Position numbers and translations under genes: made by a program
Shown: one piece after another, positions 1 through 64,000 of the stretch
How the letters are laid out: the number at the start of each line of letters is the position of its first letter
Position numbering within the stretch: the first letter of the stretch is position 1
Notes under the pieces: model-generated
Told to the model about the DNA's origin: nothing
What the model saw: the letters and a program-made list of their open reading frames with translations, nothing else
Databases searched by the model: none
DNA from: Candidatus Babelota bacterium
GTDB taxonomy: Bacteria > Babelota > Babeliae > Babelales > JACPOV01
Assembly (NCBI GenBank): GCA_016191325.1
Contig: JACPOV010000008.1
Span: 910,351-974,350, forward strand
Length of the DNA stretch: 64,000 nucleotides
Reading direction: 5' to 3'

Positions 1-1204
1 ATTTAAAAAAACCAGAAACCTGTGGCCTAAATCCCCTGCATTCTGGAATAATGGCTTGAAAATCGTAACCAACTTTGAAGATAAGCTCATTAATTGTCCA
101 ACCTTGCAAGCTTTGGGCGCTATTTGCAATATCTTGATTAAACTCATTCGAGCACAGGCTCAAACCATCATCGTCGTGACGCCAATATTGGTACGCCGCC
201 CCAAACCAAAATCCACCGCCCAAAAGATTATAAACGTCGGCATGCACATCAAACCGCTGAGTGAAGCCGTACTCTTTAAATGCGCGCGTTTTTGCCAGCA
301 AAAGAAAATCGGTTTGATCAAAATTAACTTTTATTCGTCGTTCACGAATATTGCCAAAAAGATGAATAAATTCTGCATCGATGCCGGCGCGAATATAATT
401 CCACCAATCAACGTTGATGCCGCCCCCAAGAATAATGCCCACAGAACGATCAAATCCATACGGCATCGAAAGAATATCGTTAATATTGGTTGGCGCACCA
501 AATGGAATAGTGAGCCCCGCTCGCGCATTGAGTTGCACACTTTTCAATACGGGCCTGCCTTGATAAAATTCGCGCAGCCATTCTACAACAACTGCCGCAT
601 CTCCAATCCCAATGTGCTTCCAACCTCCGATATTAAGTGTTGGATCAAACTGACTCAGAACGAATGCGAACTGATCGGTTAAATTTTCGCGTACTGTAAT
701 ATCCGAAGCGGTAACAAAATTTGTCTGATCAATGAAAACAACATTTTTCAAATGTGTTGCGTAAAAAGGAATATGAAAACCTATCGTAAAATTATGGGGG
801 GCATGATAGCGGGCAGTCCACCCAAAAGTGCTTGCCTCATAATCTCCAGTAACCTTAAAATTTCCTCGGATACCATCGTCAACGGGAGAACCCAAAACAT
901 CGACAAAAAAATCGGTTTCCGGAGAATCTGGCCCGAAACCTTTGAGCATCGCAATCGCATCTTGGTTTGGCGTCCAAATTTGGGTTACAGGAACTTTTTT
1001 GCCCTCAGCATTATAACCGTACGCACGTAATCCAAATTCTCCCCACCCAGTAAGTTGCACATGGGTGTTGCACCATTTTGGCGGTCGCAAATTGATGTCC
1101 CACGGTCTAAATAAATTTATCGGAAACATTCCATAAGAATGGGCGCTCATAATCGCAGCAAACCCAAGAAGAATAATTTTTATACTACTTTTTTTTATCG
1201 TCAT
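1..1204 (-). CDS. Putative outer-membrane (beta-barrel-like) protein, partial; C-terminus lies outside the window
   Basis: Absent from the ORF track because it runs off the window edge. Manual minus-strand translation from the ATG at comp(1202..1204) gives MTIKKSSIKIILLGFAAIMSAHSYGMFPINLFRPWDINLRPPKWCNTHVQLTGWGEFGLRAYGYNAEGKK... The frame was open in every segment I checked (1204-961, 600-541, 60-2). It has a Sec-like leader and Gly/aromatic-rich composition. Plus-strand ORFs 56..682 and 752..1030 look like its shadows. The function is inferred. Confidence 0.6.
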   Translation of the reverse strand, partial: MTIKKSSIKIILLGFAAIMSAHSYGMFPINLFRPWDINLRPPKWCNTHVQLTGWGEFGLRAYGYNAEGKKVPVTQIWTPNQDAIAMLKGFGPDSPETDFFVDVLGSPVDDGIRGNFKVTGDYEASTFGWTARYHAPHNFTIGFHIPFYATHLKNVVFIDQTNFVTASDITVRENLTDQFAFVLSQFDPTLNIGGWKHIGIGDAAVVVEWLREFYQGRPVLKSVQLNARAGLTIPFGAPTNINDILSMPYGFDRSVGIILGGGINVDWWNYIRAGIDAEFIHLFGNIRERRIKVNFDQTDFLLLAKTRAFKEYGFTQRFDVHADVYNLLGGGFWFGAAYQYWRHDDDGLSLCSNEFNQDIANSAQSLQGWTINELIFKVGYDFQAIIPECRGFRPQVSGFFK

Positions 1205-1231
1205 TGATGCATTCCTCGCCCGCTAAAATCT

Positions 1232-3910
1232 CTATTCGCGCACATAGATACCGCCGTTTCCGCATAGCATTAATCGCCCCGTACTTGTATCAAAAACAGT
1301 ATGATCAAGCTCTGTCCAATACGGCCCGGAAGCTTGTATAAAAGTATTATTAGTTTTGTGCAACCCTAAGCGCATGCCAGGGTTTATTAATTGATGAACT
1401 TGGAAAAATGGAGCCACTCCGCGGCCGGCAGCTTTGGTCATCAAAAGATGTGATCCTTCAGCTAAAATAGAACGGCGATACTCTTTACAATTAAGAAGCA
1501 TATCCTGCTTCTCTTTGCACGAAACAATTTTCAATTCACCGTTGAGATAATAAAAACGATATACCCACGAATTGGCCTCAAGAACTGAACCAGCAAGCAC
1601 ATAGATTTGTTTTTTTTCGCTAGAACCCGCGCAATCGCCACCGCAAACAGCGTAAAGACTTATTATCGATTTATTCTGCAATGGCGCAACTGCTTGCCAA
1701 TTGCAATCGATCGCTCCCTGAACACTGCGCAGAGAAACGCCAGGAGCTGTATTAAATAAACCATGGGTGGTTGCTACAATCGCTCCGCTACTGCCAATAA
1801 TCGCATCGGTAATCGTTCCTCGCGTATATTCTTTTATTGAAAAAACTTGCGTTGATAAAAGCTCATTTTTAACAATCGCTTCATCAGACAATTCTACTCG
1901 TTCAATCCCGTTTCTCGTCATTACAAAAAGACAATCATCTCCGGAAATTAACTTTTGTATGCCTCGATGCGTACCTATTTTTTTCCACGAATACTCTTCT
2001 TTTGAACTTTCAAATAAAAAATCCTCAAATGTTGCCTGTGCAGGTATTCCCTTGCCATCCTTATCGCAAAGAATCGCAAGACCTTTAATACCGCCGGCAA
2101 CTAACCACGTTGATCCATCACTGGCAACTGATGTAACGCACGTTATTGGCCCAAGATCATCTAAAGCACTACCCTCGAAGGTATAATGCAATGGCTGACA
2201 AGTACGGCTTGTGAGCCCAAGAAAAACTTTCTTAAATCCTGTCGCTGCGATCAAACCTGCATGATCATCGTTAACCATCATTCCTGGCGTATTTTTATCA
2301 AAAAACGCAACTCCCTGAACACCACCCAAAGCAGGAGAAAAAGAATTCACCAGTTCGCGCGCCAGAGTGAAAGTTGTTTGATGTTCTTTAATCTGCTCAT
2401 TATCCACCGCAGGCATCCAGGCAGATTTATAAGGATGCAGAGCCTTTTGATTATCAACTCCCATTATTTGAAGAACGCGATGCTGATCGTTGTAAATAAA
2501 TTTGAGCGGTTGTTCTTTTGTCGGGAAGGAGCGTTTCCAAGGTGTCCACGAAGCAATGCGGCCCTGTTCATCGAAAATAGGATCGGATGCAAAAAGCCCA
2601 TGCGCATTTGCATCTGTACCTCGCACAGCTACCCATACCGAATCTCCCACCGTTTGCATATCAATTATTGATCCTGGAAGCTCTTTGCCGCCGCCGATGG
2701 AAATAGATTCAGGATCGAGTTTTGTTTGCGTAAATTTATTTCTAAACAAAAACCCCCATGCAGAGCTTGCTCCGGTTTCGTTATTTGCTAACGTTCCAAG
2801 TGCAGGATCTTCACTCCATTCTGAAAAAGATGTCGTCCACGATCGATCAACCACAGGAAAAGCAAACATCTTTTTGTTCGTTTCCTCAGGAGAACCATTA
2901 CCGCCAACGATAATTAAATAAAGAGCTCCCGTTGATGTTCTGAGAGTTTGAATTTTATGTAAACTTATTTTTTTTGAAGAACCCATTGAACTGAACGGAG
3001 TATCGCCCAATTGCGCAAGAGATTCATGCGGCGCAAATGGCTCAAGGCATAAACGATCGCCAACCAATCTGCCAACGAGCAATGCGCAGCTTCCTTGATC
3101 ATGAGTCGCATGTTTTTTTGTCGTCGATTGAACCGCAATGAAAAGGCGTCTCAGATGGTGATCCCAATGTAAAGCTACAGCATTCGGCATCAAGCTATCC
3201 AAACCACCATTAATGGAGAGGAGATTTGAATTCCCTTCTCCGTTATCGATCGGATAAGCACAGTTTCCATTACTTTTGCCGCTGTGCGCATCCAGCGGAT
3301 TAAAATAAAAGCGTTTAATGTACGGTTGCGGCTCTTCTTTGTTTGTTTTTTCGTTGCGAACCATGGTCGTGCCGATCTCGCGATCAAGCCGGAGTACCGC
3401 AATCCCACCACCAATTTCTCCAAATTGGCGGCCGTGCCCTTTTACAGCAGCAAAAAAATAATCGTGATCAATATTCTCTTGTGTTCCGGAAGCGCCAATG
3501 CTGAGCCCAAGAATACCATCGGTTGGAAGTGGCCCAGTTCCACTCGTTCCCGCATCGTTGATTCCTTCAATACTATTAATTGCTAATACTGGAGACGATG
3601 GTGCTGAAACAATGTGATAAAGTGTACTCGGTTCGTCTTTAGTAACAATGAGTGGTTGATCGACCAATAAATCAAATAAACTAACTTCTTTATCTTCTAG
3701 CGGATTATCTTTAACTTGTTGCCCGTTAATGTATACGGTTGAGGAATAACCAAATGAAACTTGAATATCACCAATCATTTTTAAAGAAGATGTTCTGCCA
3801 TCTTCCATAGCAAATGCGAGATTGCGATTGGAAAAATCAACAATTGGATCAGCGGCACCATGCAAACTCAAGGCCTGGTTTAAAATCATAAGAATAAACA
3901 GAAGCATCAT
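1232..3910 (-). CDS. Large secreted protein of unknown function (892 aa), probably beta-rich
   Basis: Long ORF with an N-terminus (MMLLFILMILNQALSLHGAADP) that resembles a cleavable signal peptide. No family recognised. It ends 27 bp upstream of the OMP-like gene on the same strand. Confidence 0.75.
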   Translation of the reverse strand: MMLLFILMILNQALSLHGAADPIVDFSNRNLAFAMEDGRTSSLKMIGDIQVSFGYSSTVYINGQQVKDNPLEDKEVSLFDLLVDQPLIVTKDEPSTLYHIVSAPSSPVLAINSIEGINDAGTSGTGPLPTDGILGLSIGASGTQENIDHDYFFAAVKGHGRQFGEIGGGIAVLRLDREIGTTMVRNEKTNKEEPQPYIKRFYFNPLDAHSGKSNGNCAYPIDNGEGNSNLLSINGGLDSLMPNAVALHWDHHLRRLFIAVQSTTKKHATHDQGSCALLVGRLVGDRLCLEPFAPHESLAQLGDTPFSSMGSSKKISLHKIQTLRTSTGALYLIIVGGNGSPEETNKKMFAFPVVDRSWTTSFSEWSEDPALGTLANNETGASSAWGFLFRNKFTQTKLDPESISIGGGKELPGSIIDMQTVGDSVWVAVRGTDANAHGLFASDPIFDEQGRIASWTPWKRSFPTKEQPLKFIYNDQHRVLQIMGVDNQKALHPYKSAWMPAVDNEQIKEHQTTFTLARELVNSFSPALGGVQGVAFFDKNTPGMMVNDDHAGLIAATGFKKVFLGLTSRTCQPLHYTFEGSALDDLGPITCVTSVASDGSTWLVAGGIKGLAILCDKDGKGIPAQATFEDFLFESSKEEYSWKKIGTHRGIQKLISGDDCLFVMTRNGIERVELSDEAIVKNELLSTQVFSIKEYTRGTITDAIIGSSGAIVATTHGLFNTAPGVSLRSVQGAIDCNWQAVAPLQNKSIISLYAVCGGDCAGSSEKKQIYVLAGSVLEANSWVYRFYYLNGELKIVSCKEKQDMLLNCKEYRRSILAEGSHLLMTKAAGRGVAPFFQVHQLINPGMRLGLHKTNNTFIQASGPYWTELDHTVFDTSTGRLMLCGNGGIYVRE

Positions 3911-4107
3911 TCACCCGTCTCCTCTATGCATGCATTTTTTTGGTTACGCACCAGTTTACGCAAAATTTTAAAAAGTACTACTGTGGCTGCTTTTAACCTT
4001 TCTTATTTTCGAGCCCCAGGTCCCTTATAAAATTGAAAAGTTTTGCCTGTTAACTTATACTTTGAACAAAAATGACGCGTTATGCTCATTAAACAACAAG
4101 GATTTAT

Positions 4108-4980
4108 ATGAATTTTTATTTAATTCGCTTTTTTGTGCTCGCATTTGTTTTTTCTTTTTCAGCTAATGCAAAAGTTGCTGATTTAAGATTTATTAAAAAT
4201 AGCCTTAACCAAGAACAAAAGGCGGTTGTAGAAAATATCGAAGCAATAAATCACAACAATTTGGCCGACAGTTTGATAAAACTCCTTGTAACGGTTCCAG
4301 AAAGGCCAGTGCAGCCGCAACTTGAACATTATAAAAAAGTTAAAACAACAGCTCGACTGAAGAATTCTGAAATCATGCTTAATTCTAACGGCGCAGGCGG
4401 TTCACACAAAGATAATTTACGGACCACTGAAGGATCTGTCTCGACCGAATACGATTATGCAGCGTATAAAAAAGATCTGGCTGCGTTCGAAGAAAAATCG
4501 GCCGTATACCAAGAGAAATATTATCTTGCTATGGATGTTTTGAGAAAGGTAAAAAGCGAAGATCTTGAGATGCTTCAAAAGATTAACGAAACTCGCCCAG
4601 ATTTAAATCTAGTGCAAAAAAAATCATCACTTGTTCAATTTTTGAAAGACGCAGCGTACACCGCTCAAGCGCGCGAACGAGAAGCAAAGGCTGAGCAAAA
4701 ATTTCAAACGACCTCTCCGCAATTGGAAAGCTGGTATCGTTTCTATACCAAATTGATAGTTGGCTGGGGAGCGCTTGCAGTGGTTGGAGTGGTTGGGGCT
4801 GTTTATGGCAACTCGCCAGAACTTAGAGGAGCGGGAGCCGCAGCTACATTGCTTGGTGCAGGCGGAGCCATTCTCACAAATTCAACATCAAATAATCACA
4901 TTCACCATTATCAAAAACGCACCGAAGATGCCAACCACAATATCGAGCTTATTAACAAATTCGAAAATCTAAAATTTTAG
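4108..4980 (+). CDS. Leader-bearing protein with coiled-coil-like middle and Gly-rich C-terminal membrane segment (paralog 1)
   Basis: Signal-like N-terminus MNFYLIRFFVLAFVFSFSANA and C-terminal LIVGWGALAVVGVVGAVYG...GAGAAATLLGAGGAIL. It aligns by eye with the next ORF (YDYAAYKKDLAAFEEKSAVYQEKY versus FDTAAYQQAYQRYQAELVIYKKL). Confidence 0.7.
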   Translation: MNFYLIRFFVLAFVFSFSANAKVADLRFIKNSLNQEQKAVVENIEAINHNNLADSLIKLLVTVPERPVQPQLEHYKKVKTTARLKNSEIMLNSNGAGGSHKDNLRTTEGSVSTEYDYAAYKKDLAAFEEKSAVYQEKYYLAMDVLRKVKSEDLEMLQKINETRPDLNLVQKKSSLVQFLKDAAYTAQAREREAKAEQKFQTTSPQLESWYRFYTKLIVGWGALAVVGVVGAVYGNSPELRGAGAAATLLGAGGAILTNSTSNNHIHHYQKRTEDANHNIELINKFENLKF

Positions 4981-5006
4981 TAAAAGTCTCGAGAATAAAG
5001 ATTTTA

Positions 5007-5032
5007 GGGGCAGCGCCAAGCTGCCCTTTTTT
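5007..5032 (+). terminator. Rho-independent terminator
   Basis: Stem GGGCAGC (5008-5014), loop GCCAA, stem GCTGCCC (5020-5026), followed by TTTTTT. Confidence 0.7.
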
Positions 5033-5125
5033 GTGCTCTTTATCCGCCAAAGCCCAACCCCCCCATCGCGCAATCTTTAAAAACCTGCTAAAATGGACTT
5101 TATCTCTTCTTTTAGCGAGGAAAAA

Positions 5126-6064
5126 ATGAAAATAAAATTGTTTTTTTTATCTCTTTTGCACATAGTAGCAACGAACGCGCAACACGCAGAAATCGATTTA
5201 CGGGATGTCTACAATTCTCTCCCTACTCAAAATCATGAGCAAGTTGTTGATGGTATCAATCAGCTCCATCCTTCCTTAATTTCTCGAGGAATTTCTGCAA
5301 TACTCGTTAATTTGCCTGCATTGCCGGTCGCTCCCAACAAAGTTGATTTTCAATTTACAGAGACTATCAACACCCAAAAATCGGATAATATGATCACGCT
5401 CTTGTGGCGCGATGCAAAAGATATAAAAATGAGCCACAAAGAAAGCTCTATGCAAAAATTTGATACAGCAGCTTACCAGCAAGCGTATCAGCGCTATCAA
5501 GCGGAGTTAGTTATCTACAAAAAACTCCTGAAACTGATCGATGCGATTCAAGCAAATATTTCTTCACTTACATTGAAAAATCTAAATGTTATTCACAAAC
5601 TAAATCAGTCGCTCGATATCGCTCGCAAAAAACTCGAAGAAGAATATTTCTTTAATAACGCTGTGCATACTGCTCGAACAAAATTAAATGAAATTACTGA
5701 TGAGCAAAAAAGCGAAACGAGCCAAGAAGGAATTGATAAATGGCAGTTTCGGTATCGCACCATTGGCCTCTTGAGCGCATTTTTAGGGCTTGCAGGTTGC
5801 TACCATGGATCAAAAACTGAAAATTGCGTTAACGGCTCGTACGATGCAGGAAAACTCGTTATTGCAATTCCGTGCGCTGCATTAAGCGCAGTAGGAATCA
5901 TCTGGGGCATTTATAATTCGCTTTATCACAACTGGTATTATCAACATCGTGTCGAAAAAGCGGTACAGAATTATACCATGATCAAAGAGTTTAATGAATT
6001 TGAATTTGATTCAGCATTTGAAAATCCGATCGCTGTTCCCATGCCTTCAAATGCAGGAATGTAA
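5126..6064 (+). CDS. Leader-bearing protein, tandem paralog 2 of 4108..4980
   Basis: The track ORF starts at 5093. I prefer the ATG at 5126, which gives the leader MKIKLFFLSLLHIVATNAQHAE. Domain order matches the upstream gene, with C-terminal hydrophobic segments (IGLLSAFLGLAGCY, LVIAIPCAALSAVGIIWGIY). Confidence 0.7.
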   Translation: MKIKLFFLSLLHIVATNAQHAEIDLRDVYNSLPTQNHEQVVDGINQLHPSLISRGISAILVNLPALPVAPNKVDFQFTETINTQKSDNMITLLWRDAKDIKMSHKESSMQKFDTAAYQQAYQRYQAELVIYKKLLKLIDAIQANISSLTLKNLNVIHKLNQSLDIARKKLEEEYFFNNAVHTARTKLNEITDEQKSETSQEGIDKWQFRYRTIGLLSAFLGLAGCYHGSKTENCVNGSYDAGKLVIAIPCAALSAVGIIWGIYNSLYHNWYYQHRVEKAVQNYTMIKEFNEFEFDSAFENPIAVPMPSNAGM

Positions 6065-6078
6065 AAAGCAAAGACTGA

Positions 6079-6552
6079 ATGAGAAATTATATTTTTCTAT
6101 CGTTGCTTGTTATTGCTTTTCAGACATTATTTTTTCCAGATGGGTATTCTTTACTAAATAATCGTGAAGCAATTGGAATAATTATTGGCCTCTTTTTCTT
6201 TTGCGCTCATTACCTTTATATAAAAAAGAAAGTTGATGCGTTTAGCGTAGAACAAAGCGAAGATTCTAGAGAGCTTTTGGAAAAGATGTTTTTTGAAAAG
6301 ACACGAGCCAGCTTTCCGTTCATATTTTCAAGCAGTTATAATGATTCTGGCAATCCTAATATTGCTTATTTTTCTCATTATTCCTCGCCCACCTTTATTG
6401 GCGCCCATTTAAAAATGCTTCTCGACCCTAACACGAAAAAGGTTATTGATAGAAAAACACAAATTATGCTTTCTTTACCAGCCTTGTGCTCGTTAGTCAT
6501 ATTCGCTTGGCTATCAATAAAACTTCTTCATTTGCTCTTTAACGCGTTCTAA
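6079..6552 (+). CDS. Small integral membrane protein, unknown function
   Basis: 157-aa ORF with three hydrophobic segments (IFLSLLVIAFQTLFF, IGIIIGLFFFCAHYLYI, LPALCSLVIFAWLSIKLL). No family recognised. Confidence 0.55.
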   Translation: MRNYIFLSLLVIAFQTLFFPDGYSLLNNREAIGIIIGLFFFCAHYLYIKKKVDAFSVEQSEDSRELLEKMFFEKTRASFPFIFSSSYNDSGNPNIAYFSHYSSPTFIGAHLKMLLDPNTKKVIDRKTQIMLSLPALCSLVIFAWLSIKLLHLLFNAF

Positions 6553-6661
6553 TAAATGCCTAATTGTCTCTAATCGAGTTTTTTATTTTGCTAAAACTGT
6601 AAATTCTGTTTACTCTAATTACAACTTTAAAGTATCTGCTGCTTAGGGAATACAAAAAAAT

Positions 6662-8197
6662 ATGCATGCAAAAATATTTTCAGCTACAACGATTGGTATT
6701 GAAGCGCATCTGGTTGAAGTAGAGGTCGATCTTTCGTACGGCATGCTCCAATTTTTTATTGTAGGCCTGCCCGATACTGCTATTAAAGAAAGTCGTCAAC
6801 GTATTGCAACTGCCATAAAAAATAGCGGTATTCGTTTGCCGGAACGAAAAATTACGGTAAATTTAGCCCCCGCCGATTTAAAAAAAGAAGGAACGCTTTT
6901 TGATCTACCGATTGCTATTGGAATTCTGGCCGCGGCGCAATTAATTAAAATTGAATCTGCATTCTTGCACGAGACTCTTATTATTGGAGAACTTTCGCTG
7001 GATGGCACGATTCGTTCCATAAAAGGTGCTTTGCCTATCGCTTTTGATGCGCAAATATTAGGAAAAAAAAGATTAGTCGTTCCAAAAGAAAATGCGCACG
7101 AAGCGGCGCTTATTAATGGCGTGGAAGTAATTGGTGTTTCAAATCTTGTAGAAATAATCTCGTTTCTCAGGGGCGAATTATCGATCCCGCCAACCAAAAC
7201 TTCTTATATTCCAAAAAATATAATTTCTGCTGATTTAGATTTTGGGCAAGTAAAAGGCCAACATCAAGCAAAACGCGCTTTGCAAATTTGTGCTGCGGGC
7301 CGGCATAATATTTTATTTATAGGCCCTCCAGGTTCCGGAAAAACGATGCTTGCAAAACGACTGCCCTCAATTATGCCTCCTTTATCGTTTCAAGAAATTT
7401 TAGAAACCACCAAAGTTTATTCGGTAAGCGGTAAATTGCAAAAACAATTGATTACCGAGCGTCCGTTTCGTAATCCGCATCATACCATTTCGCAAGCGGG
7501 GCTCGTAGGCGGCGGTTCTTTTCCGCAACCGGGCGAAATAAGTTTAACGCACAACGGCATTCTCTTTTTAGATGAACTTACCGAATTTAAACGCACAACG
7601 CTTGAAGTGCTTCGCCAACCACTAGAAAATAAATCGGTCTGCATCTCACGCGCAAATCAAAGCGTCACTTTTCCAGCATCTTTTTTACTTATTGCGGCAC
7701 TCAATCCTTGCCCGTGCGGATTTCTTGGCGATGCAAAACGGAATTGCCACTGTTCGCGCACCGCAATTGAACATTATTTAGCTAAATTATCGGGCCCGCT
7801 TTTGGATCGCATCGATTTGCAAATTAATGTGCCTTCTCTTGATTACGATACCCTCAAGAAAACTGACGCGCCAGCTCTTACTTCGGCAGAACTTTTTGCT
7901 GGCGTACAAAACGCACTCGATGCGCAAGCAAAACGATTTGGCAATCAGCATGAATTTAATAGCAACATGAATTCGCAGCAGATTGATGCATTTTGTGTTT
8001 TAACTCCCGATGCGGAGCATCTGATAAAGCAAGCTTTTGAGAAACTTCATTTAAGCATGCGCGGATATCATAAAATATTAAAAGTTGCGCGCACCATCGC
8101 AGATATTGAAAACTCTTTAATAATCGAAATGCCTCACATTCGTGAAGCGATCTTTTATCGCTCACTTGATGCAACGCTAGAAAAAATGCGCTCATGA
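6662..8197 (+). CDS. comM: Mg-chelatase-like AAA+ ATPase, YifB/ComM family
   Basis: Typical family N-terminus (AHLVEVEVDLSYGMLQFFIVGLPDTAIKESRQRI), Walker A ILFIGPPGSGKTMLAKRL, Walker B ILFLDELTEF, and the CPCGFLGD...CHC zinc-ribbon-like motif. Confidence 0.92.
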   Translation: MHAKIFSATTIGIEAHLVEVEVDLSYGMLQFFIVGLPDTAIKESRQRIATAIKNSGIRLPERKITVNLAPADLKKEGTLFDLPIAIGILAAAQLIKIESAFLHETLIIGELSLDGTIRSIKGALPIAFDAQILGKKRLVVPKENAHEAALINGVEVIGVSNLVEIISFLRGELSIPPTKTSYIPKNIISADLDFGQVKGQHQAKRALQICAAGRHNILFIGPPGSGKTMLAKRLPSIMPPLSFQEILETTKVYSVSGKLQKQLITERPFRNPHHTISQAGLVGGGSFPQPGEISLTHNGILFLDELTEFKRTTLEVLRQPLENKSVCISRANQSVTFPASFLLIAALNPCPCGFLGDAKRNCHCSRTAIEHYLAKLSGPLLDRIDLQINVPSLDYDTLKKTDAPALTSAELFAGVQNALDAQAKRFGNQHEFNSNMNSQQIDAFCVLTPDAEHLIKQAFEKLHLSMRGYHKILKVARTIADIENSLIIEMPHIREAIFYRSLDATLEKMRS

Positions 8198-8598
8198 TCC
8201 TTGGCCTTGGTATCGATTCGGCAGAAATCGAACGATTTATACATTGGCATAGGTTTACCGAGCAGCAACTGCTCAAATTTTTTAGCCAGCATGAAATCGA
8301 TTATTGTAAAGCAATCCCCGCAAAAAGTGCTGAACGATTTGCCGCCCGATTTGCAGCAAAAGAAGCGCTGTTCAAAGCGCTTTCAAATCTTATCCCCGAA
8401 AAGCCACTTTTGCTCCTGGCCGTCGCTAAAAAATCTGAAATTTACCAAGGAATTCATGGTGCGCCAATAATTCGGATCGATTGGCCCTTCTTTATATCAA
8501 CATTCTTCCCACAGCTCAAAACGGCACCAGTTGCTCATATAAGCATCACGCATACGCGCACAATCGCTACAGTTTGTATAATTTTAGAGAGTAAATAG
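8194..8598 (+). CDS. acpS: Holo-[acyl-carrier-protein] synthase (4'-phosphopantetheinyl transferase)
   Basis: MILGLGIDSAEIERF... and FAAKEALFKAL are classic AcpS motifs. The ATGA start/stop overlap with comM (8194-8197) implies translational coupling. Confidence 0.88.
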   Translation: MILGLGIDSAEIERFIHWHRFTEQQLLKFFSQHEIDYCKAIPAKSAERFAARFAAKEALFKALSNLIPEKPLLLLAVAKKSEIYQGIHGAPIIRIDWPFFISTFFPQLKTAPVAHISITHTRTIATVCIILESK

Positions 8599-8608
8599 GT
8601 TTAACCTG

Positions 8609-8636
8609 TTGACAAAGAACAAAAAAAGCGTACTAT
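8609..8636 (+). promoter_or_regulatory. Sigma70-like promoter candidate upstream of tRNA-fMet
   Basis: TTGACA (8609-8614), 16 nt spacer, TACTAT (8631-8636). The same hexamers precede ssrA at 43054-43082. It sits 70 nt upstream of the mature tRNA 5' end. Confidence 0.45.
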
Positions 8637-8706
8637 TACCAGTACAAAAGCGCATTTCAATAAGATATTGCAAATAAGCGTTTTGAAAATTGAAAAACAA
8701 GTTTGA

Positions 8707-8783
<77 letters not shown>

Positions 8784-9350
8784 ATTTATGCTCCAAAAAA
8801 GCTAATTCTGGCCCGGCCCTTTCTTAACGAATCGTCTTCTCTTCCTCAATTTTTATGTGTTCATATTTTTTTATTTCATTCGTAGGATTACGACTTTCTT
8901 TATTACTATCGCTATTAACATGATTTTTCAGCACCTTTTTGATTAAAAAAGTGCCCTCGTTTTCATTACTCTTTTTTAAGGAATCTTCTTTCTTGATAAC
9001 TATATTTATCTATTTAGCCCTGCGCCGCTTTTTTTAGATCGGCCAGAGTTTCTCGATAGCCTGATTTGTCAGCTATCAACCAATTTCACATTTGTCATTT
9101 ATTTAAAAAAGTAGCCAGTTTGACATAGTTTTTTAATTCAATTATTATGAATAGAGCATGCGTATATTGGTGTTTTCCGTTAGGCCGAGCCTTTTAACTT
9201 AAGTTTCAAATGTTGGTTATATTCTTTTCTTTAGCATTATTATTTGAGCTTTGCGCTCTTCCGATGAATAACACCCAAGATTCTATCACGAACTTGCCCT
9301 TGCCAAGTGAACTTAATTAATATCAATTATTTATTTATATGGGGTTATTT

Positions 9351-10157
9351 ATGAACTTTTTATTATTGATATGTGCATTCATCATGCATTTTTCTATTTT
9401 TTCTATGGAAAATCCAGACAACAACAATCAATCTGCCAATGATGGATCGGCGATCATCAAAAAGTTAGATGGTCACCCAGCGATCGTTGATAAGATATTT
9501 CAATATGTCCAAGCCGCACGAATCAGAGAGCTTAATGGTTTTAAAGCATTAAAACCAAAAAATGAAAATGTTCTATTTTGCGATGAAGATGAAAATCCTA
9601 TCGCGATTGATCCTGTTCTTATTTTTGGCGGAATACAAACAAGCGGAGATAAGCAGATTCTTATTGCTCCCAATAAGACTATTCCGGGATTTCGTGTAAA
9701 AACCGAAGGAACTCCCAAGAAAATAAACGCGTTGCAGCAGGAAAATTACTCTATACAATTCGAAACTAAACCATCGAGCAAAGCATCGCCACAAGCAAGG
9801 GTAATTAAAACACTGGATGATAAAAAAGAAACACTTTATTCGCCAAAATCATCAATCGTTATTAATAACAATAACCCGCTAGCAAATCTTTTTGCTCGAG
9901 TTGCTCCTGCAACTACGCAGCCAGCTGCGCGCAGTCTTTTTTCGAATGGTAAGCCAAAAAGCGTTGGTCTCAAGACATTCGGAAATGGCCGCTTCGTTTA
10001 TATGGGCAATGATCACGTATTTGATCACCTCACCCATCAAATAGCTATTCTTCCGGAAAAAACAAATCTATCATCGGTTATATATTTCACGCCGACTATT
10101 TTGGAATCGGCTCCGACGAATAAATTGGCGAATATTGAATCTGCAAAAAAAGCATAA
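9351..10157 (+). CDS. Leader-bearing hypothetical protein (leader class ...S-M-E)
   Basis: The track ORF starts at 9339. The ATG at 9351 gives MNFLLLICAFIMHFSIFS|MENPDNNNQ. No family recognised. Confidence 0.65.
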   Translation: MNFLLLICAFIMHFSIFSMENPDNNNQSANDGSAIIKKLDGHPAIVDKIFQYVQAARIRELNGFKALKPKNENVLFCDEDENPIAIDPVLIFGGIQTSGDKQILIAPNKTIPGFRVKTEGTPKKINALQQENYSIQFETKPSSKASPQARVIKTLDDKKETLYSPKSSIVINNNNPLANLFARVAPATTQPAARSLFSNGKPKSVGLKTFGNGRFVYMGNDHVFDHLTHQIAILPEKTNLSSVIYFTPTILESAPTNKLANIESAKKA

Positions 10158-10195
10158 AAAAAATTAAATCTTTGTTTTGAAACTACAGGATTATT

Positions 10196-11014
10196 ATGAA
10201 TATTCTATTTTTAGCCTTTGTAACTTTCTCATTTTCTACCCTATGTATGGAAAATGGTTCTAAGAAAATCGTTAAAACATACCAGGGACATGCGCGCCTG
10301 CATAATGTAGACCTGAATAAGAGTGAAGCTACGACGCTAGAAACAAACGCTCAAAATTCAACTTGCGCATACGTACCTAAAAAAACAAAAGCTCCAAAAC
10401 ATGTAACTTTTGGATTAGTGAAAGTTATTGCTGATCAAGATAATAAGAACATAGTTTCTGAAGTAAAAAAAGATGATAAATGGGTTCACTTTGATGACGA
10501 AGTGAGCGTTGCGGCACATTTATTAAAACCTAAGCCTGCGTTCAGAATTCAGAAAAAAGTTACATTTATCCCTCAAGGGTTGAAGTTCGAGAGAGATCAA
10601 GACGGAAAACTCCAAAAACAGGACGGATGCTTCATCGTAAAAGAACCTAAGTCTGGCAAAACTCACCTATGGCAGCATGGGGCTCACGAGCAAGCTTTGC
10701 TTAACCATGTCGGGCAAAAAGGGATCCATACTATTGGCGATAACATCCAAGTCGTTATTAAGCCAGATACGGAAGCGCGATTGGTTACCACAGTTAACGC
10801 GCAAGATAGAAGACTCACCTTATATTCTCTCTTGCCGGCAAAAAACAGCGGATTAGACGCCGTTTCTGAAAGTTATGATATCAAGACTCTTGAAAATGAT
10901 GGCATTAATAAGATTATTGTTGGCCCCGATGCTCACGTTAAATTCCGTGGAACAAAATCAGGTTCACAAAAACCAATGATATTCTTTACTGAGCAAACGC
11001 AAGAAAAGAAATAA
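10196..11014 (+). CDS. Leader-bearing hypothetical protein (leader class ...C-M-E)
   Basis: MNILFLAFVTFSFSTLC|MENGSKK. AGGA lies 7 nt upstream of the ATG at 10196. No family recognised. Confidence 0.7.
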   Translation: MNILFLAFVTFSFSTLCMENGSKKIVKTYQGHARLHNVDLNKSEATTLETNAQNSTCAYVPKKTKAPKHVTFGLVKVIADQDNKNIVSEVKKDDKWVHFDDEVSVAAHLLKPKPAFRIQKKVTFIPQGLKFERDQDGKLQKQDGCFIVKEPKSGKTHLWQHGAHEQALLNHVGQKGIHTIGDNIQVVIKPDTEARLVTTVNAQDRRLTLYSLLPAKNSGLDAVSESYDIKTLENDGINKIIVGPDAHVKFRGTKSGSQKPMIFFTEQTQEKK

Positions 11015-11034
11015 TCGTTACTAGTTTTGTTTAA

Positions 11035-11068
11035 TAGGGATATCGCGCTCGATATCCCTATTTTTTTT
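11035..11068 (+). terminator. Rho-independent terminator between convergent genes
   Basis: Perfect 11-bp stem TAGGGATATCG (11035-11045) / CGATATCCCTA (11050-11060), 4-nt loop, then T8. It overlaps the stop codon of the convergent Nudix gene. Confidence 0.75.
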
Positions 11069-11489
11069 CATCTGACTTATTTAAAAACTGTTCCATATTT
11101 TTAAGCAATTCTTTTGCATTTGGATACGTGAGTTTTTCCACAGCTTCCTTATACGGCAGCCATTCGTAGCCAACATGCTCGTGCGACAACGTAACTTTTT
11201 TTGTGTTCACTTTTCCTATAAAAAAATACACGGTTTTAAGAATTAACTCGCCCGTTTTTGAATTTTTAAAGAAATACTCAAACGATTCTTCAAATCCATC
11301 AACCAACGTTGCAGTCAACCCAGCTTCTTCTTGAAGTTCTCGCATTGCCGCTGTAATTTTATCTTCGCCTTTCTCAATGTGCCCTTTAGGAAAATCCCAG
11401 TGGCCCGACGCGTAATGAAGTAATAGATAGGTACGCACTCCCGCTCGCTCATAATAAACAACGACACCCGCAGAAAATTCGCGATTCAT
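11058..11489 (-). CDS. Nudix hydrolase (Ap4A-hydrolase-like)
   Basis: Nudix box GHIEKGEDKITAAMRELQEEAGL (GX5EX7REUXEEXGU). Confidence 0.85.
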   Translation of the reverse strand: MNREFSAGVVVYYERAGVRTYLLLHYASGHWDFPKGHIEKGEDKITAAMRELQEEAGLTATLVDGFEESFEYFFKNSKTGELILKTVYFFIGKVNTKKVTLSHEHVGYEWLPYKEAVEKLTYPNAKELLKNMEQFLNKSDEKK

Positions 11490-11495
11490 ACTTTA

Positions 11496-13145
11496 TTACT
11501 CCAAAAAATAGAGCGATATGCCAAAATAGCGGCGCGTTCTAAAGAGCGCAAGAAAAAAAGCTACCGCAAGCGGGCAGAACCATGCCCAAAACATCAATGT
11601 AGTAAGAAGCGTTGGTGCCCACGAACCCAGAGAGTTTATGAGTGAAACTGCTGCATAATAAATCACCGCAAATGCCGCTCCCAACAAAGTACATTGCGTT
11701 ACGCTTTTGAGAGCAAATGATGCAAATCTTTTTGTATACAACACAATACCAAAAAAATACTGCAGCCCTAACGTGAAGAGCACTGTTTGCAACGCACTGA
11801 CGATTACGGTGGTGAGTGCAATGCCCGCTGCACCAAAAAGCGGCATCAAAATATAATAACTGAGCACTACATCAATGAGTAAAACTGCGACAGAAATATA
11901 CAGCGGAATGCGCGTTTCATGCAATGCATAATATAAATTCAATAAAATATGATTGAGCGAAAAGAAAAAAAGCCCTGTGACGAAAATAATCAAAATAGTG
12001 CTCGCTTCCTGTACATGGACCATCGTGAATTTTTTTGAAAGGAAAAGCGTTAAGAAAAGTTTTTCTGAAATAAACGCAAAAATAAGTGAAACAGGAACCA
12101 TCACCCAAAAAATAAGCTTTGCCGCTTCAAAAAGAAAAAAGCTCAAACGCGAGCGCGCATACGTGCCCACCCGGGCAAAATAAGGAAATAAAACGGTTGA
12201 AAACGCGCGAGAAAAAACGCCGAGCGGAATTCCCATAAATCGATTCGCATAATAAACGAGCGAAATCGATCCTGCAGGCAAAAAGGATGCAATGCTGGTT
12301 GAAACAACGAGCAATAATTCCATAACGCTCATTGAAAGAAGGCAGGGCAAAAATTTTCTGAGCACTTGCCGAATGGAAACCCAAGTTTTTTCCGTTATTG
12401 GCGCAAAACTAAAACCAACTCTAAAATAGGCGATTAAATGCCAAAGCATATGTGCTAAGCCGCTGAATAAAATAAAGCCACACAACACCTTTATTGGCCA
12501 ATTAAAAATCATGCATAATAAAATGCCGCCAATAAAAATAACATTAATAAGCACCTGAGCAAACGCGGGCACGAAAAAATCGTTCACCGATTGCAATGCA
12601 CTTGCAAGCAGCGCGCTGGTTGATAAGAAAAGAATAAATCCAATGAGCAGCCGCAGGAAAGAAACAGCGTACGCTACTTGTGCTCCTGCTTGCCCCTGCG
12701 CTAGAAAGGCGACGCATGCGCCGATAGTTTTATCAAGCACCGGAATACCAAAAACCACAAATTCGCGCTGCTGAGGAATGCAATACCAACCTGGCGCAAT
12801 AAAACGAATCACTGCTTCCGCTTTCCAGAAAATCAGAACGCATAGAACTAATAAGATTCCTTCAAAAATAAGTAATGATAGCGTCATTAAACTGCTGACT
12901 GCTTGCTTATCATCTTTTTTGCCTAACGAAACAAACGTGGGCACCAGCGCCGCACTTAATGCGCCTTCAGCAAAAACTTTTCTCATAGAATTAGGAATTT
13001 TAAATGCGGTGATGAAAGCATCGGCAATCACGCCGACGCCCAAAAGATTTGCCATGAGTACTTCGCGCACCATGCCCAAAAGACGACTGATCATGGTTGA
13101 GCTTGCAACTTGAACCGTTTTTTGACGAATCGCTTGTCTATTCAC
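11496..13145 (-). CDS. murJ: Lipid II flippase MurJ/MviN
   Basis: N-terminus SRLLGMVREVLMANLLGVGVIADAFITAFKIPNSMRKVFAEGALSAALVPTF is a typical MurJ signature. Multi-pass membrane protein of 549 aa. Confidence 0.88.
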   Translation of the reverse strand: MNRQAIRQKTVQVASSTMISRLLGMVREVLMANLLGVGVIADAFITAFKIPNSMRKVFAEGALSAALVPTFVSLGKKDDKQAVSSLMTLSLLIFEGILLVLCVLIFWKAEAVIRFIAPGWYCIPQQREFVVFGIPVLDKTIGACVAFLAQGQAGAQVAYAVSFLRLLIGFILFLSTSALLASALQSVNDFFVPAFAQVLINVIFIGGILLCMIFNWPIKVLCGFILFSGLAHMLWHLIAYFRVGFSFAPITEKTWVSIRQVLRKFLPCLLSMSVMELLLVVSTSIASFLPAGSISLVYYANRFMGIPLGVFSRAFSTVLFPYFARVGTYARSRLSFFLFEAAKLIFWVMVPVSLIFAFISEKLFLTLFLSKKFTMVHVQEASTILIIFVTGLFFFSLNHILLNLYYALHETRIPLYISVAVLLIDVVLSYYILMPLFGAAGIALTTVIVSALQTVLFTLGLQYFFGIVLYTKRFASFALKSVTQCTLLGAAFAVIYYAAVSLINSLGSWAPTLLTTLMFWAWFCPLAVAFFLALFRTRRYFGISLYFLE

Positions 13146-13239
13146 GATGATAAATCCTTTCTTTTTCCCCCAGAAAACCTTGGTTTTGAAGCCGCGGGTG
13201 AATGAGAAAAATATTTTCCGGGGTCCCCACTGGGGTTAA

Positions 13240-13905
13240 TTAATGTTGTTCATTCGTTATTTCGATGATTGTATCCATTTTTGATAAAATAGCATGATCA
13301 TGGGTACTTAAAATGAGTCCCACTTGAAAATCTTTTTGGTATTCAAGTAACAGATTAATAATTTCCTCGCCGGTTTTAGCATCAAGTGCGCTCGTCGGTT
13401 CATCTGCGAGTAAAAAATCTGGCTGTGTAATTAATGCGCGTGCAAGCGCCACCCTTTGCTGCTGCCCGCCTGAAAGCACTGGTGGAAATGAATGCGCATA
13501 TTCTTGCAAACCCATCTGCGCAAGAAGAAGCATCGCTTTTTTTATAGCCTCGCTTTGAGAATAACCGGCAATGATACCTTTAATAGCAATATTTTCTAAT
13601 GCCGAGAGTTCATAAATTAAATGGGGGGATTGAAAAACGATGCCAATATTTTTTTGCCGTGCTAAATCACCAAGCGAAGCGGGAATCTGCGATCCATTAT
13701 CAAATTCGTAGATAATAGAACCGGCTGTTGCTTGTTCAAGCCCTGCTGCAAGATGCATAAACGTAGATTTGCCGGCGCCAGATCGCCCTACAACTCCATA
13801 GCATCTATTTTTTTCAAAACAAACTGTTATTGGATTGAGTGTAAAACGATTCAGTCCCGAAAACGATTTACTAACGGCTTGAAAAATAAGGGTTTTTAAG
13901 CGCAT
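13240..13905 (-). CDS. ABC transporter ATP-binding protein (LolD/FtsE-like), no adjacent permease
   Basis: Walker A GRSGAGKST, signature LSGGQQQRVALARAL, Walker B FLLADEPTSALD. Confidence 0.85.
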   Translation of the reverse strand: MRLKTLIFQAVSKSFSGLNRFTLNPITVCFEKNRCYGVVGRSGAGKSTFMHLAAGLEQATAGSIIYEFDNGSQIPASLGDLARQKNIGIVFQSPHLIYELSALENIAIKGIIAGYSQSEAIKKAMLLLAQMGLQEYAHSFPPVLSGGQQQRVALARALITQPDFLLADEPTSALDAKTGEEIINLLLEYQKDFQVGLILSTHDHAILSKMDTIIEITNEQH

Positions 13906-14107
13906 GTTGCTACAATCATTCTATTGGGAAACAGCCGCTTGTTTAAATGCCCTTGGGCAACTCTCACGCAATTATTGTTTTCAATTGTGTTCATACTCTA
14001 CAATGAAGATAAAAGGGATACGGACAACACCAATATTACAAGCGGTATTTGCGCTGAATGAGTATACGGTGTTTTGGGTAAAATACAAATAAGGGGGAGT
14101 GAGTGTA

Positions 14108-16465
14108 ATGAAAACATTGTCATCTAAAAATATTAAAGAAACCATTCCTGATATACTCCCAGTCATCCCCACAATGGACGTCGTTGTTTTTCCGCACATG
14201 ATCGTTCCATTGTTGGTGCTTGATGAACGGATTATTAAAGGTGTACAAGAAGCTGTTGAAGGTTCAAAGCTTGTTATGCTTTTAGCTTCAAAAAAACAAA
14301 TTGATAACCACGAAACCGCTATAGGAACCCAAGATCTTTTCTGCATCGGTACCGTCGCTTCAATTATGCGTCTCGTTAAAATTCCTGAAGGCGGCATTAA
14401 AGTTTTAGTTCAGGGTCTGCACAAGGCAACTGCAAGTGAAATAATAACCGATAATTCTATTTTATCGGCACGCGTTCAAGTTTTAAATCATGAAGATATG
14501 CCTGAAAGCGCAGAGGTTGTCGCGCAAATTAAAAATATTAAAGAATTAACAGAACGCATGGATGCCGCAGGCCAAACATTTAGCCCCGATTTTCACACCA
14601 TCCTTTCAAAAATGCAGGATCCGCAAAAAATTGCCGATTTTATTCTTTCTCATTTAAGTTTATCGGTCGTCGACGCGCAAGGCCTTCTTGAAAAACCGAC
14701 ATTACGAGAATTCCTTGAAGTAATTTATCTGCTCTTAAGCCGCGAACTTGAAGTTGCGGAAGTACAAGAACGGGTGAAAAACCGCGCGCGCGAATCTATG
14801 AACAAGTCGCAAAAAGAGTTTTACTTGCGCGAACAATTAAAAGCGATTAAAAAAGAACTCGGCGAAGATGATGTTGAAGATGTTGAAGAAATGCGCACAA
14901 AAATTGAAACGCTCGCGCTTTCTGAAGAAGCACGGGTTGAAGTTAATCGTCAATTAAATCGTCTTGAGCGAACCGCTGCCGATTCTATGGAAGCATCGGT
15001 AACCCGCACCTATCTTGATTGGATGCTTTCAATGCCATGGGGTTCTGAAACTTCCGATAATCTTGATATTAAGCACGCGCGAGAAATTCTTGATCAAGAT
15101 CATCATGGCCTTAAAGAGATTAAAGAACGTATTTTAGATTTCATTTCGATCCGCAAACTTAAACAAGATTCGCACACACCGATCCTGTGCTTTTTTGGCC
15201 CCCCAGGAACAGGCAAAACTTCACTTGGGCAATCGATCGCTAAATGTTTAGGAAGAGAATGTTTCCGCGTTTCTCTTGGCGGTGTAAAAGATGAAGCAGA
15301 AATCCGTGGCCATCGCCGCACCTACGTTGGTGCAATGCCCGGCCGCATAATTCAAGGTTTCCGCAAAGTAAAATCGCTCAACCCGGTTATTGTTATCGAC
15401 GAGCTTGATAAGATCGGTGCAGATTTCCGTGGTGATCCTTCAGCGGCGTTACTTGAAGTGCTCGATCCGCAACAAAATAAAACGTTCTACGATAACTATT
15501 TAGGCGTTCCGTTCGATTTATCTAAAGTCATTTTTATTGCTACCGCCAACTCGCTGGAAACAATCTCAGAACCATTGCGCGACCGGATGGAAATTATTCA
15601 ACTTTCTGGCTACACGCTCGATGAAAAACTGCATATTAGTAACCTGCATCTGATTAGAAAAGCGATTAAAGATGCTGGCATGGAAGATCATAATTTAAGT
15701 TTCCACAACGATGTGCTTAAAGATCTCGTGCTTAACTACACGCGAGAATCTGGTGTTCGCCAACTTGAGCGTTTAATCAGAAAACTCTGCTCAAAAGCTG
15801 CACGATGCTATGTGGAAGAAAATCGCACCATTAGTTTTGCTCCTGAAAATATTGAGCTTTACTTGGGGCCGCGCCGCTTCCTTGAAGATGATGTTAATAA
15901 GGAAAATCATGTGGGCGTAACCAACGGCCTTGCATGGACTTCTTATGGTGGCGAAATGATTCGCATCGAAGCGGTTGCAATGCCCGGAAAAGGACGCTTG
16001 ATTTTAACGGGGCAACTTGGCAACGTGATGAAAGAATCTGCTCAAGCGGCGATGAGTTATGCGCGTGCACATTCAAAAGAGTTCAACATTAATAGCAAGA
16101 TGTTTACACACTACGATCTGCATATTCACGTTCCTGCTGGCGCAATTCCTAAAGATGGCCCGTCCGCGGGTATCGCGATGCTCACGTCGATTCTTTCGGC
16201 GCTCACCTTGCGCCCAATTAATGCACAATTTGCAATGACGGGAGAACTAAATCTTCATGGCGATGTGATGCCAATTGGCGGCGTTAAAGAAAAAATCTTG
16301 ACCGCAAAACGTAATCGCGTTCCGCATGTGATTTTACCGCAGAAAAACAAATGCGATTTAGTTGGCCAAGAAGATATTGTAAAAGATATCAACGTCATTT
16401 GGGTGACGCACGCAAATGAAGTGTTAAGCCACGTACTCATGCCAGAAACGAAAGAAAAACATTGA
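14108..16465 (+). CDS. lon: ATP-dependent Lon protease
   Basis: Walker A GPPGTGKTSLGQSIA, RRTYVGAMPGRIIQ, catalytic-Ser motif PKDGPSAGIAMLTSILSAL. The track starts at GTG 14099. The ATG at 14108 sits 8 nt after GGGGGAG. Confidence 0.95.
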   Translation: MKTLSSKNIKETIPDILPVIPTMDVVVFPHMIVPLLVLDERIIKGVQEAVEGSKLVMLLASKKQIDNHETAIGTQDLFCIGTVASIMRLVKIPEGGIKVLVQGLHKATASEIITDNSILSARVQVLNHEDMPESAEVVAQIKNIKELTERMDAAGQTFSPDFHTILSKMQDPQKIADFILSHLSLSVVDAQGLLEKPTLREFLEVIYLLLSRELEVAEVQERVKNRARESMNKSQKEFYLREQLKAIKKELGEDDVEDVEEMRTKIETLALSEEARVEVNRQLNRLERTAADSMEASVTRTYLDWMLSMPWGSETSDNLDIKHAREILDQDHHGLKEIKERILDFISIRKLKQDSHTPILCFFGPPGTGKTSLGQSIAKCLGRECFRVSLGGVKDEAEIRGHRRTYVGAMPGRIIQGFRKVKSLNPVIVIDELDKIGADFRGDPSAALLEVLDPQQNKTFYDNYLGVPFDLSKVIFIATANSLETISEPLRDRMEIIQLSGYTLDEKLHISNLHLIRKAIKDAGMEDHNLSFHNDVLKDLVLNYTRESGVRQLERLIRKLCSKAARCYVEENRTISFAPENIELYLGPRRFLEDDVNKENHVGVTNGLAWTSYGGEMIRIEAVAMPGKGRLILTGQLGNVMKESAQAAMSYARAHSKEFNINSKMFTHYDLHIHVPAGAIPKDGPSAGIAMLTSILSALTLRPINAQFAMTGELNLHGDVMPIGGVKEKILTAKRNRVPHVILPQKNKCDLVGQEDIVKDINVIWVTHANEVLSHVLMPETKEKH

Positions 16466-16472
16466 AAACTAT

Positions 16473-16588
16473 CCCGACCCTTCGATACAAACGCTGTCGC
16501 ATTTACTCAGGGCGAGCGGGATTTATGTCTTCCGCTCGTGGTGAGTGTTTTGCAAACCTTAGTGAGCAAAATGTATCGAACCATAGCG
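16473..16588. repeat. Nested-palindromic intergenic repeat element, copy A
   Basis: Left arm CCCTTCGATACAAACGCTGTCGCATTTACTCAGGGCGAGCGGG (16478-16520), 10-nt spacer, right arm TCCGCTCGTGGTGAGTGTTTTGCAAACCTTAGTGAGCAAAATGTATCGAACC (16531-16582). The arms are imperfect reverse complements. Both recur at 26.7 kb, and a variant at 28.5 kb. Confidence 0.8.
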
Positions 16589-16598
16589 GAGACTAAAA

Positions 16599-17666
16599 AT
16601 GAAAGTATTAACTATTGGTGGCGCCACGCAAGATATCTATATTGTGCCCAAGCAGCTTGAAACACTCAATCTAAAAGGGACTTCGTATCTTGCGCTGGAA
16701 GTTGATACAAAAATAGAACTAGAAACAATACTCTACTCTACCGGCGGAGGAGCTACAAACTCCGCCGTTTCTTTTTCTCGACTCGGATTTCAAACATTTA
16801 TTAACTGCCTGCTAGGCAAAGATCTTGCCGCGCACGCAGTTATTCAAAAACTTGAACAAGAAAACGTAAACACGAATTATATTCATACTACCGACGAATC
16901 ACAAACAGGCAGATCGTTCATTATTCCGTCCGCGGGCGGAAAGCGAACTATTTTATCATTTCGCGGTGCAAACACGCATTTGCATCGGGAGCATATGCCG
17001 CTTTCAATGCTCAAACAGTTTGATTTGATTTATATAACTTCACTCAGCGATGCAGCAGCTCCTCTCTTATTGCCAATTGCGCTCCAAGCGCGTGAGCTTG
17101 GCGTAAAAATTGCGACAAATCCTGGCGGCAGCCAATTGCATGCAGGAATCGGCGCCCAAATTCTTTTTCAATCGCTTCACGCGATCGATATTTTAATTTT
17201 AAATGCACAAGAAGCTGAACTTTTTATGGGAACGATTTCTAAAGAACATTTAAAAGCCGGTGCGCCGATTAGCCAAAAAACAAATAATTTACCATCGCTA
17301 CTGCATGCCACTTCTTGTTTTAATCTCCTGGATTATTGTGCCACGATCATCGCCCAGGGCCCCAAAATTGTTGTTGTTACTAATGGCGCTGAAGGTGTGT
17401 ACGTCGCGACTCAAAATGAAATTCTTTTTCATCCTGCTTTGAAAATAGATGTGATCAATACCGTGGGTGCCGGCGATTCATTTGGTTCGTGCTTTGTCGC
17501 TTCAATCGTTCAAGGAGAATCGATCGAGCAAGCGTTAATAAATGGGATGATCAATAGCGCAAGCGTGCTCACGCATCACGATGCAAAAGAAGGATTATTG
17601 ACCCAGCAGGAACTACAAAAAAAAGCTACGACATCTGCCGTAGATGTAAAAAATTGTACATGGTAG
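16599..17666 (+). CDS. PfkB-family carbohydrate kinase (ribokinase-like)
   Basis: GGGATNSAVSFSRLG near the N-terminus and the C-terminal VINTVGAGDSFGSCFVASIVQG PfkB signature. Confidence 0.85.
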   Translation: MKVLTIGGATQDIYIVPKQLETLNLKGTSYLALEVDTKIELETILYSTGGGATNSAVSFSRLGFQTFINCLLGKDLAAHAVIQKLEQENVNTNYIHTTDESQTGRSFIIPSAGGKRTILSFRGANTHLHREHMPLSMLKQFDLIYITSLSDAAAPLLLPIALQARELGVKIATNPGGSQLHAGIGAQILFQSLHAIDILILNAQEAELFMGTISKEHLKAGAPISQKTNNLPSLLHATSCFNLLDYCATIIAQGPKIVVVTNGAEGVYVATQNEILFHPALKIDVINTVGAGDSFGSCFVASIVQGESIEQALINGMINSASVLTHHDAKEGLLTQQELQKKATTSAVDVKNCTW

Positions 17667-17675
17667 CTTTAATTT

Positions 17676-19772
17676 TTAAAATATTATTCCCATTTTGTTT
17701 ATCAAACGCTGTTGCAAAGGATGCGGCAAGGTGCCAAACAGGCTTTTAAGATCACTTGGCAATTCCACCGTCTTCTTAATTTTACCTAAATGAAGAATAA
17801 CTCTTACAAGTAATGCTTGTTCCAAAGTCAAACGAGCTACATAAGGGGTGACATCATCCCATATAATTACTGACTTACTGTTCATAAGAAAAAACGCGAG
17901 TACATTTTCACTCAAGGCAAACTGCATAATGTTATCATCAAAACCTGTTACGATCGGATAAGGTGAAGATAATGCAAGTTCCGGTATCCAAAGGGCTATT
18001 CCGTTAGAAGCAGAACTGTCTTTAAAAGAATACGCAAGCATAGTACCAGCACCATTAAAAACAAAGGAATTAGCAACCAAGGATCCCTTAATCTCCTGGT
18101 CATATACAGTTACCGTCTTCTGAAGTTTATGATCAGCAGCGTTTAGTATTCCTATGTGGACGTTATCCAATCCGACCGCAATTTCTTCCTTTCGAGGATT
18201 AAATACTGATTGGTACACTTTTTTCGGATAAGTACTCACCGTATCTTTATCCAAATCCCATAGAGTGAGAGTCAAATTGCTTATTCTTATCGCTAATTGT
18301 GTACCATGACTATTAAAAGAAAGAGAAACAATACATTGTGTAAGAGCTGTAAACTCGTTCAGCTTTTTTCCACTCATTGTGTCTACTGCTATAATATCAT
18401 TATGGATGCTCTCATAGGCCAATCGACGACCATCAGCACTCATCGTCACGAGGCGATTATACAATTTTCCTGCTGGATCAACTATTGTTTGAATGATTTT
18501 GCCTGTATTCCAATCAAGGATAACAATCTCAGATCCATTCCATTCATCAGCAGCTAGAACCGATCCACCAGAGATCAAAGATTTAAGTGATGTAAAATGA
18601 GGAATTTCAATTACTCTTACTTGTTTCCCTGTTTGCACATCAAAGATAGCAATACTATTACTCGCCATAGCAACAGCAATTTGCGTCGCATCACTATTAA
18701 AAGCTATCGCTCGTATATCAGTACGAATGCTCCCTAATGCTATTTTACCTTTGGTTTTCCAATCCTCTGGAGCAAAGGTAAGCGTTAGTTTTTGAGCCCA
18801 GCCAAAGAGTGCTGATTTATCTGCAAGCATGTTTGCAATGATTTTTTCCTGCAATGTTAACTGCAAATCTGGCACAATTTCATCAACTATCTCAAACAAT
18901 AAAGTTGGATTCTTAGCAACTTGTGTTAAAAAAGCAGGAGTAGCCACTTTATGCGCTAGCGCGCTTTCAACAAGATCAAGTACGGTTGGCATCGCCAAGT
19001 AATTTGCTACTGATAAGAGCTCGATAAGCTGTTTTCGCTCATAAGAAGAGAGATCTTCTGCTAACTTTTCTTTAAGGAGATTAGTTTTTTTGGCAAGGAT
19101 AAAAAGAAGGTTCCAGCCTATGCCGGTTACGTTGGGCAACGACATTTGTGTATCAGCAGGAAGCTCCTTAGGATCTTTATACCCCAAGAATTCTGATAAA
19201 TTTTTTAGTGTCTCCGAATTTTCAATGATGTTTATCGTTATAGCTCGCGCTTCACCTTCAGCAGGTATTGTGAGCGTATAATTAACAAGTGCTTTTTTTT
19301 CAAAGCTACTTGAAGGGATAGAGCAAACGTCGTGCTGCGATGATTTTTTTTGTGCAGACTTAATAGCAGGGGCAACGCCAGTAAGCGCAAATTGCTGATA
19401 TATCTTTTGCAGTACTGGTATATCTAAAAATCGTATTACTTTTCCTAGTTGTGTAAATGCGGTAGTGCCATGAAATTTTCTAAAATTGTTGAAGGTGATA
19501 ACCAGCTCGTCAGGCCTCGAAAGTTTAAGCAATACGCTCAGAATAAAATTAAATGATGTTTCATCCACATCAGGTAGACCAAATTCATTTGCAAACCTCT
19601 CATCAGCGATGATATCTTTAATAGTAGGCGATATTGCTGCTAACTCTTGCAATTGTTCTGATGAAATCCTAGCAGATTTATCATTTTTAAGATGCACCGT
19701 AATAGATGAAGGCAAACTTGCCTGCAACAAAGTGACAAAAAATAATAAATAAATTACTATCAACTTTTTCAT
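17676..19772 (-). CDS. Skp1/BTB-POZ-like (x2) + WD40-like beta-propeller protein, family member E1
   Basis: The preferred ATG at 19772 lies 4 nt after AAGGAG (the track uses GTG 19790). Leader MKKLIVIYLLFFVTLLQA. ITVHLKNDKSARISSEQLQELAAISPTIKDIIADE...GLPDVDETSFNFILSVL and LIELLSVANYLAMPTVLDLVESALAHKV resemble Skp1 ([13 protein letters not shown]...[10 protein letters not shown]...PLPNV; [28 protein letters not shown]). Propeller-type blades include IAVAMASNSIAIFDVQTGKQV and LTLTLWDLDKD. Confidence 0.7.
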   Translation of the reverse strand: MKKLIVIYLLFFVTLLQASLPSSITVHLKNDKSARISSEQLQELAAISPTIKDIIADERFANEFGLPDVDETSFNFILSVLLKLSRPDELVITFNNFRKFHGTTAFTQLGKVIRFLDIPVLQKIYQQFALTGVAPAIKSAQKKSSQHDVCSIPSSSFEKKALVNYTLTIPAEGEARAITINIIENSETLKNLSEFLGYKDPKELPADTQMSLPNVTGIGWNLLFILAKKTNLLKEKLAEDLSSYERKQLIELLSVANYLAMPTVLDLVESALAHKVATPAFLTQVAKNPTLLFEIVDEIVPDLQLTLQEKIIANMLADKSALFGWAQKLTLTFAPEDWKTKGKIALGSIRTDIRAIAFNSDATQIAVAMASNSIAIFDVQTGKQVRVIEIPHFTSLKSLISGGSVLAADEWNGSEIVILDWNTGKIIQTIVDPAGKLYNRLVTMSADGRRLAYESIHNDIIAVDTMSGKKLNEFTALTQCIVSLSFNSHGTQLAIRISNLTLTLWDLDKDTVSTYPKKVYQSVFNPRKEEIAVGLDNVHIGILNAADHKLQKTVTVYDQEIKGSLVANSFVFNGAGTMLAYSFKDSSASNGIALWIPELALSSPYPIVTGFDDNIMQFALSENVLAFFLMNSKSVIIWDDVTPYVARLTLEQALLVRVILHLGKIKKTVELPSDLKSLFGTLPHPLQQRLINKMGIIF

Positions 19773-19843
19773 AAGGCTCCTTTTGCTCACATTTTTTAAT
19801 CACTGTAGCAAAAAGGCTCAGAGACCCGCATTAATTTTGTAAT

Positions 19844-20434
19844 CTATTTTAAATCGGCAAGTAGCTTTTCTATTGCTTTATCGCGAAGACAAACATAGGA
19901 AATGTTTTCTTCATCTAGCTCAGCCAACGTTTTTCCATATTCAGGCAAGAAGAAAATTGTTTTATAGGGAAGCCCTGGAATTAATTTCCCCTTCTGCTCA
20001 CGTGAAATAAAACCATCCAGTGTTCCGCGATAATAATGAATTGTGCCATCTAAGTGAGCGACAGCAAGTGCCGCTACAAACGATGCCGTTCTTTTTCCTT
20101 CAGGGATATCTTTCATCAGCTCAAGAGCTTTGGCGATTCTTTGTTCATCCGTAGCATTCTCGCCGGCAAACCGCTTGGAGTAAATACCGGGTGCACCGTG
20201 CAATGCATCAATGCAAAGCCCACTATCGTCTGCTAGCGTCATCATATGCGCGCGTTCCGCAAAAAAACGTGCCTTGATTCCTGCATTTTCCTCAAAGGTA
20301 AGTCCAATTTCTTCAACATCATCAGTTATTCCAACCTCTTTTAATGAAGTTGTAGGTAAAAACTTTGATATTCTAGAAGAAAGTTCATGAAATTTTCCTG
20401 GATTATTCGTTGCAATAAGAAGCATCTTGCTCAT
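19844..20434 (-). CDS. rdgB: Non-canonical purine NTP pyrophosphatase (RdgB/HAM1 family)
   Basis: LLIATNNPGKFHEL at the N-terminus, ENAGIKARFFA, FFLPEYGKTLAEL. The start is uncertain (GTG 20449, ATG 20434 or ATG 20425). Confidence 0.85.
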   Translation of the reverse strand: MSKMLLIATNNPGKFHELSSRISKFLPTTSLKEVGITDDVEEIGLTFEENAGIKARFFAERAHMMTLADDSGLCIDALHGAPGIYSKRFAGENATDEQRIAKALELMKDIPEGKRTASFVAALAVAHLDGTIHYYRGTLDGFISREQKGKLIPGLPYKTIFFLPEYGKTLAELDEENISYVCLRDKAIEKLLADLK

Positions 20435-20529
20435 AGTAACTGCCTGCACACATTCTTTCTAAGAAGGTTTTCTACAAGCTTATCTTCTAAAAATGATCTA
20501 AGCAATTCACCAGAATATTATTTATAATC

Positions 20530-22632
20530 CTAGAATTTAATTTTTAGTTTTTCAGTCGATTCTTTTTTCAATTCTTCAGGCAGCGCTTGGAAATATGGCA
20601 TCATGTCTTGAGGCAGTTTAAATTCAGGTTGTTTGTTGATTCTGTGCAACTGATAGATCATTAAAAGAGTAAATAGTTGCGTTAGCGCTAATTTATTAAC
20701 GATAGGACGTAATGCATTCCTGGATAAGTTAACTCTATTTTTTATAGCTGCAAGAAATAACCTATCACTTGAATTAACCGCAGCAGCTGTCAATTCCTGG
20801 TTCACTTTAATACTTGTGAGCACTTCACCTGTTTTCAACCCAACAATTTTAATCGCATTATTTTTATTTTGCATAATAATTTGTTCGTTTATTGAATTAA
20901 ATCGCAGGATCCTATCTGTAGCCGAAAATGATCTAAGCTGATTACCCGATTTAATATCTAAAGTCACAAATAAATTTCGAGTTTTTGTTATTAAATTGCC
21001 ATCTTTATCAAACCATATTCGTTCAATTCCATTCGCGACTGAGATGACTCTTTGTTTTGGCGAAGATGAAATATCCCAAAGCTGGATCTCTAAAGTGGTC
21101 GGATCGGCAATAGCCAATGTTTTTTTTGCGTCATCAAATGCCATAGTACAAATTAAAGAAAATGTTCCGTCAAGCGGAATAATACGAATATTTTTCTGGT
21201 TTGCTAGATTAATAATCTGAACTCGTGTATCTGAAGTACGAATTGCTGCCATAGTGCCATCATTACTCAAAATCCCAGGGACTAAACCCAAATCAAAAAT
21301 CGAGGCAGCCATTCCTAATTGTTCCAAGGGGATTGCTGTCATATCTTTTTTTGCACTCAGATCACAAAAACGGAGGGCTTGCTCTCCCAAAAACATACAC
21401 ACGGTGCCTTTTTGACTTATTCTCAATCCTTTTCCAGCCAACTCGTAAGTAAGACGGTAAACTTCTTTTGTTATCCAAAGAATTTGAAGAGGAGAATCTG
21501 GACTCTTTAAAAAAATTATTGGCGTGTTGGTATCTTCATTAACTATTAGATCTGAAATTATCTGATTCGTCGCAATATAATTTGAGAGGTGTAATTCTTC
21601 AGTTTTCCATCCATACGAATTGAGAAAATCCGTTTGTGAAATAGTATTACGAACAATTGAAGCCTCCGCGGTGCTGGGCAATGACGAAACCCATTTTAAG
21701 AAGGTTGCGACATCAGCTGCTTCAGTCGCTAAGAGTTTTTTAATGAGAGCATTTGCCATTTTTTTTTCGACAACATTGCTCAATATTCTCATATCCAAAT
21801 AATCGGCAAGCTGCAGAAATTTGAGCAATTGCTCAGAGTTGAAGCTAATGTTGTTGAATAAATGCGTCACATTTTCTTCATTATTTAAATCGCGCACGGC
21901 TATTGCAAGCTTTTTGAGAATCTCCCACTCTTCTTGGCTGATATTACCAATCACAATTTTTTTTCCTGGAGCAAGTTTTTCAGGAGATACTTCATAAATA
22001 TCTTGAATTAACGTTTTTAAAACGGTCGATGCATTAAAAATCCTAATGATCGTTTGAGCTTCTGTTTGCTCTTTTGGAAATATAACTGCGAACAGCTCGC
22101 GTTCCTCCGTTTTTAGTCTTTTAGTTTCCTCTGTTGATTCAATTTTGCGTTTCCCCTGCTGCAAAGGAGTTACAAGCTGTTCTTGTTGAGCAAGCTCTTC
22201 TCGGTTCTTAAGAATTTTTGAGTACATATTTTGAAATGAAGGAGGCAATTGAATATCAAGATAATTCAGCATATCTAGAACTGACTCAAATCCTCCCAGC
22301 TTTTTTGTTTGTTCTAAGCGAAGTTTTTCGTCAAATTGTTGCAAATCGTTCAAAACCGCTTCGGGCAATGATTTTAGAAAGACAAAAGACTTTTCATCAA
22401 TATCTGGCAGGGCAATTTCTTGTAATTGGCCTTGTTGTAAAATATCCTCTATCAATTCCTTAAGTGTTTGAGATTTAGTCGCAAGAAATAGGAGCTTATT
22501 TTTAGGAATCGTTATCTCCACATCGCCTTTAAGTTTGACCAAAACCTGATCAGGCGGGCAGCTGCCCATCATGAATAAAGCGGATGCAATGATAATTGCA
22601 CGTTGAGCTACTTGTTTTATTATATCTTCCAT
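20530..22632 (-). CDS. Skp1/BTB-POZ-like (x2) + WD40-like propeller protein, family member E2
   Basis: VLVKLKGDVEITIPKNKLLFLATKSQTLKELIEDIL...IALPDIDEKSFVFLKSL, then LLKFLQLADYLDMRILSNVVEKKMANAL. Blades include TLEIQLWDISSSPKQ. The C-terminal tail is shared with E1, E3 and E4. Confidence 0.7.
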   Translation of the reverse strand: MEDIIKQVAQRAIIIASALFMMGSCPPDQVLVKLKGDVEITIPKNKLLFLATKSQTLKELIEDILQQGQLQEIALPDIDEKSFVFLKSLPEAVLNDLQQFDEKLRLEQTKKLGGFESVLDMLNYLDIQLPPSFQNMYSKILKNREELAQQEQLVTPLQQGKRKIESTEETKRLKTEERELFAVIFPKEQTEAQTIIRIFNASTVLKTLIQDIYEVSPEKLAPGKKIVIGNISQEEWEILKKLAIAVRDLNNEENVTHLFNNISFNSEQLLKFLQLADYLDMRILSNVVEKKMANALIKKLLATEAADVATFLKWVSSLPSTAEASIVRNTISQTDFLNSYGWKTEELHLSNYIATNQIISDLIVNEDTNTPIIFLKSPDSPLQILWITKEVYRLTYELAGKGLRISQKGTVCMFLGEQALRFCDLSAKKDMTAIPLEQLGMAASIFDLGLVPGILSNDGTMAAIRTSDTRVQIINLANQKNIRIIPLDGTFSLICTMAFDDAKKTLAIADPTTLEIQLWDISSSPKQRVISVANGIERIWFDKDGNLITKTRNLFVTLDIKSGNQLRSFSATDRILRFNSINEQIIMQNKNNAIKIVGLKTGEVLTSIKVNQELTAAAVNSSDRLFLAAIKNRVNLSRNALRPIVNKLALTQLFTLLMIYQLHRINKQPEFKLPQDMMPYFQALPEELKKESTEKLKIKF

Positions 22633-22665
22633 TTTTTACCTATTGCTTAATTAACGCGCCCGCGC

Positions 22666-24786
22666 CTATTTATTTAATTTTAGATCCGACATAAATTTAG
22701 GATAATACTGCTCAACAAGAATCTTAATATCCATTGGTAAGCTAGTTATCTTTTTTTCAAAATCTTGGCTTAAAATCACTTTTTCTTTTTGCGGACCAGA
22801 AAGCGCATGGTATTTCTTTATTAACGCAAGTGTAAAAACTTTATCGATTGAAAGCTTATCGAGTTGGTAATCAATGTTTTTCCATACAAGTACGCCTTGC
22901 CGTGTCGCGATTGCTATGCGAGACCCATCACCATTAAACGAGATTAAATCATGTCGAGCCATTTCGCCTCTCACCAGAGACCAAACTTCCTGAGGGAGAA
23001 TAATAGTTTGATAGTGTTGAGGATTCGAAACTTGCCAAATTCGTATCTCTTTCCAGTAGTCTGCTGCAATTTTTGCACCATTGGGACTGAAAATAGGATT
23101 CGTTATCCAACCAGGCGCTTCATTGTATTCGAAAGACATGTCCTCAATTATTTTTTCTTTTTCGATATCCCACAGTCTCATCTTTCCTTCGTATGACTTA
23201 GCAAGAAGCTGCTTTTCACTTAGGAACGCAAGGCTTTCAATCGGCTTCATATCTTCAGTCAGCAGTCGCTTGATTATTTCTTTTGTGTTGAGATTTATAA
23301 AGAAAATTCGTCCATCCGCCAGGCCCAATGCAATCGTTTGATCGTTTGGCGAAAAAGCCATGCTATAAATACTCGAATGTGATAAGTCCCATGTATCAAA
23401 AACAGAATCATAGTTATTTGTAGCGAGATCATAGAGGGTGAAAAGTCTACCATTGGCAATATATCCAAGAAATTTATTATTATGGCTAAAGGCACTTGCA
23501 GAATTTGAGGCTTGCTTGACCGTTATTTGGTTTCCGTTTTTTATGTCCATCAAATAAAGGCCTTGAGAAAAGCCTATCCGAGCTTTAGTAGAAATATAAT
23601 TCCCGTTTGGACTAAATTGCATCGCATCTGGTGAAAATTCAAGACTTGCAAGGAAACTTATTTTTTTCGTAGTAGTATCTATGAGTATTATTCCTTTTTT
23701 CTCTTTGTGGGTATCGTTAATACCCGCGGCAACAATTAAACCATCAGGCCTCATCGCTATCCCGCTCAATTCTCGATCGGTGCCAATTTTCAATGGCCCA
23801 CTCCAATGGAATTTTCCCAACAGCTCGCTTTTTAGAATTCTTCGCTTTAGTATTTCGCGAACTTCTGGCGTTATTTGATTAAAAAATTTATCGTAGGCGC
23901 CTAAATGCGCAAGCGCATCAAAAACTATTTCTTCGCTTTCCAATCGTGCTAAAAGTAGATCAATAGCGTTATCCAACAATCGAGCCATTTCTAAATAGTC
24001 TGCAATCAAGAGAATATCTTTTAATCTATCTGCGCTGTATTGCTTGAGAGCATTATGCACTTGATTATCATTAGAAAAATCTTCAATATTATCAGCCAAC
24101 TCTAGGAGTAAATTCCAGTGATCGATCGAAATACTGGTAATAAGAAGGTCTGCTCCCGGCGCAATCTCATCTATGTTCTCAAGCTTACGCGCATCTCTAA
24201 CATAATCTGTAAGAACGCGTGAAGCTTTTACTATCTTTAATACCCGTTCTCTGCTTTTACCTCCTGTCGGAATCGAGATCGTTAATTGCTTACCTTCTAT
24301 TCTTAATTTCTTTGGCTCGGTTATCTCAGATTCTGGCTCTTTTCTTTTGATAGTGATCGGGCAAGCTTGCTTGAGCTGCGGCAAACTATCATACGCGTTA
24401 AGTAACTCTTTAATATCAAAAAATTCAACAACTCTCATCAAATTCGAAAATGAATTGGCGCCGCGTGTCTGCAGATAATTTTTTAATTTGATTATTAATT
24501 GGCCAGGCGATTGAATAATCTTAAGAGCCTCGACGATAAATTTGAGCGAGTCTTTGTCGACCTGTAAAAATGGCAGCTCTTTAACAGCGTTTGCACTGGC
24601 TTCGACTTCTCCAGCAGCATTGTTGATAGTCGGAGAATATTCTCTCAGTTGAATGAATGTCGACTGCGGCACAATAACCGTTTGATCATCTTTTAGATTA
24701 AATTGAACATCGCCAAAACGTGCAGTATAGGCACCCTGACTTATCATTACTGGTAAAAATAAAAGCACCACAGCTATTTTTTTCAT
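22666..24786 (-). CDS. Skp1/BTB-POZ-like (x2) + seven-blade WD40-like propeller protein, family member E3
   Basis: The preferred ATG at 24786 follows GGAGGG (the track extends to 24846). Leader MKKIAVVLLFLPVMISQGA. LKDILLIADYLEMARLLDNAIDLLLARL. Blades include IALGLADGRIFFINLNTKE, GKMRLWDIEKEK and EIRIWQVSNPQ. Confidence 0.7.
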   Translation of the reverse strand: MKKIAVVLLFLPVMISQGAYTARFGDVQFNLKDDQTVIVPQSTFIQLREYSPTINNAAGEVEASANAVKELPFLQVDKDSLKFIVEALKIIQSPGQLIIKLKNYLQTRGANSFSNLMRVVEFFDIKELLNAYDSLPQLKQACPITIKRKEPESEITEPKKLRIEGKQLTISIPTGGKSRERVLKIVKASRVLTDYVRDARKLENIDEIAPGADLLITSISIDHWNLLLELADNIEDFSNDNQVHNALKQYSADRLKDILLIADYLEMARLLDNAIDLLLARLESEEIVFDALAHLGAYDKFFNQITPEVREILKRRILKSELLGKFHWSGPLKIGTDRELSGIAMRPDGLIVAAGINDTHKEKKGIILIDTTTKKISFLASLEFSPDAMQFSPNGNYISTKARIGFSQGLYLMDIKNGNQITVKQASNSASAFSHNNKFLGYIANGRLFTLYDLATNNYDSVFDTWDLSHSSIYSMAFSPNDQTIALGLADGRIFFINLNTKEIIKRLLTEDMKPIESLAFLSEKQLLAKSYEGKMRLWDIEKEKIIEDMSFEYNEAPGWITNPIFSPNGAKIAADYWKEIRIWQVSNPQHYQTIILPQEVWSLVRGEMARHDLISFNGDGSRIAIATRQGVLVWKNIDYQLDKLSIDKVFTLALIKKYHALSGPQKEKVILSQDFEKKITSLPMDIKILVEQYYPKFMSDLKLNK

Positions 24787-24924
24787 AGACCCTCCATTTA
24801 AGATTGAAATTAGTCTAAAAGATTTAGCTCTTGCGGAGCAACACATTGTAGCCGATCAAAATAAAAGTTTTATCGGGGTATCTTTACAACTCAAATGCAT
24901 TCAACTAGCCTGATACCTATATAA

Positions 24925-26406
<1,482 letters not shown>

Positions 26407-26646
26407 ATGGATTTCACGATTATTAGTCCCCGCGAAAAAAAAGAGCTAGCAATATCTTGGCTTGAAGTAAACACGCCTAATGGAAATTTTATCATTCAGC
26501 GCGGCCACGCACCGATGATCGTTCTTGTCTCGCCGAACCAACCGCTTACTGTTTGCTTGAAGAACGGTAAGCAGGAGACGTTTTGCACACCAGGTGGCAT
26601 TTTAGAAATCACCAGAACAGCCGCATTTTTATTATTAAACGAATAA
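26407..26646 (+). CDS. atpC: F1 ATP synthase epsilon subunit, N-terminal beta-sandwich domain only (79 aa)
   Basis: Starts immediately after the atpD stop. GNFIIQRGHAPMIVLVSPNQPLTV...GGILEI matches the epsilon N-terminal domain pattern. There is no C-terminal helical hairpin. Confidence 0.75.
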   Translation: MDFTIISPREKKELAISWLEVNTPNGNFIIQRGHAPMIVLVSPNQPLTVCLKNGKQETFCTPGGILEITRTAAFLLLNE

Positions 26647-26650
26647 TGAT

Positions 26651-26842
26651 CCCTCGTCCGCCATGGTTCGATACTTTTTGCTCATAAAATTCGCAAAACA
26701 CTCACCACGAGCGGAGTCGGCACTCACAATAGAAGGCCCCAAAAAAAACGTTAATAAATAAGAAAAAATTAATTCAAAAAATCTATCCACCCCGCTCGCC
26801 CTGAGTGATTTCGAACAGAGTGAGAAATTGTATCGAAGGGTT
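26651..26842. repeat. Nested-palindromic intergenic repeat element, copy B (inverted relative to copy A, longer spacer)
   Basis: 26665-26715 (GGTTCGATACTTTTTGCTCATAAAATTCGCAAAACACTCACCACGAGCGGA) is the reverse complement of copy A's right arm, with the last 23 nt identical. 26790-26840 (CCCCGCTCGCCCTGAGTGATTTCGAACAGAGTGAGAAATTGTATCGAAGGG) is the reverse complement of copy A's left arm, sharing blocks of 16 and 12 nt. The spacer is about 74 nt. Confidence 0.8.
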
Positions 26843-26849
26843 AAGTTTT

Positions 26850-28457
26850 ATGAAAAATAAATTGGGCTATATTATCTCAGGATCGTTAACCGAAGGATTC
26901 GTGATGCGGATCACGAACGCAGCGCATCTTGAAGAGATTAAAGCTGGAAAATTTGTGTGCATTGCGGGCGATCATCACACTTTTTTTTCACTAATCACCG
27001 ATCTTTCACTCGCCGTTACGCATCCAGATATCTTGCTTTTTCCACCAAGCGAAAAAGAAAAATTACTCGCCAAAATTCTTGCAAAAAAAGACATTTATGC
27101 GACCGCATCAGTTAAACCAATGCTTATGATGACCAAAGAACAGCGCGTGATTCCCGTAAAAACTATTCCACCACATTTTGCGCCGATTTTTGAAGCAGAT
27201 AAAAAAGATATCGCGCTCATATTTGGCGATGAAAACGATACTAAAACTCCCTATTTTAACATTGGCTGCCCACTTGATATGGATACGCCGGTTTGCATCA
27301 ATCTTGAACGGCTTACCGAACGCAGTAACGGTATTTTTGGAAAAACCGGAACGGGAAAAACATTCTTAACACGGCTCGTGCTTGCTGGATTAGTAAAACA
27401 AGACCAAGCGGTAAATTTAATTTTTGATATGCATAGCGAATACGGCCTGCAAGCGCGAAAAGAAGGATCGCATTCATTTGTTAAAGGTTTAAAAACGCTC
27501 TTTCCTTCAAAAGTTGCACTTTTTTCTCTCGATCCACAATCAACGCGCAGACGCGGTGCCACCCCTGATGTAGAAATCAATTTGCCGTATAGCGCCGTGC
27601 ATGTTGAAGATATTTTAGCGCTGCAAGAAGAACTTAATTTGCATAGTACCGCAGTTGAAGCAGCGCATTTAATTGCCGCACGGCACAAACACGAATGGCT
27701 CGGAGTTCTTTTAGCGCAAGGCGATCGCTTAAAAGAATTTGCAGCAGAAATTGGCGGCCATCCTGAATCTATTGCTGCACTTTATAGAAAATTAAAACGC
27801 ATTGAGCGATTTCCGTTTTTCCGGCACGCTGCGGGTGGCAATTTTCGGGAAGGTTCATCAATTGATCAGCTTATTGAATATTTAAGCAAGGGCATTTCGG
27901 TCATCATCGAATTTGGTAATTTCACTTCAAGCCTTTGCTATTTGCTGCTTGCAAACATGATCACGCGCCGTATTCATACCGAATATATTGAAAAAACAGA
28001 AAAATTTTTAGCAAGTCAGCGGGCTGAAGATGAACCGAAAAAATTAATGATTACTATCGAAGAAGCGCATAAATTTTTGAATCCGCACGCGGCACGCCAA
28101 ACTATTTTTGGCACGATCGCGCGGGAAATGCGTAAATATTACGTTTCTCTTTTAGTTGTTGATCAGCGGCCATCAGGCATCGATCCAGAAATTATTTCTC
28201 AAATTGGCACCAAAATTATTGCACAACTCAATGATGATAAAGATATCCAAGCAGTGCTCACTGGTATTTCAAATGCGCATCATTTGCGCGGCATTTTAGC
28301 ATCGTTGGATACAAAAAAACAGGCGATGATTGTTGGCCATGCAGTCGCAATGCCAGTTGTCGTACAAACCCGCGAATATGATGAAGTATTTTATCGCGCA
28401 ATGGCACCACAAGTTTCCGCAAAACAAATTGACGTGATGATTCAGGAACTATTTTAG
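26850..28457 (+). CDS. HerA-like / DUF87-type P-loop ATPase (COG0433-like)
   Basis: Walker A GIFGKTGTGKTFLTRLVLAGL, Walker B-like LMITIEEAHKFL, LLVVDQRPSGIDPEIISQIGTKIIAQLNDDKD. The track start at 26805 reads through repeat copy B, so I prefer the ATG at 26850 (MKNKLGYIISGSL). Confidence 0.8.
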   Translation: MKNKLGYIISGSLTEGFVMRITNAAHLEEIKAGKFVCIAGDHHTFFSLITDLSLAVTHPDILLFPPSEKEKLLAKILAKKDIYATASVKPMLMMTKEQRVIPVKTIPPHFAPIFEADKKDIALIFGDENDTKTPYFNIGCPLDMDTPVCINLERLTERSNGIFGKTGTGKTFLTRLVLAGLVKQDQAVNLIFDMHSEYGLQARKEGSHSFVKGLKTLFPSKVALFSLDPQSTRRRGATPDVEINLPYSAVHVEDILALQEELNLHSTAVEAAHLIAARHKHEWLGVLLAQGDRLKEFAAEIGGHPESIAALYRKLKRIERFPFFRHAAGGNFREGSSIDQLIEYLSKGISVIIEFGNFTSSLCYLLLANMITRRIHTEYIEKTEKFLASQRAEDEPKKLMITIEEAHKFLNPHAARQTIFGTIAREMRKYYVSLLVVDQRPSGIDPEIISQIGTKIIAQLNDDKDIQAVLTGISNAHHLRGILASLDTKKQAMIVGHAVAMPVVVQTREYDEVFYRAMAPQVSAKQIDVMIQELF

Positions 28458-28477
28458 GATTTTGCCATTTTTTTCGC

Positions 28478-28612
28478 ACATCCCTCGATACAAACGCAAA
28501 GCGTTCACTCGGGACGAGCGCTTCAAAAAATGTTATTTACTGGAAAACTCTTAATATTTTGTTAGCTGCGCTCGTCTCGAGTGCGCACGAAGTGCGTGTA
28601 TCGAGAGATGGC
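28478..28612. repeat. Nested-palindromic intergenic repeat element, copy C (variant, same orientation as A)
   Basis: Left arm CCCTCGATACAAACGCAAAGCGTTCACTCGGGACGAGCGC (28482-28521), right arm GCGCTCGTCTCGAGTGCGCACGAAGTGCGTGTATCGAGAG (28568-28607). It shares TCGATACAAACGC and GTATCGA(A/G) with copies A and B. Each arm contains its own small hairpin. Confidence 0.7.
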
Positions 28613-28633
28613 GCAAATTCAAAGGTTTAAATA

Positions 28634-28662
28634 TAAAAAGGCCCAGAAAGTCTGAGCCTTTT
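28634..28662. terminator. Bidirectional hairpin terminator candidate downstream of pal
   Basis: AAAAA, then AGGCCCAGA, AAG loop, TCTGAGCCT (one mismatch), then TTTT. A-run and T-run flank the stem. Confidence 0.5.
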
Positions 28663-28684
28663 TATGTAAGATTTTTAAACTTAT

Positions 28685-29293
28685 TTATGCATTAATCGCA
28701 TAAATCTCTACACGACGGTTTGGCGCTTGGCCTTCGAAAGTATTTTCAAAAGCGGCAAGTTCTTCGTTGCCTACGCCAAATACTTTAACGTTCCCTTTAG
28801 CAGAATCTCCAACTAGGGTTTGAGCCAAATCACTCGCACGTTGATTTGAAAGCGCTAAGTTATAATCTTTGGTACCGTGCCAGGTGCATGAATGCCCTTT
28901 AACGACAACCTTTTTCCCTTCATCTACCCATGTATCAACTTGTTTTTTTACGGACGCAAGTTTTGCTTTTTGGTCGTCCCGGACTTTTGGGCTATCGTAG
29001 TCAAAATAAACAACGAGTACATCTTCATCATTCTGATCGAGCTCGCCAAGCGCTAAAACATCGTTCTTTGCGCCTTTTTGTGCATTTTCCTCATCTAAAA
29101 CCAATGTTTCTACATCTTCAAATGCACCCAAATCCTCATCAAAGAAACTCACTTTAGGCTGGCCCTTTGACGGGACCGGCATATCAACTGCAGCTGCTAA
29201 ATTTGCAGGATGTTCCCGCTTTACCTTCTTTTTTCCGCACCCTGATAGGACAATTATGAATAGAGTAACGAAAACTAATAATTTTTTTTGCAT
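28685..29293 (-). CDS. pal: Peptidoglycan-associated lipoprotein (OmpA-family C-terminal domain)
   Basis: Lipobox in MQKKLLVFVTLFIIVLSGC. OmpA-like domain VYFDYDSPKV...GHSCTWHGTKDYNLALSNQRASDLAQTLV...NRRVEIY. The start is taken at ATG 29293 rather than the track's 29329. Confidence 0.88.
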   Translation of the reverse strand: MQKKLLVFVTLFIIVLSGCGKKKVKREHPANLAAAVDMPVPSKGQPKVSFFDEDLGAFEDVETLVLDEENAQKGAKNDVLALGELDQNDEDVLVVYFDYDSPKVRDDQKAKLASVKKQVDTWVDEGKKVVVKGHSCTWHGTKDYNLALSNQRASDLAQTLVGDSAKGNVKVFGVGNEELAAFENTFEGQAPNRRVEIYAINA

Positions 29294-29477
29294 AGGCTCT
29301 CCACCTCCAAAATGGGTTATGTTTCTCAAGCAACGGTGGGCAATTTACCATATTTTTCTCCTCTTTTCTATTAGTTTTAGCGAGTTTTTCTACTATTTGG
29401 CGATCGGATACGGTATACTTACGGTTATAAGGTATTTTACAACACGTTTTTCCAGCACCTTAGGGTGGGGACGATTC

Positions 29478-30980
29478 ATGAAAAAAATTATAATTAATGT
29501 TGCCGCGTGGCAGACACGAGTTGCAATTCTGCGCGATGGACAACTGCAAAACATTTACTTCTCTTCGCCAGTGAGTACGACGCTTGAGCAATCGTATTTC
29601 AAGGGCGTGGTTACCACGATTCTACCCGGAATCCAAACAGCGTTTGTCGATATCGGGCAGGAAAAAGCTGGGTTCCTTCATATTTCTGAGATAGACCGCG
29701 AGCTTGCTATAGATAGAATGAGCTCAACAGTCGATCTTGACGATGCACCCCAACAACGAGAATCGCACCATCGCCAAGCAATGGACATTGGTAAGATTCT
29801 TAAAGAAGGCGAGCATATTCTTGTGCAAGTCAGTAAAGAGCCTGTGTATGAAAAAGGTGCGAAATTAACCACCTGTTTTACGCTACCCGGCAGATTTATT
29901 GTCTTAATGCCAAATATTCCACGCATCGCGATCTCAAAAAAAATCGAAGAGCGCGAAGAGCGCATCCGGCTCAAGGAGATTTTGATGAAAAATCTTCCTG
30001 AAGGGATGGGCGCAATTATTCGTACCACTTCGCAAAATCGAACAGAAAAAGAAATCGTGCAAGATGTTCAGTACCTTACTGATATCTGGCAAACGATTAT
30101 GCACGAATATCAAAAAGCAAAACCCCAACAAAAAATTCACGAAGATCTTCCGCTGCCATTGCGCATGATTCGTGATCATCTTGATGACGATGTTGAAGAG
30201 GTCATCGTTGACGATAAACAAACACAGGCGGATGTTTATAAGTTTGTAAAAAAAATAGCACCGGAATATATGTACAAAGTGAAACTCTATTCTGGCCCCC
30301 AAAATATTTTTGAAAAATATCAAATCGATAAGCAAATTGAGCAAGCGCTCTCACACAAAGTACCACTCAGATCGGGCGGATCGCTCATTATTGAAACCAC
30401 TGAGGCGATGACGGTAGTCGATGTAAACACCGGAAAATATATCGGCAAGGCAAATCTTGAAGATACGATTCTCAAAACCAACCTTGAAGCTGCTGAAGAA
30501 GTGGTGCGTCAGTTACGCTTGCGCAATATTGGTGGTTTGATCGTTATCGACTTTATCGATATGGCTTCATCTGGAAACCAACAAAAGCTAATGCGCTTTT
30601 TGGAAAAAACACTCAAAGAGCGTGATAAATTTCAATCGGTTGTACTTAAAGTTTCTGAATTCGGCCTTGTGCAAATGACGCGTAAACGTTCTGGCAAAAC
30701 ATTATTGCAAGAATTAACACGCGCATGCAGTTGCTGCCACGGGCTTGGTTTTGTTAAATCGACACAAATGCAATGCTATGCAATTCTTTCTGAAATTCGA
30801 GAAAAATTGCAAAAAATGCGCGGCACTAAACACATCGAAATTACCTTCAATCCAACCATTTTCGATTATATAACGACGATCGAATATAATGCCATCTTAG
30901 CTTTTGAAAAAGAATTGGGATTAAAAATTACGCTGATGAGCAATCCAGAGATGCCTGTTGGGGAGTTCCATATAAAATAA
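29478..30980 (+). CDS. rng: Ribonuclease G/E family endoribonuclease
   Basis: MKKIIINVAAWQTRVAILRDGQL, S1-like segment GVVTTILPGIQTAFVDIGQEKAGFLHISE, GGLIVIDFIDM. The track start at 29256 would overlap pal on the opposite strand, so the ATG at 29478 is preferred. Confidence 0.9.
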   Translation: MKKIIINVAAWQTRVAILRDGQLQNIYFSSPVSTTLEQSYFKGVVTTILPGIQTAFVDIGQEKAGFLHISEIDRELAIDRMSSTVDLDDAPQQRESHHRQAMDIGKILKEGEHILVQVSKEPVYEKGAKLTTCFTLPGRFIVLMPNIPRIAISKKIEEREERIRLKEILMKNLPEGMGAIIRTTSQNRTEKEIVQDVQYLTDIWQTIMHEYQKAKPQQKIHEDLPLPLRMIRDHLDDDVEEVIVDDKQTQADVYKFVKKIAPEYMYKVKLYSGPQNIFEKYQIDKQIEQALSHKVPLRSGGSLIIETTEAMTVVDVNTGKYIGKANLEDTILKTNLEAAEEVVRQLRLRNIGGLIVIDFIDMASSGNQQKLMRFLEKTLKERDKFQSVVLKVSEFGLVQMTRKRSGKTLLQELTRACSCCHGLGFVKSTQMQCYAILSEIREKLQKMRGTKHIEITFNPTIFDYITTIEYNAILAFEKELGLKITLMSNPEMPVGEFHIK

Positions 30981-31009
30981 TTTTTGGGCAAATGGGGAGT
31001 GGGTAAAAA

Positions 31010-32383
31010 ATGGGGAATCTAAAAAAAATAATTGGGTGTTTATTTTTTTGTGTGATTGCACTTCCCAGTTATTCCCAAATGCATAAAGAAAAAAAGCCCG
31101 AGATGCGAAGAACCAATAGCTGTCGCGATTTAAAACAACTTCTGGAAGAAGATCCCTTTAAAACCAAAACCTTTGAACAATCTCCACAGCCTTTGGTTAA
31201 CAACAATAACAACAATTCAAAAGATGAAGTTACTGAAGTAAACCTCGCTTCAATGCCTGAAATAATGGAGAATTCTTTTGCGAGAATGATGAAAAAATAC
31301 GATCCATTCCGCAGAACATCAAGTGTGCCAAAAATCGCAATTGAACCAATCGAATCGTATACCTCCAAAAGGCAACCACTCACACGCAGTTTTTCTGAAC
31401 TTTCTTCTAAGGCGTACGCGATTACATATCCTGGTCCTGGGGTTTTTGCAGTTCACGATATGGAAGAGGATAAAGAGCTTCTCACTTTGAACGGTTCACC
31501 GTGGAAAACGCATACCACCTTTGCCAGCCCAACAAGCATTGCTTATATTACAAAGCCGGAAAGCGCTGTGTGCGTTGTAGAAGTGCCCACAGGAAAACAT
31601 GTAAAATGCACAGATTTTAAAGTAATTGATTTCAACAGTTCTACTTTTGAAATCCCACAAGGGGTGTCTAGCCCAGATCTTATTTCTCAAGGGAAAAAAC
31701 CTTATCCAGTTACGGTGAAAGGGCTCGATAATAATAAACTCTTAACCCTTTACCGATCAACTTCCACAACTATAAACAAACAAAAAGGTGGCATTCTTTA
31801 TTTGTGGGAGGTCGACCGAGGAACGTTCACTGAGCTCGACCCAAAAGCTGTTAATATTGATTCTGCGCTTCTTGCTGCCGGTAAATTAATCGATACAAAA
31901 GGGAATGAGATACAAATCTTTGAAAATCCTGGAAAGCAGACAGAATCGATAAAGACAATAGCAAAACATACCAAACCGATAGCGAGCATTTCATTATCAT
32001 CATTATCACAAAATGAACTTATACTCGCTTCAGGCTCTGCCGATAAAACCGTTAGGCTGTGGGATTTGGGAATGTATGGGAGCGAAAGCGCAACTTTTGA
32101 ATTTCCAGAAAAAATAAACGCTGTCGCTTTTCACCCAGAAATCGACTATCTTTTGGCCGTTGCAGCATTAGGAACTATTCATTTTGTCGACACCCGAACA
32201 AAAGAAAGTATTGGTACGTCGCCCCTGGGCGCAATGTGTAAAAATAATATAGTACGAACGCTTAAATGGAATCAAACGTCTCTCTACGTAGAAACCGGAT
32301 TACGCGTGTGGTCGAAATTAACCGGTCTTGATAAATTCTTACAGAGCGGTAAAAAAGTCGACACAACTGCACAATCTCAATAG
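31010..32383 (+). CDS. Leader-bearing WD40-repeat protein with Asn-rich low-complexity linker
   Basis: Leader MGNLKKIIGCLFFCVIALPSYSQ. Canonical WD40 repeat ELILASGSADKTVRLWDL, then INAVAFHPEIDYLLAVAALGTIHFVDTRTKE. GGGAG lies upstream of the ATG. Confidence 0.75.
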   Translation: MGNLKKIIGCLFFCVIALPSYSQMHKEKKPEMRRTNSCRDLKQLLEEDPFKTKTFEQSPQPLVNNNNNNSKDEVTEVNLASMPEIMENSFARMMKKYDPFRRTSSVPKIAIEPIESYTSKRQPLTRSFSELSSKAYAITYPGPGVFAVHDMEEDKELLTLNGSPWKTHTTFASPTSIAYITKPESAVCVVEVPTGKHVKCTDFKVIDFNSSTFEIPQGVSSPDLISQGKKPYPVTVKGLDNNKLLTLYRSTSTTINKQKGGILYLWEVDRGTFTELDPKAVNIDSALLAAGKLIDTKGNEIQIFENPGKQTESIKTIAKHTKPIASISLSSLSQNELILASGSADKTVRLWDLGMYGSESATFEFPEKINAVAFHPEIDYLLAVAALGTIHFVDTRTKESIGTSPLGAMCKNNIVRTLKWNQTSLYVETGLRVWSKLTGLDKFLQSGKKVDTTAQSQ

Positions 32384-32469
32384 TAAAACTTTCTTTTTAC
32401 TTGCAGTCTTTACTGTTCTGTTTAAAATCTGATTAGTAAATTTAATTTAAAACTATCGGATATTTAGCC

Positions 32470-32754
32470 ATGAAAAAAATTATCATTGCCGTTATCATTG
32501 GATATTCGATTCCGAACTTGCTAGGGATGGAAGCGCGCTCTAATGAAATTAGCAAGCGAACTTACACGAGCACGCAAGTAACCCAATTTTATGCTCTAGA
32601 ATCGTGGTACACAAGCAGGTTACAACAGTTGATTGATAGCCATTTTGACCAACAAATTGATCGAGCCAATTTTGATTCTAAGGCGCAAAAGCTCTACAAC
32701 AATTTTAAAACTGGAAAAGATAGAATTTTAAGCAATAAGAAACAACGTATTTAA
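32470..32754 (+). CDS. Small leader-bearing protein (leader ...G-M-E)
   Basis: MKKIIIAVIIGYSIPNLLG|MEARSNE. 94 aa, no family recognised. Confidence 0.55.
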   Translation: MKKIIIAVIIGYSIPNLLGMEARSNEISKRTYTSTQVTQFYALESWYTSRLQQLIDSHFDQQIDRANFDSKAQKLYNNFKTGKDRILSNKKQRI

Positions 32755-32784
32755 TTTCGCAAACGACCCCATAATGGAGTTTTT

Positions 32785-33087
32785 ATGAAAAAAATCATAG
32801 CGGGCCTACTATTAACGTTCAATGCATCTTCGATTCTAGCAATGGATAACACGCGTCGCCAAACGCCGCCGACATCAAGTATTGAAAATCTTTTGGAGGG
32901 CTTATCCATTGAAGAAAAAAAAGAAATAGTCCAAACCTATGAAAAACTTAATAGCACCCTCCAGGTGGTCTCAACGCTCGTCCCAACAGAAGAAACCGAA
33001 ATTCAAAAGAAAAAAGAAGATTTAAAAAAGTTTTGTATCCGTAGGATTGCCAATTCTTCCCATCGCGACTCAAAAGATAGCAATTAG
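32785..33087 (+). CDS. Small leader-bearing protein (leader ...A-M-D)
   Basis: MKKIIAGLLLTFNASSILA|MDNTRRQ. 100 aa, followed by a clear terminator. Confidence 0.6.
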   Translation: MKKIIAGLLLTFNASSILAMDNTRRQTPPTSSIENLLEGLSIEEKKEIVQTYEKLNSTLQVVSTLVPTEETEIQKKKEDLKKFCIRRIANSSHRDSKDSN

Positions 33088-33112
33088 GCAGGATAATTAT
33101 TTCATAATCTAT

Positions 33113-33141
33113 AGGCCAATTTTACGATTGGCCTTTTTTTG
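33113..33141 (+). terminator. Rho-independent terminator
   Basis: AGGCCAAT (33113-33120), TTTACG loop, ATTGGCCT (33127-33134), then T7. Confidence 0.8.
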
Positions 33142-33185
33142 CTATACTTATTCAATAAAAAGACTCATTCGGCAAAGGATTACCC

Positions 33186-34643
33186 GTGTCTGGCAAAACT
33201 TCGGTTCTTGATGCATACCCCGCTTACCGTGTTGATATTGGTATAGAAGTTCACGTACAGCTTACCACAAAAAGTAAGATTTTCTGCACATGTTCAAACG
33301 GGTTTGCAACCGAGCCAAATATCAATATTTGCGAAACCTGTTCAGGCCAACCGGGAGCTCTGCCCCGCCTCAACGCTCAAGTAGTTGAATACGCTATTAT
33401 GACCGGCCTTGCTACAAACTGCACCATTAGTCCAGAATCTACATTTGATCGCAAACACTATTTCTATCCAGATTTGCCAAAAGATTTTCAAATTACCCAA
33501 AACTACTTGCCCATTTGTACTGATGGATTTGTTACCATTCATTTGGAAGATGGCAGCAAGAAAAATATTCGCCTTATTCGTATTCATATGGAAGAGGATG
33601 CTGGAAAAAATATTCATGCACAAACGGGCGAAAGTTTTGTGGATTTAAATCGCGCAGGCACTCCGCTTCTTGAAATTGTCAGCCATCCAGATATTAATAG
33701 TGCTTATCAAGCGCGAGAATATCTGCAAATGCTTCATAAAACGGTGAAATATTTAAATGTTTCTACCGGCAACATGGAAGAAGGAGCATTTCGCGCAGAT
33801 ACCAATATTTCGGTGCGAAAAAAAGACGATCCAAATCTTGGTACCAAAGTAGAACTTAAAAATATTAACTCGTTTAAATTCATTGGCGATGCTATCGAAT
33901 ACGAAATTGAACGACAAATCGAATTGCTCGAAGATGGCGGCGCTGTAAAACAAGAAACGCGACTTTGGGATACAAAAGAACGCAAATCTGTTCCAATGCG
34001 CAGCAAAGAAGAGCTTGCCGATTATCGTTATTTTAGTGAGCCGGATTTGCCTATCGTTGCAATCGATCAAAAAAGAATCGACGCGATCAAAGCTACCCTT
34101 CCTGAACTTCCTGCACAAAAACTTGAGCGCCTTATGAGAGAAAAAAATCTCTCTGCATATGAAGCAGAAATTTTAGTTGATGCGCCAGAACTCGCAAATT
34201 ATTTTGAAAAAGCATATTCCATCAATCCAAGCAAACAGATCATTAACTGGATCTTGCGCGACCTCTTAAGCTATTTAAAAGAAGAAAAACTTGAATTAAC
34301 GGCAAGTAAAGTTACTCCCGAAAAATTAGCGGAACTCGTCGCGCTCATCGATAAAGGCACGATTAATAATCGGGCAGCACAAGAAATTTTTATGCACGTC
34401 GCGCAATCGGGAAAAAACCCTTCCGCTCTCGTTAAAGAACTTGGGCTGGAGCAAGTTGGTGCTTCTGCGGAACTTGAATCGATTATTAAGGAACTTATTG
34501 AAGCTCATCCTGAGCAAACGGCACAATATAAAGCTGGGCAGCAAAAACTTTTTGGATTCTTTGTCGGAGCTGCGATGCAAAAAACGCAGGGCAAAGGAAA
34601 TCCAAAAGTGATTCAAGAACTGCTCAAAAAATACTTAAGCTAA
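33186..34643 (+). CDS. gatB: Asp/Glu-tRNA(Asn/Gln) amidotransferase subunit B
   Basis: Full-length GatB-type sequence: GIEVHVQLTTKSKIFC, YFYPDLPKDFQITQ, HMEEDAGK, C-terminal YqeY-like tail. GTG start. No gatA or gatC adjacent. Confidence 0.93.
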   Translation: MSGKTSVLDAYPAYRVDIGIEVHVQLTTKSKIFCTCSNGFATEPNINICETCSGQPGALPRLNAQVVEYAIMTGLATNCTISPESTFDRKHYFYPDLPKDFQITQNYLPICTDGFVTIHLEDGSKKNIRLIRIHMEEDAGKNIHAQTGESFVDLNRAGTPLLEIVSHPDINSAYQAREYLQMLHKTVKYLNVSTGNMEEGAFRADTNISVRKKDDPNLGTKVELKNINSFKFIGDAIEYEIERQIELLEDGGAVKQETRLWDTKERKSVPMRSKEELADYRYFSEPDLPIVAIDQKRIDAIKATLPELPAQKLERLMREKNLSAYEAEILVDAPELANYFEKAYSINPSKQIINWILRDLLSYLKEEKLELTASKVTPEKLAELVALIDKGTINNRAAQEIFMHVAQSGKNPSALVKELGLEQVGASAELESIIKELIEAHPEQTAQYKAGQQKLFGFFVGAAMQKTQGKGNPKVIQELLKKYLS

Positions 34644-34646
34644 AAA

Positions 34647-35606
34647 ATGGCGCTGTATATTATTTTAAGTGCTTTGGCATCGATTTTATGCAGCGAGGCC
34701 AGCGGAATGGAATTAGCCGAATTCAAGAATGAAAAAAAAGATTATTCTTTCCCAGAGCTGTTAGCTATCAAATTAGAAAACTATCCCGTTTGCCTTGCAA
34801 TCAGCGACGATAATAAATATATCGCGTTTGTTACTCGCTACCAAACGGGATCTCTGTTTAGCTTAAATGAAGATGCATCAAAAGTTGTATCAACGACGAG
34901 CATTAACGTCCCTGATTGTTTTTGCAAAACTCTCTATTTTGACGAACAATCGAACCTGAGTTTTTGGAATCCTTCTCAGCCATATCCGCTAAGAAATTTG
35001 ATATATAATGAAGGATGCGATGAACCGCACGCATTCTCCTACAAGAAATCATTGATAGCTCAATCGAGCCATGATATGCGAATCCGCATTTTTTGTTTAG
35101 ATCGCCCCGAGAATAAGAAAAAACATAAAACGTCGCTTCATCATACCTCCGGCTCTGTTACATCCCTTGCATTTAATCAAGAAGGATCGCTATTGGCATC
35201 AGGGGCACACGGTGGCGAACTTTTTTTATGGGATACTCATAGTTGGGAAAAAAAATCCACCAAACTTTCGGGGCACGTACTTGCATTATCGTTCAGCAAT
35301 GATGATCAAAGATTGGCAGCGGGAAGTACACACGGAGAAGTGCTCCTGTTCGATTCTACTAACCTCGAAATAATAAAAAGAATTGATTACGCTAACCCGA
35401 AAGGAATCCATCACGCAGTTTTTAACGCAGATGATTCACTACTTATCAGCGGATTAGATGATGCACTTTGTATTTCAGAATTGAAACCAACATTTAAACC
35501 GCAATCCCCCGCCCTTGAAAACTTAAAAATTGAAAATAAGGGCAATAAATCGCTCCCAGAGTTTTGGGAAAAACTCATAAAAAAAATCGGCTTTCTTAAA
35601 GGCTAA
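34647..35606 (+). CDS. Leader-bearing WD40-repeat protein (leader ...G-M-E)
   Basis: MALYIILSALASILCSEASG|MELAEFK. WD40 repeats GSVTSLAFNQEGSLLASGAHGGELFLWDTHSWE and VLALSFSNDDQRLAAGSTHGEVLLFDSTNLE. It starts 3 nt after the gatB stop. Confidence 0.75.
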   Translation: MALYIILSALASILCSEASGMELAEFKNEKKDYSFPELLAIKLENYPVCLAISDDNKYIAFVTRYQTGSLFSLNEDASKVVSTTSINVPDCFCKTLYFDEQSNLSFWNPSQPYPLRNLIYNEGCDEPHAFSYKKSLIAQSSHDMRIRIFCLDRPENKKKHKTSLHHTSGSVTSLAFNQEGSLLASGAHGGELFLWDTHSWEKKSTKLSGHVLALSFSNDDQRLAAGSTHGEVLLFDSTNLEIIKRIDYANPKGIHHAVFNADDSLLISGLDDALCISELKPTFKPQSPALENLKIENKGNKSLPEFWEKLIKKIGFLKG

Positions 35607-35926
35607 TTATATATATCTTATAAAATTGCCACCTATAAAATTGAGCACTTATTGATGGCCAATTGTTATGGCTTTTTTTCAAAAATAACCATGCCCCACT
35701 TTTCAAATAGCATTGATTTTCCGCGTATAAATAAGCTATTCTGGTAATTGATTGTAGGTAATTTGAACAAATTGAAATGGTCAAATGAGTTGCCGCCTCA
35801 AAAAATGCCTGGCGGATTATATACTCAAAATTTCCAACCAATTCTTGCTCAATTCGACCTCAAAAAAGTTCTTCCATTTTTATAGCAAAATGGTGGATCA
35901 AAAAGAACATATTAAAAGGAGAAAAT

Positions 35927-36355
35927 ATGAAGTTAAAAAATATAGCATTCTTTGCCTTATCACTTCTCGTTGTCGTTCCAGTTGCACAAGCAAGTCTTGG
36001 TACAACTCGTGTAGATGGCACTATAGGTAGAACAACTACTTATTATGGTAACCGCGTGTATACAAACCCTACCGGTTATCCAACCACGGCAAACACTGGC
36101 GTAACTGCCACCGCATATCCAACTACTAAGGTTGGAACAACTGCGATTGGTTATACAAATCCAGGAACTGCAAGTTTGGCTAATCCGAATTATACAAATC
36201 CTAATGTTTACGGTACTGAAACGAATTATGCTACAGGAACACCTGAAGAGAATAACTACTATAACCGTACATACAGACAAGGGCGATCTGGTTTAGGTCA
36301 ATATAGACACGGCGGCGTGTTGAGCAACCCATCAGGGCGTGGCTTTTACCGATAA
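35927..36355 (+). CDS. Secreted Thr/Tyr/Asn/Gly-rich low-complexity protein
   Basis: Leader MKLKNIAFFALSLLVVVPVAQA, then repeated motifs such as TGYPTTANTGVTATAYPTTKVGTTAIGYTNPGTA...NPNYTNPNVYGTETNY. AGGAGA lies upstream and the gene has its own terminator. Confidence 0.65.
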   Translation: MKLKNIAFFALSLLVVVPVAQASLGTTRVDGTIGRTTTYYGNRVYTNPTGYPTTANTGVTATAYPTTKVGTTAIGYTNPGTASLANPNYTNPNVYGTETNYATGTPEENNYYNRTYRQGRSGLGQYRHGGVLSNPSGRGFYR

Positions 36356-36383
36356 TACATAAACCTTATCAGTAAATTTTCCA

Positions 36384-36416
36384 AATAGGCCTTGAAACTA
36401 TCGAGGCCTATTTTTT
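36384..36416 (+). terminator. Rho-independent terminator
   Basis: ATAGGCCT (36384-36391) / AGGCCTAT (36403-36410), followed by TTTTT. Confidence 0.75.
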
Positions 36417-36450
36417 ATTAAAAATATGAAAAAGAAATCAGGAGAAAATA

Positions 36451-36792
36451 ATGAAGCTAAAAAAAATTATGCTCGTCGTACTATCCATTGCGATAATTGC
36501 GCCTCTTGCACACGGTAGAGGCGGGGGCGGCCACGGCGGCGGCGGACATTTCGGCGGCGGTGGCGGTCACTGGGGCGGATATGGCGGTCGTGGTTATGGT
36601 AGAGGTTACGACAGAGGATTCTACGGCGGTACCGGAATAGGTTTTTATGGCGGCCCTGGCTACTATAGCGACTACGATGATTATGGCACTTATTACGACG
36701 ACGGCGGTTACGTTGGCGATGACGGCGTTGCTGTAGGCGTTGATGGCGTCGGCGTTGGTGTTGGCTCTGGCGGCATCGGTATCGGATTCTAA
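36451..36792 (+). CDS. Secreted Gly/Tyr/Asp-rich low-complexity protein
   Basis: Leader MKLKKIMLVVLSIAIIAPLAHG, then RGGGGHGGGGHFGGGGGHWGGYGGRGYGRGYDRGFYGG...YYSDYDDYGTYYDDGGY...GVGVGVGSGGIGIGF. AGGAGA lies upstream. Locally GC-rich. Confidence 0.65.
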   Translation: MKLKKIMLVVLSIAIIAPLAHGRGGGGHGGGGHFGGGGGHWGGYGGRGYGRGYDRGFYGGTGIGFYGGPGYYSDYDDYGTYYDDGGYVGDDGVAVGVDGVGVGVGSGGIGIGF

Positions 36793-36828
36793 AAATACGA
36801 TAGAAAATAAATCTTGCAAAAGATTATA

Positions 36829-36858
36829 GAGGCCATGGAATTCCATGGCCTTTTATTT
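36829..36858. terminator. Hairpin terminator between convergent genes
   Basis: 20-bp perfect palindrome GGCCATGGAATTCCATGGCC (36831-36850), followed by TTTTATTTT. Confidence 0.75.
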
Positions 36859-36901
36859 TGGTCAGTGTTCACTTTGTAAAAAAATAGAGAATCTATTTTT
36901 C

Positions 36902-37924
36902 TTAAAAAATATCGAGAGAATAGGTATCGAACTTATTCTGCTCAGCTTTATAATTTCCCACAAATGCAATCATAGCTGCGTTATCGGTGCAAAAGGCTGG
37001 CGATGGGCTCGCAAATGGCAAGTTATGTTTATTTGCTAACTGGGCTAACTTTGCTTTAATGAATCGATTGCACGCAACACCACCAACAAAAGAAATACCG
37101 CGCACATATGAAAACTCTTTTAATGCAAGTTCAATTTTTTGCTCAAACATTTTACTAATACAAACAAGAAGAGAACTGGCAACTTGCTTTTTGTTTTCAA
37201 AATTCATAGTAGCCAAAAGTGATTTTGCTGGTAGATCATACCAACCGCGTTTTACTAAATCGTAAAGAACTGCCGTCTTTAATCCTGAAAAACTAAAATC
37301 GAGTGTATGTGGATTACCGCGCGGATAATGAAAAAAATCTTCAAACGAAATTTCTTGAGCGTATTTTTCTATTAATGGACCGCCTGGATATCCGAGCCCC
37401 ATTAGTTTTGCAATTTTATCAAACGCTTCGCCCGCCGCATCGTCAAGCGTTTGTCCAATTATTTGAAATTCACCAAAATTTTTAACTAGATAGAGCGCCG
37501 TGTGCCCGCCTGACGCTGATAAACAAAGATAGGGAAATGGTAAAGATTTTTCCAAGAATGATGAAAAAATATGTCCCTCAAGATGATCAATGCCAATAAT
37601 CGGTTTTTTTTTGGCCCATGCTATAGCTTTTGCAAATGAAAGACCAACCAGAAGTGATCCGGGCAATCCCGGTTTTACCGTTACGGCAATGGCATCGATA
37701 ACATCGAGAGTCACGCCCCCGTGTTCCAGCGCGCGCCGTACAATGCTATTTATTTTCTCCAAGTGAGAGCGCGATGCAAGCTCAGGAATAACGCCGCCGT
37801 ATTCTTTGTGGATTTCCGTTTGAGAATATAAAACATTGGAACGAAGGCCATCATCACTTGAATACACAGCTGCCGCCGTTTCATCACATGAAGTTTCTAT
37901 CCCTAAAATCAATCGTCCCGCCAT
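36902..37924 (-). CDS. tsaD: tRNA N6-adenosine threonylcarbamoyltransferase TsaD (Kae1/Gcp)
   Basis: MAGRLILGIETSCDETAAAV, GVIPELASRSH, SASGGHT, GVACN. The ATG at 37924 lies 4 nt after GAGGGA (the track starts at 37936). Confidence 0.93.
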   Translation of the reverse strand: MAGRLILGIETSCDETAAAVYSSDDGLRSNVLYSQTEIHKEYGGVIPELASRSHLEKINSIVRRALEHGGVTLDVIDAIAVTVKPGLPGSLLVGLSFAKAIAWAKKKPIIGIDHLEGHIFSSFLEKSLPFPYLCLSASGGHTALYLVKNFGEFQIIGQTLDDAAGEAFDKIAKLMGLGYPGGPLIEKYAQEISFEDFFHYPRGNPHTLDFSFSGLKTAVLYDLVKRGWYDLPAKSLLATMNFENKKQVASSLLVCISKMFEQKIELALKEFSYVRGISFVGGVACNRFIKAKLAQLANKHNLPFASPSPAFCTDNAAMIAFVGNYKAEQNKFDTYSLDIF

Positions 37925-37957
37925 ACATTCCCTCATTTATCCAGAAGTTAACTTTTT

Positions 37958-38728
37958 CTATGCGCTGTATCCGCGCGCATTGAAAGGTATTGATATGAGT
38001 CTGTTTGAGGCGCATTGCACAATCGCCTTAAATGGTTTTTTGTGAAATGAGCGCAGATTGATTCCGCCAATAACCATGCGATCACGCATCGATCTTATCA
38101 TTTCTTTGGTAACTGAATCCTTAATTACAATCGTTGGCAAATAAATGCTCGTGCCGCCGCTTGCCCATTCACGGACATCAAGGCGATTGATATATTCAGG
38201 ATTCATGAAGACGATAACCGTATTATCAGGAACAATCATTTCGCCCTCTTTAAAGCGAATTTCTTGTACGCGCCATGAATCACGCCATTCAATTGATTTT
38301 TTATTTTGCAAAAGCTCAAGCGGATCAATTTGAGGCATATCAACCGTATACTTACTTAATTTATAAAGTTTATATGAAGCTTTAGGCGCCAATTGCAAGT
38401 GTTCAATGTGATTTGCGTCAGGGATTTTTAGATCCTCTGTGCTCATGATCAGAACGTGAATTTGATTCGGTTTATCATCCTCGTAAATTTCAAATGCAGC
38501 TTTTCTGATTTCGCTCTCTTTATCAACCGAAACACTATAGAGCCCACCCTTATAGCACACCGGCAAACCACCAAGATCTTCGGTACCATTTGGGCTACTA
38601 ATAAATCCAAAAATTGTTACCTGTTTGGTTGGTTGGCTAACCGCATATACTTGCAACACTGGAAAAATTATAAAGAGGCCCGAACCGACAAGAACCATCA
38701 ACAAAAAAGTTCCAAATCCCTTTTTCAT
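37958..38728 (-). CDS. Membrane-anchored or secreted hypothetical protein
   Basis: 256-aa ORF with N-terminal hydrophobic segment MKKGFGTFLLMVLVGSGLFIIFPVLQVYA. No family recognised. Confidence 0.6.
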   Translation of the reverse strand: MKKGFGTFLLMVLVGSGLFIIFPVLQVYAVSQPTKQVTIFGFISSPNGTEDLGGLPVCYKGGLYSVSVDKESEIRKAAFEIYEDDKPNQIHVLIMSTEDLKIPDANHIEHLQLAPKASYKLYKLSKYTVDMPQIDPLELLQNKKSIEWRDSWRVQEIRFKEGEMIVPDNTVIVFMNPEYINRLDVREWASGGTSIYLPTIVIKDSVTKEMIRSMRDRMVIGGINLRSFHKKPFKAIVQCASNRLISIPFNARGYSA

Positions 38729-38818
38729 GATTGCTCCTCAAGTTATATTGTGTATTTTTATTTTTTTTCTTAGTTTATACTAATGTTTACAAGGTGAAAA
38801 GAACTCTAGCAGCGTACC

Positions 38819-39277
38819 ATGATACAACGTTTCCTACTATTTATAAAACAGACCGTTACTCCTTCGATATCAGCCCAGCTGGCCGCCCGCTCGTGGTGCG
38901 TGGGTATGTTTGTCGCTTGGTCACCCTTTCTCGGGCTGCAAACGATATTGGCTATTATTCTTTCTTATTTTTTTTCGCTCAAAGCATCTATAACGCTCAC
39001 CGCTTCATTCATGATTAATAATATTTGGACCGTTATTCCTATTTCTTTAGCAAATTACAATTTTGGCCTCTTTCTGTTTGAAAAAGTTCTTCATCGAACA
39101 CCGCCAAAAAATCCAGCATTTTTTGCACCGATTGAACTCTGGCTTCAAACACGGCTGGCAATACCAACGCCAAGCTTATGGCCGTTTCTTATTGGCGGAA
39201 CGATTTTAGCTTTTATTATTAGTTGCGCAGCATATCCTTTTGTTAAGCGCTTTTTGTTGTATTTCTCTAAGCATTAA
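38819..39277 (+). CDS. Small membrane protein, DUF2062-like
   Basis: ARSWCVGMFVAWSPFLGLQTILAIILSYFFSLKASITLTASFMINNIWTVIP resembles the DUF2062 pattern as I recall it. The assignment is tentative. Confidence 0.45.
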   Translation: MIQRFLLFIKQTVTPSISAQLAARSWCVGMFVAWSPFLGLQTILAIILSYFFSLKASITLTASFMINNIWTVIPISLANYNFGLFLFEKVLHRTPPKNPAFFAPIELWLQTRLAIPTPSLWPFLIGGTILAFIISCAAYPFVKRFLLYFSKH

Positions 39278-39291
39278 TCGGAATCTTCATT

Positions 39292-39744
39292 ATGAAAATT
39301 TTAGCGCAAAATAAAAAAGCTTTTTTTGATTATGAAATTCTCGATCACATCGAAGCAGGAATTGTGCTCACCGGGGATGAAGTAAAATCGATGCGGGCCG
39401 GGCACATTTCGCTTGTTGGTGCCTATGCGACGATTTACCGAGGAGAGCTTTTTTTAATCAATTGCACCGTGGCACCGTATGCGCAGGCGTATCAAAAAAA
39501 AGATGAAACAAAAACTCGTTCACGAAAACTTCTCGTTCATCGGCGCGAACTTAATCGAATCGCCGGCGATATCTCTCGCAAAGGAGTTACGATCTTAGCA
39601 CTCAAAATTTACCTGAATGAAAAAAATCTCATTAAAGTAGATTTGGGAATTGGTAAACACAAAAAAGCTGGCGATAAACGAGAAGCAATTAAAGAAAAAG
39701 ATCTCAAGCGCGAATCGCAACGCGAGTTAAAAAATAAATATTAA
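39292..39744 (+). CDS. smpB: SsrA-binding protein SmpB
   Basis: NKKAFFDYEILDHIEAGIVLTGDEVKSMR...KLLVHRRELNRI...GKHKKAGDKRE is typical SmpB. Confidence 0.93.
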   Translation: MKILAQNKKAFFDYEILDHIEAGIVLTGDEVKSMRAGHISLVGAYATIYRGELFLINCTVAPYAQAYQKKDETKTRSRKLLVHRRELNRIAGDISRKGVTILALKIYLNEKNLIKVDLGIGKHKKAGDKREAIKEKDLKRESQRELKNKY

Positions 39745-39774
39745 AAAACCTAAGCATTTACATCTAGGATTATC

Positions 39775-40794
39775 ATGATGGTTCTCTACTCTTTGTTACT
39801 TCTTTTTGGTTCCTATGCCCATTGCATGGAACAAAACAAATCGTTCACAATTCAAGAAACCCGCCAAGTTATTCTGAAGGATCCCGTATCGTTCATACAA
39901 GAAATAAGAAATCATCAGAAAAAAATGATGGGCGAAATAAAAACAAAAAATCTTGATACCGTAAACAACTGGCCCGCAAGCATCGAAATTATAAAAAAAT
40001 ATCAAGCAATCATGCCCCTTGTTCAACTTGGCGAATGCCCAGGAATCTCAGGAAGAGATTGTCCGCTTGATCGAATGCTCTTTCCCGAGTTACGAGATGC
40101 ATACGAGAAAGAGGTTTCAAAAGAATTGGCGGCGCAATTGCAAACACAGAAAGAAGTGCACCTTGCAAGTTTTGGTTCGGGTGATCTTTCACAAGACCTC
40201 ATTGTGTACACAAAAGCACTTGCTAAAGTGACCGATAACCCAAAACTCACCATTCATAACATTGATCTAGTTTATAAGTTTAACACGCCTTATTCGGATC
40301 TGATTGGAAAAAAGCGTCTAATTGAACACGAAGACTTTACAGAAAATTTTGCGATCGAGTTCATTTCAAAATCGTTACAAACTAAGTCTAAGCAGCCTCT
40401 ATCAAAAGAAACAGCACGAAATATTATTCTATCCGGCTTGCATTACACGTCATTAAAGAATAACAGCATGCTTGATTTTCTTAAAAATGCATTTCCCAAA
40501 GCAGCGATCTCGTTATATGTCCACCAATCGGCAGATAGTTATTTGCAATATATGAAGCGTGAAAAGCTAAGCCCGCCCACTATTGTTACTGCTTGCGATA
40601 TCGATAACGTGGAAGACTTCAAGTCCGGCAGCACCATTGCTTATGCTGATATCTCTAAAAAAGCATTTGAAAATCCTAACGCGGCCACTTTTTTATTGGC
40701 CCGCGAAGATCCATCGTCGACACAGGCGCAATTGCTCGTTATGAAAAAAAAGAATGACCAAACTCCTATTGCGCTCATATCTCTTTTTTCATAA
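39775..40794 (+). CDS. Leader-bearing protein, tandem paralog P1 (possible Rossmann/methyltransferase-like core)
   Basis: MMVLYSLLLLFGSYAHC|MEQNKS. Conserved with P3: EC-x7-CPL-x-R, VHLASFGSGDLSQDLIVYTKAL...LTIHNIDL, FLKNAFPKAAISLYVH, TACDID. Function not established. Confidence 0.7.
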   Translation: MMVLYSLLLLFGSYAHCMEQNKSFTIQETRQVILKDPVSFIQEIRNHQKKMMGEIKTKNLDTVNNWPASIEIIKKYQAIMPLVQLGECPGISGRDCPLDRMLFPELRDAYEKEVSKELAAQLQTQKEVHLASFGSGDLSQDLIVYTKALAKVTDNPKLTIHNIDLVYKFNTPYSDLIGKKRLIEHEDFTENFAIEFISKSLQTKSKQPLSKETARNIILSGLHYTSLKNNSMLDFLKNAFPKAAISLYVHQSADSYLQYMKREKLSPPTIVTACDIDNVEDFKSGSTIAYADISKKAFENPNAATFLLAREDPSSTQAQLLVMKKKNDQTPIALISLFS

Positions 40795-40834
40795 TAAATA
40801 ACTATATTCTCAGAGTTGATCTGAAAGCAAACGC

Positions 40835-41878
40835 ATGAATTATTTATCGGCTATAATTTTATTTTTTTCAATTTTTAATGTTCCTCTTTCCTGCATGGAA
40901 AAAAAAACGCAATCAACAACAACAAAAAAATCTGCAGATTTTGAGAACTTAAAAAAAACAATTCTCTTAAAGCCAGTAGATCTATTGCAAGCTAATATGT
41001 TGTCTCAGGCTGCATTTGAAATTCAAGAACAAAAACTAGATGATGATGTTCCCAGAGAGGGGCTTGTAGCGCAAATAGAAAAAACAGTTCCATTTTTTTT
41101 TATTAATGAATGTGGTAGACACAGCAGTGAAGATTGTCTTTTAAGTCGTTTTAAAAATCCTAAACTCAGACAAAAATATGCTGAAATCGTTAGTGCTGCT
41201 CTTATTGAAAAGATTAACCGCACAGAAGAAACGGTTAAATATACTACAGTAAGCACACCGCTTTTTTCAGACTTGGAGATTTTAACGCGAACTCTTGATA
41301 AAAAAAGCAATGCCAAAATAGCGATTGATGTTGTTGATATCTTTCACGGCATTTTCGATTTATTTTGCACTGTTCAAAGCAAAGATCATTCTCTCGATAA
41401 TCTAATGGAAAAAACAATAGGACAAGAAGAGCTTGGCAAGATGCAAGAACTTGTTTCTACTCCTTGTTCAAGTGAAGTTAAAAAAGAACGGTTGGTTGAA
41501 AGCTTTTCTGTTGGAAAAACACGCAATAATCAATTACTCAATGGTTTGAGAAAGATGTTTCCAAAGGCCGATTTGACATTGTCCGTTTATAATTGTGTTG
41601 ATCATTATTTAAACCATGCAGCTGATGATGACTTCCTTGTTCCCGATATTGTCTGCGGGGACGATATTGAACACGAATTTGACCTGTCGGATAAAAATTT
41701 TGCATCGAAAGCCTTCCATGAACTCTCGATTGCTGCCCTTGTTGCCAATCCAACTGCTAAATCAATCCTCTTGAGCAAAAAATGCGAGGGCATTATTCAA
41801 ACGATAACTCGCAAGCCTACTACAACCTTCTATTATGAAGTTCAATACATAAAACCGTCAGTTGTAAAATTGAAATAA
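40835..41878 (+). CDS. Leader-bearing protein, tandem paralog P2 (divergent; Gly motif lost)
   Basis: MNYLSAIILFFSIFNVPLSC|MEKKTQ. Retains EC-x7-C-LL-SR, KMFPKADLTLSVY and CGDDIE, but has YTTVSTPLFSDLEIL in place of ASFGxG. Confidence 0.65.
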   Translation: MNYLSAIILFFSIFNVPLSCMEKKTQSTTTKKSADFENLKKTILLKPVDLLQANMLSQAAFEIQEQKLDDDVPREGLVAQIEKTVPFFFINECGRHSSEDCLLSRFKNPKLRQKYAEIVSAALIEKINRTEETVKYTTVSTPLFSDLEILTRTLDKKSNAKIAIDVVDIFHGIFDLFCTVQSKDHSLDNLMEKTIGQEELGKMQELVSTPCSSEVKKERLVESFSVGKTRNNQLLNGLRKMFPKADLTLSVYNCVDHYLNHAADDDFLVPDIVCGDDIEHEFDLSDKNFASKAFHELSIAALVANPTAKSILLSKKCEGIIQTITRKPTTTFYYEVQYIKPSVVKLK

Positions 41879-41994
41879 AAGTGTTCAGCCAAGCGCTCCT
41901 AAGTAATCACAATGCCAAGCAGTTCGATATTGATAGAAATCTGCAAATTTAAAAATTGAAAAAAAAGAATACCCATTAATATAGTTAGGATCTA

Positions 41995-43029
41995 ATGTTT
42001 AATCTTCTTTGCCTGTTCTTCATTGTTCCCTTTTACGTTATTGGAATGGATGAGCTGCCTTCAATTGAAACAACAAAAAACCAGATAATGAGTAACGAAT
42101 ATTTAAAAAATCATGAAATTATACGAAAAAAAGTTTTTCAAGAAATAGATGATCTTGGATTGACCAAAGAAGAAAAGTATACAGAGCGCATAGCCCTTCT
42201 GGAAAAGTACAAAAAAAAACATCCGCTCATAGCGCTATCGGAATGTGCATCCTCTCAAATGGGGGTTTGTCCATTGAGCAGAGCCATACATCCCAACTAT
42301 CGAGATACATATGAAAATACAGTTTCTCAAGAACTTGCACGACAATTAAAAAACCAAAAAACAATATCCATTGCAAGCTTTGGGTGCGGGCAACTTCTTT
42401 CTGATGCCATTATCTATACCAAAGCCCTTGAAACAACTAAGTCAGCAGAGCTCATCATTCATCAGATTGATCACCAATTAATTATTCCTCAATTATATTT
42501 GAATAAAACAGAAGAGAATCGACGCGTCAAAAGACAAACATTTTCATCAGAAGAAACCTTAAGTTCTATTCAAAAAACCTTAGAATCAACTAAAAACGAA
42601 TTTAGCGAAAACTCTGAAGAAAAAGCTTTGGCATCAGACAGCCTGGCTCTAAAAAATACAATACTGGACGAATTACATACTCAATCATTTCTGCATAATA
42701 GTCTATTAGATTACCTGCAAGAAGCATTCCCTCAAACTACTATTTCCATGTACGTTCACGGAACCGCACAAGATTATTTGCAAGATATAGAAAATAAAAA
42801 ATTCCCAAAACCGAATATGGCAATAGCGGCAGATATCGACGATGGATATGGAATGGAAAGAAATAGCGTGGCAGACTATTATTTAGTCAGATCAAAAGCT
42901 TTAGAAAATGATAATTCAGCAGCATATATTCTTGCACGATCTACAGAAAATCCAGATACCCAAGCGCAAATCAGATGTATAAAGATGGAAAATGGACAAC
43001 GAATTGAAGCATCTATGAAGAAATTATAG
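41995..43029 (+). CDS. Leader-bearing protein, tandem paralog P3
   Basis: MFNLLCLFFIVPFYVIG|MDELPS. ECASSQMGVCPLSR, ISIASFGCGQLLSDAIIYTKAL...LIIHQIDH, YLQEAFPQTTISMYVH, AADIDD. Confidence 0.7.
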   Translation: MFNLLCLFFIVPFYVIGMDELPSIETTKNQIMSNEYLKNHEIIRKKVFQEIDDLGLTKEEKYTERIALLEKYKKKHPLIALSECASSQMGVCPLSRAIHPNYRDTYENTVSQELARQLKNQKTISIASFGCGQLLSDAIIYTKALETTKSAELIIHQIDHQLIIPQLYLNKTEENRRVKRQTFSSEETLSSIQKTLESTKNEFSENSEEKALASDSLALKNTILDELHTQSFLHNSLLDYLQEAFPQTTISMYVHGTAQDYLQDIENKKFPKPNMAIAADIDDGYGMERNSVADYYLVRSKALENDNSAAYILARSTENPDTQAQIRCIKMENGQRIEASMKKL

Positions 43030-43053
43030 CAATCACCGATGAATTTTAGTTTT

Positions 43054-43082
43054 TTGACAAAATGAAGAAATTTTGTTACTAT
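43054..43082 (+). promoter_or_regulatory. Sigma70-like promoter candidate for ssrA
   Basis: TTGACA (43054-43059), 17 nt spacer, TACTAT (43077-43082), 28 nt upstream of the mature tmRNA 5' end. The hexamers match those upstream of tRNA-fMet. Confidence 0.55.
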
Positions 43083-43110
43083 TTGAATAGATGGATTCTT
43101 TGAAATTTTT

Positions 43111-43491
43111 GGGGGCGTACTGGCTTCGACGTTCTATAAACATCGTAGAAAGCATGCCGAGTTTGACTGAGACTCGTACAAAATTGGTCAAAAACAGAAA
43201 TGCAAACGCATCTCAACCGAATCCTAACGCTTACAACGCAGGTTTTGCCCTCGCTTAATCGTTAAGAGACACTTGTCAGTAAGGCGTGTCTATCAGTTGA
43301 ACTGACACGTATTAATCAGATAGAACTGATGCGGTAGATTTTTCAGTTGCGTAGCGTATCAGTATCACGAAACTGGCTCATGCGCATTCCTGTGTTTTCG
43401 AGGGGCGTATGAGTATATTCGAAAAATAAGCATGTAGCGTTTTACGTTTTTTATTTTGCGGACATGGGTTCGATTCCCATCGCCTCCACCA
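43111..43491 (+). ncRNA. ssrA: tmRNA (SsrA), one-piece
   Basis: The 5' GGGGGCGTACTGGCTTCGACG pairs with the 3' ...GGACATGGGTTCGATTCCCATCGCCTCCACCA (T-arm plus acceptor, G3:U70 alanine identity pair, CCA encoded). The tag ORF 43202-43258 (GCA AAC GCA ... GCC CTC GCT TAA) encodes ANASQPNPNAYNAGFALA. Confidence 0.9.
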
Positions 43492-43790
43492 GTCTTCGCT
43501 TATCCGGGCCTTCCGGCTCGACAAGCTACGCCTGGCTTCGCCATCTTTTCTAAGGACGGATACACAGTTAAATAGCGAAGACTGCCCGGCATAGCCTTTA
43601 GGCGACGCCTGGGCTGATCCAATCAAAAGAATCCTTATTTTCGCTTATCCGAGGCATTCCGGCTCGGTAAACTACGTATGGCAGGCCAGTTTTTTTTAAC
43701 GGATCAAAATAAATATCGCGAGCCAATTGAGGCGAAGTATGCCCTTCGTAGCTCGCCAACGAGCGAAGTAGGGCGAGTCTATTAAATCCA
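43492..43790. repeat. Repeat-rich region immediately 3' of ssrA
   Basis: Direct repeat TTCGCTTATCCGGGCCTTCCGGCTCGACAAGCTACGCCTGGC (from 43495) versus TTCGCTTATCCGAGGCATTCCGGCTCGGTAAACTACGTATGGC (from 43640). Inverted partial match ATAGCGAAGAC at 43572-43582. Hairpin-like GCCCTTCGTAGCTCGCCAACGAGCGAAGTAGGGCGAG (43741-43777) shares CCCTTCG and AGGGCGAG with the repeat family at 16.5, 26.7 and 28.5 kb. Confidence 0.6.
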
Positions 43791-43878
43791 TACTATTGCC
43801 TTCACGGACACATCACAAATAATTGATCTAGAAACCATAAGCTCTTATACTTTCCTTAATTATTTTTAAGGGAGAGCA

Positions 43879-44301
43879 ATGAAGTTATTTTTCACATTCA
43901 TTACATTTTCAATTACCTGCACTCTTTGCTCTATGAATATGAGCAGTAAACCTAAACCTATGCAAATTGATACGTATGTTTCGTTACATACCGGCGAAAC
44001 CGTTTTTACGGAGACGTTCAAAAACTTTTGGGGTAACATTCTGCGCGTTGCTCGAAGTGGAGATTATTCTCAAGATCTGCATGTTTCGCTTTTGGCTCTT
44101 TGCAAAGAAGGCACAGCGCTACCAGACCACCATAAAAAAATATTGGAAAAACACAGTCTTCCTACCAGCAGCGAGGAATTCGATGTGCATAAACGTTCTA
44201 TCATCATTGCAGCCCATGCAAATTGTAAGTTGATCATCAATCCATCAGATCCTAAAGATCTAACCGGCCAATTCATACTAAAACCCGAGAATATCCCCTA
44301 A
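43879..44301 (+). CDS. Small leader-bearing protein (leader ...S-M-N); intact paralog of 46393..46815
   Basis: MKLFFTFITFSITCTLCS|MNMSSKP. AGGGAGAG lies upstream. VSLHTGETVFTETFKNFW...SQDLHVSLLALC...INPSDPKDLTG aligns with the interrupted ORF at 46.4 kb. Confidence 0.65.
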   Translation: MKLFFTFITFSITCTLCSMNMSSKPKPMQIDTYVSLHTGETVFTETFKNFWGNILRVARSGDYSQDLHVSLLALCKEGTALPDHHKKILEKHSLPTSSEEFDVHKRSIIIAAHANCKLIINPSDPKDLTGQFILKPENIP

Positions 44302-44436
44302 GAAGCGCCTGCTATATAATTTGGCCAGACCCTTTTTTCAATCATCTCATTTTGTGCTAGCTTAATTAATAAGGGTTCGTTTTCATGCATTATTTGGAGT
44401 TTTTCTCTAAAAAAAGCAAAAACCGGAGGTATTACT

Positions 44437-45729
44437 ATGAACCGACTATTTTTAAAAATAGCATGGCCTATTGCTTCGATTGCCCACTTAGCAAGCGCAG
44501 CTCCTTCATTTGAATCACTAGCGCTTCTGGAGCGTCAAATTTCGGTATTGCCGGAAAAGACCTTCCGCTTCATGCCAACCTTTCTTAGCTTAGATCAGTT
44601 GCGAGCGACAATAGCCACTTATCGGGCACAACGAGTAATCGAACAACGCAACGCTCCATGGATAGACGCGCGTTCTTCAAATGGTCTTTTTGCGCAAAAG
44701 TTAATCGTACCGCAAGACAGCAAAATTCTTTTTTTTGGTGATATTCATGGATCAGTCCATTCGATCGTACGAATGTTTAATTCTTGCATAAAACAAGGAA
44801 TCGTGAACGATCAACTCGCGATTACACAACCAAATACTTACTTTGTTTTTCTGGGAGACTATGTCGATCGCGGTTTTTACAGCATAGAAACGCTCAATAC
44901 TCTTTTACAATTTGCAATACGAAATCCTGGCAAAGTGATTTTACTGCGCGGCAACCATGAAGATGAAATGATGAACCGTTCATTCGGGTTTGGCCAAGAA
45001 CTTACTACAAAGTTTCCGGAAATTGCCGCAGCCGACAATTCACTAATCTATAAATTATTTGATTTGATGCCCTCTGTGCTCTATTTAGGCGCAGGAATAA
45101 ATAATAATTTTGATATTATTCAATGTTGCCACGGGGGTATTGAAATTGGATTCAATCCTCAAAAATTACTAGAGCATTCATCACACAAAACTTTTCAAGC
45201 AATTGATCGAATCGAGAGAGCAAGCGCCATTCGCGCATTGCCGCAAGCGTTAAAAAAACCAATTCTCGATACGATTCCCGCGCAAGAAATATGCGGCTGT
45301 TCGCTCTCAGCTCCAACTTCGCCTACGCATCTTGGATTTTTATGGAACGATTTTATTGAAAAAGATACGCTGTATACATCATCTGCAATTGGCTATAAAG
45401 AAGATCGCGGTTGGGTGCTTGGTAAAATTCTAACCAAACATTTTCTAAGTATGCACAGCGCCGCAAATGCTCACATTCGCACAATTTTTCGCGCGCATCA
45501 GCACCATGGATCAATGCTTGAAATGATGAAAGAAAATCAGGGAATTGTTCCACTCTGGAACGGATTGGTTTATACCTTTGTTTCATCCCCTGTTAACGGA
45601 ATGAATATTCACTTCGACTCGTATGGGATTTTAAGCGTTGGTAAATCGTTTGACGAGTGGAAAATGAAGCACTGCATTATTACAAAAAATGGCATCGATT
45701 ACAAAGAGATGCCAAAACTCATCAACTAA
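44437..45729 (+). CDS. Secreted PPP-family (eukaryote-type) Ser/Thr protein phosphatase
   Basis: Leader MNRLFLKIAWPIASIAHLASA. PPP motifs in order: FFGDIHGS (GDxHG), LGDYVDRG (GDxVDRG), LRGNHED (GNHE), CCHGG (HGG), FRAHQH (RAHQ). Confidence 0.85.
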   Translation: MNRLFLKIAWPIASIAHLASAAPSFESLALLERQISVLPEKTFRFMPTFLSLDQLRATIATYRAQRVIEQRNAPWIDARSSNGLFAQKLIVPQDSKILFFGDIHGSVHSIVRMFNSCIKQGIVNDQLAITQPNTYFVFLGDYVDRGFYSIETLNTLLQFAIRNPGKVILLRGNHEDEMMNRSFGFGQELTTKFPEIAAADNSLIYKLFDLMPSVLYLGAGINNNFDIIQCCHGGIEIGFNPQKLLEHSSHKTFQAIDRIERASAIRALPQALKKPILDTIPAQEICGCSLSAPTSPTHLGFLWNDFIEKDTLYTSSAIGYKEDRGWVLGKILTKHFLSMHSAANAHIRTIFRAHQHHGSMLEMMKENQGIVPLWNGLVYTFVSSPVNGMNIHFDSYGILSVGKSFDEWKMKHCIITKNGIDYKEMPKLIN

Positions 45730-45760
45730 TTAAACGGTACACAGTTCTTAGGGGGACTTT

Positions 45761-46213
45761 ATGAATTATAAACTATTGTTTATGACACCTCTTTTCTATC
45801 CGCTTATAAATTGCATGGATCAGCAAAAACTTACGGAGCGACAACAAGGTATTAATGCCTATCAGTCGGTGCAACCAGCTGTTGCAAAACTCATGAAGCA
45901 TCCAAAAAATGATCCATGGCCTTTGATAACTCTAAACCATATCATCAACGGCAACAGGAAACAGGATCTCGACGGTCAATATAAAGAAAACGGTAAAGAA
46001 TATGAACAGGGCATTGGGATAGATGGCTTAAAGAATATCAAAGTTCTTGAAGAATACGGATTTCCCAAAAAAGCTCCCGAATATACCCCTTTAGTCAAAG
46101 AGGCAATAAATTTTGCAATCAACACCTCTAAATTGGGCGCAGAACTCAAAGCAGAAAAAACAGTAACGGAATTAGATGTTATTCGTGCACAATTGGTATC
46201 AAAAAAGAAATAG
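45761..46213 (+). CDS. Small leader-bearing protein (leader ...C-M-D)
   Basis: MNYKLLFMTPLFYPLINC|MDQQKL. AGGGGGA lies upstream. 150 aa. Confidence 0.65.
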   Translation: MNYKLLFMTPLFYPLINCMDQQKLTERQQGINAYQSVQPAVAKLMKHPKNDPWPLITLNHIINGNRKQDLDGQYKENGKEYEQGIGIDGLKNIKVLEEYGFPKKAPEYTPLVKEAINFAINTSKLGAELKAEKTVTELDVIRAQLVSKKK

Positions 46214-46392
46214 CTTTTCCCCTTTCACTACACAGCGTGATACACTTTCCCACTGAATTATTAACAAGTTCGGATCTATAGTTAACGAGGCTGTTTTTTA
46301 TTTAATAGAAAACAGCCTCCATTAATTGAACGCTTCTCCAATTATGATTATACTTTGCTGCAATAAGCTCTATATAATTAAAGGAGAAATGA

Positions 46393-46815
46393 ATGAAATA
46401 TATTTTTGCAGCAATAGCATTTTTTCCTACCTTAATTCATTCTATGGATAATCGAACGGTTGTTTTACATACAGGACAAGCTGTATCCCAAGAAAAATTC
46501 GATGAGTGATGGCCAAAGTTCAAAAAATTGCTCACCAGTAATACGTTGCAAAGTGACCTTCCCTATTGCTTGTATTCTCTCTGCCATGGACAAGAATTAT
46601 TGTTCAAGGATAGGAAACAACAAGTTGGCGATGCCGGCTTTCCTACCCATCCATCACAAATAGATGAAGACACAAAAAAAATTATTCTTGCTACTAATGC
46701 ATTATCACTTTCTCCTCAAAAAAGAATAGAATTGGAAAGAGAGAAAGATTTTACATTTGACTTCATTAACCCAATCGATCCAACAGAAGGATACTGCGAA
46801 TCTACTTGGGATTAA
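46393..46815 (+). pseudogene. Leader-bearing paralog of 43879..44301 interrupted by one in-frame TGA (46507-46509)
   Basis: Manual translation from ATG 46393 (AAGGAGA upstream): MKYIFAAIAFFPTLIHS|MDNRTVVLHTGQAVSQEKFDE*WPKFKKLLTSNTLQSDLPYCLYSLCHGQ...INPIDPTEGYCESTWD. Both halves are in the same frame and total 141 codons including the internal TGA, versus 140 in the intact paralog. The ORF track shows only the 3' part (46528..46815). Confidence 0.65.
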
Positions 46816-46847
46816 TAGCGCTCAATCAATTATTGCAAAGGAATAGG

Positions 46848-47258
46848 ATGCGTATACTATTATGCCTTTCATTTATTAGTTGCCAATCGATTTTATCGAT
46901 GGATCACGAGAGCATTTGGAAAAAAATTGCACAACTCGAGCATCAAAAGAATAAAAGTGGTTTATCTCGAACACTTGCGGGGTTAGCGCAAGATGAAAAA
47001 ATGGATGCACAAGATAAAAATAACCTCCCACAATTAGAACAACTTGGGCTGTTAGAAAATGGCCAGCTGTCTACGCAAATAAAAGATTACGTAAGTAAGT
47101 CATACCAAATGAATTTCATCACGATGGCATTGGAATTTGTAAAATTAAACGATACCAAGCAACGATTTGAAGTTTTTATTCCTGAAACCGGAATGGAAGT
47201 TTTAGCTAATGATATGATTGCAGATGAAGCAGTCCAAAACGCCAATCCGCATAAATAG
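46848..47258 (+). CDS. Small leader-bearing protein (leader ...S-M-D)
   Basis: The ATG at 46848 follows AAGGAA and gives MRILLCLSFISCQSILS|MDHES (the track ORF starts earlier, at 46806). Confidence 0.6.
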   Translation: MRILLCLSFISCQSILSMDHESIWKKIAQLEHQKNKSGLSRTLAGLAQDEKMDAQDKNNLPQLEQLGLLENGQLSTQIKDYVSKSYQMNFITMALEFVKLNDTKQRFEVFIPETGMEVLANDMIADEAVQNANPHK

Positions 47259-47368
47259 CAATCTTAAACAAAGCAAGATTGAAAACAGTTCATTCGTATT
47301 TTGTTTTTTAGAAGCTTCTTGACCATTTTTTAAATAACGTTTCATACTTGCAGAAAAGGAATGCTTTT

Positions 47369-48364
47369 ATGAAAATGTTATTTTTTGAATGTGAGCCTTT
47401 GCAAGAAGCTTCTTTTCGCACTGCTTTTTCGAAAGACCAACTATTTTTCTTTTCGGAACCATTGAATGAGAAAACCGTTCCAGGAAATCACAGCGATGCG
47501 GAAGTTATTTCAGTTTTCACCTCTTCCTGCGTCACCAAAAAAGTTATCGATCAATTCCCCAATCTTGCATTTCTTCTCACACGATCGGTAGGTTGTGACC
47601 ATATTGATTTAGATGCGCTAAAAATGCGCGGCATCTTATTCTCAAATATTGCACACTATGCGGATCGCTCAGTTGCTGAATACGCGTTTGCATTAATCTT
47701 TAATCTCGCACGCAAAATTAATCCTGCCGCTAAAAGAACTTCGCAAGAACATTCAATTTCGCTGCAAGGTTTGCGCGGATTCGATCTTTACGAAAAAACC
47801 ATAGGCGTTATTGGTACCGGAAATATCGGCAGCAACGTCATTCGGATTGCACATTGCCTTGGCATGAAAACAATCGCATTCGATATCGTTCAAAATCCAG
47901 AACTTAAAGAATTTGGAACAATCTATCTATCTCTAGAAGAATTATTAAAAACTGCCGATATAGTCTCAATTCATGTGCCATTAACAGAAAAGACTCATCA
48001 TTTAATAAATGAACAAAACATTTCGCTCATAAAAAAAGGCGCTTATTTAATAAATACCGCACGGGGAGGAATTATTCAAACGCATGCATTAATAACCGGT
48101 TTACAAAAAAATATACTTGCGGGCGCAGCCCTTGATGTACTGGAAGACGAAAGCGTCACAATCGAACCTTTGCAGTTCGTTTCGCAAAAGCACCCCAATG
48201 AATCGCAGCTAAAAAATATCGTAGAAAATAATTATCTTCTTAATCATCCACATGTTTTAATCACCCCCCATAATGCGTTCAATAGCAACGAAGCAATTGA
48301 TCGTCTTACGCACGAAACTATTGCAGCTATTGAAAAATTCAAAAATTCAGTGTCTTCAAAATAA
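47369..48364 (+). CDS. D-isomer-specific 2-hydroxyacid dehydrogenase (D-lactate dehydrogenase-like)
   Basis: NAD-binding GVIGTGNIGSNVIRIA, LINTARGGII, ALDVLEDE, ITPHNAF (catalytic His region). Confidence 0.85.
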   Translation: MKMLFFECEPLQEASFRTAFSKDQLFFFSEPLNEKTVPGNHSDAEVISVFTSSCVTKKVIDQFPNLAFLLTRSVGCDHIDLDALKMRGILFSNIAHYADRSVAEYAFALIFNLARKINPAAKRTSQEHSISLQGLRGFDLYEKTIGVIGTGNIGSNVIRIAHCLGMKTIAFDIVQNPELKEFGTIYLSLEELLKTADIVSIHVPLTEKTHHLINEQNISLIKKGAYLINTARGGIIQTHALITGLQKNILAGAALDVLEDESVTIEPLQFVSQKHPNESQLKNIVENNYLLNHPHVLITPHNAFNSNEAIDRLTHETIAAIEKFKNSVSSK

Positions 48365-48497
48365 TTTCTTCTCTCTAAAATTTTAATCAATACAAAAGAC
48401 TATTATTGTTCACTAATTTAATAAGCTCTTTTTCAAAAACATGCTTGAGTTCCTTAAATTTGCCATGCTACGGTAAAAAAAAAGGAAATAAAAAAGC

Positions 48498-51173
48498 ATG
48501 TATATTAAGCCTCCCTATCAAGAAACCGTTCAAGCCCTTTCTGAATATTTTAAAACAAATCTAACCGATGGCCTTTCTACTCAGCAAGCGCAATACGGTT
48601 TGAAAGAATATGGGCTCAATCAGCTACCGGAAAAAAAGCCGGTTTCACTGTTCCGAATTTTTTTAAGACAGTTTGAGAGTCCACTTATCTATGTACTCGC
48701 TGCCGCTGCAAGCATCATAATGATTCTTGGAAATTCAATTGATGCATTGATTGTTAGCGTTATTCTTTTTTTTAATGCTCTCATTGGAACAATCCAAGAA
48801 GGAAGAACGCAGACGCTCCTTGCTAGTTTAAAAAACTATTTAAAAACTGAAGCTCTGGTAGTGCGCGATGGAAAGCAAATTATTATTCCATCGAAAGAAG
48901 TTGTCCCTGGGGATATTATTATCATCCAGCAAGGAGAACAAGTACCAGCCGATTCTCGACTCATTAATGCTCATCTACTTATGGTTGACGAAGCATTACT
49001 CACTGGTGAATCTATGGGCGTTAATAAAACTGCTAATGCTATTGCAGATGAACGCGGCATTGCAAATCAATCAAATATGGTTTTCAAGGGAACGTATGTG
49101 CTTTCTGGAAATGCTTCCGCACTCGTTGTTGCGATAGGTGCGAAAACTGAGGTCGGAAAAATTGGAACTCTTGCAGAAACTATTCATACCGATATGCCGC
49201 TCAAAAAAGATCTTGATCGCATTTCGCTCTGGGTGCTCATTTTTATTGTAACCGCATGTATATTCCTATTTATTATTGGCATTTGGCATGGTCGCTCATG
49301 GACAGATTTACTCATTATTTTGAGCGCTTTATTTATCTGTGTCGTTCCTGAAGGGTTGCCAGTTGTTTTCACATTAACACTAGTTAATGGTGCATATCAG
49401 ATGGCAAAGAAAAATATCGTAGTAAAAAGACTTCAGGCAGTGGAAGGATTGGGACGCACTTCCGTTATCGTACTCGATAAAACCGGGACCCTTACCAAAA
49501 ATGAAATGATGGTTTCTCGAGTTTATACAAATCATCATTGGTACGAAATTACCGGTCAGGGTTATCACCCCCAAGGTTCAATGATCAGTGACGGTTCCAT
49601 CATAAAAAATATACATGAGCATCCAAATCTCGATCTCATGGCGCAGACAACCTCATTGCTTAATCGAACCCAAATGAATATAGATCAAAAAACAGGACTC
49701 TATTCCCTTAAAGGCGATCCTACACAGGCAGCTTTATACGTTTTTTCTCAAAAAGCAGGCTACGATCCGGCTCAATTGCGTAATCAATACATATTTTATG
49801 CTGAAATACCTTTTCAAGCAGATTTGCGTTATCAAGCAGATTTTTATCTGAAAGATAATAAACTTATAGCCCTCATAGTGGGCTCTCCTGAATTGGTGAT
49901 GAATCGCTCAACTATAACAACGCAAGATGACAAAAATGCTCTCGCTGATTTGCTTAGAGGCGGGCTTCGTACGATCGCTGCAGCGTATAAAGAATTTGAT
50001 TTACCAACGAAAAAAGAACTCAGTGGAGAAGTATTAAAAAATATGATCTCAGAAAATTTAATATTTTTGGGATTCTTCGGCCTACAAGATACCATTCGCC
50101 CAGAAGTTAGCGATATGATCAAGCAAGCTCGCGCGAGCGGCTTATGCGTAGTGATGGCAACCGGCGATCATCAGGGTACAGCGCTTTACGTCGCGAAAGC
50201 GGTTGGCATTTACAAAGAAGGCGATACGGCAATTGATGGGCCAGAATTTAAAAAATTGAGCGCGCAAGAACTTACTAAAGAATCAAAAGTAGCAACAGTT
50301 TATTCACGTCTTTCGCCAGAAAATAAACTGCAACTTATCGAAGCTTATCATCAACGGCGCCAAGTCGTAGCGATGACGGGAGACGGAGTAAATGATGCGC
50401 CTTCGTTGGTTGCCGCAGATATTGGAATTGCCATGGGAAGGATTGGCACTGAAGCTGCAAAAGAAGTTGCTGATATAATTCTGCTGGACGATTCATTTGC
50501 AAGTATTATGGATGCGATCGCCTACAGTGAACATATGTTTTCCACCCTCCGGCGTGTAATTCTTTATTTTTTTGCCACTAATCTCGCGGAAGTCCTGCTC
50601 ATACTTTTTTCACTGGGTTTAAATATAGCCACATTACCACTGAATGCGGTGCAGATTTTTTGGCTTAATTTAGTTACTGATGGTTTTTTAAATGTCGCGC
50701 TCGCAGTTGAGCCACAGGAAAAAAACCATTATTTGAAAGTATCGCACCGTCGTACCACACTCATTGATAAATCATTACTATTAAAAACATTTTATTTGTC
50801 TCTGCCTATGGCAATCGGTTCGCTCGGAGTTTTTTTATGGTACCAATCAACAAGTATTCCACTGGCTCAAACCATGGCCTTGGTCACCATGGCACTTTAC
50901 CAGTGGATGAACGCGTGGAATTGCAGATCTCAACATTTAACTAACTTCCAAATTGGTTTTTTTAGCAACCATTGGCTGATTGCAGCAACCTCATTCGTTT
51001 TATTTCTGCAGCTCCTCCTGGTTTATGCGCCATTTATGCAGCGTTTCTTTCATACGGTACCCTTAACCCTAAACCAATGGTTTCTAATTTTTATACTTAC
51101 TAGTTCATTAGTAATTATTGAAGAAGCACGCAAATTTATTGCGCAATTTTTGCAACAAAAAGGAATGCAATAA
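48498..51173 (+). CDS. P-type cation-transporting ATPase (P2-type, Ca2+/Mg2+-ATPase-like)
   Basis: N-terminal cation-ATPase domain (GLSTQQAQYGLKEYGLNQLPEKK), TGES, phosphorylation site VLDKTGTLTKNEM, hinge MTGDGVNDAPSL, about 10 TM segments. Confidence 0.93.
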   Translation: MYIKPPYQETVQALSEYFKTNLTDGLSTQQAQYGLKEYGLNQLPEKKPVSLFRIFLRQFESPLIYVLAAAASIIMILGNSIDALIVSVILFFNALIGTIQEGRTQTLLASLKNYLKTEALVVRDGKQIIIPSKEVVPGDIIIIQQGEQVPADSRLINAHLLMVDEALLTGESMGVNKTANAIADERGIANQSNMVFKGTYVLSGNASALVVAIGAKTEVGKIGTLAETIHTDMPLKKDLDRISLWVLIFIVTACIFLFIIGIWHGRSWTDLLIILSALFICVVPEGLPVVFTLTLVNGAYQMAKKNIVVKRLQAVEGLGRTSVIVLDKTGTLTKNEMMVSRVYTNHHWYEITGQGYHPQGSMISDGSIIKNIHEHPNLDLMAQTTSLLNRTQMNIDQKTGLYSLKGDPTQAALYVFSQKAGYDPAQLRNQYIFYAEIPFQADLRYQADFYLKDNKLIALIVGSPELVMNRSTITTQDDKNALADLLRGGLRTIAAAYKEFDLPTKKELSGEVLKNMISENLIFLGFFGLQDTIRPEVSDMIKQARASGLCVVMATGDHQGTALYVAKAVGIYKEGDTAIDGPEFKKLSAQELTKESKVATVYSRLSPENKLQLIEAYHQRRQVVAMTGDGVNDAPSLVAADIGIAMGRIGTEAAKEVADIILLDDSFASIMDAIAYSEHMFSTLRRVILYFFATNLAEVLLILFSLGLNIATLPLNAVQIFWLNLVTDGFLNVALAVEPQEKNHYLKVSHRRTTLIDKSLLLKTFYLSLPMAIGSLGVFLWYQSTSIPLAQTMALVTMALYQWMNAWNCRSQHLTNFQIGFFSNHWLIAATSFVLFLQLLLVYAPFMQRFFHTVPLTLNQWFLIFILTSSLVIIEEARKFIAQFLQQKGMQ

Positions 51174-51646
51174 TGCTATTTTTTCTCGCTTTATTATTTG
51201 TTTTTTCATCAACTTCATGTATGGATAATTCCTTTAACAATTCCAAGAAAGAAAAAGAAAATATTCTAATATCAGACGAAAATGAGACCGATTATCTGGT
51301 AGATAAACAAACCTATAACGAATATTGGCCGCGTCTACAAAAAATTCATAAGGACATTTCTAATGCACCATCGAAAGCAGCGTATCAACTTTTAATTAAG
51401 TTGAGCTCAGGGCAGCAGTGCATTATTTCAAAAGAATCTGCAAAAATGCTTGAGCGATACGAATTCCCTCTAGATCAGAACAAATACACCGATGATCTTT
51501 GCGAAGTGATAGTAGTATTCAATACCATTAACGGGACTAAAAATTCAGATAAGGCGATTAACTTTTCCAACTCAACCATTGATTGGTCGCAATTTAATCA
51601 AACAAATAAAAATGATCCTGCCAATACGAACAAACAAAGTCAGTAA
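51173..51646 (+). CDS. Small leader-bearing protein (leader ...C-M-D), start overlaps the ATPase stop (TAATG)
   Basis: MLFFLALLFVFSSTSC|MDNSFNN. AAGGAA lies upstream, within the ATPase 3' end. Confidence 0.6.
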   Translation: MLFFLALLFVFSSTSCMDNSFNNSKKEKENILISDENETDYLVDKQTYNEYWPRLQKIHKDISNAPSKAAYQLLIKLSSGQQCIISKESAKMLERYEFPLDQNKYTDDLCEVIVVFNTINGTKNSDKAINFSNSTIDWSQFNQTNKNDPANTNKQSQ

Positions 51647-51744
51647 AAGCTTGGGCTTCTTTGAATTCTGCCCATTTGACTGCTCATCCAAATGGGATAG
51701 ACTAAAATAACATTTTAAAACTTCTATTTGCAAAAGGATGAGCC

Positions 51745-52416
51745 ATGAAATCGGTCTGCATCAAAACGTATCTAACTCTCTTTACAATGCTGCTCTGCCC
51801 CAAAATGTATTCAATGGCGGGAGTTGCTCAAATGCCTTCAGATAAAAAAGTTGCCGATCTTTCAATAAAAGATTTGCAACAAGTGATTAAGGATACCATA
51901 CAAAGCTTGCTCGCGTTCGTAGATCCATATTCAATTTTGCAAAAACTTGATGAAGTAAAAGATGCTGAGCAAAAACTCAAAGCGGATTTTGAAACAAAAG
52001 AGCGTCAGATTGTTGATATTCAAAATAAGATCAAACAAAAAGAGGCAGAATTTCAAGCAAAGGCTCCTGCACTTAGCCCCGATGCTCGTGAAAAATATCA
52101 ATCCGATATTATGAGCTTACGCGCACAAGGGCAAACAAAAATGGAAGGCTTGCAAACGTTCGTGCAACAAGCGCAACAAGAGCTCGAAATGCGTTTCTTT
52201 AAAAAAATCCAAGAGGCTGCTGAAGAAGTTGCAAATGAAGAAGGAATCATTCTCGTGCAAGGCGCCGGCATTGTATACGGTTCTAAAGCGCTCAATATTT
52301 CTGATAAAGTTTCAGCTCGCATGAATAAAAAATACAACGAAGAAAAACGCAAAAGCATGAAACCAGTACTAACTCCAGCTGCGCAACCATCTTCATTGCC
52401 AACAGCACCAAAATAA
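51745..52416 (+). CDS. OmpH/Skp-like periplasmic chaperone
   Basis: Leader followed by a long coiled-coil region (KLKADFETKERQIVDIQNKIKQKEAEFQAKA) and C-terminal FKKIQEAAEEVANEEGIILVQGAGIVYGSKALNISDKVSARMNKKY, which fits the OmpH family pattern. Confidence 0.55.
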   Translation: MKSVCIKTYLTLFTMLLCPKMYSMAGVAQMPSDKKVADLSIKDLQQVIKDTIQSLLAFVDPYSILQKLDEVKDAEQKLKADFETKERQIVDIQNKIKQKEAEFQAKAPALSPDAREKYQSDIMSLRAQGQTKMEGLQTFVQQAQQELEMRFFKKIQEAAEEVANEEGIILVQGAGIVYGSKALNISDKVSARMNKKYNEEKRKSMKPVLTPAAQPSSLPTAPK

Positions 52417-52419
52417 CTC

Positions 52420-52965
52420 ATGCAAATCGCTCCAATAACAGCGTTAAAAGATATTAAAGCAATTATCGGGCTAGGAAATCCTGGCCCGAAATTTGCCCGT
52501 ACGCGGCACAATATCGGTTTTATGATCGTTGATGCACTGGCAGATCAAGCAAATGCTTCGTGGCACGCCAAAGGAAATATGGAAGTTGCCGCTATAGAGA
52601 TCAATGGCAATAAAGTTATTTTGGTTAAACCACAAACGTTTATGAATGTATCAGGAAAAGTTTTACCCGAACTGGCCAAGCAAGGCATCAAAAAAGAAAA
52701 TATTCTCGTGATTCACGATGAATTGGAATTGCCGTTTGGTAAACTTAAGGTACGCGCAGGCGGCAGCGCCAAAGGGCATAATGGATTGAAATCCATTATC
52801 GAACTCGTCGGCCCGGAATTTGCACGCCTCTCTGTCGGCATCGATCGCCCCGCAAATCGAGAACAAGTGCCCGATTATGTATTGCAAAATTTTTCGCAAA
52901 ATTCTGCAGATCTTGATGCAATGATTGATCAGGCTATACAAAAAATTGAAGAAATATGCATTTAA
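52420..52965 (+). CDS. pth: Peptidyl-tRNA hydrolase
   Basis: IIGLGNPGPKFARTRHNIGFMIVDAL, GGSAKGHNGLKSI. Confidence 0.93.
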   Translation: MQIAPITALKDIKAIIGLGNPGPKFARTRHNIGFMIVDALADQANASWHAKGNMEVAAIEINGNKVILVKPQTFMNVSGKVLPELAKQGIKKENILVIHDELELPFGKLKVRAGGSAKGHNGLKSIIELVGPEFARLSVGIDRPANREQVPDYVLQNFSQNSADLDAMIDQAIQKIEEICI

Positions 52966-53030
52966 AAAAAATAGATTTCTCAAAGTTAAAAAAATTTTGC
53001 ATATAAAAGACGCAGCATTCAGTTTATATT

Positions 53031-54635
53031 CTAGTTTAATTTGAAATAATCTATAAGTTCAGTTTTTTGCTCTGAATTTAAACTATCGAATATTTTTTTT
53101 TGCATTTCTCCTTTTTTCAAATCAATCGGAGTATTTTTATTTTGCAAATGAAATAAAGCCGTTATTAATGCTAACTGGCTGGGGGAATTACACTGATTAA
53201 TAGCGGAGATTAACGGTATTGAATAAAGTGTTTTTTCAGAACATATATAATTAATTCCTGTAGAAGTAACTGCTCCATTATTGTTAGTTATATATGGCAT
53301 TTTAACCATTTTTTTTCTCATCAAATCATAAGCTACGGTTCTAATATCTCCATCTTTTTTAGCTATTGACCCTATGGCAAAATTTCCTCTTAACATAGCC
53401 CAATGTATATTTTGATCAGTTTTAGCTTGACTCCAATTACCATATTTATGGAGGTCATAATCTTTATCCAAATAATAGAGATCTGTGCCGACATCAGTAA
53501 ATCCAATCACATCTTCATAAACCGATCCGCTAGCGCCTTGAGGTGTATCAACTTGAAGCCAACCATCCATTCCTTGGACTATTACTCTTTCGTCTTTACA
53601 AAATTTAACACTTTTGGGAACTTTTGAACCAAATGGGCTTATTTTTCTAAAGGAATTTTTTTTAACAAGATCATACCATACAATTTCTTTTCCATTTATA
53701 TAAACCAGTTGCTTTTCCGATTTATCAAAAGAAATAAGGCCATCACTATTATTGTCCGATCTAATATCGTCAATAATTGCTTTATTTGAATCTAGTTGCA
53801 GTACATAGCCTTTTTGCGAAGAATTCTTAATTCCTAAAATAGCTAGATATTTACCAAACGGACTCAAGAAAATAGTTTTTAGCTGAGATATTTTATCAGA
53901 ATCTACAGCTAGTTCCTGCTGAAGCTTTCCCGAGAGAGTATCGTGGATATTAATTTTTTTATTTGATTCGCCAATAGCTAAAGAATTGCCATTTTCGGTA
54001 AAGCTAATCGTTTGGATTTCTCCTTTTGTACCCAAATGGTGTACTTTTCCTGTGGCTAGATCCTCTACCTTCAGATTAGTCCAAACAGATGTGTTCGCTA
54101 TAAATTGTTCCGTGGGGCTTAACCAAATAACATCAGACGCCGAATATCTTTTTTTTGCGATACGATCAATTACAATTCTTTTGGCTTCTTTTAATGTTTT
54201 ACGATCATTAAAAATTTCAGAATCAAATTTTGTGAAAAATTGTTTATCGAAACCGCTTAACTCTTCTTTCGATTCTTTTAAATTATTCTCTAAATCCTCG
54301 ATCAAATTATCAAATACTATATTTCCGTACATGCTCTTGTTGATAAAAGGAAGCTTGACCGGTTCTTTCTTGGCCCCCATCTCTCTCAAACGATTCAATT
54401 CCAAACTGGATAATTTCTCTTTAGTGGAGGTAGAATTGTCCCCAAAAACTGCCTCTCTAAAAAAACTACTCTTCTCAACAATATTCTCAATTACAGCTCC
54501 ATCTTTTTCTAAATGAGTACCGTCACTTAACTCCAGTAAATAGCTCGGTGGATTATTCGCACTAACTGAGTACTTATCCATAGAATAGGAAAAACTCGTA
54601 TGAACCATTAAAAAAAGCATTATAAAATAAATCAT
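53031..54635 (-). CDS. BTB-like + beta-propeller protein, family member E4 (leader ...S-M-D)
   Basis: The ATG at 54635 lies 7 nt after AGGGA and gives MIYFIMLFLMVHTSFSYS|MDKYS. YLLELSDGTHLEKDGAVIENIVEKSSFFREAVFG resembles the start of a BTB domain. Blades include NSLAIGESNKKINIHDTLSGK. The tail LALITALFHLQNKNTPIDLKKGEMQKKIFDSLNSEQKTELI matches the E1-E3 tails. Confidence 0.65.
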   Translation of the reverse strand: MIYFIMLFLMVHTSFSYSMDKYSVSANNPPSYLLELSDGTHLEKDGAVIENIVEKSSFFREAVFGDNSTSTKEKLSSLELNRLREMGAKKEPVKLPFINKSMYGNIVFDNLIEDLENNLKESKEELSGFDKQFFTKFDSEIFNDRKTLKEAKRIVIDRIAKKRYSASDVIWLSPTEQFIANTSVWTNLKVEDLATGKVHHLGTKGEIQTISFTENGNSLAIGESNKKINIHDTLSGKLQQELAVDSDKISQLKTIFLSPFGKYLAILGIKNSSQKGYVLQLDSNKAIIDDIRSDNNSDGLISFDKSEKQLVYINGKEIVWYDLVKKNSFRKISPFGSKVPKSVKFCKDERVIVQGMDGWLQVDTPQGASGSVYEDVIGFTDVGTDLYYLDKDYDLHKYGNWSQAKTDQNIHWAMLRGNFAIGSIAKKDGDIRTVAYDLMRKKMVKMPYITNNNGAVTSTGINYICSEKTLYSIPLISAINQCNSPSQLALITALFHLQNKNTPIDLKKGEMQKKIFDSLNSEQKTELIDYFKLN

Positions 54636-54668
54636 ATCAGAATCCCTAAACACCAAAATTTTAAATTA

Positions 54669-57257
54669 TTATTTTTTGCTTGCTATCCATTTTTTAAGCT
54701 CGTTAGAAAATGCATGAGCATCAACTCCCGGGCCGCCGCCTTGAAGCAATTCTGCTTTTCCGCCGCCGTGCATATTGAATGCTGTTTTGAGCCATTCTGA
54801 AACATTTTTCAGCGCAAACGTTTTTATTGTTGGCGAAAGAAGTGCCACAAATGAACTTTGCTGCGCAGAGTTCAACAAGAAGTAAAATCCTGGTTTTGTA
54901 CGCATTAATTCATGCCCAATTTCGCGCAATTCATCAACTGAAGCATCATTGAATGATAAGAATAAAAATGGAATGCCGTTAATATTTTCAATGCGTTCGC
55001 GCCACTGGGGAAGCTGCAAATGCATCATTTGTTTCTTTAGGTGTCGTATTGAATCTTGCGCAGATTTCAATTGCTCACGATGTTTTGCAATCGCATCCAT
55101 TACTTGATCAACCGGCACTTTAAAATCGGTGCTCAATTTTTTTGAAATGGTAAACGTTTGCTGATACATTTCTATCGCCTTAGGGCCAGTGAGCGCGACA
55201 ATTCGTTTTTGCCCAGCTGCAAGCGCTGTTAGTTCAGTAATTTTGAAGCAACCAATATCGCCCGTTTGGCGCACGTGCGTTCCGCCGCAAAGCTCTGCAG
55301 AAAATCCTGGTACATCGATCACACGAACTTTTTCTGGATTATATTTTTCTCCAAAAATCGCCATTACGCCGCGCTTTATTGCATCATTATAGTTTGTTTC
55401 GGTGATAGAAACTGGAATATTTTCTCTAATTTTTTCGTTAACTAAATCTTCGACTTGTTTTATTTGATCTGCAGAAATTGCTTCATGATACGTAAAATCG
55501 AAACGTAAATAATCGGGAGCCACCAGCGAACCAGCTTGGCGCACTTCGCTTCCCAGAAATTTAATGAGCGCAGCTTGAAGCAAATGTGTTGCGGTATGAT
55601 TGTACATAGTATTTAATCGAAGCTGTTTATCTACGATCGATACAACTGGATCACCTACCGAAATTGGCTTTGGGGTTTTTATCCGTGCAGCGATCGCATT
55701 ATCTATTCTCTTTAAACCAATCAATGGCGCTTGAAACCCATCGATTCTGAGAGAACCTTGGTCACTTACTTGCCCGCCCTTCTCAACATAAAATGGTGAT
55801 TTTGAGGCCACCACCCATACGTCGGAGCCAGCTGGCGCTTTTTCCACTTCATGATTATCGACAATAAGTGCCGTAATTTTTGAAGCGGCTTCAAGATCTG
55901 AGTAACCGGTAAAGTCTGTTTTAATATTTTCGCCCAGTTGAATTTCGTGAACCGTTTCCTTTTTTCCTGAGCGTTCTCGCTGTTGCTCCATCTCTTTTTC
56001 ATAAGAAGGAATATCAACTTCAAACCCTTTTTCTTGCGCAATAATGCGCGTTATTTCAAGCGGGAATCCATACGTATCATAGAGTTTAAAAGCTTGAGAG
56101 CCTGAAACTATTTTATTTTTTGCTTCTTTAAAATAGTCGGCTAGCATTTCCTGTCCTTTGGTCAAATTCGCATCAAATTTTTCTACTTCTTGTTCAAGAA
56201 GCATAACGATGCGCGCGCGATGCTGCGCAAGCTCAGGGTATACTGAACCCATATCTTCGATTACCGCATCAACAAGCAACGGAAAAATCGGCTTTTCAAT
56301 TAATTTTTTAGAAAATAATGCGGCGCGGCGGATAACTTTGCGTAGTACATAACCGCGACCATCATTTGAAGGGGTTGCGCCATCTGCAATTAAAAAGCTG
56401 GAAGCGCGAATGTGATCTGCAAGCACATGAAATGCCGCTTTTTTTTCTTTATCTTGCTGTCCATATTTTTTGCCAGTTAATTGCTCGATACGAGAAATAA
56501 CGTTCGCAAATACATCGGTTTCATAAACGGTATCTTTTCCTTCAAGAAGCAATGCGAGTCTCTCAAGCCCCATTCCAGTATCAACGCCGGGCGATTTGAG
56601 CGATTTGTCGCTGCCATCCGGTTGGCGATCGAATTGCATGAAAACCAAATTCCATACTTCTAAATAACGATCGCATGAGCATCCAGGCTTGCAGTCCGGT
56701 TTATTGCAGCCATATTTTGCGCCGCGGTCAATATAAATTTCAGAGCACGGGCCGCAGGGGCCAGTATCGCCCATTTGCCAGAAATTATCAGCTTCGCCTA
56801 ATTTGTGAATGCGCTCTGCAGGCAGGCCTACTTGTTTATTCCAAATTTCAAACGCTTCTTCGTCTTTATAATAAACCGATGCATGCATTACTTCCGGCTT
56901 AAATTTCATCGAGCCGGTCAAGAAATCCCAAGCAAATTGAATTGCTTCTTTTTTAAAATAATCGCCAAAAGAGAAATTGCCCATCATTTCAAAAAAAGTT
57001 AGATGGCGCGCCGTAAACCCAACATTATCAAGATCGTTGTGCTTACCGCCCGCGCGCATGCATTTTTGAATGCTTACCGCTCGTTTATAGCTGCGCGTTT
57101 CTTTACCCAAAAAGAGATCTTTAAACTGATTCATTCCAGCATTAGTAAAAAGAATCGTTGGATCTTGAGCGGGAATAAGCGAAGAACTTGGCACTTGTGT
57201 GTGCCCGCGGCTAACAAAGAAATCGAAAAAGAGTTTACGAATTTCAAGCGATTGCAT
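54669..57257 (-). CDS. alaS: Alanyl-tRNA synthetase
   Basis: MQSLEIRKLFFDFFVSRGH, FTNAGMNQFKD, GPCGPCSEIY, editing-domain HTATHLL and CGGTHV. The start is taken at ATG 57257 (the track extends to 57314). Confidence 0.95.
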   Translation of the reverse strand: MQSLEIRKLFFDFFVSRGHTQVPSSSLIPAQDPTILFTNAGMNQFKDLFLGKETRSYKRAVSIQKCMRAGGKHNDLDNVGFTARHLTFFEMMGNFSFGDYFKKEAIQFAWDFLTGSMKFKPEVMHASVYYKDEEAFEIWNKQVGLPAERIHKLGEADNFWQMGDTGPCGPCSEIYIDRGAKYGCNKPDCKPGCSCDRYLEVWNLVFMQFDRQPDGSDKSLKSPGVDTGMGLERLALLLEGKDTVYETDVFANVISRIEQLTGKKYGQQDKEKKAAFHVLADHIRASSFLIADGATPSNDGRGYVLRKVIRRAALFSKKLIEKPIFPLLVDAVIEDMGSVYPELAQHRARIVMLLEQEVEKFDANLTKGQEMLADYFKEAKNKIVSGSQAFKLYDTYGFPLEITRIIAQEKGFEVDIPSYEKEMEQQRERSGKKETVHEIQLGENIKTDFTGYSDLEAASKITALIVDNHEVEKAPAGSDVWVVASKSPFYVEKGGQVSDQGSLRIDGFQAPLIGLKRIDNAIAARIKTPKPISVGDPVVSIVDKQLRLNTMYNHTATHLLQAALIKFLGSEVRQAGSLVAPDYLRFDFTYHEAISADQIKQVEDLVNEKIRENIPVSITETNYNDAIKRGVMAIFGEKYNPEKVRVIDVPGFSAELCGGTHVRQTGDIGCFKITELTALAAGQKRIVALTGPKAIEMYQQTFTISKKLSTDFKVPVDQVMDAIAKHREQLKSAQDSIRHLKKQMMHLQLPQWRERIENINGIPFLFLSFNDASVDELREIGHELMRTKPGFYFLLNSAQQSSFVALLSPTIKTFALKNVSEWLKTAFNMHGGGKAELLQGGGPGVDAHAFSNELKKWIASKK

Positions 57258-57347
57258 TGATTTATCCTTATAAGACGAGCAGAATCGATGTATTTTTACT
57301 CTAGCACAAACCATTTTTGGCGTCGAGACCGTCTCGAAGTCGATTCG

Positions 57348-57860
57348 TTAATTTTTGAACCCGCTAAATGCGGGCAGTAGTTGTTCATAAATCTTTTTCA
57401 AATCGGTACTCACTTGCTTTGTTTCTCCAATTAAGGGGAAAAAATTAGTGTCGCCAACCCAGCGGGGAAGTACGTGAAAATGAAAATGGGCAGGAATGCC
57501 GGCGCCTGCCGCTTTTCCTAAATTGGCCCCAAGGTTTATTCCCTGAGCATTCAGTTCTTTTTTAAGTAGAGCTGTAGCAAAAGACGCCAATTCCATTAAT
57601 TCTGCACGCGATTCTTTGCTCAATTCTTCAATTCCGGGCGTGTGCTCATTTGAAATAATAAGCAGATGCCCGCCAGAATAAGGATACGCGTTCATCATCA
57701 CAAAATGATGCTTTGCTCTGAGTAAAATACCATAGTATGCGTCGTCGTTAGCAGCATATTGCTCGCAAAACGGACATTTTTCTTCAGCATTATTTTCTTT
57801 TTTTTGGCCATGTACGCCGCGGACATACGAATTGCGCCACGGAGAATATAACTTTTCCAT
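57348..57860 (-). CDS. HIT-family nucleotide hydrolase/phosphorylase
   Basis: Histidine triad HFHFHVLPRW, a CPFC zinc-like motif near the N-terminus, and NAYPYSGGHLLI. Confidence 0.85.
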   Translation of the reverse strand: MEKLYSPWRNSYVRGVHGQKKENNAEEKCPFCEQYAANDDAYYGILLRAKHHFVMMNAYPYSGGHLLIISNEHTPGIEELSKESRAELMELASFATALLKKELNAQGINLGANLGKAAGAGIPAHFHFHVLPRWVGDTNFFPLIGETKQVSTDLKKIYEQLLPAFSGFKN

Positions 57861-57976
57861 ACATCTTCCAATGTTTCTATTATAAAATTATTTATAAATT
57901 TATTTCTAATTTAAAGCTTTTCTGCTAGCATGATTTATGCAAAAATTTTCATACATCACCTATTAAAATTTAGTAT

Positions 57977-64000: not shown

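Follow-up and report, generated by a model that had tools for sequence, protein, structure and literature searches.

In this protist-parasitic bacterium of the Candidatus Dependentiae (Babeliales), about half of the exported proteins are predicted to carry a conserved Met directly after the signal-peptide cut site, usually followed by an acidic residue. On balance, the sequences make it probable, if not strongly so, that these leaders are translated Sec signal peptides cut before the Met, and that the Met is selected at P1′ in a heritable subset of Dependentiae/Babeliales exported proteins as a phylum-level rule. We found no published account of this lineage-specific Met rule in the literature.

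Occurrence of the leader–Met junction

The first-pass annotation of the 64,000-nucleotide stretch analysed here (the window) had listed 14 ORFs in which a hydrophobic leader is followed directly by Met and then by Asp, Glu or Asn. Translation of each ORF confirmed all 14 junctions as given, and a 15th beyond these was found in Skp/OmpH at 51745, where MKSVCIKTYLTLFTMLLCPKMYS is followed by MAG (Table 1). The Met is thus followed by Asp, Glu or Asn in 14 of the 15 window cases, as in most family cases, and the residue at +2 is acidic in 13/15 Met-class leaders compared with 3/14 ordinary leaders. Lys or Asn, and not Asp or Glu, predominate as the usual second residue after the start in this genome.

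Table 1. Met-class leaders in the window, with the junction in the ortholog where there is one to report (a point marks the end of the leader).
Leader	Next residues	Leader coordinates	Strand	Protein	Ortholog junction
MNFLLLICAFIMHFSIFS	ME	9351..9410	+	268-aa orphan protein	
MNILFLAFVTFSFSTLC	ME	10196..10252	+	272-aa orphan protein	
MKKIIIAVIIGYSIPNLLG	ME	32470..32532	+	94 aa	G·ME, retained (relative L019)
MKKIIAGLLLTFNASSILA	MD	32785..32847	+	100 aa	A·ME
MALYIILSALASILCSEASG	ME	34647..34712	+	WD40 protein	VANA·LE (ATG to TTG), sole Met loss observed
MMVLYSLLLLFGSYAHC	ME	39775..39831	+	family A, methyltransferase-like fold	S·ME, outer start GTG
MNYLSAIILFFSIFNVPLSC	ME	40835..40900	+	family A; Prodigal start at inner ATG	S·ME
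MFNLLCLFFIVPFYVIG	MD	41995..42051	+	family A	
MKLFFTFITFSITCTLCS	MN	43879..43938	+	family B	S·MD
MNYKLLFMTPLFYPLINC	MD	45761..45820	+	150 aa	
MKYIFAAIAFFPTLIHS	MD	46393..46449	+	family B	S·MD, retained
MRILLCLSFISCQSILS	MD	46848..46904	+	136 aa	S·ME
MLFFLALLFVFSSTSC	MD	51173..51226	+	family B	C·ME
MKSVCIKTYLTLFTMLLCPKMYS	MA	51745..51819	+	Skp/OmpH, added to the listed 14	
MIYFIMLFLMVHTSFSYS	MD	54576..54635	-	534-aa WD40 protein	

That a Met at this junction exceeds chance, as had been proposed, is borne out by a six-frame scan of the window for M-leader-(A/G/S/C)-M-(D/E/N), which returned 13 matches (window counts are not independent, since several of the cases are paralogs) against 0.02 expected from an order-2 Markov null, of which no simulation out of 100 gave more than one. 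Swapping the Met position for any other residue gave at most two matches in the same scan, and 100 kb of E. coli K-12 contained no match to the motif with Met. Among 21 window proteins, 10 have Met directly before the first acidic residue that follows the hydrophobic region. With Met at a background frequency of 1.9%, this is a 25-fold enrichment, and the corresponding values are 22-fold for the family and 6-fold for further Dependentiae loci.

The description of these ORFs as otherwise unrelated was overstated, because 39775, 40835 and 41995 are paralogs of one another (family A), 43879, 46393 and 51173 are related (family B; hhalign on the mature parts, E 2.9e-5) and WD40 proteins are encoded at both 34647 and 54635. 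Paralogs make up three to six of the listed 14 ORFs, and roughly 9–10 independent lineages stand. Pfam did not return the BTB-like cargo also described. An in-frame TGA at 46507–46509 limits the ORF at 46393 to 38 aa; past it, the frame is homologous to a 141-aa protein in a relative. With the exception of Skp, the Met-class genes are accessory and evolve fast; they lie at synteny breakpoints, and no orthologs of them were found in genomes at 54–66% TsaD identity. Accessory genes new to the same syntenic site have the junctions A·ME in L027 and A·MG in L026.

Apparent translation of the leaders

The Met-class leaders appear to be translated, to judge from the sequence signals around the two ATGs and from the reading frames of relatives. 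Shine–Dalgarno (SD)-like motifs lie 5′ of the outer ATG in 12/15 cases and 5′ of the inner ATG in 1/15, in agreement with the earlier reading of the purine runs; the latter rate equals that for random internal ATG codons (8%), while other genuine starts have such a motif in 20/28 cases and the organism uses SD motifs at ~70–80% of its genuine starts. Coupling to upstream genes points the same way, the start of 34647 lying 3 nt past the gatB stop and the ATG of 51173 sharing 1 nt with the stop codon of a P-type ATPase gene. In the relative L019 (~84% protein identity) every leader is an open, hydrophobic reading frame, with no stops, with indels in multiples of three and with upstream SD motifs retained; dN/dS in this comparison is 0.62 for the leaders and 0.26 for the mature parts. 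Some family members are indeed annotated as starting at the inner Met (ME or MD), but the leader frame is intact upstream in all four of the cases checked.

Leader properties

Every one of the 15 leaders, 16–23 aa in length, has an unbroken hydrophobic core shorter than a transmembrane helix, with a 9-residue stretch that contains no charged residue and has a mean Kyte–Doolittle hydropathy no lower than about 2. Position -1 holds A, G, S or C in 15/15 leaders of the window and 30/30 of the family, and position -3 holds I, L, V, A, S or T in nearly all of them, a pattern that fits a signal peptidase I cut directly before the Met. Our own crude cleavage-site predictor performed poorly and was unreliable.

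The coexistence of two leader classes suggested by the first-pass annotation was also seen here: the 14 ordinary leaders of the window have Ala at -1 in 11 cases and Gln at +1 in five, none of them has Met at +1, and membership of a leader class is inherited between orthologs. Lys or Arg is present in the n-region of 7/15 Met-class leaders compared with 12/14 ordinary leaders. The shortage noted earlier is seen in this genome (8 of the listed 14 lack both residues, compared with 2/14 ordinary leaders), but it is a peculiarity of the genome and not of the motif, since most Met-class family A members elsewhere in the Babeliales have Lys or Arg and begin MKK or similar.

Other signal types were considered and rejected. 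Cys is found in just five of the 15 leaders and is located before the Met, the residues preceding it (L, H, S, N and S) are unlike the lipobox L-(A/S)-(G/A)-C, and it is replaced by Ser in two of three orthologs of Cys-bearing leaders, features that do not fit a lipoprotein (signal peptidase II) signal, in which the mature protein always begins with Cys. No leader (0/15) has the RR of a Tat signal peptide. Type IV prepilins have a short charged leader with Gly at -1, and the hydrophobic stretch follows the cut, with Glu at +5, whereas here that stretch precedes the cut and the region past the Met is polar, with Gly at -1 in just 3/15. As the +1 residue is Met in all 15, these proteins are not Q-rule substrates.

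Conservation of the Met

The Met is retained in eight of nine ortholog pairs, with identity over +3 to +6 of ~22% (our count), but this is not decisive alone, because at this short ortholog distance the +1 residue after ordinary leaders is frequently conserved too (~4/8, our count). In family A, which has 373 Babeliales members, the Met directly follows the signal peptide in ~55 of 121 signal-bearing representatives (~45%) when counted by eye and in 30–34 under stricter automated counting; the sequence past the Met is not alignable, and the Met persists at ~20% sequence identity with its flanking residues scrambled. The family B alignment, at 13–31% identity, has three invariant columns, of which the Met is one. 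In Skp, each of the five sequences whose leader is visible has Met after it, followed by Ala or Thr, and a sixth, an N-terminally short gene call, begins MYG·MA, the set spanning 60–94% identity. On these comparisons the Met is under selection.

Discussion

In the reading that we prefer, signal peptidase I would most likely cut between the A/G/S/C residue and the Met, to give a mature N-terminus of Met-Asp or Met-Glu, or of Met-Ala or Met-Thr in Skp. Selection would maintain the P1′ Met in an inherited subset of exported proteins, and with particular frequency in this lineage. The Met could be a prime-side processing determinant or define the new N-terminus, while the acidic residue after it would close the hydrophobic stretch and thereby set the register of cleavage; the tight coupling of the two residues could also mean that they are recognised as a dipeptide and do not simply set the register. 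Because a housekeeping periplasmic chaperone retains the Met just as accessory secreted proteins do, the Met most likely acts on the bacterial side. It cannot be a requirement of the peptidase, since about half of the signal peptides of the genome lack it. No signal peptidase gene was found in the window or in the other loci examined. A 'dedicated sorting or cleavage motif' is the closest of the four explanations first offered: the residues at -3 and -1 suit a cut before the Met, and the Met appears selected, the cleavage site itself being a prediction. In Chromulinavorax, 44% of the coding sequences are reported to bear signal peptides (PMC6561590), and in Babela no export route other than Sec plus type II secretion was detected (PMC4378268).

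Among the alternatives, a host-directed role seems rather unlikely. Here too the proteins would be exported by Sec and cut before the Met, but the Met-Asp/Glu/Asn/Gln N-terminus would be selected for its fate in the host, resisting host methionine aminopeptidase, escaping N-degron recognition and resembling a NatB-type eukaryotic N-terminus; or it might be a second-step export signal, analogous to the N-terminus left by PEXEL processing in Plasmodium. The tight coupling of Met to Asp, Glu or Asn is consistent with such a role, as are the accessory, fast-evolving character of the class outside Skp, the location of these genes at synteny breakpoints and the signal peptides of Dependentiae ankyrin proteins predicted to act in the host cytoplasm (PMC4378268). 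Mimicry of the NatB type is nevertheless weakened by Skp, a housekeeping protein whose orthologs, wherever the leader is visible, all retain the Met and follow it with Ala or Thr, and WD40 proteins occur in both leader classes. NatB, moreover, acts mainly on nascent chains. Mimicry of a host N-terminus is possible for the accessory proteins only.

The remaining readings take the inner ATG to be a start codon, present or past. It is improbable that it is conserved as a second start of translation, from which a cytoplasmic isoform lacking the leader would be made beside the exported one. The inner codon is invariably ATG, the single substitution observed is TTG, also a possible start codon, the U-rich upstream sequence could favour SD-independent initiation, gene finders often pick the inner ATG, and isolated precedents exist in Salmonella PagC and OmpX (PMC11005335); but TTG is an expected one-step mutation from ATG anyway, the inner ATG lacks the SD motif that most genuine starts of this organism have, the leader was never lost in the cases checked, and a start codon would not need the small residue that always precedes the Met. 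Neither Skp nor the effectors of a phylum limited to Sec and type II secretion would have much use for a cytoplasmic isoform. Very improbable, in our view, is a neutral relic, in which cytoplasmic genes acquired signal peptides by 5′ extension into T-rich DNA and left the old start behind. The Met class is mostly made up of young orphan genes and its leaders look unpolished here (8/15 without Lys or Arg, -1 rarely Ala). Yet the leaders lack the DNA similarity that would mark the portable module envisaged in the first-pass annotation, the Met stands exactly after a small residue every time and persists while its flanks are scrambled (at ~20% identity in family A and 60% in Skp), the normal second residues of the genome do not match, and Skp is periplasmic in other Gram-negative bacteria. 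That translation begins at the inner ATG only, the 'leader' being an untranslated T-rich 5′ region open by chance, is close to refuted: T-rich DNA does encode hydrophobic residues and some gene callers do choose the inner ATG, but the excess of matches over expectation, SD motifs before the outer ATG only, open frames with in-frame indels in relatives, a small residue at -1 in 40/40 cases (10/10 from the window and 30/30 from the family in that count), the need of Skp for a signal peptide and the two genes that overlap or abut their upstream neighbour at the outer ATG all stand against it.

The leaders of the preferred reading resemble classical Sec/signal peptidase I substrates in their hydrophobic core of ~10–14 residues, small uncharged -1, aliphatic or small -3, total length and acidic early mature region. 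They differ in that Met, rare at the first mature position in other bacteria, occupies it in about half of the signal peptides, and in that many lack a positive n-region and have S, C or G at -1 in place of Ala. The Q-rule of Bacteroidetes, where Gln at +1 is cyclised to pyroglutamate (PMC5837995, PMC10653852), is likewise a phylum-specific preference directly after the signal peptidase I site, spans many unrelated exported proteins including housekeeping ones, was found by sequence statistics and is no generic sorting signal. Met, however, cannot cyclise, and the Met rule is limited to a subset of substrates and strongly coupled to Asp or Glu at +2; Gln at +1 is itself present here among the ordinary leaders. 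We know of no modifying enzyme for the Met rule, unlike the Q-rule. Two leader classes within one cell recall the dedicated signal peptidase system of B. subtilis (SipW/TasA), although a second peptidase was not found in the window or in the other loci examined. PEXEL is a processed export motif of eukaryotic parasites, and its cleavage also leaves host-destined proteins with a defined N-terminus whose second residue is acidic or polar; with another protease, compartment and organism, and no Met, the likeness is one of analogy only. Mature-side (prime-side) residues are known to influence LepB processing (PMC10269814). The PagC and OmpX proteoforms of Salmonella share an in-frame ATG near the end of the signal peptide, but they are isolated cases backed by ribosome profiling (PMC11005335), whereas here the inner ATG is without initiation signals and the pattern is systematic, always with a small residue before the Met. 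The Met rule misleads gene finders, so that these genes are begun at the wrong ATG. Its strength differs widely among Dependentiae lineages.

Results

All 14 N-termini listed in the first-pass annotation translate as written there, each with a hydrophobic leader and a small residue at −1, followed by Met at +1 and mostly Asp or Glu at +2 (genes are named here by their starts in the window). A fifteenth case is 51745, identified by Pfam as Skp/OmpH (…CPKMYS|MAG). The description of the carriers as otherwise unrelated holds only in part: they represent roughly 9–10 independent lineages and not 14, because several are paralogs or relatives and thus non-independent counts, namely the family A paralogs (39775, 40835 and 41995), the related family B proteins (43879, 46393 and 51173; hhalign E 2.9e-5 for the mature parts only) and two WD40 proteins (34647 and 54635). 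Of the cargo types proposed earlier, WD40 was confirmed by Pfam in these two of the 14 ORFs, while BTB-like domains were not detected by Pfam. Since searches of Pfam, NCBIfam and PDB sequences returned nothing for most cargo proteins, cargo function could not separate the Met class from ordinary leaders, nor did composition, charge or Cys content of the mature region separate the two clearly. The coexistence of two leader classes was upheld; class membership is inherited, and ordinary leaders retain their own first residue among relatives (A|Q at 59531; A|Q or A|E at 62395). In the conserved protein adjoining tsaD, Met occurs in only ~1/10 of the orthologs in the fetched loci. The ORF at 46393 ends after 38 aa at an in-frame TGA (46507–46509), and the frame beyond is a clear homolog of a protein of the relative represented by L019, a syntenic locus with ~84% protein identity. 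The leader of 46393–46815 resembles that of the L019 gene at 14752 and the body resembles the neighbouring L019 gene at 15228. The region may be a pseudogene of chimeric origin, or else the sequence contains an error.

The Met-class leaders appear to be translated, as first proposed from the placement of Shine-Dalgarno (SD) motifs. SD-like tetramers lie 5–18 nt upstream of the outer ATG, which starts the leader, in 12/15 cases and upstream of the inner ATG, which encodes the junction Met, in 1/15, compared with 20/28 other genuine starts in the window and 8% of random internal ATG codons. The start of 51173 shares one base with the stop codon that ends the ATPase gene before it, and that of 34647 lies 3 nt past the gatB stop. 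In L019 (21 kb) all leaders are kept as open hydrophobic frames with synonymous changes, indels in multiples of three and conserved upstream SD motifs; dN/dS between window and L019 is 0.62 for leaders and 0.26 for mature parts. The outer start of the relative's 39775 ortholog is GTG. Relatives annotated from the inner Met do exist, as four family A database entries begin with ME or MD, but the leader frame is intact upstream in the DNA in all four. Gene finders called the inner ATG as start in P0002, P0003, P0047, P0069, P0082 and P0131, and the Skp calls P0156–P0158 are likewise shortened, from internal ATGs. Signal peptides are therefore missed, and in practice Dependentiae secretomes are underestimated through wrong start calls.

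The motif far exceeds chance expectation. A six-frame scan for an ATG-started hydrophobic leader of 14–25 residues, then [AGSC]-M-[DEN] and 30 open codons, gave 13 matches in the window against a mean of 0.02, and a maximum of 1, in 100 sequences simulated with the window's trinucleotide statistics. Any other amino acid in the Met slot gave at most 2 matches in the window, and the same scan of 100 kb of E. coli K-12 gave no Met match. In 42 kb of the closest relative there were 13 Met matches, some of them counted twice because the two loci sampled overlap, and in 258 kb of other Dependentiae loci Met accounted for 7 of 69 matches; the Dependentiae DNA sampled comes to only ~0.4 Mb in total. 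Cleavage prediction by a simple −3/−1 rule gave many sites that fell within Ser-rich hydrophobic cores, so that too few instances of the motif were counted; it was replaced by the scan and by a slot test, which takes the residue immediately ahead of the first acidic one past the hydrophobic core. By this test Met was found in 10/21 window proteins (25x background), 30/80 family A representatives (22x) and 6/52 proteins of the other Dependentiae loci (6x), and it was preceded by A, G, S or C in 40/40 of the window and family A cases. An acidic residue at +2 is present in 13/15 Met-class and 3/14 ordinary leaders. Gln is the predicted first mature residue of 5/14 ordinary signal peptides (5126, 31010, 57977 and, on the minus strand, 60115 and 62736), and Glu often comes next; about two thirds of predicted first mature residues in the window are either Met or Gln.

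As judged by comparison of orthologs, the junction Met is under selection. TsaD-anchored loci of 17 other Dependentiae genomes or metagenomes held no Met-class orthologs, so that a closer relative, found through P0002, was needed. Of nine ortholog pairs from the window and L019, eight share the Met; +2 remains Asp, Glu or Asn in 9/9 (often exchanging Asp and Glu) and −1 remains small in 9/9 (with Cys and Ser swaps), whereas identity at +3 to +6 is ~22% by our own count and the region just before the cut diverges too. The sole loss, ATG to TTG, is accompanied by a switch to a classical A-N-A site. Deeper comparisons weigh more, since over the short distance to L019 ordinary leaders, too, often keep their first residue. 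In an alignment of ten family B sequences (13–31% identity to the first) only three columns are invariant, and the junction Met occupies one of them. The family A profile gathered 373 homologs, of which the named ones all belong to Babeliales, Dependentiae or TM6; among the best 150 representatives, 121 have a signal peptide, followed directly by Met in ~45% as counted by eye, and the stricter automated slot test found 30 with Met and then Asp or Glu. Met is retained in this family although the next ~100 residues vary in length and are unalignable. Five of the Skp orthologs (60–94% identity) show a leader, and in 5/5 the Met stands right behind it, twice as S|MA and once each as C|MT, A|MT and P|MA; one more call, which is truncated, starts with MYG|MA. 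The Skp leaders and the next 5–10 residues are variable. Different accessory genes at one syntenic site, adjoining pth, again carry A|ME or A|MG.

Accessory genes in the slot adjoining pth in the window and in two other Dependentiae loci
Locus	Position	Strand	Setting	Product	N-terminus
Window	53031–54635	−	between pth and alaS	534-aa WD40 protein	signal peptide then Met
L027	11202–12098	−	between pth and alaS	298-aa protein, unrelated	signal peptide then Met
L026	5101–6861			586-aa WD40 protein	signal peptide then Met

Discussion

We favour, with moderate confidence, the reading that the Met-class leaders are genuine Sec signal peptides with a predicted signal peptidase I cut just before Met, which would be a selected first mature residue. 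Because Skp also has the Met, its role would more readily lie with the bacterium than with the host, either in processing or in setting the N-terminus; where the first residue is hydrophobic, the acidic residue might serve to close the hydrophobic stretch. The fetched loci contained no signal peptidase gene. Other leader types were discarded: lipoproteins, as there is no lipobox and Cys is not conserved; Tat signals, as the leaders contain no RR; and prepilin leaders, whose hydrophobic part follows the cut and does not precede it as here. Bacteroidetes offer the closest precedent in their Q-rule, a phylum-specific Gln at +1 which is not a sorting signal (PMC5837995) and which, according to the title of a later study, makes extracytoplasmic proteins more stable (PMC10653852). 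Studies of LepB and SipW/TasA show that processing can be governed by cleavage-site residues before or after the cut, and that a separate peptidase can serve special substrates (PMC10269814).

The tight coupling of Met to an acidic residue would also be explained if the exposed Met-Asp/Glu N-terminus were a host-directed tag, either a signal for a second export step or a mimic of NatB-type eukaryotic N-termini that may evade host methionine aminopeptidase and N-degron surveillance. Dependentiae have only Sec and type II secretion, with signal peptides on a large share of the proteome. Such a role may concern the accessory proteins; we consider it unlikely. Use of the inner ATG as a functional second start, as the first-pass annotation had suggested, is improbable, for this codon lacks initiation signals and in no case compared is the leader lost; initiation does not call for a small residue ahead of the start codon, and Skp or an effector made without its leader would be of no obvious use where Sec and type II are the only routes. 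Still more doubtful is the view of the Met as a neutral remnant of a former start codon, which cannot account for its retention at ~20% identity or in Skp, for the invariably small residue before it, or for the Asp/Glu bias, given that normal second residues in this genome are mostly Lys or Asn. Nor do the leaders form a portable module, as had also been suggested, because the DNA around the junctions shares nothing beyond ATGGA(A/T). Inspection by eye showed no consistent −10 promoter box ahead of the inner ATG.

The first mature residue of exported proteins is usually regarded as almost unconstrained. The pattern would provide, after the Q-rule, a second example of a phylum-specific rule for this residue; it is no new secretion system. 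Dependentiae (TM6) are intracellular parasites of protists. In Chromulinavorax, signal peptides are reported for 44% of the full set of coding sequences (PMC6561590), and in Babela for 79 of 126 ankyrin proteins; in Babela type II was the sole secretion system detected (PMC4378268; PMC4776705). These published genome accounts do not mention a Met after the signal peptide, and no description of such a rule was found in the searchable literature, whose coverage is incomplete. Met would mark a large heritable subclass of this unusually big secretome and offer an easy way of picking candidate host-interaction proteins from sequence where genetics is almost lacking for the phylum, and the cultured species of Babela, Chromulinavorax and Vermiphilus make the rule directly testable.

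The window (G+C ~39%) contains many WD40 and orphan proteins scattered among housekeeping genes (MurJ, Lon, an ATP synthase subunit, RNase E/G, GatB, TsaD, SmpB, tmRNA, a P-type ATPase, Skp, Pth and AlaRS). Two of its proteins match database entries from a Candidatus Dependentiae bacterium (locus tags HYX58_) with full identity. The three family A genes (39775–43029) are inserted between smpB and the tmRNA gene (43111–43491; region 39292–43491), a gap which holds two copies in the close relative and one in a JGI contig and which spans only ~400 nt in another Dependentiae locus (L005); it looks like a hot spot for accessory genes. Family A is visible only by exhaustive HMM search, a word-indexed protein search returning only 41995 itself and, for 39775, itself and one ortholog. 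The AlphaFold model is confident (pLDDT 88.6) and bears a weak resemblance to class I SAM-dependent methyltransferases (Foldseek E 2e-4, TM-score 0.31), the PDB profile match being histamine N-methyltransferase (E 0.28). Conserved motifs are E-C…C-x-L-S-R and A-D-I-Q-D-E, and many members have an extra N-terminal region of ~100 aa with a (V/I)T(K/E)PYxP motif. At 35927–36792 two small secreted proteins with ordinary A-x-A-type leaders have mature parts of low complexity rich in Gly, His, Tyr or Thr, such as RGGGGHGGGGHFGGGGGHWGGYGG; there are three genes of this kind in the relative, and one of them encodes a Fasciclin domain. Three tandem WD40 proteins of ~700 aa lie at 17676–24846 on the minus strand, two with ordinary signal peptides and the third (20530–22632, minus strand) with …LFMMGSC|PP, which may be a lipoprotein-type signal.

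Follow-up and report, generated by a model that had tools for sequence, protein, structure and literature searches.

Pairs of inverted arms occupy three intergenic sites in a 64-kb stretch of DNA from a Candidatus Babelota bacterium (this whole stretch is hereafter the window) and were taken, in a preliminary description, for copies of a dispersed two-armed palindrome of the REP/MITE kind. The questions that they raise are what the repeating unit is, how widely it occurs, and how it might spread. We addressed these by pattern search, covariance modelling, folding, and comparison with other genomes.

Each arm is a self-contained hairpin with covarying stems

Pattern, covariance model and folds all place two-armed elements near 16.5, 26.7 and 28.5 kb, as the preliminary description had it. 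The pattern TCGATAC-N(10-40)-CTCNNNNCGAGCG has exactly six matches in the window, at 16482-16518 (+), 16533-16579 (-), 26668-26713 (+), 26793-26836 (-), 28485-28520 (+) and 28569-28604 (-), and none of 100 shuffles contained any. A covariance model, R1, recovers the same six arms, besides copies in other genomes, at 50-64 bits (E 1e-12 to 1e-15), with the next hit in the window at 9 bits. The six inverted arms, two per site (16466-16595, 26652-26852 and 28469-28620), when chance would yield none, set the known copy number of the source genome at six units per 64 kb. Each composite (A, B and C, in order along the window) folds better than all 200 of its shuffles (z = -3.9, -4.0 and -8.3, respectively). 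Related debris proposed at 43.7 kb gave no R1 match, even with filters off and E up to 10, and bears only a faint resemblance by eye.

What repeats is not the two-armed palindrome but the single arm, which forms a hairpin of its own with stems that covary. The arms had been described as imperfect reverse complements of one another, and this is true of an invariant core, which makes them look so because it lies on opposite strands, but stems P1b and P2 differ between arms and therefore each arm folds alone. From the outside in, the monomer comprises a variable outer stem (P1a), a near-invariant bulge (CCGYUC) and a 5-bp covarying stem (P1b; R-YNNY / RNNR-U), inside which are an invariant asymmetric loop (5'-GAGU / 5'-GUAUCGA), which can form tandem G·A pairs, and a freely variable terminal hairpin (P2) that may be absent (the mini form) or swapped for an entire second unit (nested forms). 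The folding strand thus has the consensus 5'-CCGYUC-[R YNNY]-GAGU-[variable hairpin P2]-GUAUCGA-[RNNR U]. Arms in the window span 55-70 bases each, monomers across the family 45-75 nt, and the mini form 44 nt.

This fold is kept by compensatory changes and is formed by only one strand. Among Dependentiae units, P1b is 98.4% and P2 90.3% paired (84-90% for P2 across the whole analysis), all 11 pairs of the two stems change on both sides, and none of 500 shuffles reached the observed score. In 78-79 of 80 units the 4 nt preceding TCGATAC are paired with RNNR, using eight or more pair types, and in high-GC phyla P1b is 98.2% paired. RNAalifold independently recovers the same helices, with compensatory changes in 10 of its 13 pairs, and in the mini form G20-C58 changes to A-U. 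The inner mini-hairpins noticed earlier are real and differ between copies through such changes.

Which strand folds is identified by the G·U pairs. At pair 22-53, 49 of 79 units have G·U, with covariation to G-C, U-A and A-U, while pair 13-65, judging from column frequencies, is mostly G·U or A-U where genomes are low in GC and mostly G-C where they are high; moreover, P2 folds better on the folding strand in 66 units versus 7. As G·T pairs they do not discriminate between single-stranded DNA (ssDNA) and RNA. The core is unaltered in the full-length members of 69 sequences (45 low-GC, 24 high-GC) that were found by the model, outside the selection imposed by the seed pattern.

Three inverted dimers and their neighbouring genes

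All three dimers in the window are inverted with their 5' ends facing, and Pfam assignments of the flanking ORFs confirm that they follow the 3' ends of lon, atpC and a HerA-like gene. Dimer A separates lon (14099-16465, +; Pfam Lon_C, LON_substr_bdg and AAA) from a pfkB-family kinase gene (16599-17666, +; Pfam PfkB). Unit A1 (16466-16525, folding strand -; R1 50.1 bits, E 7.7e-12; supported also by the exact pattern and the fold) begins 1 nt past the lon stop codon, with P1b CCCU/AGGG and P2 AAAUGCGACAGCGUUU. A 12-nt spacer (16520-16531, gatttatgtctt) lies between the facing 5' ends CGAGCGG / CCGCTCG, and is followed by unit A2 (16526-16595, folding strand +; 62.2 bits, E 3.5e-15; P1b UGGU/ACCA). 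The 3' foot of A2, GCGGAG, coincides in part with the likely ribosome-binding site of pfkB, 8 nt ahead of the ATG of that gene (16599).

Dimer B lies between atpC (26407-26646, +; F1 epsilon subunit, Pfam ATP-synt_DE_N) and the gene for the HerA-like ATPase (26850-28457, +; DUF87 plus HAS barrel), which is flanked on its other side by dimer C. Unit B2 (26652-26720, folding strand -; 54.4 bits; P1b UGGU/ACCA) begins 6 nt past the atpC stop codon and is a paralogue of A2, with which it shares inverted repeats I3 and I5. An A-rich spacer of 77 nt (26715-26791), which holds a partial duplicate of CACTCAC, leads to unit B1 (26786-26852, folding strand +; 63.6 bits; P1b CCCU/AGGG). B1 ends at the herA ATG (26850), and its AGGG is the sole Shine-Dalgarno-like sequence for that gene. 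Copy B is indeed copy A inverted, with inverted matches of 31 nt at 90% and 28 nt at 93%; identical blocks of 23, 16, 14, 12 and 9 nt include the three (23, 16 and 12 nt) reported before, and the spacer expands from 12 to 77 nt, close to the earlier estimate of 10 to about 74 nt. B1 also contains a spurious GTG (26805), from which comes the false N-terminal extension of herA that had been suspected; the true start is ATG 26850, as an identical NCBI protein of 535 aa and a HAS-barrel domain from residue 5 attest.

Dimer C lies between herA and a convergent OmpA-family gene (28685-29329, -; Pfam OmpA). It consists of C1 (28469-28527, folding strand -; 56.1 bits; P1b UCCC/GGGA, P2 GAACGC-UUU-GCGUUU), a 46-nt spacer (28522-28567) and C2 (28562-28620, folding strand +; 56.0 bits; P1b UCUC/GAGA, P2 GCGCAC-GAA-GUGCGU). 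Between the same two genes is a terminator-like hairpin on both strands (28641-28672, AAAAAGGCCCAG-AAAGT-CTGAGCCTTTTTAT), which is separate from the repeat and is conserved, by alignment, in a relative (locus L134) that lacks element C. Our consensus terminator scan missed this hairpin because of one stem mismatch. At the units themselves the scan gave only one weak site (26731-26703, minus strand, overlapping B2), terminator-like sites were no commoner than in shuffles, and no U tract was present in the units' 3' flanks.

Distribution and genomic arrangement

R1 identified 121 units in 56 Dependentiae/Babeliales loci, mostly intergenic, and 58-62 further units in Sphingomonadales, other Alphaproteobacteria, Binatia, Undibacterium, Dehalococcoidia and one Myxococcota bin. 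The same invariant core recurs across Dependentiae, Sphingomonadales, Binatia, Undibacterium, Dehalococcoidia and the Myxococcota bin. In many genomes, from several phyla, copies of the family are scattered among housekeeping genes unrelated to one another, and the neighbours are diverse (147 Pfam families in 104 ORFs). The notion of a dispersed REP-like intergenic family therefore stands, with a scope wider than first drawn, special neither to the source genome nor to its phylum, and the copies elsewhere contradict the possibility, raised along with it, of an insignificant likeness confined to these sites. Among 20 Sphingomonadales loci we found only two syntenic pairs, and hence linkage of the element to particular genes is not conserved in that group. 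Twelve pattern matches in viral contigs, all at 27 bits or less and with broken stems, were set aside as chance.

The family is absent from the catalogues checked, namely Rfam and one published REP catalogue. With Rfam 15 the window yields only tmRNA and one tRNA, the units matching nothing even at E up to 10, and seven loci from other phyla likewise gave no match. The core strings do not occur in the supplementary files of the GTAG/CGTC REP catalogue (Di Nocera et al., 2013; PMC3733652). No description of the family was retrieved from the literature with taxa, REP/RAYT terms or sequence strings as queries, and a plasmid BLAST with a Sphingomonas dimer gave no match. Compared by hand with hammerhead, twister, pistol and hairpin ribozymes, the sarcin-ricin motif, the T-loop and attC, the core fits none of them, in agreement with Rfam.

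Single arms also occur alone, and units nest within each other's P2, but inverted dimers of both polarities dominate: 33 have their 3' ends facing, 22 their 5' ends facing and 5 are nested on opposite strands, versus 1 same-strand tandem. Intergenic spacers with units are convergent in about 29 cases, co-directional in about 32 and divergent in only about 6, so that promoter-bearing divergent spacers are avoided. Many units follow a co-oriented stop codon, at a median of about 51 nt. An excess of units co-oriented with the upstream gene (59:18) might suggest an RNA-sense orientation, but we rejected this since the excess mostly reflects enrichment in convergent spacers; single intergenic units are sense in 19 cases versus 14, and in 6 versus 9 within co-directional spacers.

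Gain, loss and insertion into genes

Comparison with a close relative, as the preliminary description had proposed, indicates that copies are gained or lost. At L134, where HerA is 81% identical and the gene order atpC-herA-ompA-rne is the same, elements B and C are both absent: the atpC/herA gap is 1 nt, and the herA/ompA gap is 57 nt with the terminator only. Deletion in the relative could instead account for this difference. Near-identical copies also occupy unrelated loci within one genome, as nested copies at four loci of chromosome OY970332 have unrelated flanks. Short-read contigs from the source sample break within B and C. No target-site duplication or defined cut site was found at B, C or the four OY970332 copies, and a perfect inverted repeat of 12 bp (ATTAATTTTTTA/TAAAAAATTAAT) delimits one Dependentiae subfamily.

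In-frame units within genes, of which the window has none, occur in relatives, where the host genes include ddl, miaA and a TrmH-family methylase gene. In the TrmH-family protein the unit encodes an insert of 24-26 aa that is absent from an 80%-identical homologue and four others, and in four more genes a unit has Pfam domains to either side. Such domains flank an in-frame unit at L043, L054, L066, L100 and L007, the L043 insert being absent from its homologues. Intragenic units are mostly in the sense orientation (11 versus 3). One of the inserted peptides encoded by a unit reads ...PLVPSVFRSEAEKNVSR...

Pfam searches detected no transposase domain in the ORFs of the window, as had been stated, nor in neighbouring ORFs or in genes bracketed by units. 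A tblastn search with E. coli RayT over 1.09 Mb of loci plus the window had a best E of 0.78. None of these three routes, neighbouring ORFs, unit-bracketed genes and RayT, led to an associated gene.

How the family may spread

Altogether, we consider it probable that the family is a transposase-less selfish element, similar to REPs, BIMEs and RPEs, that spreads as a folded single strand. The element would be copied in this form, most likely as ssDNA, by a trans-acting enzyme encoded elsewhere that would recognise the invariant loop and the CCGYUC bulge and would require of the stems only that they pair. Once inserted, it would be carried passively and transcribed together with its neighbours into a stable hairpin that lies in a 3' UTR or between cistrons, and at herA and pfkB it may now supply or overlap the ribosome-binding region.

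The main rival is a functional cis-acting RNA, whose invariant GAGU/GUAUCGA loop would bind a conserved host protein or form a tertiary motif and control mRNA 3'-end stability, processing or translation, with dispersal being secondary. Eleven loop bases invariant across phyla are less usual in ordinary selfish DNA than in a functional RNA or a protein-binding site, and the conserved CCGYUC, the covarying stems, the restriction of G·U pairs to one strand, the distance from co-oriented stop codons, the sense bias of intragenic units and the two window units that abut start codons and overlap the Shine-Dalgarno region all point the same way. The loop would also fit the k-turn layout (helix, GA / 3-nt bulge plus GA, helix) by k-turn rules, but the G20-C58 to A-U change in the mini form points to a plain tandem-GA loop rather than a true k-turn, and L7Ae-type proteins are not known to be general in these phyla. 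Moreover, single intergenic units lack a clear sense bias, the dominance of inverted dimers leaves half of the units antisense to any transcript, units are tolerated within the coding regions of ddl, miaA and the TrmH-family methylase gene, close relatives manage without B and C, and Rfam holds no such family. We therefore regard a functional RNA as possible but rather unlikely. Similarly doubtful, in our judgement, is that the CCGYUC ... GAGU/GUAUCGA core is a new cross-phylum functional motif, either a binding site for a host enzyme (k-turn-like or tandem-GA) or a self-processing RNA or ssDNA core. Were it the former, a widely conserved enzyme as yet unlinked to the family would copy the hairpin, and were it the latter, the element would need no dedicated transposase to move; in both cases, the REP-like families without a transposase that have been noted since 2013 would be explained.

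Two-armed composites with inverted ends, the 12-bp inverted repeat around one subfamily and the presence/absence polymorphism recall a classical MITE, which derives by deletion from a DDE-type insertion sequence and moves in double-stranded form via its terminal inverted repeats. Yet lone arms, dimers of both polarities and nesting make the arm, and not a pair of ends, the conserved entity, and a transposase acting on double-stranded DNA would not select covarying stems and strand-specific wobble pairs. With no target-site duplication at the copies inspected (B, C and those of OY970332) and no related insertion sequence or transposase in the loci and window searched, we hold a MITE origin to be improbable, and of the initial REP/MITE-like label only the REP-like half is borne out. 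That the units are ordinary bidirectional intrinsic terminators or attenuators, alike in appearance only, is hardly credible to us, even if they are stable intergenic hairpins after 3' ends and enriched between convergent genes. They have no U tract behind them, C is upstream of a real, conserved terminator that L134 keeps while lacking C, dimers A and B immediately precede start codons, each between two co-directional genes, units are found in frame within relatives' ORFs, and terminators do not feature an invariant loop of 11 bases; the terminator role first suggested for the copies is thus not upheld.

If a selfish hairpin repeat is the correct reading, the family is a REP-like superfamily with a complex two-helix monomer and an invariant loop, with no neighbouring transposase, and with one core common to the reduced, intracellular Dependentiae and to Sphingomonas and Binatia, which are free-living and high in GC. 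The old question of the means by which palindromic repeats without a transposase spread then becomes directly testable, since the element is present in cultured Sphingomonas and R1 is at hand for phylogenetic profiling against gene families. The units also have practical consequences, as they disrupt short-read assemblies of Dependentiae genomes, produce false N-terminal extensions (herA), add peptides within genes (ddl, miaA) and can swap translational coupling for an element-borne ribosome-binding site (atpC-herA).

Comparison with known systems

The succession of helix, 5'-GA, three unpaired bases plus GA on the opposite strand, and second helix would, from its sequence, resemble a k-turn, and the mini form, arranged as GA, loop, GA, a K-loop. 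Unlike in a k-turn, G·U and U·G would take the place of C-G beside the bulge, the bulge bases are invariant, and G20-C58 pairing in the mini form removes the bulge; we know of no L7Ae-type partner here.

Rickettsia palindromic elements (RPEs), carried by intracellular bacteria, lengthen proteins by a short peptide at sites that permit it. Our family is like them, by description, in being a selfish palindromic repeat found both between genes and in frame within protein-coding genes, but it occurs also in free-living high-GC bacteria. RPE-4 and RPE-6 have been equated with CGTC REPs, with 8-9 bp stems starting with AT, an anatomy that differs from that of our units.

Closer parallels are with the REP/BIME/REPIN sequences of E. 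coli and Pseudomonas, which are likewise small, many-copy extragenic hairpins sited between convergent and co-directional genes, with G·T pairs in their stems, occasional intragenic copies and insertion into palindromes. In both, inverted dimers of both polarities prevail and same-strand tandems are nearly absent (PMC3733652), and as in the CGTC superfamily (PMC3733652), a dedicated transposase is not found adjacent. In contrast to REPs, the monomer is 45-75 instead of 20-40 nt, and its two helices enclose a large invariant internal loop where REPs have a simple tagged stem-loop. It has no unpaired GTAG or CGTC tag, its ends being CCGYUC... and ...RNNR-U, and one core is identical across phyla, whereas REP sequences are specific to lineages (species, genus or order).

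The units differ from IS200/IS605 ends, REP-RAYT substrates and integron attC sites in that no HUH/Y1 transposase or integrase was found nearby and no cleavage tetranucleotide or guide pairing was identified, and from attC in being inverted dimers between housekeeping genes, with neither RYYYAAC/GTTRRRY core sites nor same-orientation cassette arrays. They share with all three the conservation of structure over stem sequence, a single strand with the active fold and a terminal hairpin of variable length; by this analogy, the one-strand fold and its conserved structure would match selection by an enzyme that acts on folded ssDNA.

Units of the repeat in the window

The reported repeat element is real, and the arms at 16.5, 26.7 and 28.5 kb have the sequences first described. 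A pattern distilled from them, TCGATAC-N(10-40)-CTCNNNNCGAGCG, matched six times in the window, as one inverted pair per site, and 0/100 shuffles of the sequence contained any match. The sites are elements A (16466-16595, between lon and pfkB), B (26652-26852, between atpC and a HerA-like gene) and C (28469-28620, between the same HerA-like gene and an OmpA-like gene), with arm spacers of 12, 77 and 46 nt respectively. B is A inverted, as proposed (opposite-strand matches of 31 nt at 90% and 28 nt at 93%; identical blocks of 23, 16, 14, 12 and 9 nt), and each composite folded better than 200/200 shuffles (z = -3.9, -4.0 and -8.3 for A, B and C). The GTG start at 26805 is spurious, as first described; it lies inside unit B1 (26786-26852, + strand), and the deposited protein begins at ATG 26850.

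Only the core is common to both arms of a window element, on opposite strands. Among the matches listed, 84 low-GC arms could be aligned, in which the 4 nt preceding TCGATAC pair with RNNR of ACTC-RNNR-CGAGCG (78-79 of 80 units), the pairs observed being ccct/AGGG, tggt/ACCA, tcct/AGGA, tccc/GGGA, tgct/AGCA, tgcc/GGCA, cccc/GGGG and tctc/GAGA. On the complementary strand, F, the unit reads 5'-(P1a)-CCGYUC-[R YNNY]-GAGU-[P2 hairpin]-GUAUCGA-[RNNR U]-(P1a')-3', with outer stem P1a, core stem P1b and terminal stem P2. Since P1b and P2 differ between the arms of one element, each arm folds alone; of the nested palindrome in the preliminary description the inverted arms stand, and the structure is instead a dimer of self-folding units.

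A covariance model of the single-arm unit (R1) found exactly six units in the window and, with filters off and E up to 10, did not recover the debris proposed at 43.7 kb. A tmRNA gene (43111-43491, 140 bits) lies ~3.4 kb downstream of smpB (39292-39744) and is followed by a 47-nt direct repeat of 70% identity (43507-43553 and 43653-43699), whose TCGACAAGCT-like strings bear a faint likeness, unsupported by the covariance model, to an antisense 'mini' module (see below). Elsewhere, the window, which comes from a Candidatus Dependentiae bacterium, is rich in large WD40/beta-propeller proteins (17676-24846, 31010-32383, 34647-35606, 53031-54656), roughly half of its ~50 ORFs match no Pfam family with an E-value of 1e-4 or better, and a tRNA gene (8707-8780) sits in its largest intergenic gap (8598-9339).

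Covariation and folding strand

Across 79 units P1b was 98.4% paired and P2 90.3%, with both-sided changes at 11/11 stem pairs, a covariation reached by 0/500 shuffles. Slid controls brought pairing down to about 40-55%, unaided RNAalifold recovered the same helices, and P1b was 98.2% paired in the high-GC set. Pair 22-53 is G·U in 49/79 units and G-C, U-A or A-U in the rest. For pair 13-65, G·U or A-U predominates in low-GC genomes, and G-C in high-GC ones. These G·U pairs, together with the better P2 fold on F (66 units vs 7), identify F as the folding strand; G·T is tolerated in DNA too, so that wobble pairs do not separate RNA from ssDNA. In 69 sequences found by the model and not selected by the seed pattern, G18 A19 G20 U21 / G54 U55 A56 U57 C58 G59 A60 and C8 G9 U11 C12 are invariant wherever present. 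C(GNA)G triloops abound in P2 loops.

Nesting and the mini form

Units occur inside another unit's P2 at four loci (L020, L031, L066, L068), and among the matches listed five are nested on opposite strands. In Undibacterium arcticum (L026 7083-7362), units nested in each other's P2 form an onion-like same-strand stack, with the 5' half-unit (GTAGGTCCGTTCGCCCTGA) three times in tandem and the 3' half (GTATCGAAGGGAGC) two to three times. A 44-nt 'mini' form without P2, YNNY-GAGC-YYG-UCGA-RNNR (with its 5' flank, SCGYTCG-YNNY-GAGC-YYG-TCGA-RNNR), is often found as inverted pairs (L033 1898-1990, L053 6292-6387, L101 3257-3725 and others). Three mini copies carry the compensatory change GAGC..GUCGA to GAAC..GUUGA, which implies that G20 and C58 pair next to tandem G·A. 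The P2 of sphingomonad units is itself a mini module. An inverted dimer in Sphingomonas faeni (L110 3400-3710) has two stacked GAGU/GUAUCGA modules per arm and adjoins the 3' end of a gene whose product ends in KYDPVVRKHVEFKEAKIK, which we read, on the pattern of the E. coli sequence, as ribosomal protein L33.

Insertion between and within genes

Several observations point to gain, copying and selfish behaviour of the element. A relative (L134) with 81% identical HerA keeps the gene order atpC-herA-ompA-rne. A single nucleotide separates its atpC from its herA (TAATATG, 519-521), where the window has an insertion of ~202 nt (26646-26850), and its 57-nt herA/ompA gap holds a terminator only; B and C are therefore polymorphic, present in one genome and absent from the other. 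The lon-pfkB spacer is filled by dimer A, which overlaps the pfkB GGAG with its 3' foot, dimer B, in place of the relative's tight junction, provides in its AGGG the sole Shine-Dalgarno-like sequence before herA, and dimer C is in the 3' UTR of herA, upstream of the shared terminator. In the source sample, short-read (Logan) contigs stop inside B and C (L001 17930-17975; L136 101-167 and 1800-1823): the repeats fragment assemblies of the source genome.

Chromosome OY970332 carries near-identical nested two-unit copies at four loci with unrelated flanks (L020 2336-2455, L020 7311-7432, L031 7472-7591, L106 3263-3331). A perfect 12-bp AT-rich inverted repeat (ATTAATTTTTTA/TAAAAAATTAAT) encloses this nested element, and the L106 copy has an extra insertion of ~90 nt. 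In related Dependentiae, in-frame sense-strand units lie in real genes, mostly in interdomain linkers with Pfam domains on both sides (L043 2530-2600, L054 4119-4189, L066 2784-2879, L100 3496-3557, L007 724-786). The hosts encode a second Ddl copy, a GT4/GT1 glycosyltransferase, a TrmH-family methylase, MiaA and a heparinase-like protein, to which the units contribute some 20-26 residues (such as ESGIPLVPSVFRSEAEKNVSRDVAAK in the methylase, whose 24-26-aa insert is absent from an 80%-identical homologue and four others). Genes neighbouring units are ordinary and diverse; spacers are, among the matches listed, co-directional (~32), convergent (~29) or, rarely, divergent (~6).

Distribution

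Further copies exist elsewhere: in a search with each species represented by a single genome, the arm pattern matched at least 120 stretches. Among the matches listed, R1 found 121 units in 56 Dependentiae/Babeliales-type loci and 58-62, mostly as inverted pairs, in high-GC loci, where the pattern matches are not chance. High-GC carriers comprise Sphingomonadales (including cultured Sphingomonas, Sphingobium and Sphingopyxis), other Alphaproteobacteria, Candidatus Binatia, Undibacterium, Dehalococcoidia and one Myxococcota bin; synteny links only 2 pairs among the 20 loci from Sphingomonadales. Viral contigs gave nothing above 27 bits, and matches there had broken stems. No Rfam 15 family corresponds to the unit, its core is absent from the REP catalogue of Di Nocera et al. 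(PMC3733652), and we found no description of the family in other literature.

Proposed mode of copying and alternative explanations

Our analyses establish the element as a strand-specific, structure-constrained, dispersed and insertion-polymorphic repeat. We infer that copying proceeds by way of a folded single strand, in which a trans-acting factor would read the invariant loop and bulge and the stems would need only to pair; P2 would then be a permissive site, able to be absent or to hold another unit. As the copied form we favour ssDNA over RNA, since half of the units run antisense to any transcript, single units between genes have no sense bias (19 vs 14), copies are missing from close relatives, and sense-strand copies are tolerated by genes such as ddl, miaA and one for a TrmH-family methylase. 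Against ssDNA copying weigh the striking cross-phylum invariance and the search for a mobilising enzyme, which found none among window ORFs or genes near or bracketed by units. The main rival, a functional RNA or protein-binding motif of k-turn-like kind, has to be set beside those same antisense, polymorphic and intragenic copies, and we consider it unlikely. A DDE-type MITE is poorly supported and distinctly improbable; a terminator, equally short of support, is the least probable of all.

The REP-like interpretation first offered was right in part. A better description is a new superfamily in the style of REP/RPE that is structurally complex, spans phyla and has no known mobilising enzyme. 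Among the matches listed, 33 dimers have 3' ends facing and 22 have 5' ends facing, the type of A, B and C, with a single same-strand tandem; these polarities match those of REP, in which HH and TT dimers far outnumber HT.

Follow-up and report, generated by a model that had tools for sequence, protein, structure and literature searches.

Candidate exported mimics of an SCF arm: three Skp1-like/WD40 fusion proteins encoded in a hypervariable island of a Dependentiae genome

Why would a bacterium encode three paralogous proteins in which modules resembling Skp1, a eukaryote-only adaptor, are fused to a WD40 propeller? The question arises from a 64,000-nucleotide stretch of DNA (the window) belonging to a Babeliales/Dependentiae MAG. 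To our knowledge, the Dependentiae are a phylum known solely as intracellular parasites of protists. The public annotations of the family say "WD40 repeat" or "hypothetical" and nothing more.

Results

Three paralogs in a hypervariable island

The first-pass annotation of the window had described three minus-strand paralogs of about 700 aa, named E1, E2 and E3, with 33 bp between E3 and E2 and with rdgB between E2 and E1. The open reading frames (17676..19790, 20530..22632, and 22666..24846), the BLASTP comparisons, and the Pfam match of the rdgB/Ham1 gene bear this out, and all three genes are intact (Table 1). The starts at 19772 (E1) and 24786 (E3) are internal ATGs, in agreement with public gene calls. 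Pairwise BLASTP E values were 6e-15 (E1-E2), 3e-21 (E1-E3), and 3e-16 (E2-E3) at 21 to 25% identity; by sequence, the paralogy is well above chance. A hairpin downstream of E1, from a scan that overall was not above chance, may mark where an E3-E2-rdgB-E1 transcription unit ends.

The island carrying these genes has almost zero nucleotide similarity to a sister genome, while its flanks are 82 to 90% identical in DNA. Flanking proteins are 88 to 99% identical (Lon, AtpB, and a HerA-like protein, 97 to 99%; PfkB, which adjoins the island, 88%). Identity to the sister-genome counterpart is only 58% for rdgB, 35.5% for E2, and 29.7% for E3; an E1 counterpart is missing from that genome, and at the syntenic position in other Babeliales E1/E2/E3 genes do not occur. 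Within the E2 pair, divergence is greatest in the propeller (25%); within the E3 pair, propeller and module 2 have diverged to a similar degree (27% versus 25%). Thus, the island is lineage-specific and hypervariable. We count the divergence of the E genes beside near-identical flanks as support for effector-like evolution, as far as sequence comparison suggests it.

The family is very small, with 20 clusters in a set of 1.84 billion representative proteins. Some of its members were checked, and those with a source name or a recognisable gene context were all Dependentiae, which speaks against the housekeeping factors of free-living bacteria that the first-pass annotation had envisaged as an alternative. 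Close relatives were not found on IMG/VR contigs.

Table 1. Features of the E1-rdgB-E2-E3 locus (positions in the window)
Feature	Positions	Strand	Basis or remark
Hypervariable island: E1, rdgB, E2, E3	17609..24877	.	Comparison with sister genome
Terminator-like hairpin directly downstream of E1	17626..17643	-	Hairpin scan
E1 gene, MBI2775343.1, "hypothetical protein", 698 aa	17676..19772	-	ORF open to GTG at 19790
E1 conserved helical tail (LTLEQALLVRVIL...LPSDLKSLFGTLPHPLQQRL)	17679..17840	-	
E1 WD40 propeller, insertion in last blades	17841..18785	-	Domain searches
E1 family-specific inter-domain helices (IVPDLQLTLQEKIIANML...)	18786..18878	-	AlphaFold model; without F-box signal
E1 Skp1-like module 2, POZ part + H5-H8, ANYLAM motif	18879..19286	-	Profiles, AlphaFold/Foldseek
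E1 inter-module linker, predicted disordered	19287..19370	-	pLDDT <50 for residues 143-166
E1 Skp1-like module 1, degenerate, POZ part + H5/H6	19371..19709	-	AlphaFold/Foldseek, module profile, hhalign
E1 Sec-type leader (putative) MKKLIVIYLLFFVTLLQAS	19716..19772	-	K/R n-region, hydrophobic h-region, small residues at QAS
rdgB, Ham1-family non-canonical NTP pyrophosphatase, between E2 and E1	19844..20449	-	PF01725, E=2.4e-47
E2 gene, MBI2775345.1, "WD40 repeat domain-containing protein", 700 aa	20530..22632	-	
E2 conserved tail	20533..20712	-	
E2 WD40 propeller, most divergent of the three	20713..21597	-	Domain search, sister-genome comparison
E2 inter-domain helices	21598..21717	-	
E2 Skp1-like module 2, ADYLDM motif	21718..22092	-	Module profile
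E2 bipartite NLS-like motif KRKIESTEETKRLKT	22108..22152	-	Within inter-module linker 22093-22212
E2 Skp1-like module 1	22213..22557	-	Sole individual Pfam Skp1_POZ match for E2, E=0.05, below threshold
E2 leader, ends in lipobox-like MGSC	22558..22632	-	Leader scan
E3 gene, MBI2775346.1, "WD40 repeat domain-containing protein", 706 aa	22666..24786	-	ORF open to ATG at 24846
E3 conserved helical tail	22669..22875	-	pLDDT about 80-91 in model
E3 seven-bladed WD40 propeller	22876..23805	-	Domain search, AlphaFold, Foldseek
E3 inter-domain helix (ITPEVREILKRRILKSEL)	23806..23877	-	AlphaFold model
E3 Skp1-like module 2, ADYLEM motif, H5-H8	23878..24291	-	Module profile, AlphaFold model
E3 bipartite NLS-like motif KRKEPESEITEPKKLR	24301..24348	-	Within inter-module linker 24292-24381
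E3 Skp1-like module 1	24382..24726	-	Module profile
E3 Sec-type leader (putative) MKKIAVVLLFLPVMISQGAY	24727..24786	-	

Two Skp1-like modules and a WD40 propeller

The protein layout comprises a Sec-type leader, two Skp1-like modules connected by a disordered linker, two inter-domain helices peculiar to the family, a WD40 propeller, and a helical tail. Searched against the PDB, the family N-terminal profile matched Skp1 from plants, Dictyostelium, human, and yeast (E=1e-12 to 4e-5) over Skp1 residues ~8-152, nearly the whole chain, and the aligned motifs were S-x-T-[IL]-K, [IL]-P-L-P, and one of A-A-N-Y-L-D-I type. Neither Elongin C (E=0.06) nor the best BTB chains (E~0.9-1.8) were significant in the same search. 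Each module-specific profile alone also had Skp1 as its top PDB match (module 1, E=1.4e-3; module 2, E=2.3e-5). For the N-terminal AlphaFold model (pLDDT 85), the best of the top 50 Foldseek matches were Skp1/ASK1, then BTB domains, with BTB-Kelch KBTBD2/KBTBD4 chains interspersed. Pfam Skp1_POZ matched 10 of the 20 family members (best 1.5e-7), and Pfam BTB matched six, weakly (best 6.5e-4). E1, E2, and E3 individually scored 13.5 to 14.2 bits against Skp1_POZ, under the threshold of 21.9; therefore, the Skp1 assignment rests on family profiles and predicted structure. On the profile evidence, the modules are specifically Skp1-like and not generically BTB- or Elongin C-like.

An alignment of module 1 with module 2 (hhalign probability 94.5%, E=7.5e-8) indicates that the two arose by internal duplication of a Skp1-homologous unit. 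Module 1 is the degenerate duplicate, and module 2 retains helices H5-H8 and the A[ND]YL[DE][IM] motif. The earlier proposal of two Skp1/BTB-like modules holds for the fold of both, and the Skp1-like helix pairs that it quoted (LIELLSVANYLAMPTVLDLVESALAHKV and others) are present in the translations. It needs amending in two respects: each module has a full Skp1-like core (POZ part plus H5/H6), so that module 1 is more than a beta1-alpha pattern, and of the joint Skp1/BTB identity, the Skp1 half stands.

The propeller of about seven blades, likewise proposed before, was recovered by domain and structure searches. ANAPC4_WD40 exceeded its gathering threshold in E1 and E3, as did PF00400 in E3; the E2 match was weaker (best Pfam E 5.7e-8). 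The E3 AlphaFold model matches seven-bladed WD40 structures (Foldseek E~1e-16, TM 0.77), and the C-terminal half is, by these models, a canonical seven-bladed WD40 propeller. F-box/WD40 receptors were not preferentially matched when the propeller model was compared with structures by Foldseek.

The shared tail noted earlier is conserved across E1-E3 and the majority of the remaining full-length relatives; in the distant members P0019 and P0020, only the first tail helix is similar, judged by eye. F-box or SOCS-box signal was not found in the tail or the inter-domain helices. The AlphaFold model running from module 2 to the C-terminus has a pLDDT of 85.6, a pTM of 0.80, and a confident helical tail, which argues for this portion as one rigid unit. 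Going by pTM and pLDDT, the inter-domain helices and tail probably pack on the C-terminal helices of module 2 and on the propeller.

Leaders and NLS-like motifs

The predicted leader, with a basic n-region and then a hydrophobic stretch, was present in 21/21 members examined, in line with the first-pass annotation; the call for E1 is heuristic (h-region mean Kyte-Doolittle hydropathy 3.0). Lipobox-like cysteines occur in E2, P0003, P0005, P0006, P0012, and P0014, and the E2 leader is a possible lipoprotein signal. NLS-like motifs, which are pattern matches in a lysine-rich proteome, occur in 6/8 two-module proteins versus 0/9 single-module proteins, against a background of 3 clusters in 15,894 aa. 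The pattern scan gave no strict bipartite basic motif in the E1 linker.

Discussion

We see roughly even chances that E1, E2, and E3 are exported, host-directed effectors of obligate intracellular Dependentiae, i.e., secreted single-chain mimics of the SCF arm. They would cross the inner membrane by Sec, leave the cell via the phylum's type II secretion system or outer-membrane vesicles, and arrive in the cytosol of the host, E2 and E3 also in its nucleus. A Skp1-like module would then dock on the N-terminal domain of host Cul1 in Skp1 fashion, Cul1 being favored over Cul3 because of the Skp1-specific likeness of the modules. The covalently attached propeller would recognise substrates without an F-box protein, while the packed inter-domain helices and tail would stiffen the arm and stand in for the F-box. 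With Cul1 docked and a substrate bound, the outcome would be ubiquitination and degradation of selected host proteins. In design, this would follow the BTB-type scheme of adaptor and receptor in a single chain, with a Skp1 homologue as the building block. If true, the bacterium most likely plugs its own target-recognition module into the host protein-degradation machinery.

Parts of this scheme have precedents. The type II secretion system is common to TM6 genomes (PMC4776705). In Chromulinavorax, a cultured member of the Dependentiae, signal peptides were found on 44% of CDS and on 78% of ankyrin proteins, and the signal-peptide proteins were interpreted as secreted host-manipulation factors (PMC6561590). 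F-box and BTB effectors are known in Legionella and Parachlamydiaceae (PMC4209131), and parasitic nematodes secrete SKP1 homologues bearing an NLS (PMC2568823). There are also counter-points: the Sec leader (lipobox-like in E2) would fit a place in the envelope just as well, and E1 is without the NLS-like motif.

We know of no T3SS, T4SS, or other dedicated injection system in the Dependentiae, and this could instead suggest that the leader retains the proteins in the bacterial envelope, with a propeller acting in a BamB- or TolB-like manner, a POZ fold serving as a mere oligomerisation module, and no link to ubiquitin. The leader in all members, the lipobox-like cysteines, and the co-directionality of E1, E2, and E3 with the housekeeping gene rdgB fit such a scaffold. 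We consider it quite unlikely, given that the modules are homologous specifically to an adaptor confined to eukaryotes, the NLS-like motif is conserved in the disordered linker, the family is extremely rare and lineage-restricted, and extreme divergence beside near-identical flanks is atypical of envelope housekeeping proteins. Furthermore, no NCBIfam or BamB/TolB-type match was found, and signal peptides in Dependentiae are typical of presumed secreted host-interaction proteins.

Skp1 homology would equally suit a decoy or inhibitor, in which the modules sequester host F-box proteins via the H5-H8 groove or cap Cul1, so that host SCF activity is blocked or F-box proteins are relocalised to the propeller's target. 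Module 2 keeps H5-H8, in Skp1 the F-box-binding site, and having the module twice in one chain could make binding to host partners more avid. This explanation is unlikely in our judgment: a propeller that evolves fast yet stays fused to the modules is more in keeping with a substrate receptor than with a pure decoy, and the high pTM of the model, together with helices predicted confidently past H8 and in the tail, suggests that the groove region is filled intramolecularly. Very unlikely is a BTB-type Cul3 adaptor, whose POZ modules would form dimers and, with the helices behind them acting as a "3-box", bring in host Cul3, the mode of action presumed for BTB-Kelch and giant-virus BTB-WD40 proteins. 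In its favor, BTB domains rank second among the classes of Foldseek matches, Pfam BTB has its weak matches in the family, the whole-architecture matches are Mimiviridae BTB/POZ-WD-repeat proteins, and a single-chain adaptor plus receptor follows BTB logic. Against this, profiles prefer Skp1 by many orders of magnitude, the alignment takes in H5-H7, a region specific to Skp1, together with the AANYLDI-type motif, and the viral models are matched with a TM of only ~0.4.

Comparison with known systems

Eukaryotic Skp1 (PF03931, PF01466), with its homologous POZ fold and H5-H7/H8, is the best structural match to the E family. It is a standalone cytosolic protein of ~160 aa, whereas the E proteins have a tandem duplicate, a Sec leader, a fused WD40 propeller, and a novel tail, and individually fall below Pfam thresholds. 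In Skp1-F-box/WD40 complexes (Fbw7, beta-TrCP, and Cdc4), the functional unit likewise pairs a Skp1 domain with a WD40 substrate receptor; there, two chains are joined by an F-box, which is not detectable in the helices or tail of the E proteins.

The nearest architectural analogue is the giant-virus BTB-WD40 family (Mimivirus R739 and R786; Megavirus, Moumouvirus, and Pithovirus relatives), whose members gave the top whole-length Foldseek matches in a viral library (E~1e-15, 470 to 540 aligned columns). The first-pass annotation had not recognised the fused architecture with its conserved tail from elsewhere; the POZ-then-WD40 order is the same in these viruses. Their proteins (~490 aa) are near the single-module family members in size, and the viruses, too, infect amoebae or other protists. 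Their annotation is BTB-type rather than Skp1-type, and the low TM implies a different inter-domain geometry. BTB Cul3 adaptors (BTB-Kelch/KLHL, SPOP, and vaccinia A55) also combine a cullin-docking POZ, "3-box" helices, and a beta-propeller receptor in one polypeptide. In contrast, the E-family POZ is of Skp1 ancestry, which would imply Cul1 rather than Cul3, and its propeller is WD40 rather than Kelch, without a BACK domain.

Bacterial F-box/BTB-box effectors (Legionella AnkB; Parachlamydiaceae NEX/PEX expansions, Domman et al. 2014) come from protist-associated intracellular bacteria too, fuse eukaryote-like cullin-RING ligase parts to repeat domains, and show birth-and-death evolution with tandem paralogs (PMC4209131). 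They mimic the receptor side (F-box) or pair BTB with LRR/ankyrin, and are exported by T4SS or T3SS, whereas the E family, from another phylum, has Sec leaders, uses WD40, and would mimic the adaptor Skp1 itself. Plant-parasitic nematode SKP1 homologues are exported, NLS-bearing, and presumed active in host nuclei (PMC2568823); each is a eukaryotic parasite's own Skp1 gene, without a receptor fusion.

Gene layout and paralogy

A Ham1/RdgB family gene (rdgB; PF01725, E = 2.4e-47) sits between E2 and E1, and E3 is separated from E2 by 33 bp. The start codons of E1 and E3 are ATGs inside longer ORFs and agree with the public gene calls. The first-pass annotation had described the three products as paralogs with a leader, two N-terminal modules, a propeller and a common tail, and all of these elements were found in the three translations. 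Despite pairwise identities of 21 to 25%, the proteins are clearly paralogous (BLASTP 6e-15, 3e-21, and 3e-16). Chance or artefact is ruled out by the long intact ORFs in an AT-rich genome, the significant paralogy and the conserved relatives in other genomes. An NCBIfam search with E1 to E3 matched no family, and promoter and terminator scans gave nothing above chance. Since the E genes are annotated only as "WD40 repeat" or "hypothetical", their Skp1 content is invisible at present.

Coordinates of the E genes and of other features in the window
Feature	Position	Strand	Description
E1	ORF 17676..19790, start 19772	-	MBI2775343.1, "hypothetical protein", 698 aa
E2	20530..22632	-	MBI2775345.1, "WD40 repeat domain-containing protein"
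E3	ORF 22666..24846, start 24786	-	MBI2775346.1, "WD40 repeat domain-containing protein"
Island	17609-24877		Holds E1, rdgB, E2, E3
Inverted repeat, ~52 nt	16533-16584 and 26662-26713		Intergenic spacers after Lon and after atpB
WD40 ORF	31010-32383	+	457 aa
Tandem ORF trio	39775-43029	+	339, 347, 344 aa
smpB	39292-39744		Flanks the trio
tmRNA gene	43111-43491		Flanks the trio
Adjacent ORF pair	9339-10157, 10196-11014	+	272 aa each
Single ORF	1232-3910	-	892 aa

Skp1 homology of the N-terminal modules

For the two N-terminal modules, a Skp1/BTB identity had been claimed, with Pfam and AlphaFold/Foldseek proposed as checks. Pfam answered in part: Skp1_POZ was found in 10/20 family members scanned singly (best 1.5e-7), but E1 (E = 0.085, 13.5 bits) and E2 (E = 0.051, 14.2 bits) stayed under the cut-off of 21.9 and E3 gave no Skp1_POZ match; PF01466 was unreported for all three. 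E1 to E3 thus fall below the curated PF03931/PF01466 threshold and are divergent homologues rather than canonical Skp1. BTB (PF00651), which has its fold in common with Skp1, matched 6/20 members weakly (best 6.5e-4).

Compared with the PDB, a family N-terminal profile of 20 members (19 matches from the HMMER scan described below and E1) ranked Skp1 of Arabidopsis, Dictyostelium, human and yeast at the top (E = 1e-12 to 4e-5). The alignment spans Skp1 residues ~8 to 152, and the best-conserved family motifs align with Skp1 S-x-T-I-K-x-M-I-E-D, I-P-L-P-N-V and [12 protein letters not shown]. The HMMER alignments reach Skp1 residues ~147 to 152. Elongin C scored E = 0.06 with the same profile, and BTB proteins were non-significant. 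To avoid circularity, module-specific profiles were built from two-module proteins only. Module 1 (the first Skp1-like domain) alone again placed Skp1 on top in the PDB (E = 1.4e-3 and 6e-3), and module 2 alone matched more than 30 Skp1 entries (best 2.3e-5). A comparison by hhalign shows that modules 1 and 2 are related (probability 94.5%, E = 7.5e-8), suggesting an internal duplication.

The structural check came out in favor of the claim. The AlphaFold model of E1 residues 1 to 335 (mean pLDDT 85) has two alpha/beta modules joined by a disordered linker (residues 143 to 166). When this model was searched against the PDB with Foldseek, Skp1/ASK1 was the best match among the top 50 (probability 1.00, target-normalised TM ~0.6), followed by the BTB domains of KEAP1, BTBD6, BCL6, PLZF, SPOP and KBTBD2. 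Four helices follow the POZ core in the model; module 2 retains equivalents of H5 to H8, and module 1 keeps H5/H6 only. Module 2 of E1 to E3 also carries an A[ND]YL[DEA][IM] motif of the AANYLDI type, in the region that binds the F-box in Skp1. Taken together, the profile, Pfam, hhalign, AlphaFold and Foldseek results indicate that both modules have the Skp1/BTB fold and, as judged by sequence, are specifically Skp1 homologues. Each module is a full Skp1-like core, probably produced by internal duplication, a sharper statement than the earlier one.

Propeller, inter-domain helices and tail

All three paralogs have WD40-clan Pfam matches, and the E1 sequence matches the propellers of PkwA and WDR5 in the PDB. 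E3 was modeled from module 2 to the C-terminus (541 residues; mean pLDDT 85.6, pTM 0.80). Its C-terminal half matches seven-bladed WD40 propellers, as had been proposed, with PkwA, WDR61, ATG16L1 and WDR5 found by Foldseek (E~1e-16, TM up to 0.77). The two-module N-terminal model, with its floppy linker, reached a pTM of 0.54; considering the 0.80 obtained for E3, the whole chain from the Skp1 module through the helices after it and the propeller to the tail probably forms one rigid frame in the model.

The tail is helical with confidence in the E3 model (pLDDT ~80 to 91). Its pattern, L-[ST]-[LFIM]-x-[QE]-hhhh...F-x-x-[LF]-P-x-[ED]-[IV]-K, is kept in most full-length members. The earlier claim that E1, E2 and E3 each carry it holds; among the relatives, P0019 and P0020 have only a similar first helix, recognized by eye. 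A second conserved element, [LIV]-[PS]-x-[ED]-h-x-x-x-I-x-x-x-I, lies between Skp1 H8 and the propeller.

Two candidate identities for these elements went unsupported by sequence searches. The [ST]Lxxxhxxxh...LPxxh pattern had suggested a WSB1-like SOCS box (BC box plus Cul box, PF07525), and the tail profile finds none in the PDB or Pfam. An F-box was considered for the inter-domain LPxEhxxxIxxxI helix, and the helix profile matches no F-box protein in the PDB. F-box families (PF00646, PF12937, PRANC) were likewise absent when the tail profile was compared with the PDB and when tails and full proteins were scanned with Pfam. The LPxE[IV] motifs resemble F-box helix 1 by eye only, and F-box/WD40 receptors were not favored among the structural matches of the E3 propeller model. 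The tail and the inter-domain helices were treated as family-specific elements.

Leader and linker signals

In a heuristic pattern scan, 21/21 members examined had a basic K/R n-region followed by a hydrophobic h-region of the Sec type; the same kind of scan found a lipobox-like [GAS]-C in E2, its sister-genome ortholog P0003 and four other members. In Chromulinavorax destructans, a cultured member of the Dependentiae, signal peptides occur on 44% of CDS and on 78% of ankyrin-repeat proteins; the proteins bearing them have been taken to be secreted for manipulation of the host, possibly in outer-membrane vesicles (PMC6561590). TM6 genomes have in common a type II secretion system in which gspD is present in two copies (PMC4776705).

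A bipartite basic motif, KRK-x(8-11)-K[KR][LV][KR], lies in a disordered stretch just upstream of a Skp1 module in E2, E3, their respective orthologs P0003 and P0004, and the further members P0018 and P0009; in P0009 it precedes the first module. E1 has no strict match. The classical bipartite NLS pattern, [KR][KR]-x(8-12)-(>=3 K/R in 5) in an accessible region, occurs in E2 and E3, within the disordered linker, but not in E1. The bipartite motif is present in 6/8 two-module proteins versus 0/9 single-module proteins, counts in which ortholog pairs are not independent observations. The other proteins of the window, 15,894 aa in total, have 3 motif clusters, a background against which the family is enriched. 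The motif is a putative nuclear localisation signal.

A rare family

When 1.84 billion representative proteins were scanned exhaustively by HMMER, the N-terminal profile gave 20 matches, a count to be read with the caveat that E1, though public, is invisible in such a search because a 47-aa fragment (P0026) stands for its cluster at 50% identity. A few of the matches are short fragments, and P0008 (1729 aa) was left out as a low-complexity match. The full-length members have the leader, one or two modules, the WD40 domain and the tail. Word-index searches with N-terminal profiles returned none and then only 2 matches, the index being swamped by this low-complexity, AT-rich family. Pattern scans, which find close relatives only, returned none from genome contigs when run with the three paralogs, and none from IMG/VR viral contigs or metagenome contigs.

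Beyond the window, the genome encodes a fourth paralog, P0009 (MBI2774472.1), with a different layout. It has two Skp1 copies of the module 2 type, each with A[ND]YL[DE]M, followed by a canonical WD40 domain and the same tail. In another Babeliales contig, P0012 adjoins the same NUDIX-MurJ-ABC-Lon-PfkB block, and two more members were found in loci L053 and L038. In L084 19-2364, P0012 lies on the NUDIX side of the MurJ-ABC-Lon-PfkB block, between two short WD40 gene fragments of 241 and 107 aa, a sign that propeller genes around that block may be decaying or undergoing birth-and-death.

A hypervariable island

Synteny around Lon assigns the window to Babeliales/Dependentiae (candidate phylum TM6), whose cultured representatives live as obligate parasites inside protist cells (PMC4776705, PMC6561590). 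Ordinary housekeeping genes surround the E genes; they encode MurJ, an ABC ATPase, Lon, a PfkB kinase, ATP synthase beta, a HerA-like ATPase, OmpA and RNase E/G. Across 80 syntenic loci from Babeliales, no E-type gene occurs at this position. In the closest species representative, whose Lon is 84% identical, atpB directly follows Lon with nothing between them (L001 8717-13003); another has Lon-PfkB-rdgB-atpB (L002 10001-16082), and PfkB follows Lon in ~30/80 loci. This variation gives the Lon-atpB interval the look of a hotspot for repeated insertion or recombination.

The sister genome (GCA_036260945.1) has atpB, then E3', E2' and rdgB, then PfkB and Lon, without E1. At the DNA level, the flanks of the island are 82 to 90% identical between the two genomes, and within it similarity is detectable only in rdgB (65%) and in a 180-nt patch of E2. 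The G+C content is 0.36 to 0.38 in the island versus 0.43 to 0.45 in Lon and atpB.

Protein identity between the window and the sister genome
Protein	Identity
Lon	99%
HerA-like	99%
AtpB	97.6%
PfkB	88%
rdgB	58%
E2	35.5%
E3	29.7%

Since rdgB, a housekeeping gene, diverges along with the E genes, we consider it more probable that recombination with a distant allele replaced the cassette than that positive selection acted in situ alone; the entire E3-E2-rdgB segment looks to have been exchanged as a cassette, rather than the E genes alone evolving fast. Copies of a ~52-nt inverted repeat lie in the spacers after Lon and after atpB, and both match a single sister-genome site (L082 6397-6449) at 88 to 96% identity. 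Possible roles of the repeat are those of a shared terminator or of a substrate for recombination.

Identity of protein segments in the two ortholog pairs
Segment	E2/P0003	E3/P0004
Skp1 module 1	62%	36%
Linker	50%	42%
Skp1 module 2	39%	25%
Inter-domain helices	40%	35%
WD40 propeller	25%	27%
Tail	53%	36%

Module 1, the linker and the tail are better conserved in the ortholog pairs. The propeller diverges most in the E2 pair, and the propeller and module 2 diverge about equally in the E3 pair. This is the trend one would expect if the docking end is conserved and the recognition end changes fast.

Other leader-bearing genes in the window

The 457-aa WD40 ORF was considered as a fourth member in the window and rejected, as it has neither a Skp1 module nor the family tail. 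Besides a leader, it carries a long N-terminal stretch of low complexity and a WD40 domain (PF00400, above threshold), and it is kept beside RNase E/G in the sister genome. It would represent an exported WD40 protein of a second kind, encoded ~6 kb away from the island. The tandem trio between smpB and the tmRNA gene is paralogous (BLASTP 4e-56 to 1e-10); all three ORFs have hydrophobic N-terminal leaders and no Pfam match, and they may be another secreted orphan family. The two 272-aa ORFs and the 892-aa ORF also have hydrophobic N-termini and no Pfam match, and BLASTP detected no similarity between the former two. The 272-aa and 892-aa ORFs are in keeping with reports that many orphan proteins of Dependentiae, a high fraction, bear signal peptides.

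Proposed function and alternatives

Host cullin-RING ligases are hijacked by intracellular bacteria and giant viruses via F-box, U-box or BTB proteins. Dependentiae are a widespread, nearly uncultured phylum whose mechanisms of host manipulation are, to our knowledge, essentially unknown. The best-supported reading of the architecture, homology, signals and evolutionary pattern observed here, to which we give an even chance, is that the E proteins are Sec-exported, host-directed single-chain mimics of the SCF substrate-recognition arm; export, localisation in the host, cullin binding and ligase activity are its predicted components. A Skp1-like module would dock onto host Cul1, and the fused propeller would choose the host substrates. 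The inter-domain helices and the tail would stiffen the junction and may take the place of the F-box.

Other readings of the same proteins were weighed. The Skp1-like modules could act as a decoy titrating F-box proteins or Cul1, which we consider unlikely, and the leader-bearing proteins could be an envelope scaffold with no ubiquitin role, which seems quite unlikely. The fold was confirmed in both modules, but their assignment has moved from generic BTB to Skp1, and a BTB-like Cul3 adaptor is highly improbable. The single-chain SCF mimic can also be drawn further, in a tentative and somewhat unlikely form. The family would then be the first found in bacteria to have captured the SCF adaptor Skp1 itself instead of an F-box or a BTB box, with the domain duplicated and welded to its own WD40 receptor. 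The inter-domain LPxE helix, together with the C-terminal tail, would form a family-specific helical clasp that fills the Skp1 groove intramolecularly, replacing the F-box. The outcome would be a self-contained, nucleus-targeted, F-box-independent SCF arm diversifying by cassette exchange at a recombination hotspot.

If true, a bacterial Skp1 homologue fused straight to a receptor is a different solution, in which the host Skp1 and F-box layer is bypassed. Such a compact natural single-chain SCF receptor would show the minimum needed to link a substrate with Cul1. The E family, whose function is predicted from architecture and homology, could thereby serve as a concrete effector family, open to testing, in a phylum that is poorly understood. 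With 30 to 36% identity inside flanks at 88 to 99% (protein), the island is a case of extreme local diversification and a possible model for protist host-parasite arms races.

Comparison with known systems

Within its limited coverage, our literature search found nothing tying Dependentiae to Skp1, nor any bacterial Skp1 mimic. Beyond the first-pass annotation, the present analysis adds a wider, rare family with its origin in Dependentiae, an NLS-like motif in the linker, the hypervariability of the island, the F-box and SOCS-box negatives and a giant-virus analogue. This analogue, the BTB/POZ-WD-repeat family of Mimiviridae and Pithovirus, is nearest in architecture and gave the top whole-length Foldseek matches (E~1e-15, 470 to 540 columns aligned), although TM was only ~0.4. 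Eukaryotic Skp1 is a homologue, from which the E proteins differ in being under the Pfam threshold, fused, duplicated and leader-bearing. Plant-parasitic nematodes secrete an NLS-bearing SKP1 homologue (PMC2568823). In the bacterial precedents, such as Legionella AnkB and the NEX/PEX proteins of Parachlamydiaceae, an F-box or a BTB box is joined to LRR or ankyrin repeats, and export is by T3SS or T4SS. The proposed logic of the E proteins resembles that of BTB-Kelch and SPOP-type Cul3 adaptors. By its predicted function, the E family falls among the eukaryote-like effectors that hijack cullin-RING ligases, a known kind.

Follow-up and report, generated by a model that had tools for sequence, protein, structure and literature searches.

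The Dependentiae (TM6/Babeliales) are obligate intracellular bacteria of protists. Secreted methyltransferase effectors are known from several other bacteria, namely the SET-domain proteins RomA/LegAS4 (Legionella) and NUE (Chlamydia), the class I enzyme Rv1988 (Mycobacterium) and NleE/OspZ; these travel by type III, IV, VII or other secretion routes and represent different folds or subfamilies. The genes for tmRNA, in turn, are often integrase targets at their 3' end, as in genomic islands and prophages. Within the Dependentiae, the type II secretion system was reported to be core to TM6 (PMC4776705), Babela proteins with signal peptides were inferred to enter the cytoplasm of the amoeba (PMC4378268) and 44% of the coding sequences of Chromulinavorax destructans carry signal peptides (PMC6561590). 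Such signal-peptide families are inferred to be exported by Sec plus the type II system and to act on the protist host, and a methyltransferase-fold family is mentioned in none of these three studies (PMC4378268, PMC6561590, PMC4776705).

Here, we analyzed a 64-kb window, that is, the whole stretch of 64,000 nucleotides, whose source genome is a Candidatus Dependentiae (TM6/Babeliales). On its forward strand, smpB (39292..39744; Pfam SmpB, E 1.9e-49), encoding the protein partner of tmRNA, forms the upstream boundary and the one-piece tmRNA gene ssrA (43111..43491) the downstream boundary of an interval that holds three ORFs on the same strand: P1 (39775..40794, 339 aa), P2 (40835..41878, 347 aa) and P3 (41995..43029, 344 aa). 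The ORF list, Pfam, ARAGORN and Rfam bore out all coordinates and protein lengths given in a preliminary description of the locus. ARAGORN assigned ssrA the tag peptide ANASQPNPNAYNAGFALA, and the gene matched Rfam RF00023 over its full length with 140.4 bits. A consensus scan placed a candidate ssrA promoter at 43054..43082 on the same strand (TTGACA, 17 nt, TACTAT, with TG; 10/12 matches), and a further promoter-like site just 5' of P3 (41956-41985, TTGAAA-18-TATAGT) is a consensus match only. The gaps from smpB to P1 and from P1 to P2 are tight (30 nt and 40 nt), and a sequence scan found no terminator-like sites between these three genes. On balance, we consider it somewhat more likely than not that P1-P3 are exported, probably host-directed methyltransferase-like proteins encoded in a variably filled smpB-ssrA spacer.

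The three proteins are true paralogs, as had been proposed, each matching the family profile with an E-value of 1e-70 to 1e-85, at pairwise identities of 36% (P1/P3) and 26% (P1/P2). In NCBI, P1 is HYX58_05135 of a Candidatus Dependentiae bacterium and is annotated as hypothetical, and P1-P3 matched no family among the Pfam and NCBIfam models. An exhaustive profile search returned 379 cluster representatives at E<=1e-3, of which 101 also passed E<=1e-30, with all taxonomically named members belonging to the Dependentiae (Babeliales or Babeliaceae). No Pfam methyltransferase model reached threshold in the family, the sole match being one member at E 0.04. P1-P3 are best read as belonging to a large family of Dependentiae proteins that has no name as yet, a new family of known fold. 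The motifs quoted in the preliminary description are all present in P1 and P3 and needed small corrections to the scope of the Cys pair and to two spacings: the pair EC-x7-C-x-L-x-R extends beyond P1 and P3 to P2 (ECGRHSSEDCLLSR), past the Gly loop the residues are spaced G-x-L-x-x-D, one position longer than first written, and L-x-IH-x-ID starts about 8-9 residues past YTKAL rather than about 20.

The leader initially noted in all three proteins is indeed present in P1, P2 and P3 and consists of a hydrophobic stretch, a small residue and then Met-Glu/Asp (x-M-E/D; in P1, MMVLYSLLLLFGSYAHC followed by MEQ). It is translated, with AGGA-like ribosome-binding sites lying 5' of the leader ATGs, P1 included, and none preceding the internal Met in P1-P3. 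Of the window's 74 ORFs with 80 aa or more, 12 carry the leader, which serves as an export signal throughout the genome rather than marking the P1-P3 family, in which 63 of 91 members have an N-terminal hydrophobic segment. This segment might instead be an uncleaved membrane anchor that keeps the methyltransferase-like domain on the bacterial side, either towards the cytoplasm or bound to the envelope, where it would modify, for example, a bacterial lipid or membrane protein. The leaders of P1-P3 lack the usual basic N-region, with no basic residues before the hydrophobic core; a Lys-rich stretch (MEKKTQSTTTKKS) just past the P2 leader could hold the C-terminal domain in the cytoplasm by the positive-inside rule; in 14 of the 91 members the N-terminal region is longer and contains additional hydrophobic segments; and SAM is present in the cytoplasm and absent from the periplasm, all of which would suit an anchor. 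However, the small residue before Met-Glu/Asp matches the -3/-1 rule of signal peptidase, the acidic early mature region speaks for export, the invariant cysteines, set in a loop whose length varies, resemble the disulfide of an exported protein, and the same leader is found on numerous unrelated proteins, WD40 propellers among them, which the Dependentiae literature treats as secreted (PMC4378268). We regard an anchor as unlikely.

Structure models of P1 and P2 show a class I (Rossmann-like) methyltransferase fold, which is assigned to P3 as well. A by-eye impression of such a fold had been recorded previously, and at fold level it holds, on the strength of a high-confidence AlphaFold model, of the leading Foldseek matches and of weak HNMT profile matches that fall exactly on motif I and post-I; what the searches returned was a methyltransferase-like fold rather than one foreign to nucleotide or SAM binding. 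In the P1 model (pLDDT 91.4, pTM 0.89), the leader is followed by a helical N-terminal region, the Cys-pair loop and a methyltransferase-like Rossmann domain, whose predicted strands (127-133, 157-163, 244-250, 270-274, 304-310, 318-324 and 333-335) alternate with helices. The Gly loop F133-G-S-G136 is placed after strand 1 and D164 after strand 2, while H250 closes strand 3 and D275 follows strand 4. In the class I fold, the Gly loop, the strand-2 acid, the strand-3 His and the strand-4 Asp occupy the positions that hold S-adenosylmethionine (SAM). In Foldseek searches against the PDB, almost every top match of P1 was a class I SAM methyltransferase, with PIMT (5e-4) and HNMT (1.3e-3) in front and NNMT, COMT, METTL21A and FAM86A below them, and P2 (pLDDT 86.3, pTM 0.86) independently ranked HNMT first (E 3.4e-3). 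The solved methyltransferases are only remotely alike (TM 0.25-0.47; best Foldseek E 5e-4). HNMT was also the sole PDB sequence match of the family profile (E 0.24, aligned from motif I to post-I), and hhalign covered the same 74 columns with a probability of 43% and an E-value of 2.4e-4.

Conservation was counted across 91 family members in P1 numbering. G136 and F133 are each kept in 86 members, D164 in 84 (plus 5 with Glu), H250 in 76 and D275 in 89. E87, C96, R100 and R107 are present in 91/91, and the Cys pair is invariant, with a varying number of residues (3-7) between the two cysteines; in P1, this loop comprises E87, C88, C96, R100, R107 and E111. None of the strictly invariant E87, C96, R100 and R107 falls within the canonical SAM motifs, so the chemistry could differ. 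P3 is the sister of P1, with the tree ((P1, L001-P1), P3), and has every motif intact. P2 keeps the scaffold, as had been described (model pLDDT 86, same order of elements), and with it the Cys pair, R/R/E and the Asp residues of strands 2 and 4, and the alignment confirmed that its Gly loop is missing, replaced by KYTTVSTPLFSD. Of the earlier suggestion that P2 is a degenerate copy, the loss of the Gly loop stands and recent decay does not, since P2 groups with P0014 (from the close relative L001) and P0006 in a separate subfamily (NJ tree) and copies of the P2 type come after smpB in three lineages.

P2 and its L001 ortholog share 47% amino acid identity at a dN/dS of 0.30, and P1 gave 0.19, compared with 0.03-0.06 for flanking housekeeping genes, among them smpB (97% identical to its L001 ortholog, dN/dS 0.033). 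The duplications among P1-P3 are old, with saturated synonymous sites (pS about 0.73). The "evolving effector family" of the preliminary description calls for qualification: the dN/dS values are raised but well under 1, and the duplications are old; the sequence comparison indicates relaxed or fast evolution of P1 and P2, with no demonstrated positive selection. The persistence of the P2 subfamily under purifying selection without a Gly loop, the location of the most invariant residues outside the SAM motifs and the heavy dependence of Dependentiae on host metabolites (PMC6561590, PMC4776705) would also fit an exported non-enzyme, in which the fold is a scaffold or a binding module capturing, for example, host SAM or nucleosides. 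Yet most members keep the full strand-end residue set, including D275 after strand 4, and no transporter gene is consistently linked to the family loci. The position after strand 4 in class I methyltransferases faces the methyl-transfer site, not merely the cofactor, and we judge a non-enzyme to be quite unlikely.

It is less plausible still that P1-P3 carry some other Rossmann-like nucleotide-binding domain, such as that of an E1/ThiF-like adenylating enzyme acting independently of SAM. Some ubiquitin-activating (E1/ThiF-type) Rossmann domains do occur among the Foldseek matches (UBA1, UBA6, UBA7 and NEDD8-E1 chains, E 4e-3 to 3e-2), as do ThiF and ubiquitin-activating enzymes among viral library matches, but methyltransferases dominate and top both Foldseek lists (P1 and P2), the only sequence-level matches are to HNMT at motif I and post-I, and a G-x-G-G loop with a strand-end Asp about 28 residues on is the methyltransferase pattern.

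The placement of P1-P3 had been called unusual, and measured by the customary side-by-side order of smpB and ssrA it is; across the Dependentiae, however, the spacer is variably filled with unrelated, mostly leader-bearing genes. The tmRNA gene lies 65-136 bp past smpB in L005, L009, L015, L016, L017 and L025, and 1.2-7.2 kb past it in L008, L010, L011, L012, L014, L021 and L024. Cargo of the long gaps includes WD40 propellers, DUF308 membrane proteins and, in L014, a DDE transposase; the family profile detected no P1-P3 relative among the gap cargo of these genomes, and the same genes were not found in the interval of distant lineages. The x-M-E/D leader occurs in 11 of 24 interval genes versus 16 of 180 flank genes, with tandem paralogs counted as independent. 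Within the same clade, the interval holds one paralog copy (P0006 contig), two (L001) or three (the window); P3 is missing from L001, where the conserved ssrA promoter sequence directly follows P2, abutting its stop codon. Of the other family loci examined (11 metagenome loci, L084-L088 and the P0110 contig), none is close to a tmRNA gene or to any smpB call. Because the gap is variably filled and most family members are elsewhere in the genomes, the placement is no feature of the family; and because the two genes are adjacent or separated by unrelated genes, it represents a variable spacer that suggests no tie to trans-translation, for which the position of P1-P3 is without functional meaning. 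An already disfavoured functional link, for example methylation of tmRNA, SmpB or the ribosome, would explain the position and fits the 30- and 40-nt same-strand gaps after smpB, the lack of a terminator-like site through P2 and the P2-type copies behind smpB in three lineages, but is rendered highly improbable by the export leader on all three proteins, the empty junction in six related genomes and unrelated cargo in seven, the remaining family loci away from tmRNA genes or called smpB, and the own conserved promoter of ssrA.

In the favoured reading of P1-P3 as exported, probably host-directed methyltransferase-like proteins, each opens with an export leader typical of the phylum and continues with a helical stretch, a short loop that two invariant cysteines close and the class I fold. 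P1 and P3 may bind SAM and methylate a substrate; they would be exported by Sec and probably released through the type II secretion system core to the phylum, to act in the host cell, where SAM is available. P2, without the Gly loop, may be a non-catalytic or altered copy. The spacer itself is filled differently by lineage, mostly with exported-protein genes, and ssrA keeps its own conserved promoter.

Compared with ssrA-associated islands, the locus similarly shows variable, lineage-specific DNA adjoining ssrA, with a DDE transposase in the L014 gap, but its cargo stands 5' of ssrA, behind smpB and ahead of the ssrA promoter, and no integrase, duplicated ssrA 3' end or flanking repeats were found at the interval. 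The likeness to RomA/LegAS4, NUE, Rv1988 and NleE/OspZ is one of concept, an intracellular bacterium exporting a SAM-dependent enzyme that uses host SAM to methylate host targets, with both target and secretion putative for P1-P3; no sequence or specific structural relation was found. The Babela massiliensis ankyrin, WD40 and Ulp1-like proteins and the signal-peptide proteins of Chromulinavorax destructans are likewise lineage-specific, often tandem and equipped with somewhat atypical signal peptides, and the P1-P3 leader recurs on the WD40 arrays that occupy the smpB-ssrA gap in L008 and L010; those families, however, have repeat or protease domains, unlike the predicted methyltransferase fold of P1-P3. 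The best structural and only sequence-level matches are the class I methyltransferases, and they are remote (7-15% identity, TM 0.25-0.47). As in HNMT, PIMT, NNMT and COMT, strands and helices alternate in the P1 and P2 models, and after strand 1 the family Gly loop S-F-G-S-G-G-x-F-Q-D-L-V-I-L aligns with S-I-G-G-G-A-G-E-I-D-L-Q-I-L of HNMT, while after strand 2 D164 aligns with the Glu of HNMT VVEPS. Beyond the HNMT type, the family has the export leader, the N-terminal helical region, the invariant loop of the Cys pair together with R100/R107/E111 and, separating strands 2 and 3, a helical insert some 50 residues long.

The smpB gene of the window (39292-39744, + strand; Pfam SmpB, E 1.9e-49) is followed on the same strand by three open reading frames, P1 (39775-40794, 339 aa), P2 (40835-41878, 347 aa) and P3 (41995-43029, 344 aa), and then by a one-piece tmRNA gene, ssrA (43111-43491), which was called by ARAGORN and matched the full Rfam model with 140 bits. 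These ORF, Pfam, ARAGORN and Rfam results agreed with the coordinates in the preliminary description. From smpB through P1, P2 and P3 to the tmRNA gene, the successive gaps measured 30, 40, 116 and 81 nt. P1 shares 36% amino acid identity with P3 and 26% with P2, and its NCBI record, on a contig of 1.24 Mb, reads hypothetical protein HYX58_05135, Candidatus Dependentiae bacterium. The sequence motifs previously quoted for the three proteins were all present, even though three small details had to be corrected: the Cys pair ascribed to P1 and P3 is kept by P2 as well, the spacing past the Gly loop is one residue longer, and the IH-x-ID block starts about 8-9 rather than 20 residues past YTKAL.

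Scanning P1-P3 against Pfam and NCBIfam gave no match, and a Pfam scan of 91 family members individually revealed no consistent family, with a weak match to Methyltransf_32 (E 0.04) in one of the 91. While a word-indexed homolog search returned, apart from the query itself, no more than a distant member and one or two relatives that are nearly identical, an exhaustive profile search at E<=1e-3 recovered 379 cluster representatives, of which 257 remained at E<=1e-10 and 101 at E<=1e-30. All taxon-named members belong to Candidatus Babeliales or Babeliaceae and are annotated as "hypothetical protein", and no description of the family turned up in the papers that our literature search retrieved. 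Many members, at 400-535 aa, are longer and carry an additional N-terminal region; at least one N-terminal hydrophobic segment is present in 63 of the 91 members. Five of the longer members (P0005, P0007, P0010, P0022 and P0024, none of them in the window) have an extension of ~100 residues past the leader. By eye, some of these extensions, such as that of P0005, contain two stretches of moderate hydrophobicity with a short loop in between, reminiscent of the bilobed domains known from inclusion-membrane proteins of chlamydiae; a hydrophobicity scan detected no second N-terminal segment in these five, and the 14 of 91 members with more than one such segment are others.

In the 91-sequence alignment (P1 numbering), E87, C96, R100 and R107 were invariant and C88, P81, E111, F133, F240, P241 and Y256 nearly so. 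The four invariant positions map to the Cys-pair loop and to the helix ahead of strand 1. The Cys pair is itself invariant, within a loop of variable length, and this arrangement would be consistent with a disulfide of an exported protein. Among the remaining positions, G136 was found in 86 of the 91 members, Gly or Ala at position 134 in 87, and Gly at position 137 in 54. Position 164 is Asp in 84 members, including P1, P2 and P3, and Glu in five, while D275 is kept in 89, within the consensus A-A-D-I-Q/D-D. H161 (73/91) and H250 (76/91) are less strict.

An AlphaFold2 model of P1, built from the family alignment (pLDDT 91.4, pTM 0.89), contains strands at 127-133, 157-163, 244-250, 270-274, 304-310, 318-324 and 333-335 with alternating helices; residues 26-79 form a helical N-terminal region and residues 191-239 a helical insert. 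In the P2 model (pLDDT 86.3, pTM 0.86) the elements come in the same order, likewise with seven strands, alternating helices and the last three strands consecutive. When the P1 model was compared with the PDB using Foldseek, the top 50 matches were almost exclusively class I SAM-dependent methyltransferases, among them PIMT (E 5e-4) and HNMT (E 1.3e-3), with NNMT, COMT, METTL21A and FAM86A as further matches; HNMT was the top match of the P2 model. For many class I methyltransferases the Foldseek probability reached 0.9-1.0 with either model, with TM-scores to PDB entries of only 0.25-0.47. At the sequence level, a single-sequence search of the PDB with P3 gave no match, and the sole PDB match of the family profile was HNMT (E 0.24), covering the Gly loop, the next helix and the acidic residue of strand 2. 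Aligning the family with HNMT by hhalign (HNMT sequence checked against 1jqd) gave a probability of 43% and an E-value of 2.4e-4 over the same 74 columns, ending after strand 2.

Within this alignment, F133-G-S-G136 of P1, located after strand 127-133 at the position of motif I, corresponds to SIGGGAG of HNMT, and P3 has FGCG at this site. D164, which follows strand 157-163, aligns with the Glu of VVEPS in HNMT; in class I methyltransferases the acidic residue at this strand end binds the ribose hydroxyls. Beyond the aligned region, D275 directly follows strand 270-274, a position that would fit motif IV, the conserved polar residue past strand 4 at the methyl-transfer site. The Gly loop, D164, H250 and D275 mark the C-terminal ends of strands 1, 2, 3 and 4, respectively, which is where class I methyltransferases hold their cofactor. 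We conclude with good confidence that the family has a methyltransferase-like fold, as had been suspected by eye from the Gly loop and the acidic strand end. SAM binding is a plausible prediction, with weak evidence at the sequence level and with the strictly invariant residues located outside the canonical SAM motifs.

The best structural matches to the P1 model anywhere came from viral structures (BFVD) and were giant-virus ORFans, with scores above those of any PDB methyltransferase: A0A6N1NI86 of Tupanvirus soda lake (E 2e-7), A0A7D3QVC1 of Fadolivirus (E 2.5e-7, TM 0.64) and A0A6N1NPH3 of Tupanvirus deep ocean (E 1e-5). No sequence relatives of the family came up in a pattern scan of IMG/VR, so that the link to Tupanvirus and Fadolivirus is one of fold only. 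This likeness may stem from common ancestry of parasites that live in amoebae, or simply from similarity of fold.

To place the three copies relative to each other, we used a neighbor-joining tree of the 91 sequences. P1 paired with its ortholog in a close relative (locus L001), with P3 as sister to both, while P2 grouped with P0014, the second interval gene of L001, and with P0006 from a third organism. The gene order in L001 is smpB, P1, P2 and tmRNA, without P3, and the conserved ssrA promoter adjoins the stop codon of P2 there and that of P3 in the window. The P0006 contig carries smpB, a single P2-type gene and a 930-bp gap, followed by the phosphatase gene that is also found downstream of ssrA in the window. 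The P2 type, being present at all three loci, is therefore the most widely shared occupant of the interval, which holds one, two or three family copies depending on the lineage. The loss of the Gly motif from P2 with retention of the scaffold, as originally described, was borne out: P2 has VSTP at the Gly-loop site and no motif I loop, the loop is also gone from P0006, and it is partial in P0014 (FGNRG). With a pS of about 0.73, synonymous sites are saturated between the paralogs. In the comparison of the window with L001, P1 is 82-84% and SmpB 97% identical, and P2 only 47%; dN/dS was 0.19 for P1 and 0.30 for P2, compared with 0.03-0.06 for smpB, tsaD, DUF2062 and the phosphatase gene. P1 and P2 are thus fast-evolving, with purifying selection still acting on them. 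The earlier picture of an evolving effector family needs qualifying in that all dN/dS values were well below 1 and give no evidence of positive selection.

P1-P3 each begin with a leader, that is, a hydrophobic N-terminal stretch followed by a small residue and Met-Glu/Asp (x-M-E/D): ...SYAHC|MEQ in P1, ...PLSC|MEK in P2 and ...VIG|MDE in P3, with a hydrophobic fraction of 0.84-0.94. The leader occurs on 12 of the 74 window ORFs of at least 80 aa, as well as on unrelated proteins of other Dependentiae, and is therefore not a mark of the family. Its putative cleavage site agrees with the -3/-1 rule (small residues), and the early mature region is acidic and non-basic. The basic N-region is usually missing, which is atypical for a Sec signal peptide; some signal peptides of Babela have been called "somewhat atypical" (PMC4378268). 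AGGA-like ribosome-binding motifs lie 6-10 nt 5' of the leader ATGs, and the P1 ortholog of L001 keeps the leader, with GTG as its start codon. Given these AGGA-like sites and the conservation in L001, we take the leader to be translated and to act as an export signal, with a predicted cleavage. Gene callers place the start of P0002 and P0003 at the internal Met. We rejected this Met as the true start, since it is preceded by pyrimidine-rich hydrophobic codons only and by no AGGA-like motif; a spurious leader was likewise dismissed, given that the hydrophobic extension is conserved in orthologs and across unrelated families. The frequent Cys before the Met suggested a lipoprotein, but the residues preceding this Cys do not fit a lipobox.

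Across Babeliales the leader is stereotyped, with an almost fixed Met at +1, then Glu/Asp, and often no basic residue before the hydrophobic core. Examples are the window ORFs at 9339, 10196, 32470, 32785, 34647, 45761, 46848, 51173 and 53031-, and the smpB-ssrA interval genes of L008 and L010. The papers retrieved in our literature search contain no description of an x-M-E/D leader. Babela has been reported to lack Met-tRNA formyltransferase and deformylase (PMC4378268), and a free N-terminal amine might stand in for the usual Lys/Arg of the leader.

In the mechanism we propose, P1 and P3 would bind SAM and methylate a substrate, most likely in the host cell, and P2 would be a non-catalytic or altered copy. 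SAM is absent from the periplasm. The type II secretion system is core to Dependentiae, whose signal-peptide proteins are inferred to arrive in the host cytoplasm (PMC4776705, PMC4378268, PMC6561590). Taken together, these points would make the host cell the most likely site of action. An enzyme anchored in the membrane and facing the bacterial side is the strongest, though unlikely, rival; the predicted cleavage site and the non-basic early mature region are in line with export instead. The proteins might, with low probability, be non-enzymatic binding modules; the P2 subfamily persists without the Gly loop, but most members keep the conserved residues at the ends of strands 1-4. A Rossmann enzyme of another kind would account for the few ubiquitin-activating (E1) Rossmann domains also seen among the Foldseek matches, in a list that otherwise favors the methyltransferases.

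The smpB-ssrA interval was compared across Dependentiae by scanning reference genomes with SmpB, which yielded about 20 loci with 54-71% identity. At six of them (L005, L009, L015, L016, L017 and L025) the tmRNA gene is located 65-136 bp downstream of smpB, in the same orientation, while at seven others (L008, L010, L011, L012, L014, L021 and L024) the distance, again with both genes on one strand, is 1.2-7.2 kb; Rfam confirmed the tmRNA at all seven long-gap loci. The placement of P1-P3, previously regarded as unusual, is so when set against the six adjacent loci but not against the seven with other cargo. This cargo consists of lineage-specific, mostly same-strand genes: one WD40 propeller with a leader (L008:10532-11647), six tandem WD40-type paralogs, five of them with an A|MD leader (L010:9086-16151), four small proteins with hydrophobic N-termini (L011), two DUF308 membrane proteins (L012), and a DDE transposase (L014:10910-11701) together with leader proteins. 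The family profile found no P1-P3 relatives among the gap cargo of other Dependentiae. The x-M-E/D leader was present on 11 of 24 gap genes versus 16 of 180 flank genes (odds ratio 8.7, p 2e-5, with tandem paralogs not being independent events). The placement of P1-P3 is therefore one example of how genes for exported proteins tend to gather in this variable spacer.

Conversely, family members also occur without a nearby tmRNA gene or called smpB, namely singly at L084, as tandem pairs at L086/L087 and L097, and at eleven metagenome loci, which had no tmRNA gene. At L084 (10405-11652 and 2681-5651), from a Babeliales MAG, the family member lies two genes upstream of a gene resembling histone deacetylases (Pfam Hist_deacetyl), and two genes for TLC nucleotide transporters are nearby. 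A role in trans-translation, suggested by the position between smpB and ssrA, is the least likely alternative, as the spacer carries other cargo elsewhere and family members reside at other loci. In the window, the cargo is 5' of ssrA, and the junction with the ssrA promoter is clean there and in L001. An integrative island targeted to ssrA was not found at the window (no integrase ORF, no flanking repeats), and insertion of P1-P3 by a mobile element was discarded, with no flanking repeats, integrase or transposase found in the window.

Downstream of ssrA, a 430-aa protein (44437-45729, +) with a signal-like N-terminus matches Pfam Metallophos (E 1.4e-16) and has the motifs GDIHG, GDYVDRG and GNHE that typify eukaryote-like Ser/Thr phosphatases of the PPP type. 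Its gene is conserved in the window, L001 and the P0006 contig (dN/dS 0.06), and judging by its sequence it may be another exported, host-directed enzyme. It is flanked by two leader-bearing ORFs without a family match, 43879-44301 (+, 140 aa, ...CS|MN), whose ortholog in L001 has 68% amino acid identity and a dN/dS of 0.15, and 45761-46213 (+, 150 aa, ...NC|MD). An imperfect direct repeat of ~60 nt, in two GC-rich copies 145 bp apart (43495-43553 and 43640-43699), begins four bases past the 3' CCA of ssrA; it had no Rfam match and is not conserved in L001.

A broader picture, which we consider possible but rather unlikely in its entirety, would combine a new class of exported methyltransferases, so far Dependentiae-only, acting on host (protist) targets, a catalytically dead P2-type subfamily as partner or regulator, and the smpB-ssrA spacer as a recurrent nursery in which arrays of genes for exported proteins insert and expand, perhaps via read-through from smpB, with the viral fold link pointing to exchange between parasites that share hosts.

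Dependentiae are widespread as intracellular parasites in protists, and their manipulation of the host is almost uncharted. In a cultured member, signal-peptide proteins make up to 44% of genes and are enriched in unknown function (PMC6561590). Here, a family of hundreds that formerly had no annotation gains a fold and a cofactor hypothesis, and three "hypothetical proteins" become concrete targets for studies of SAM binding, methyl-transfer substrates and secretion. The smpB-ssrA spacer is a simple landmark that could help to single out candidate genes for host interaction as further Dependentiae genomes appear. Current understanding is not overturned by any of these results: the fold and the idea of exported methyltransferases were already known, and the novelty lies in a large unannotated family that has so far been seen in Dependentiae only and has its own invariant module, E-C...C-x-L-x-R...R...E, and in the recurrent use made of the smpB-ssrA spacer.
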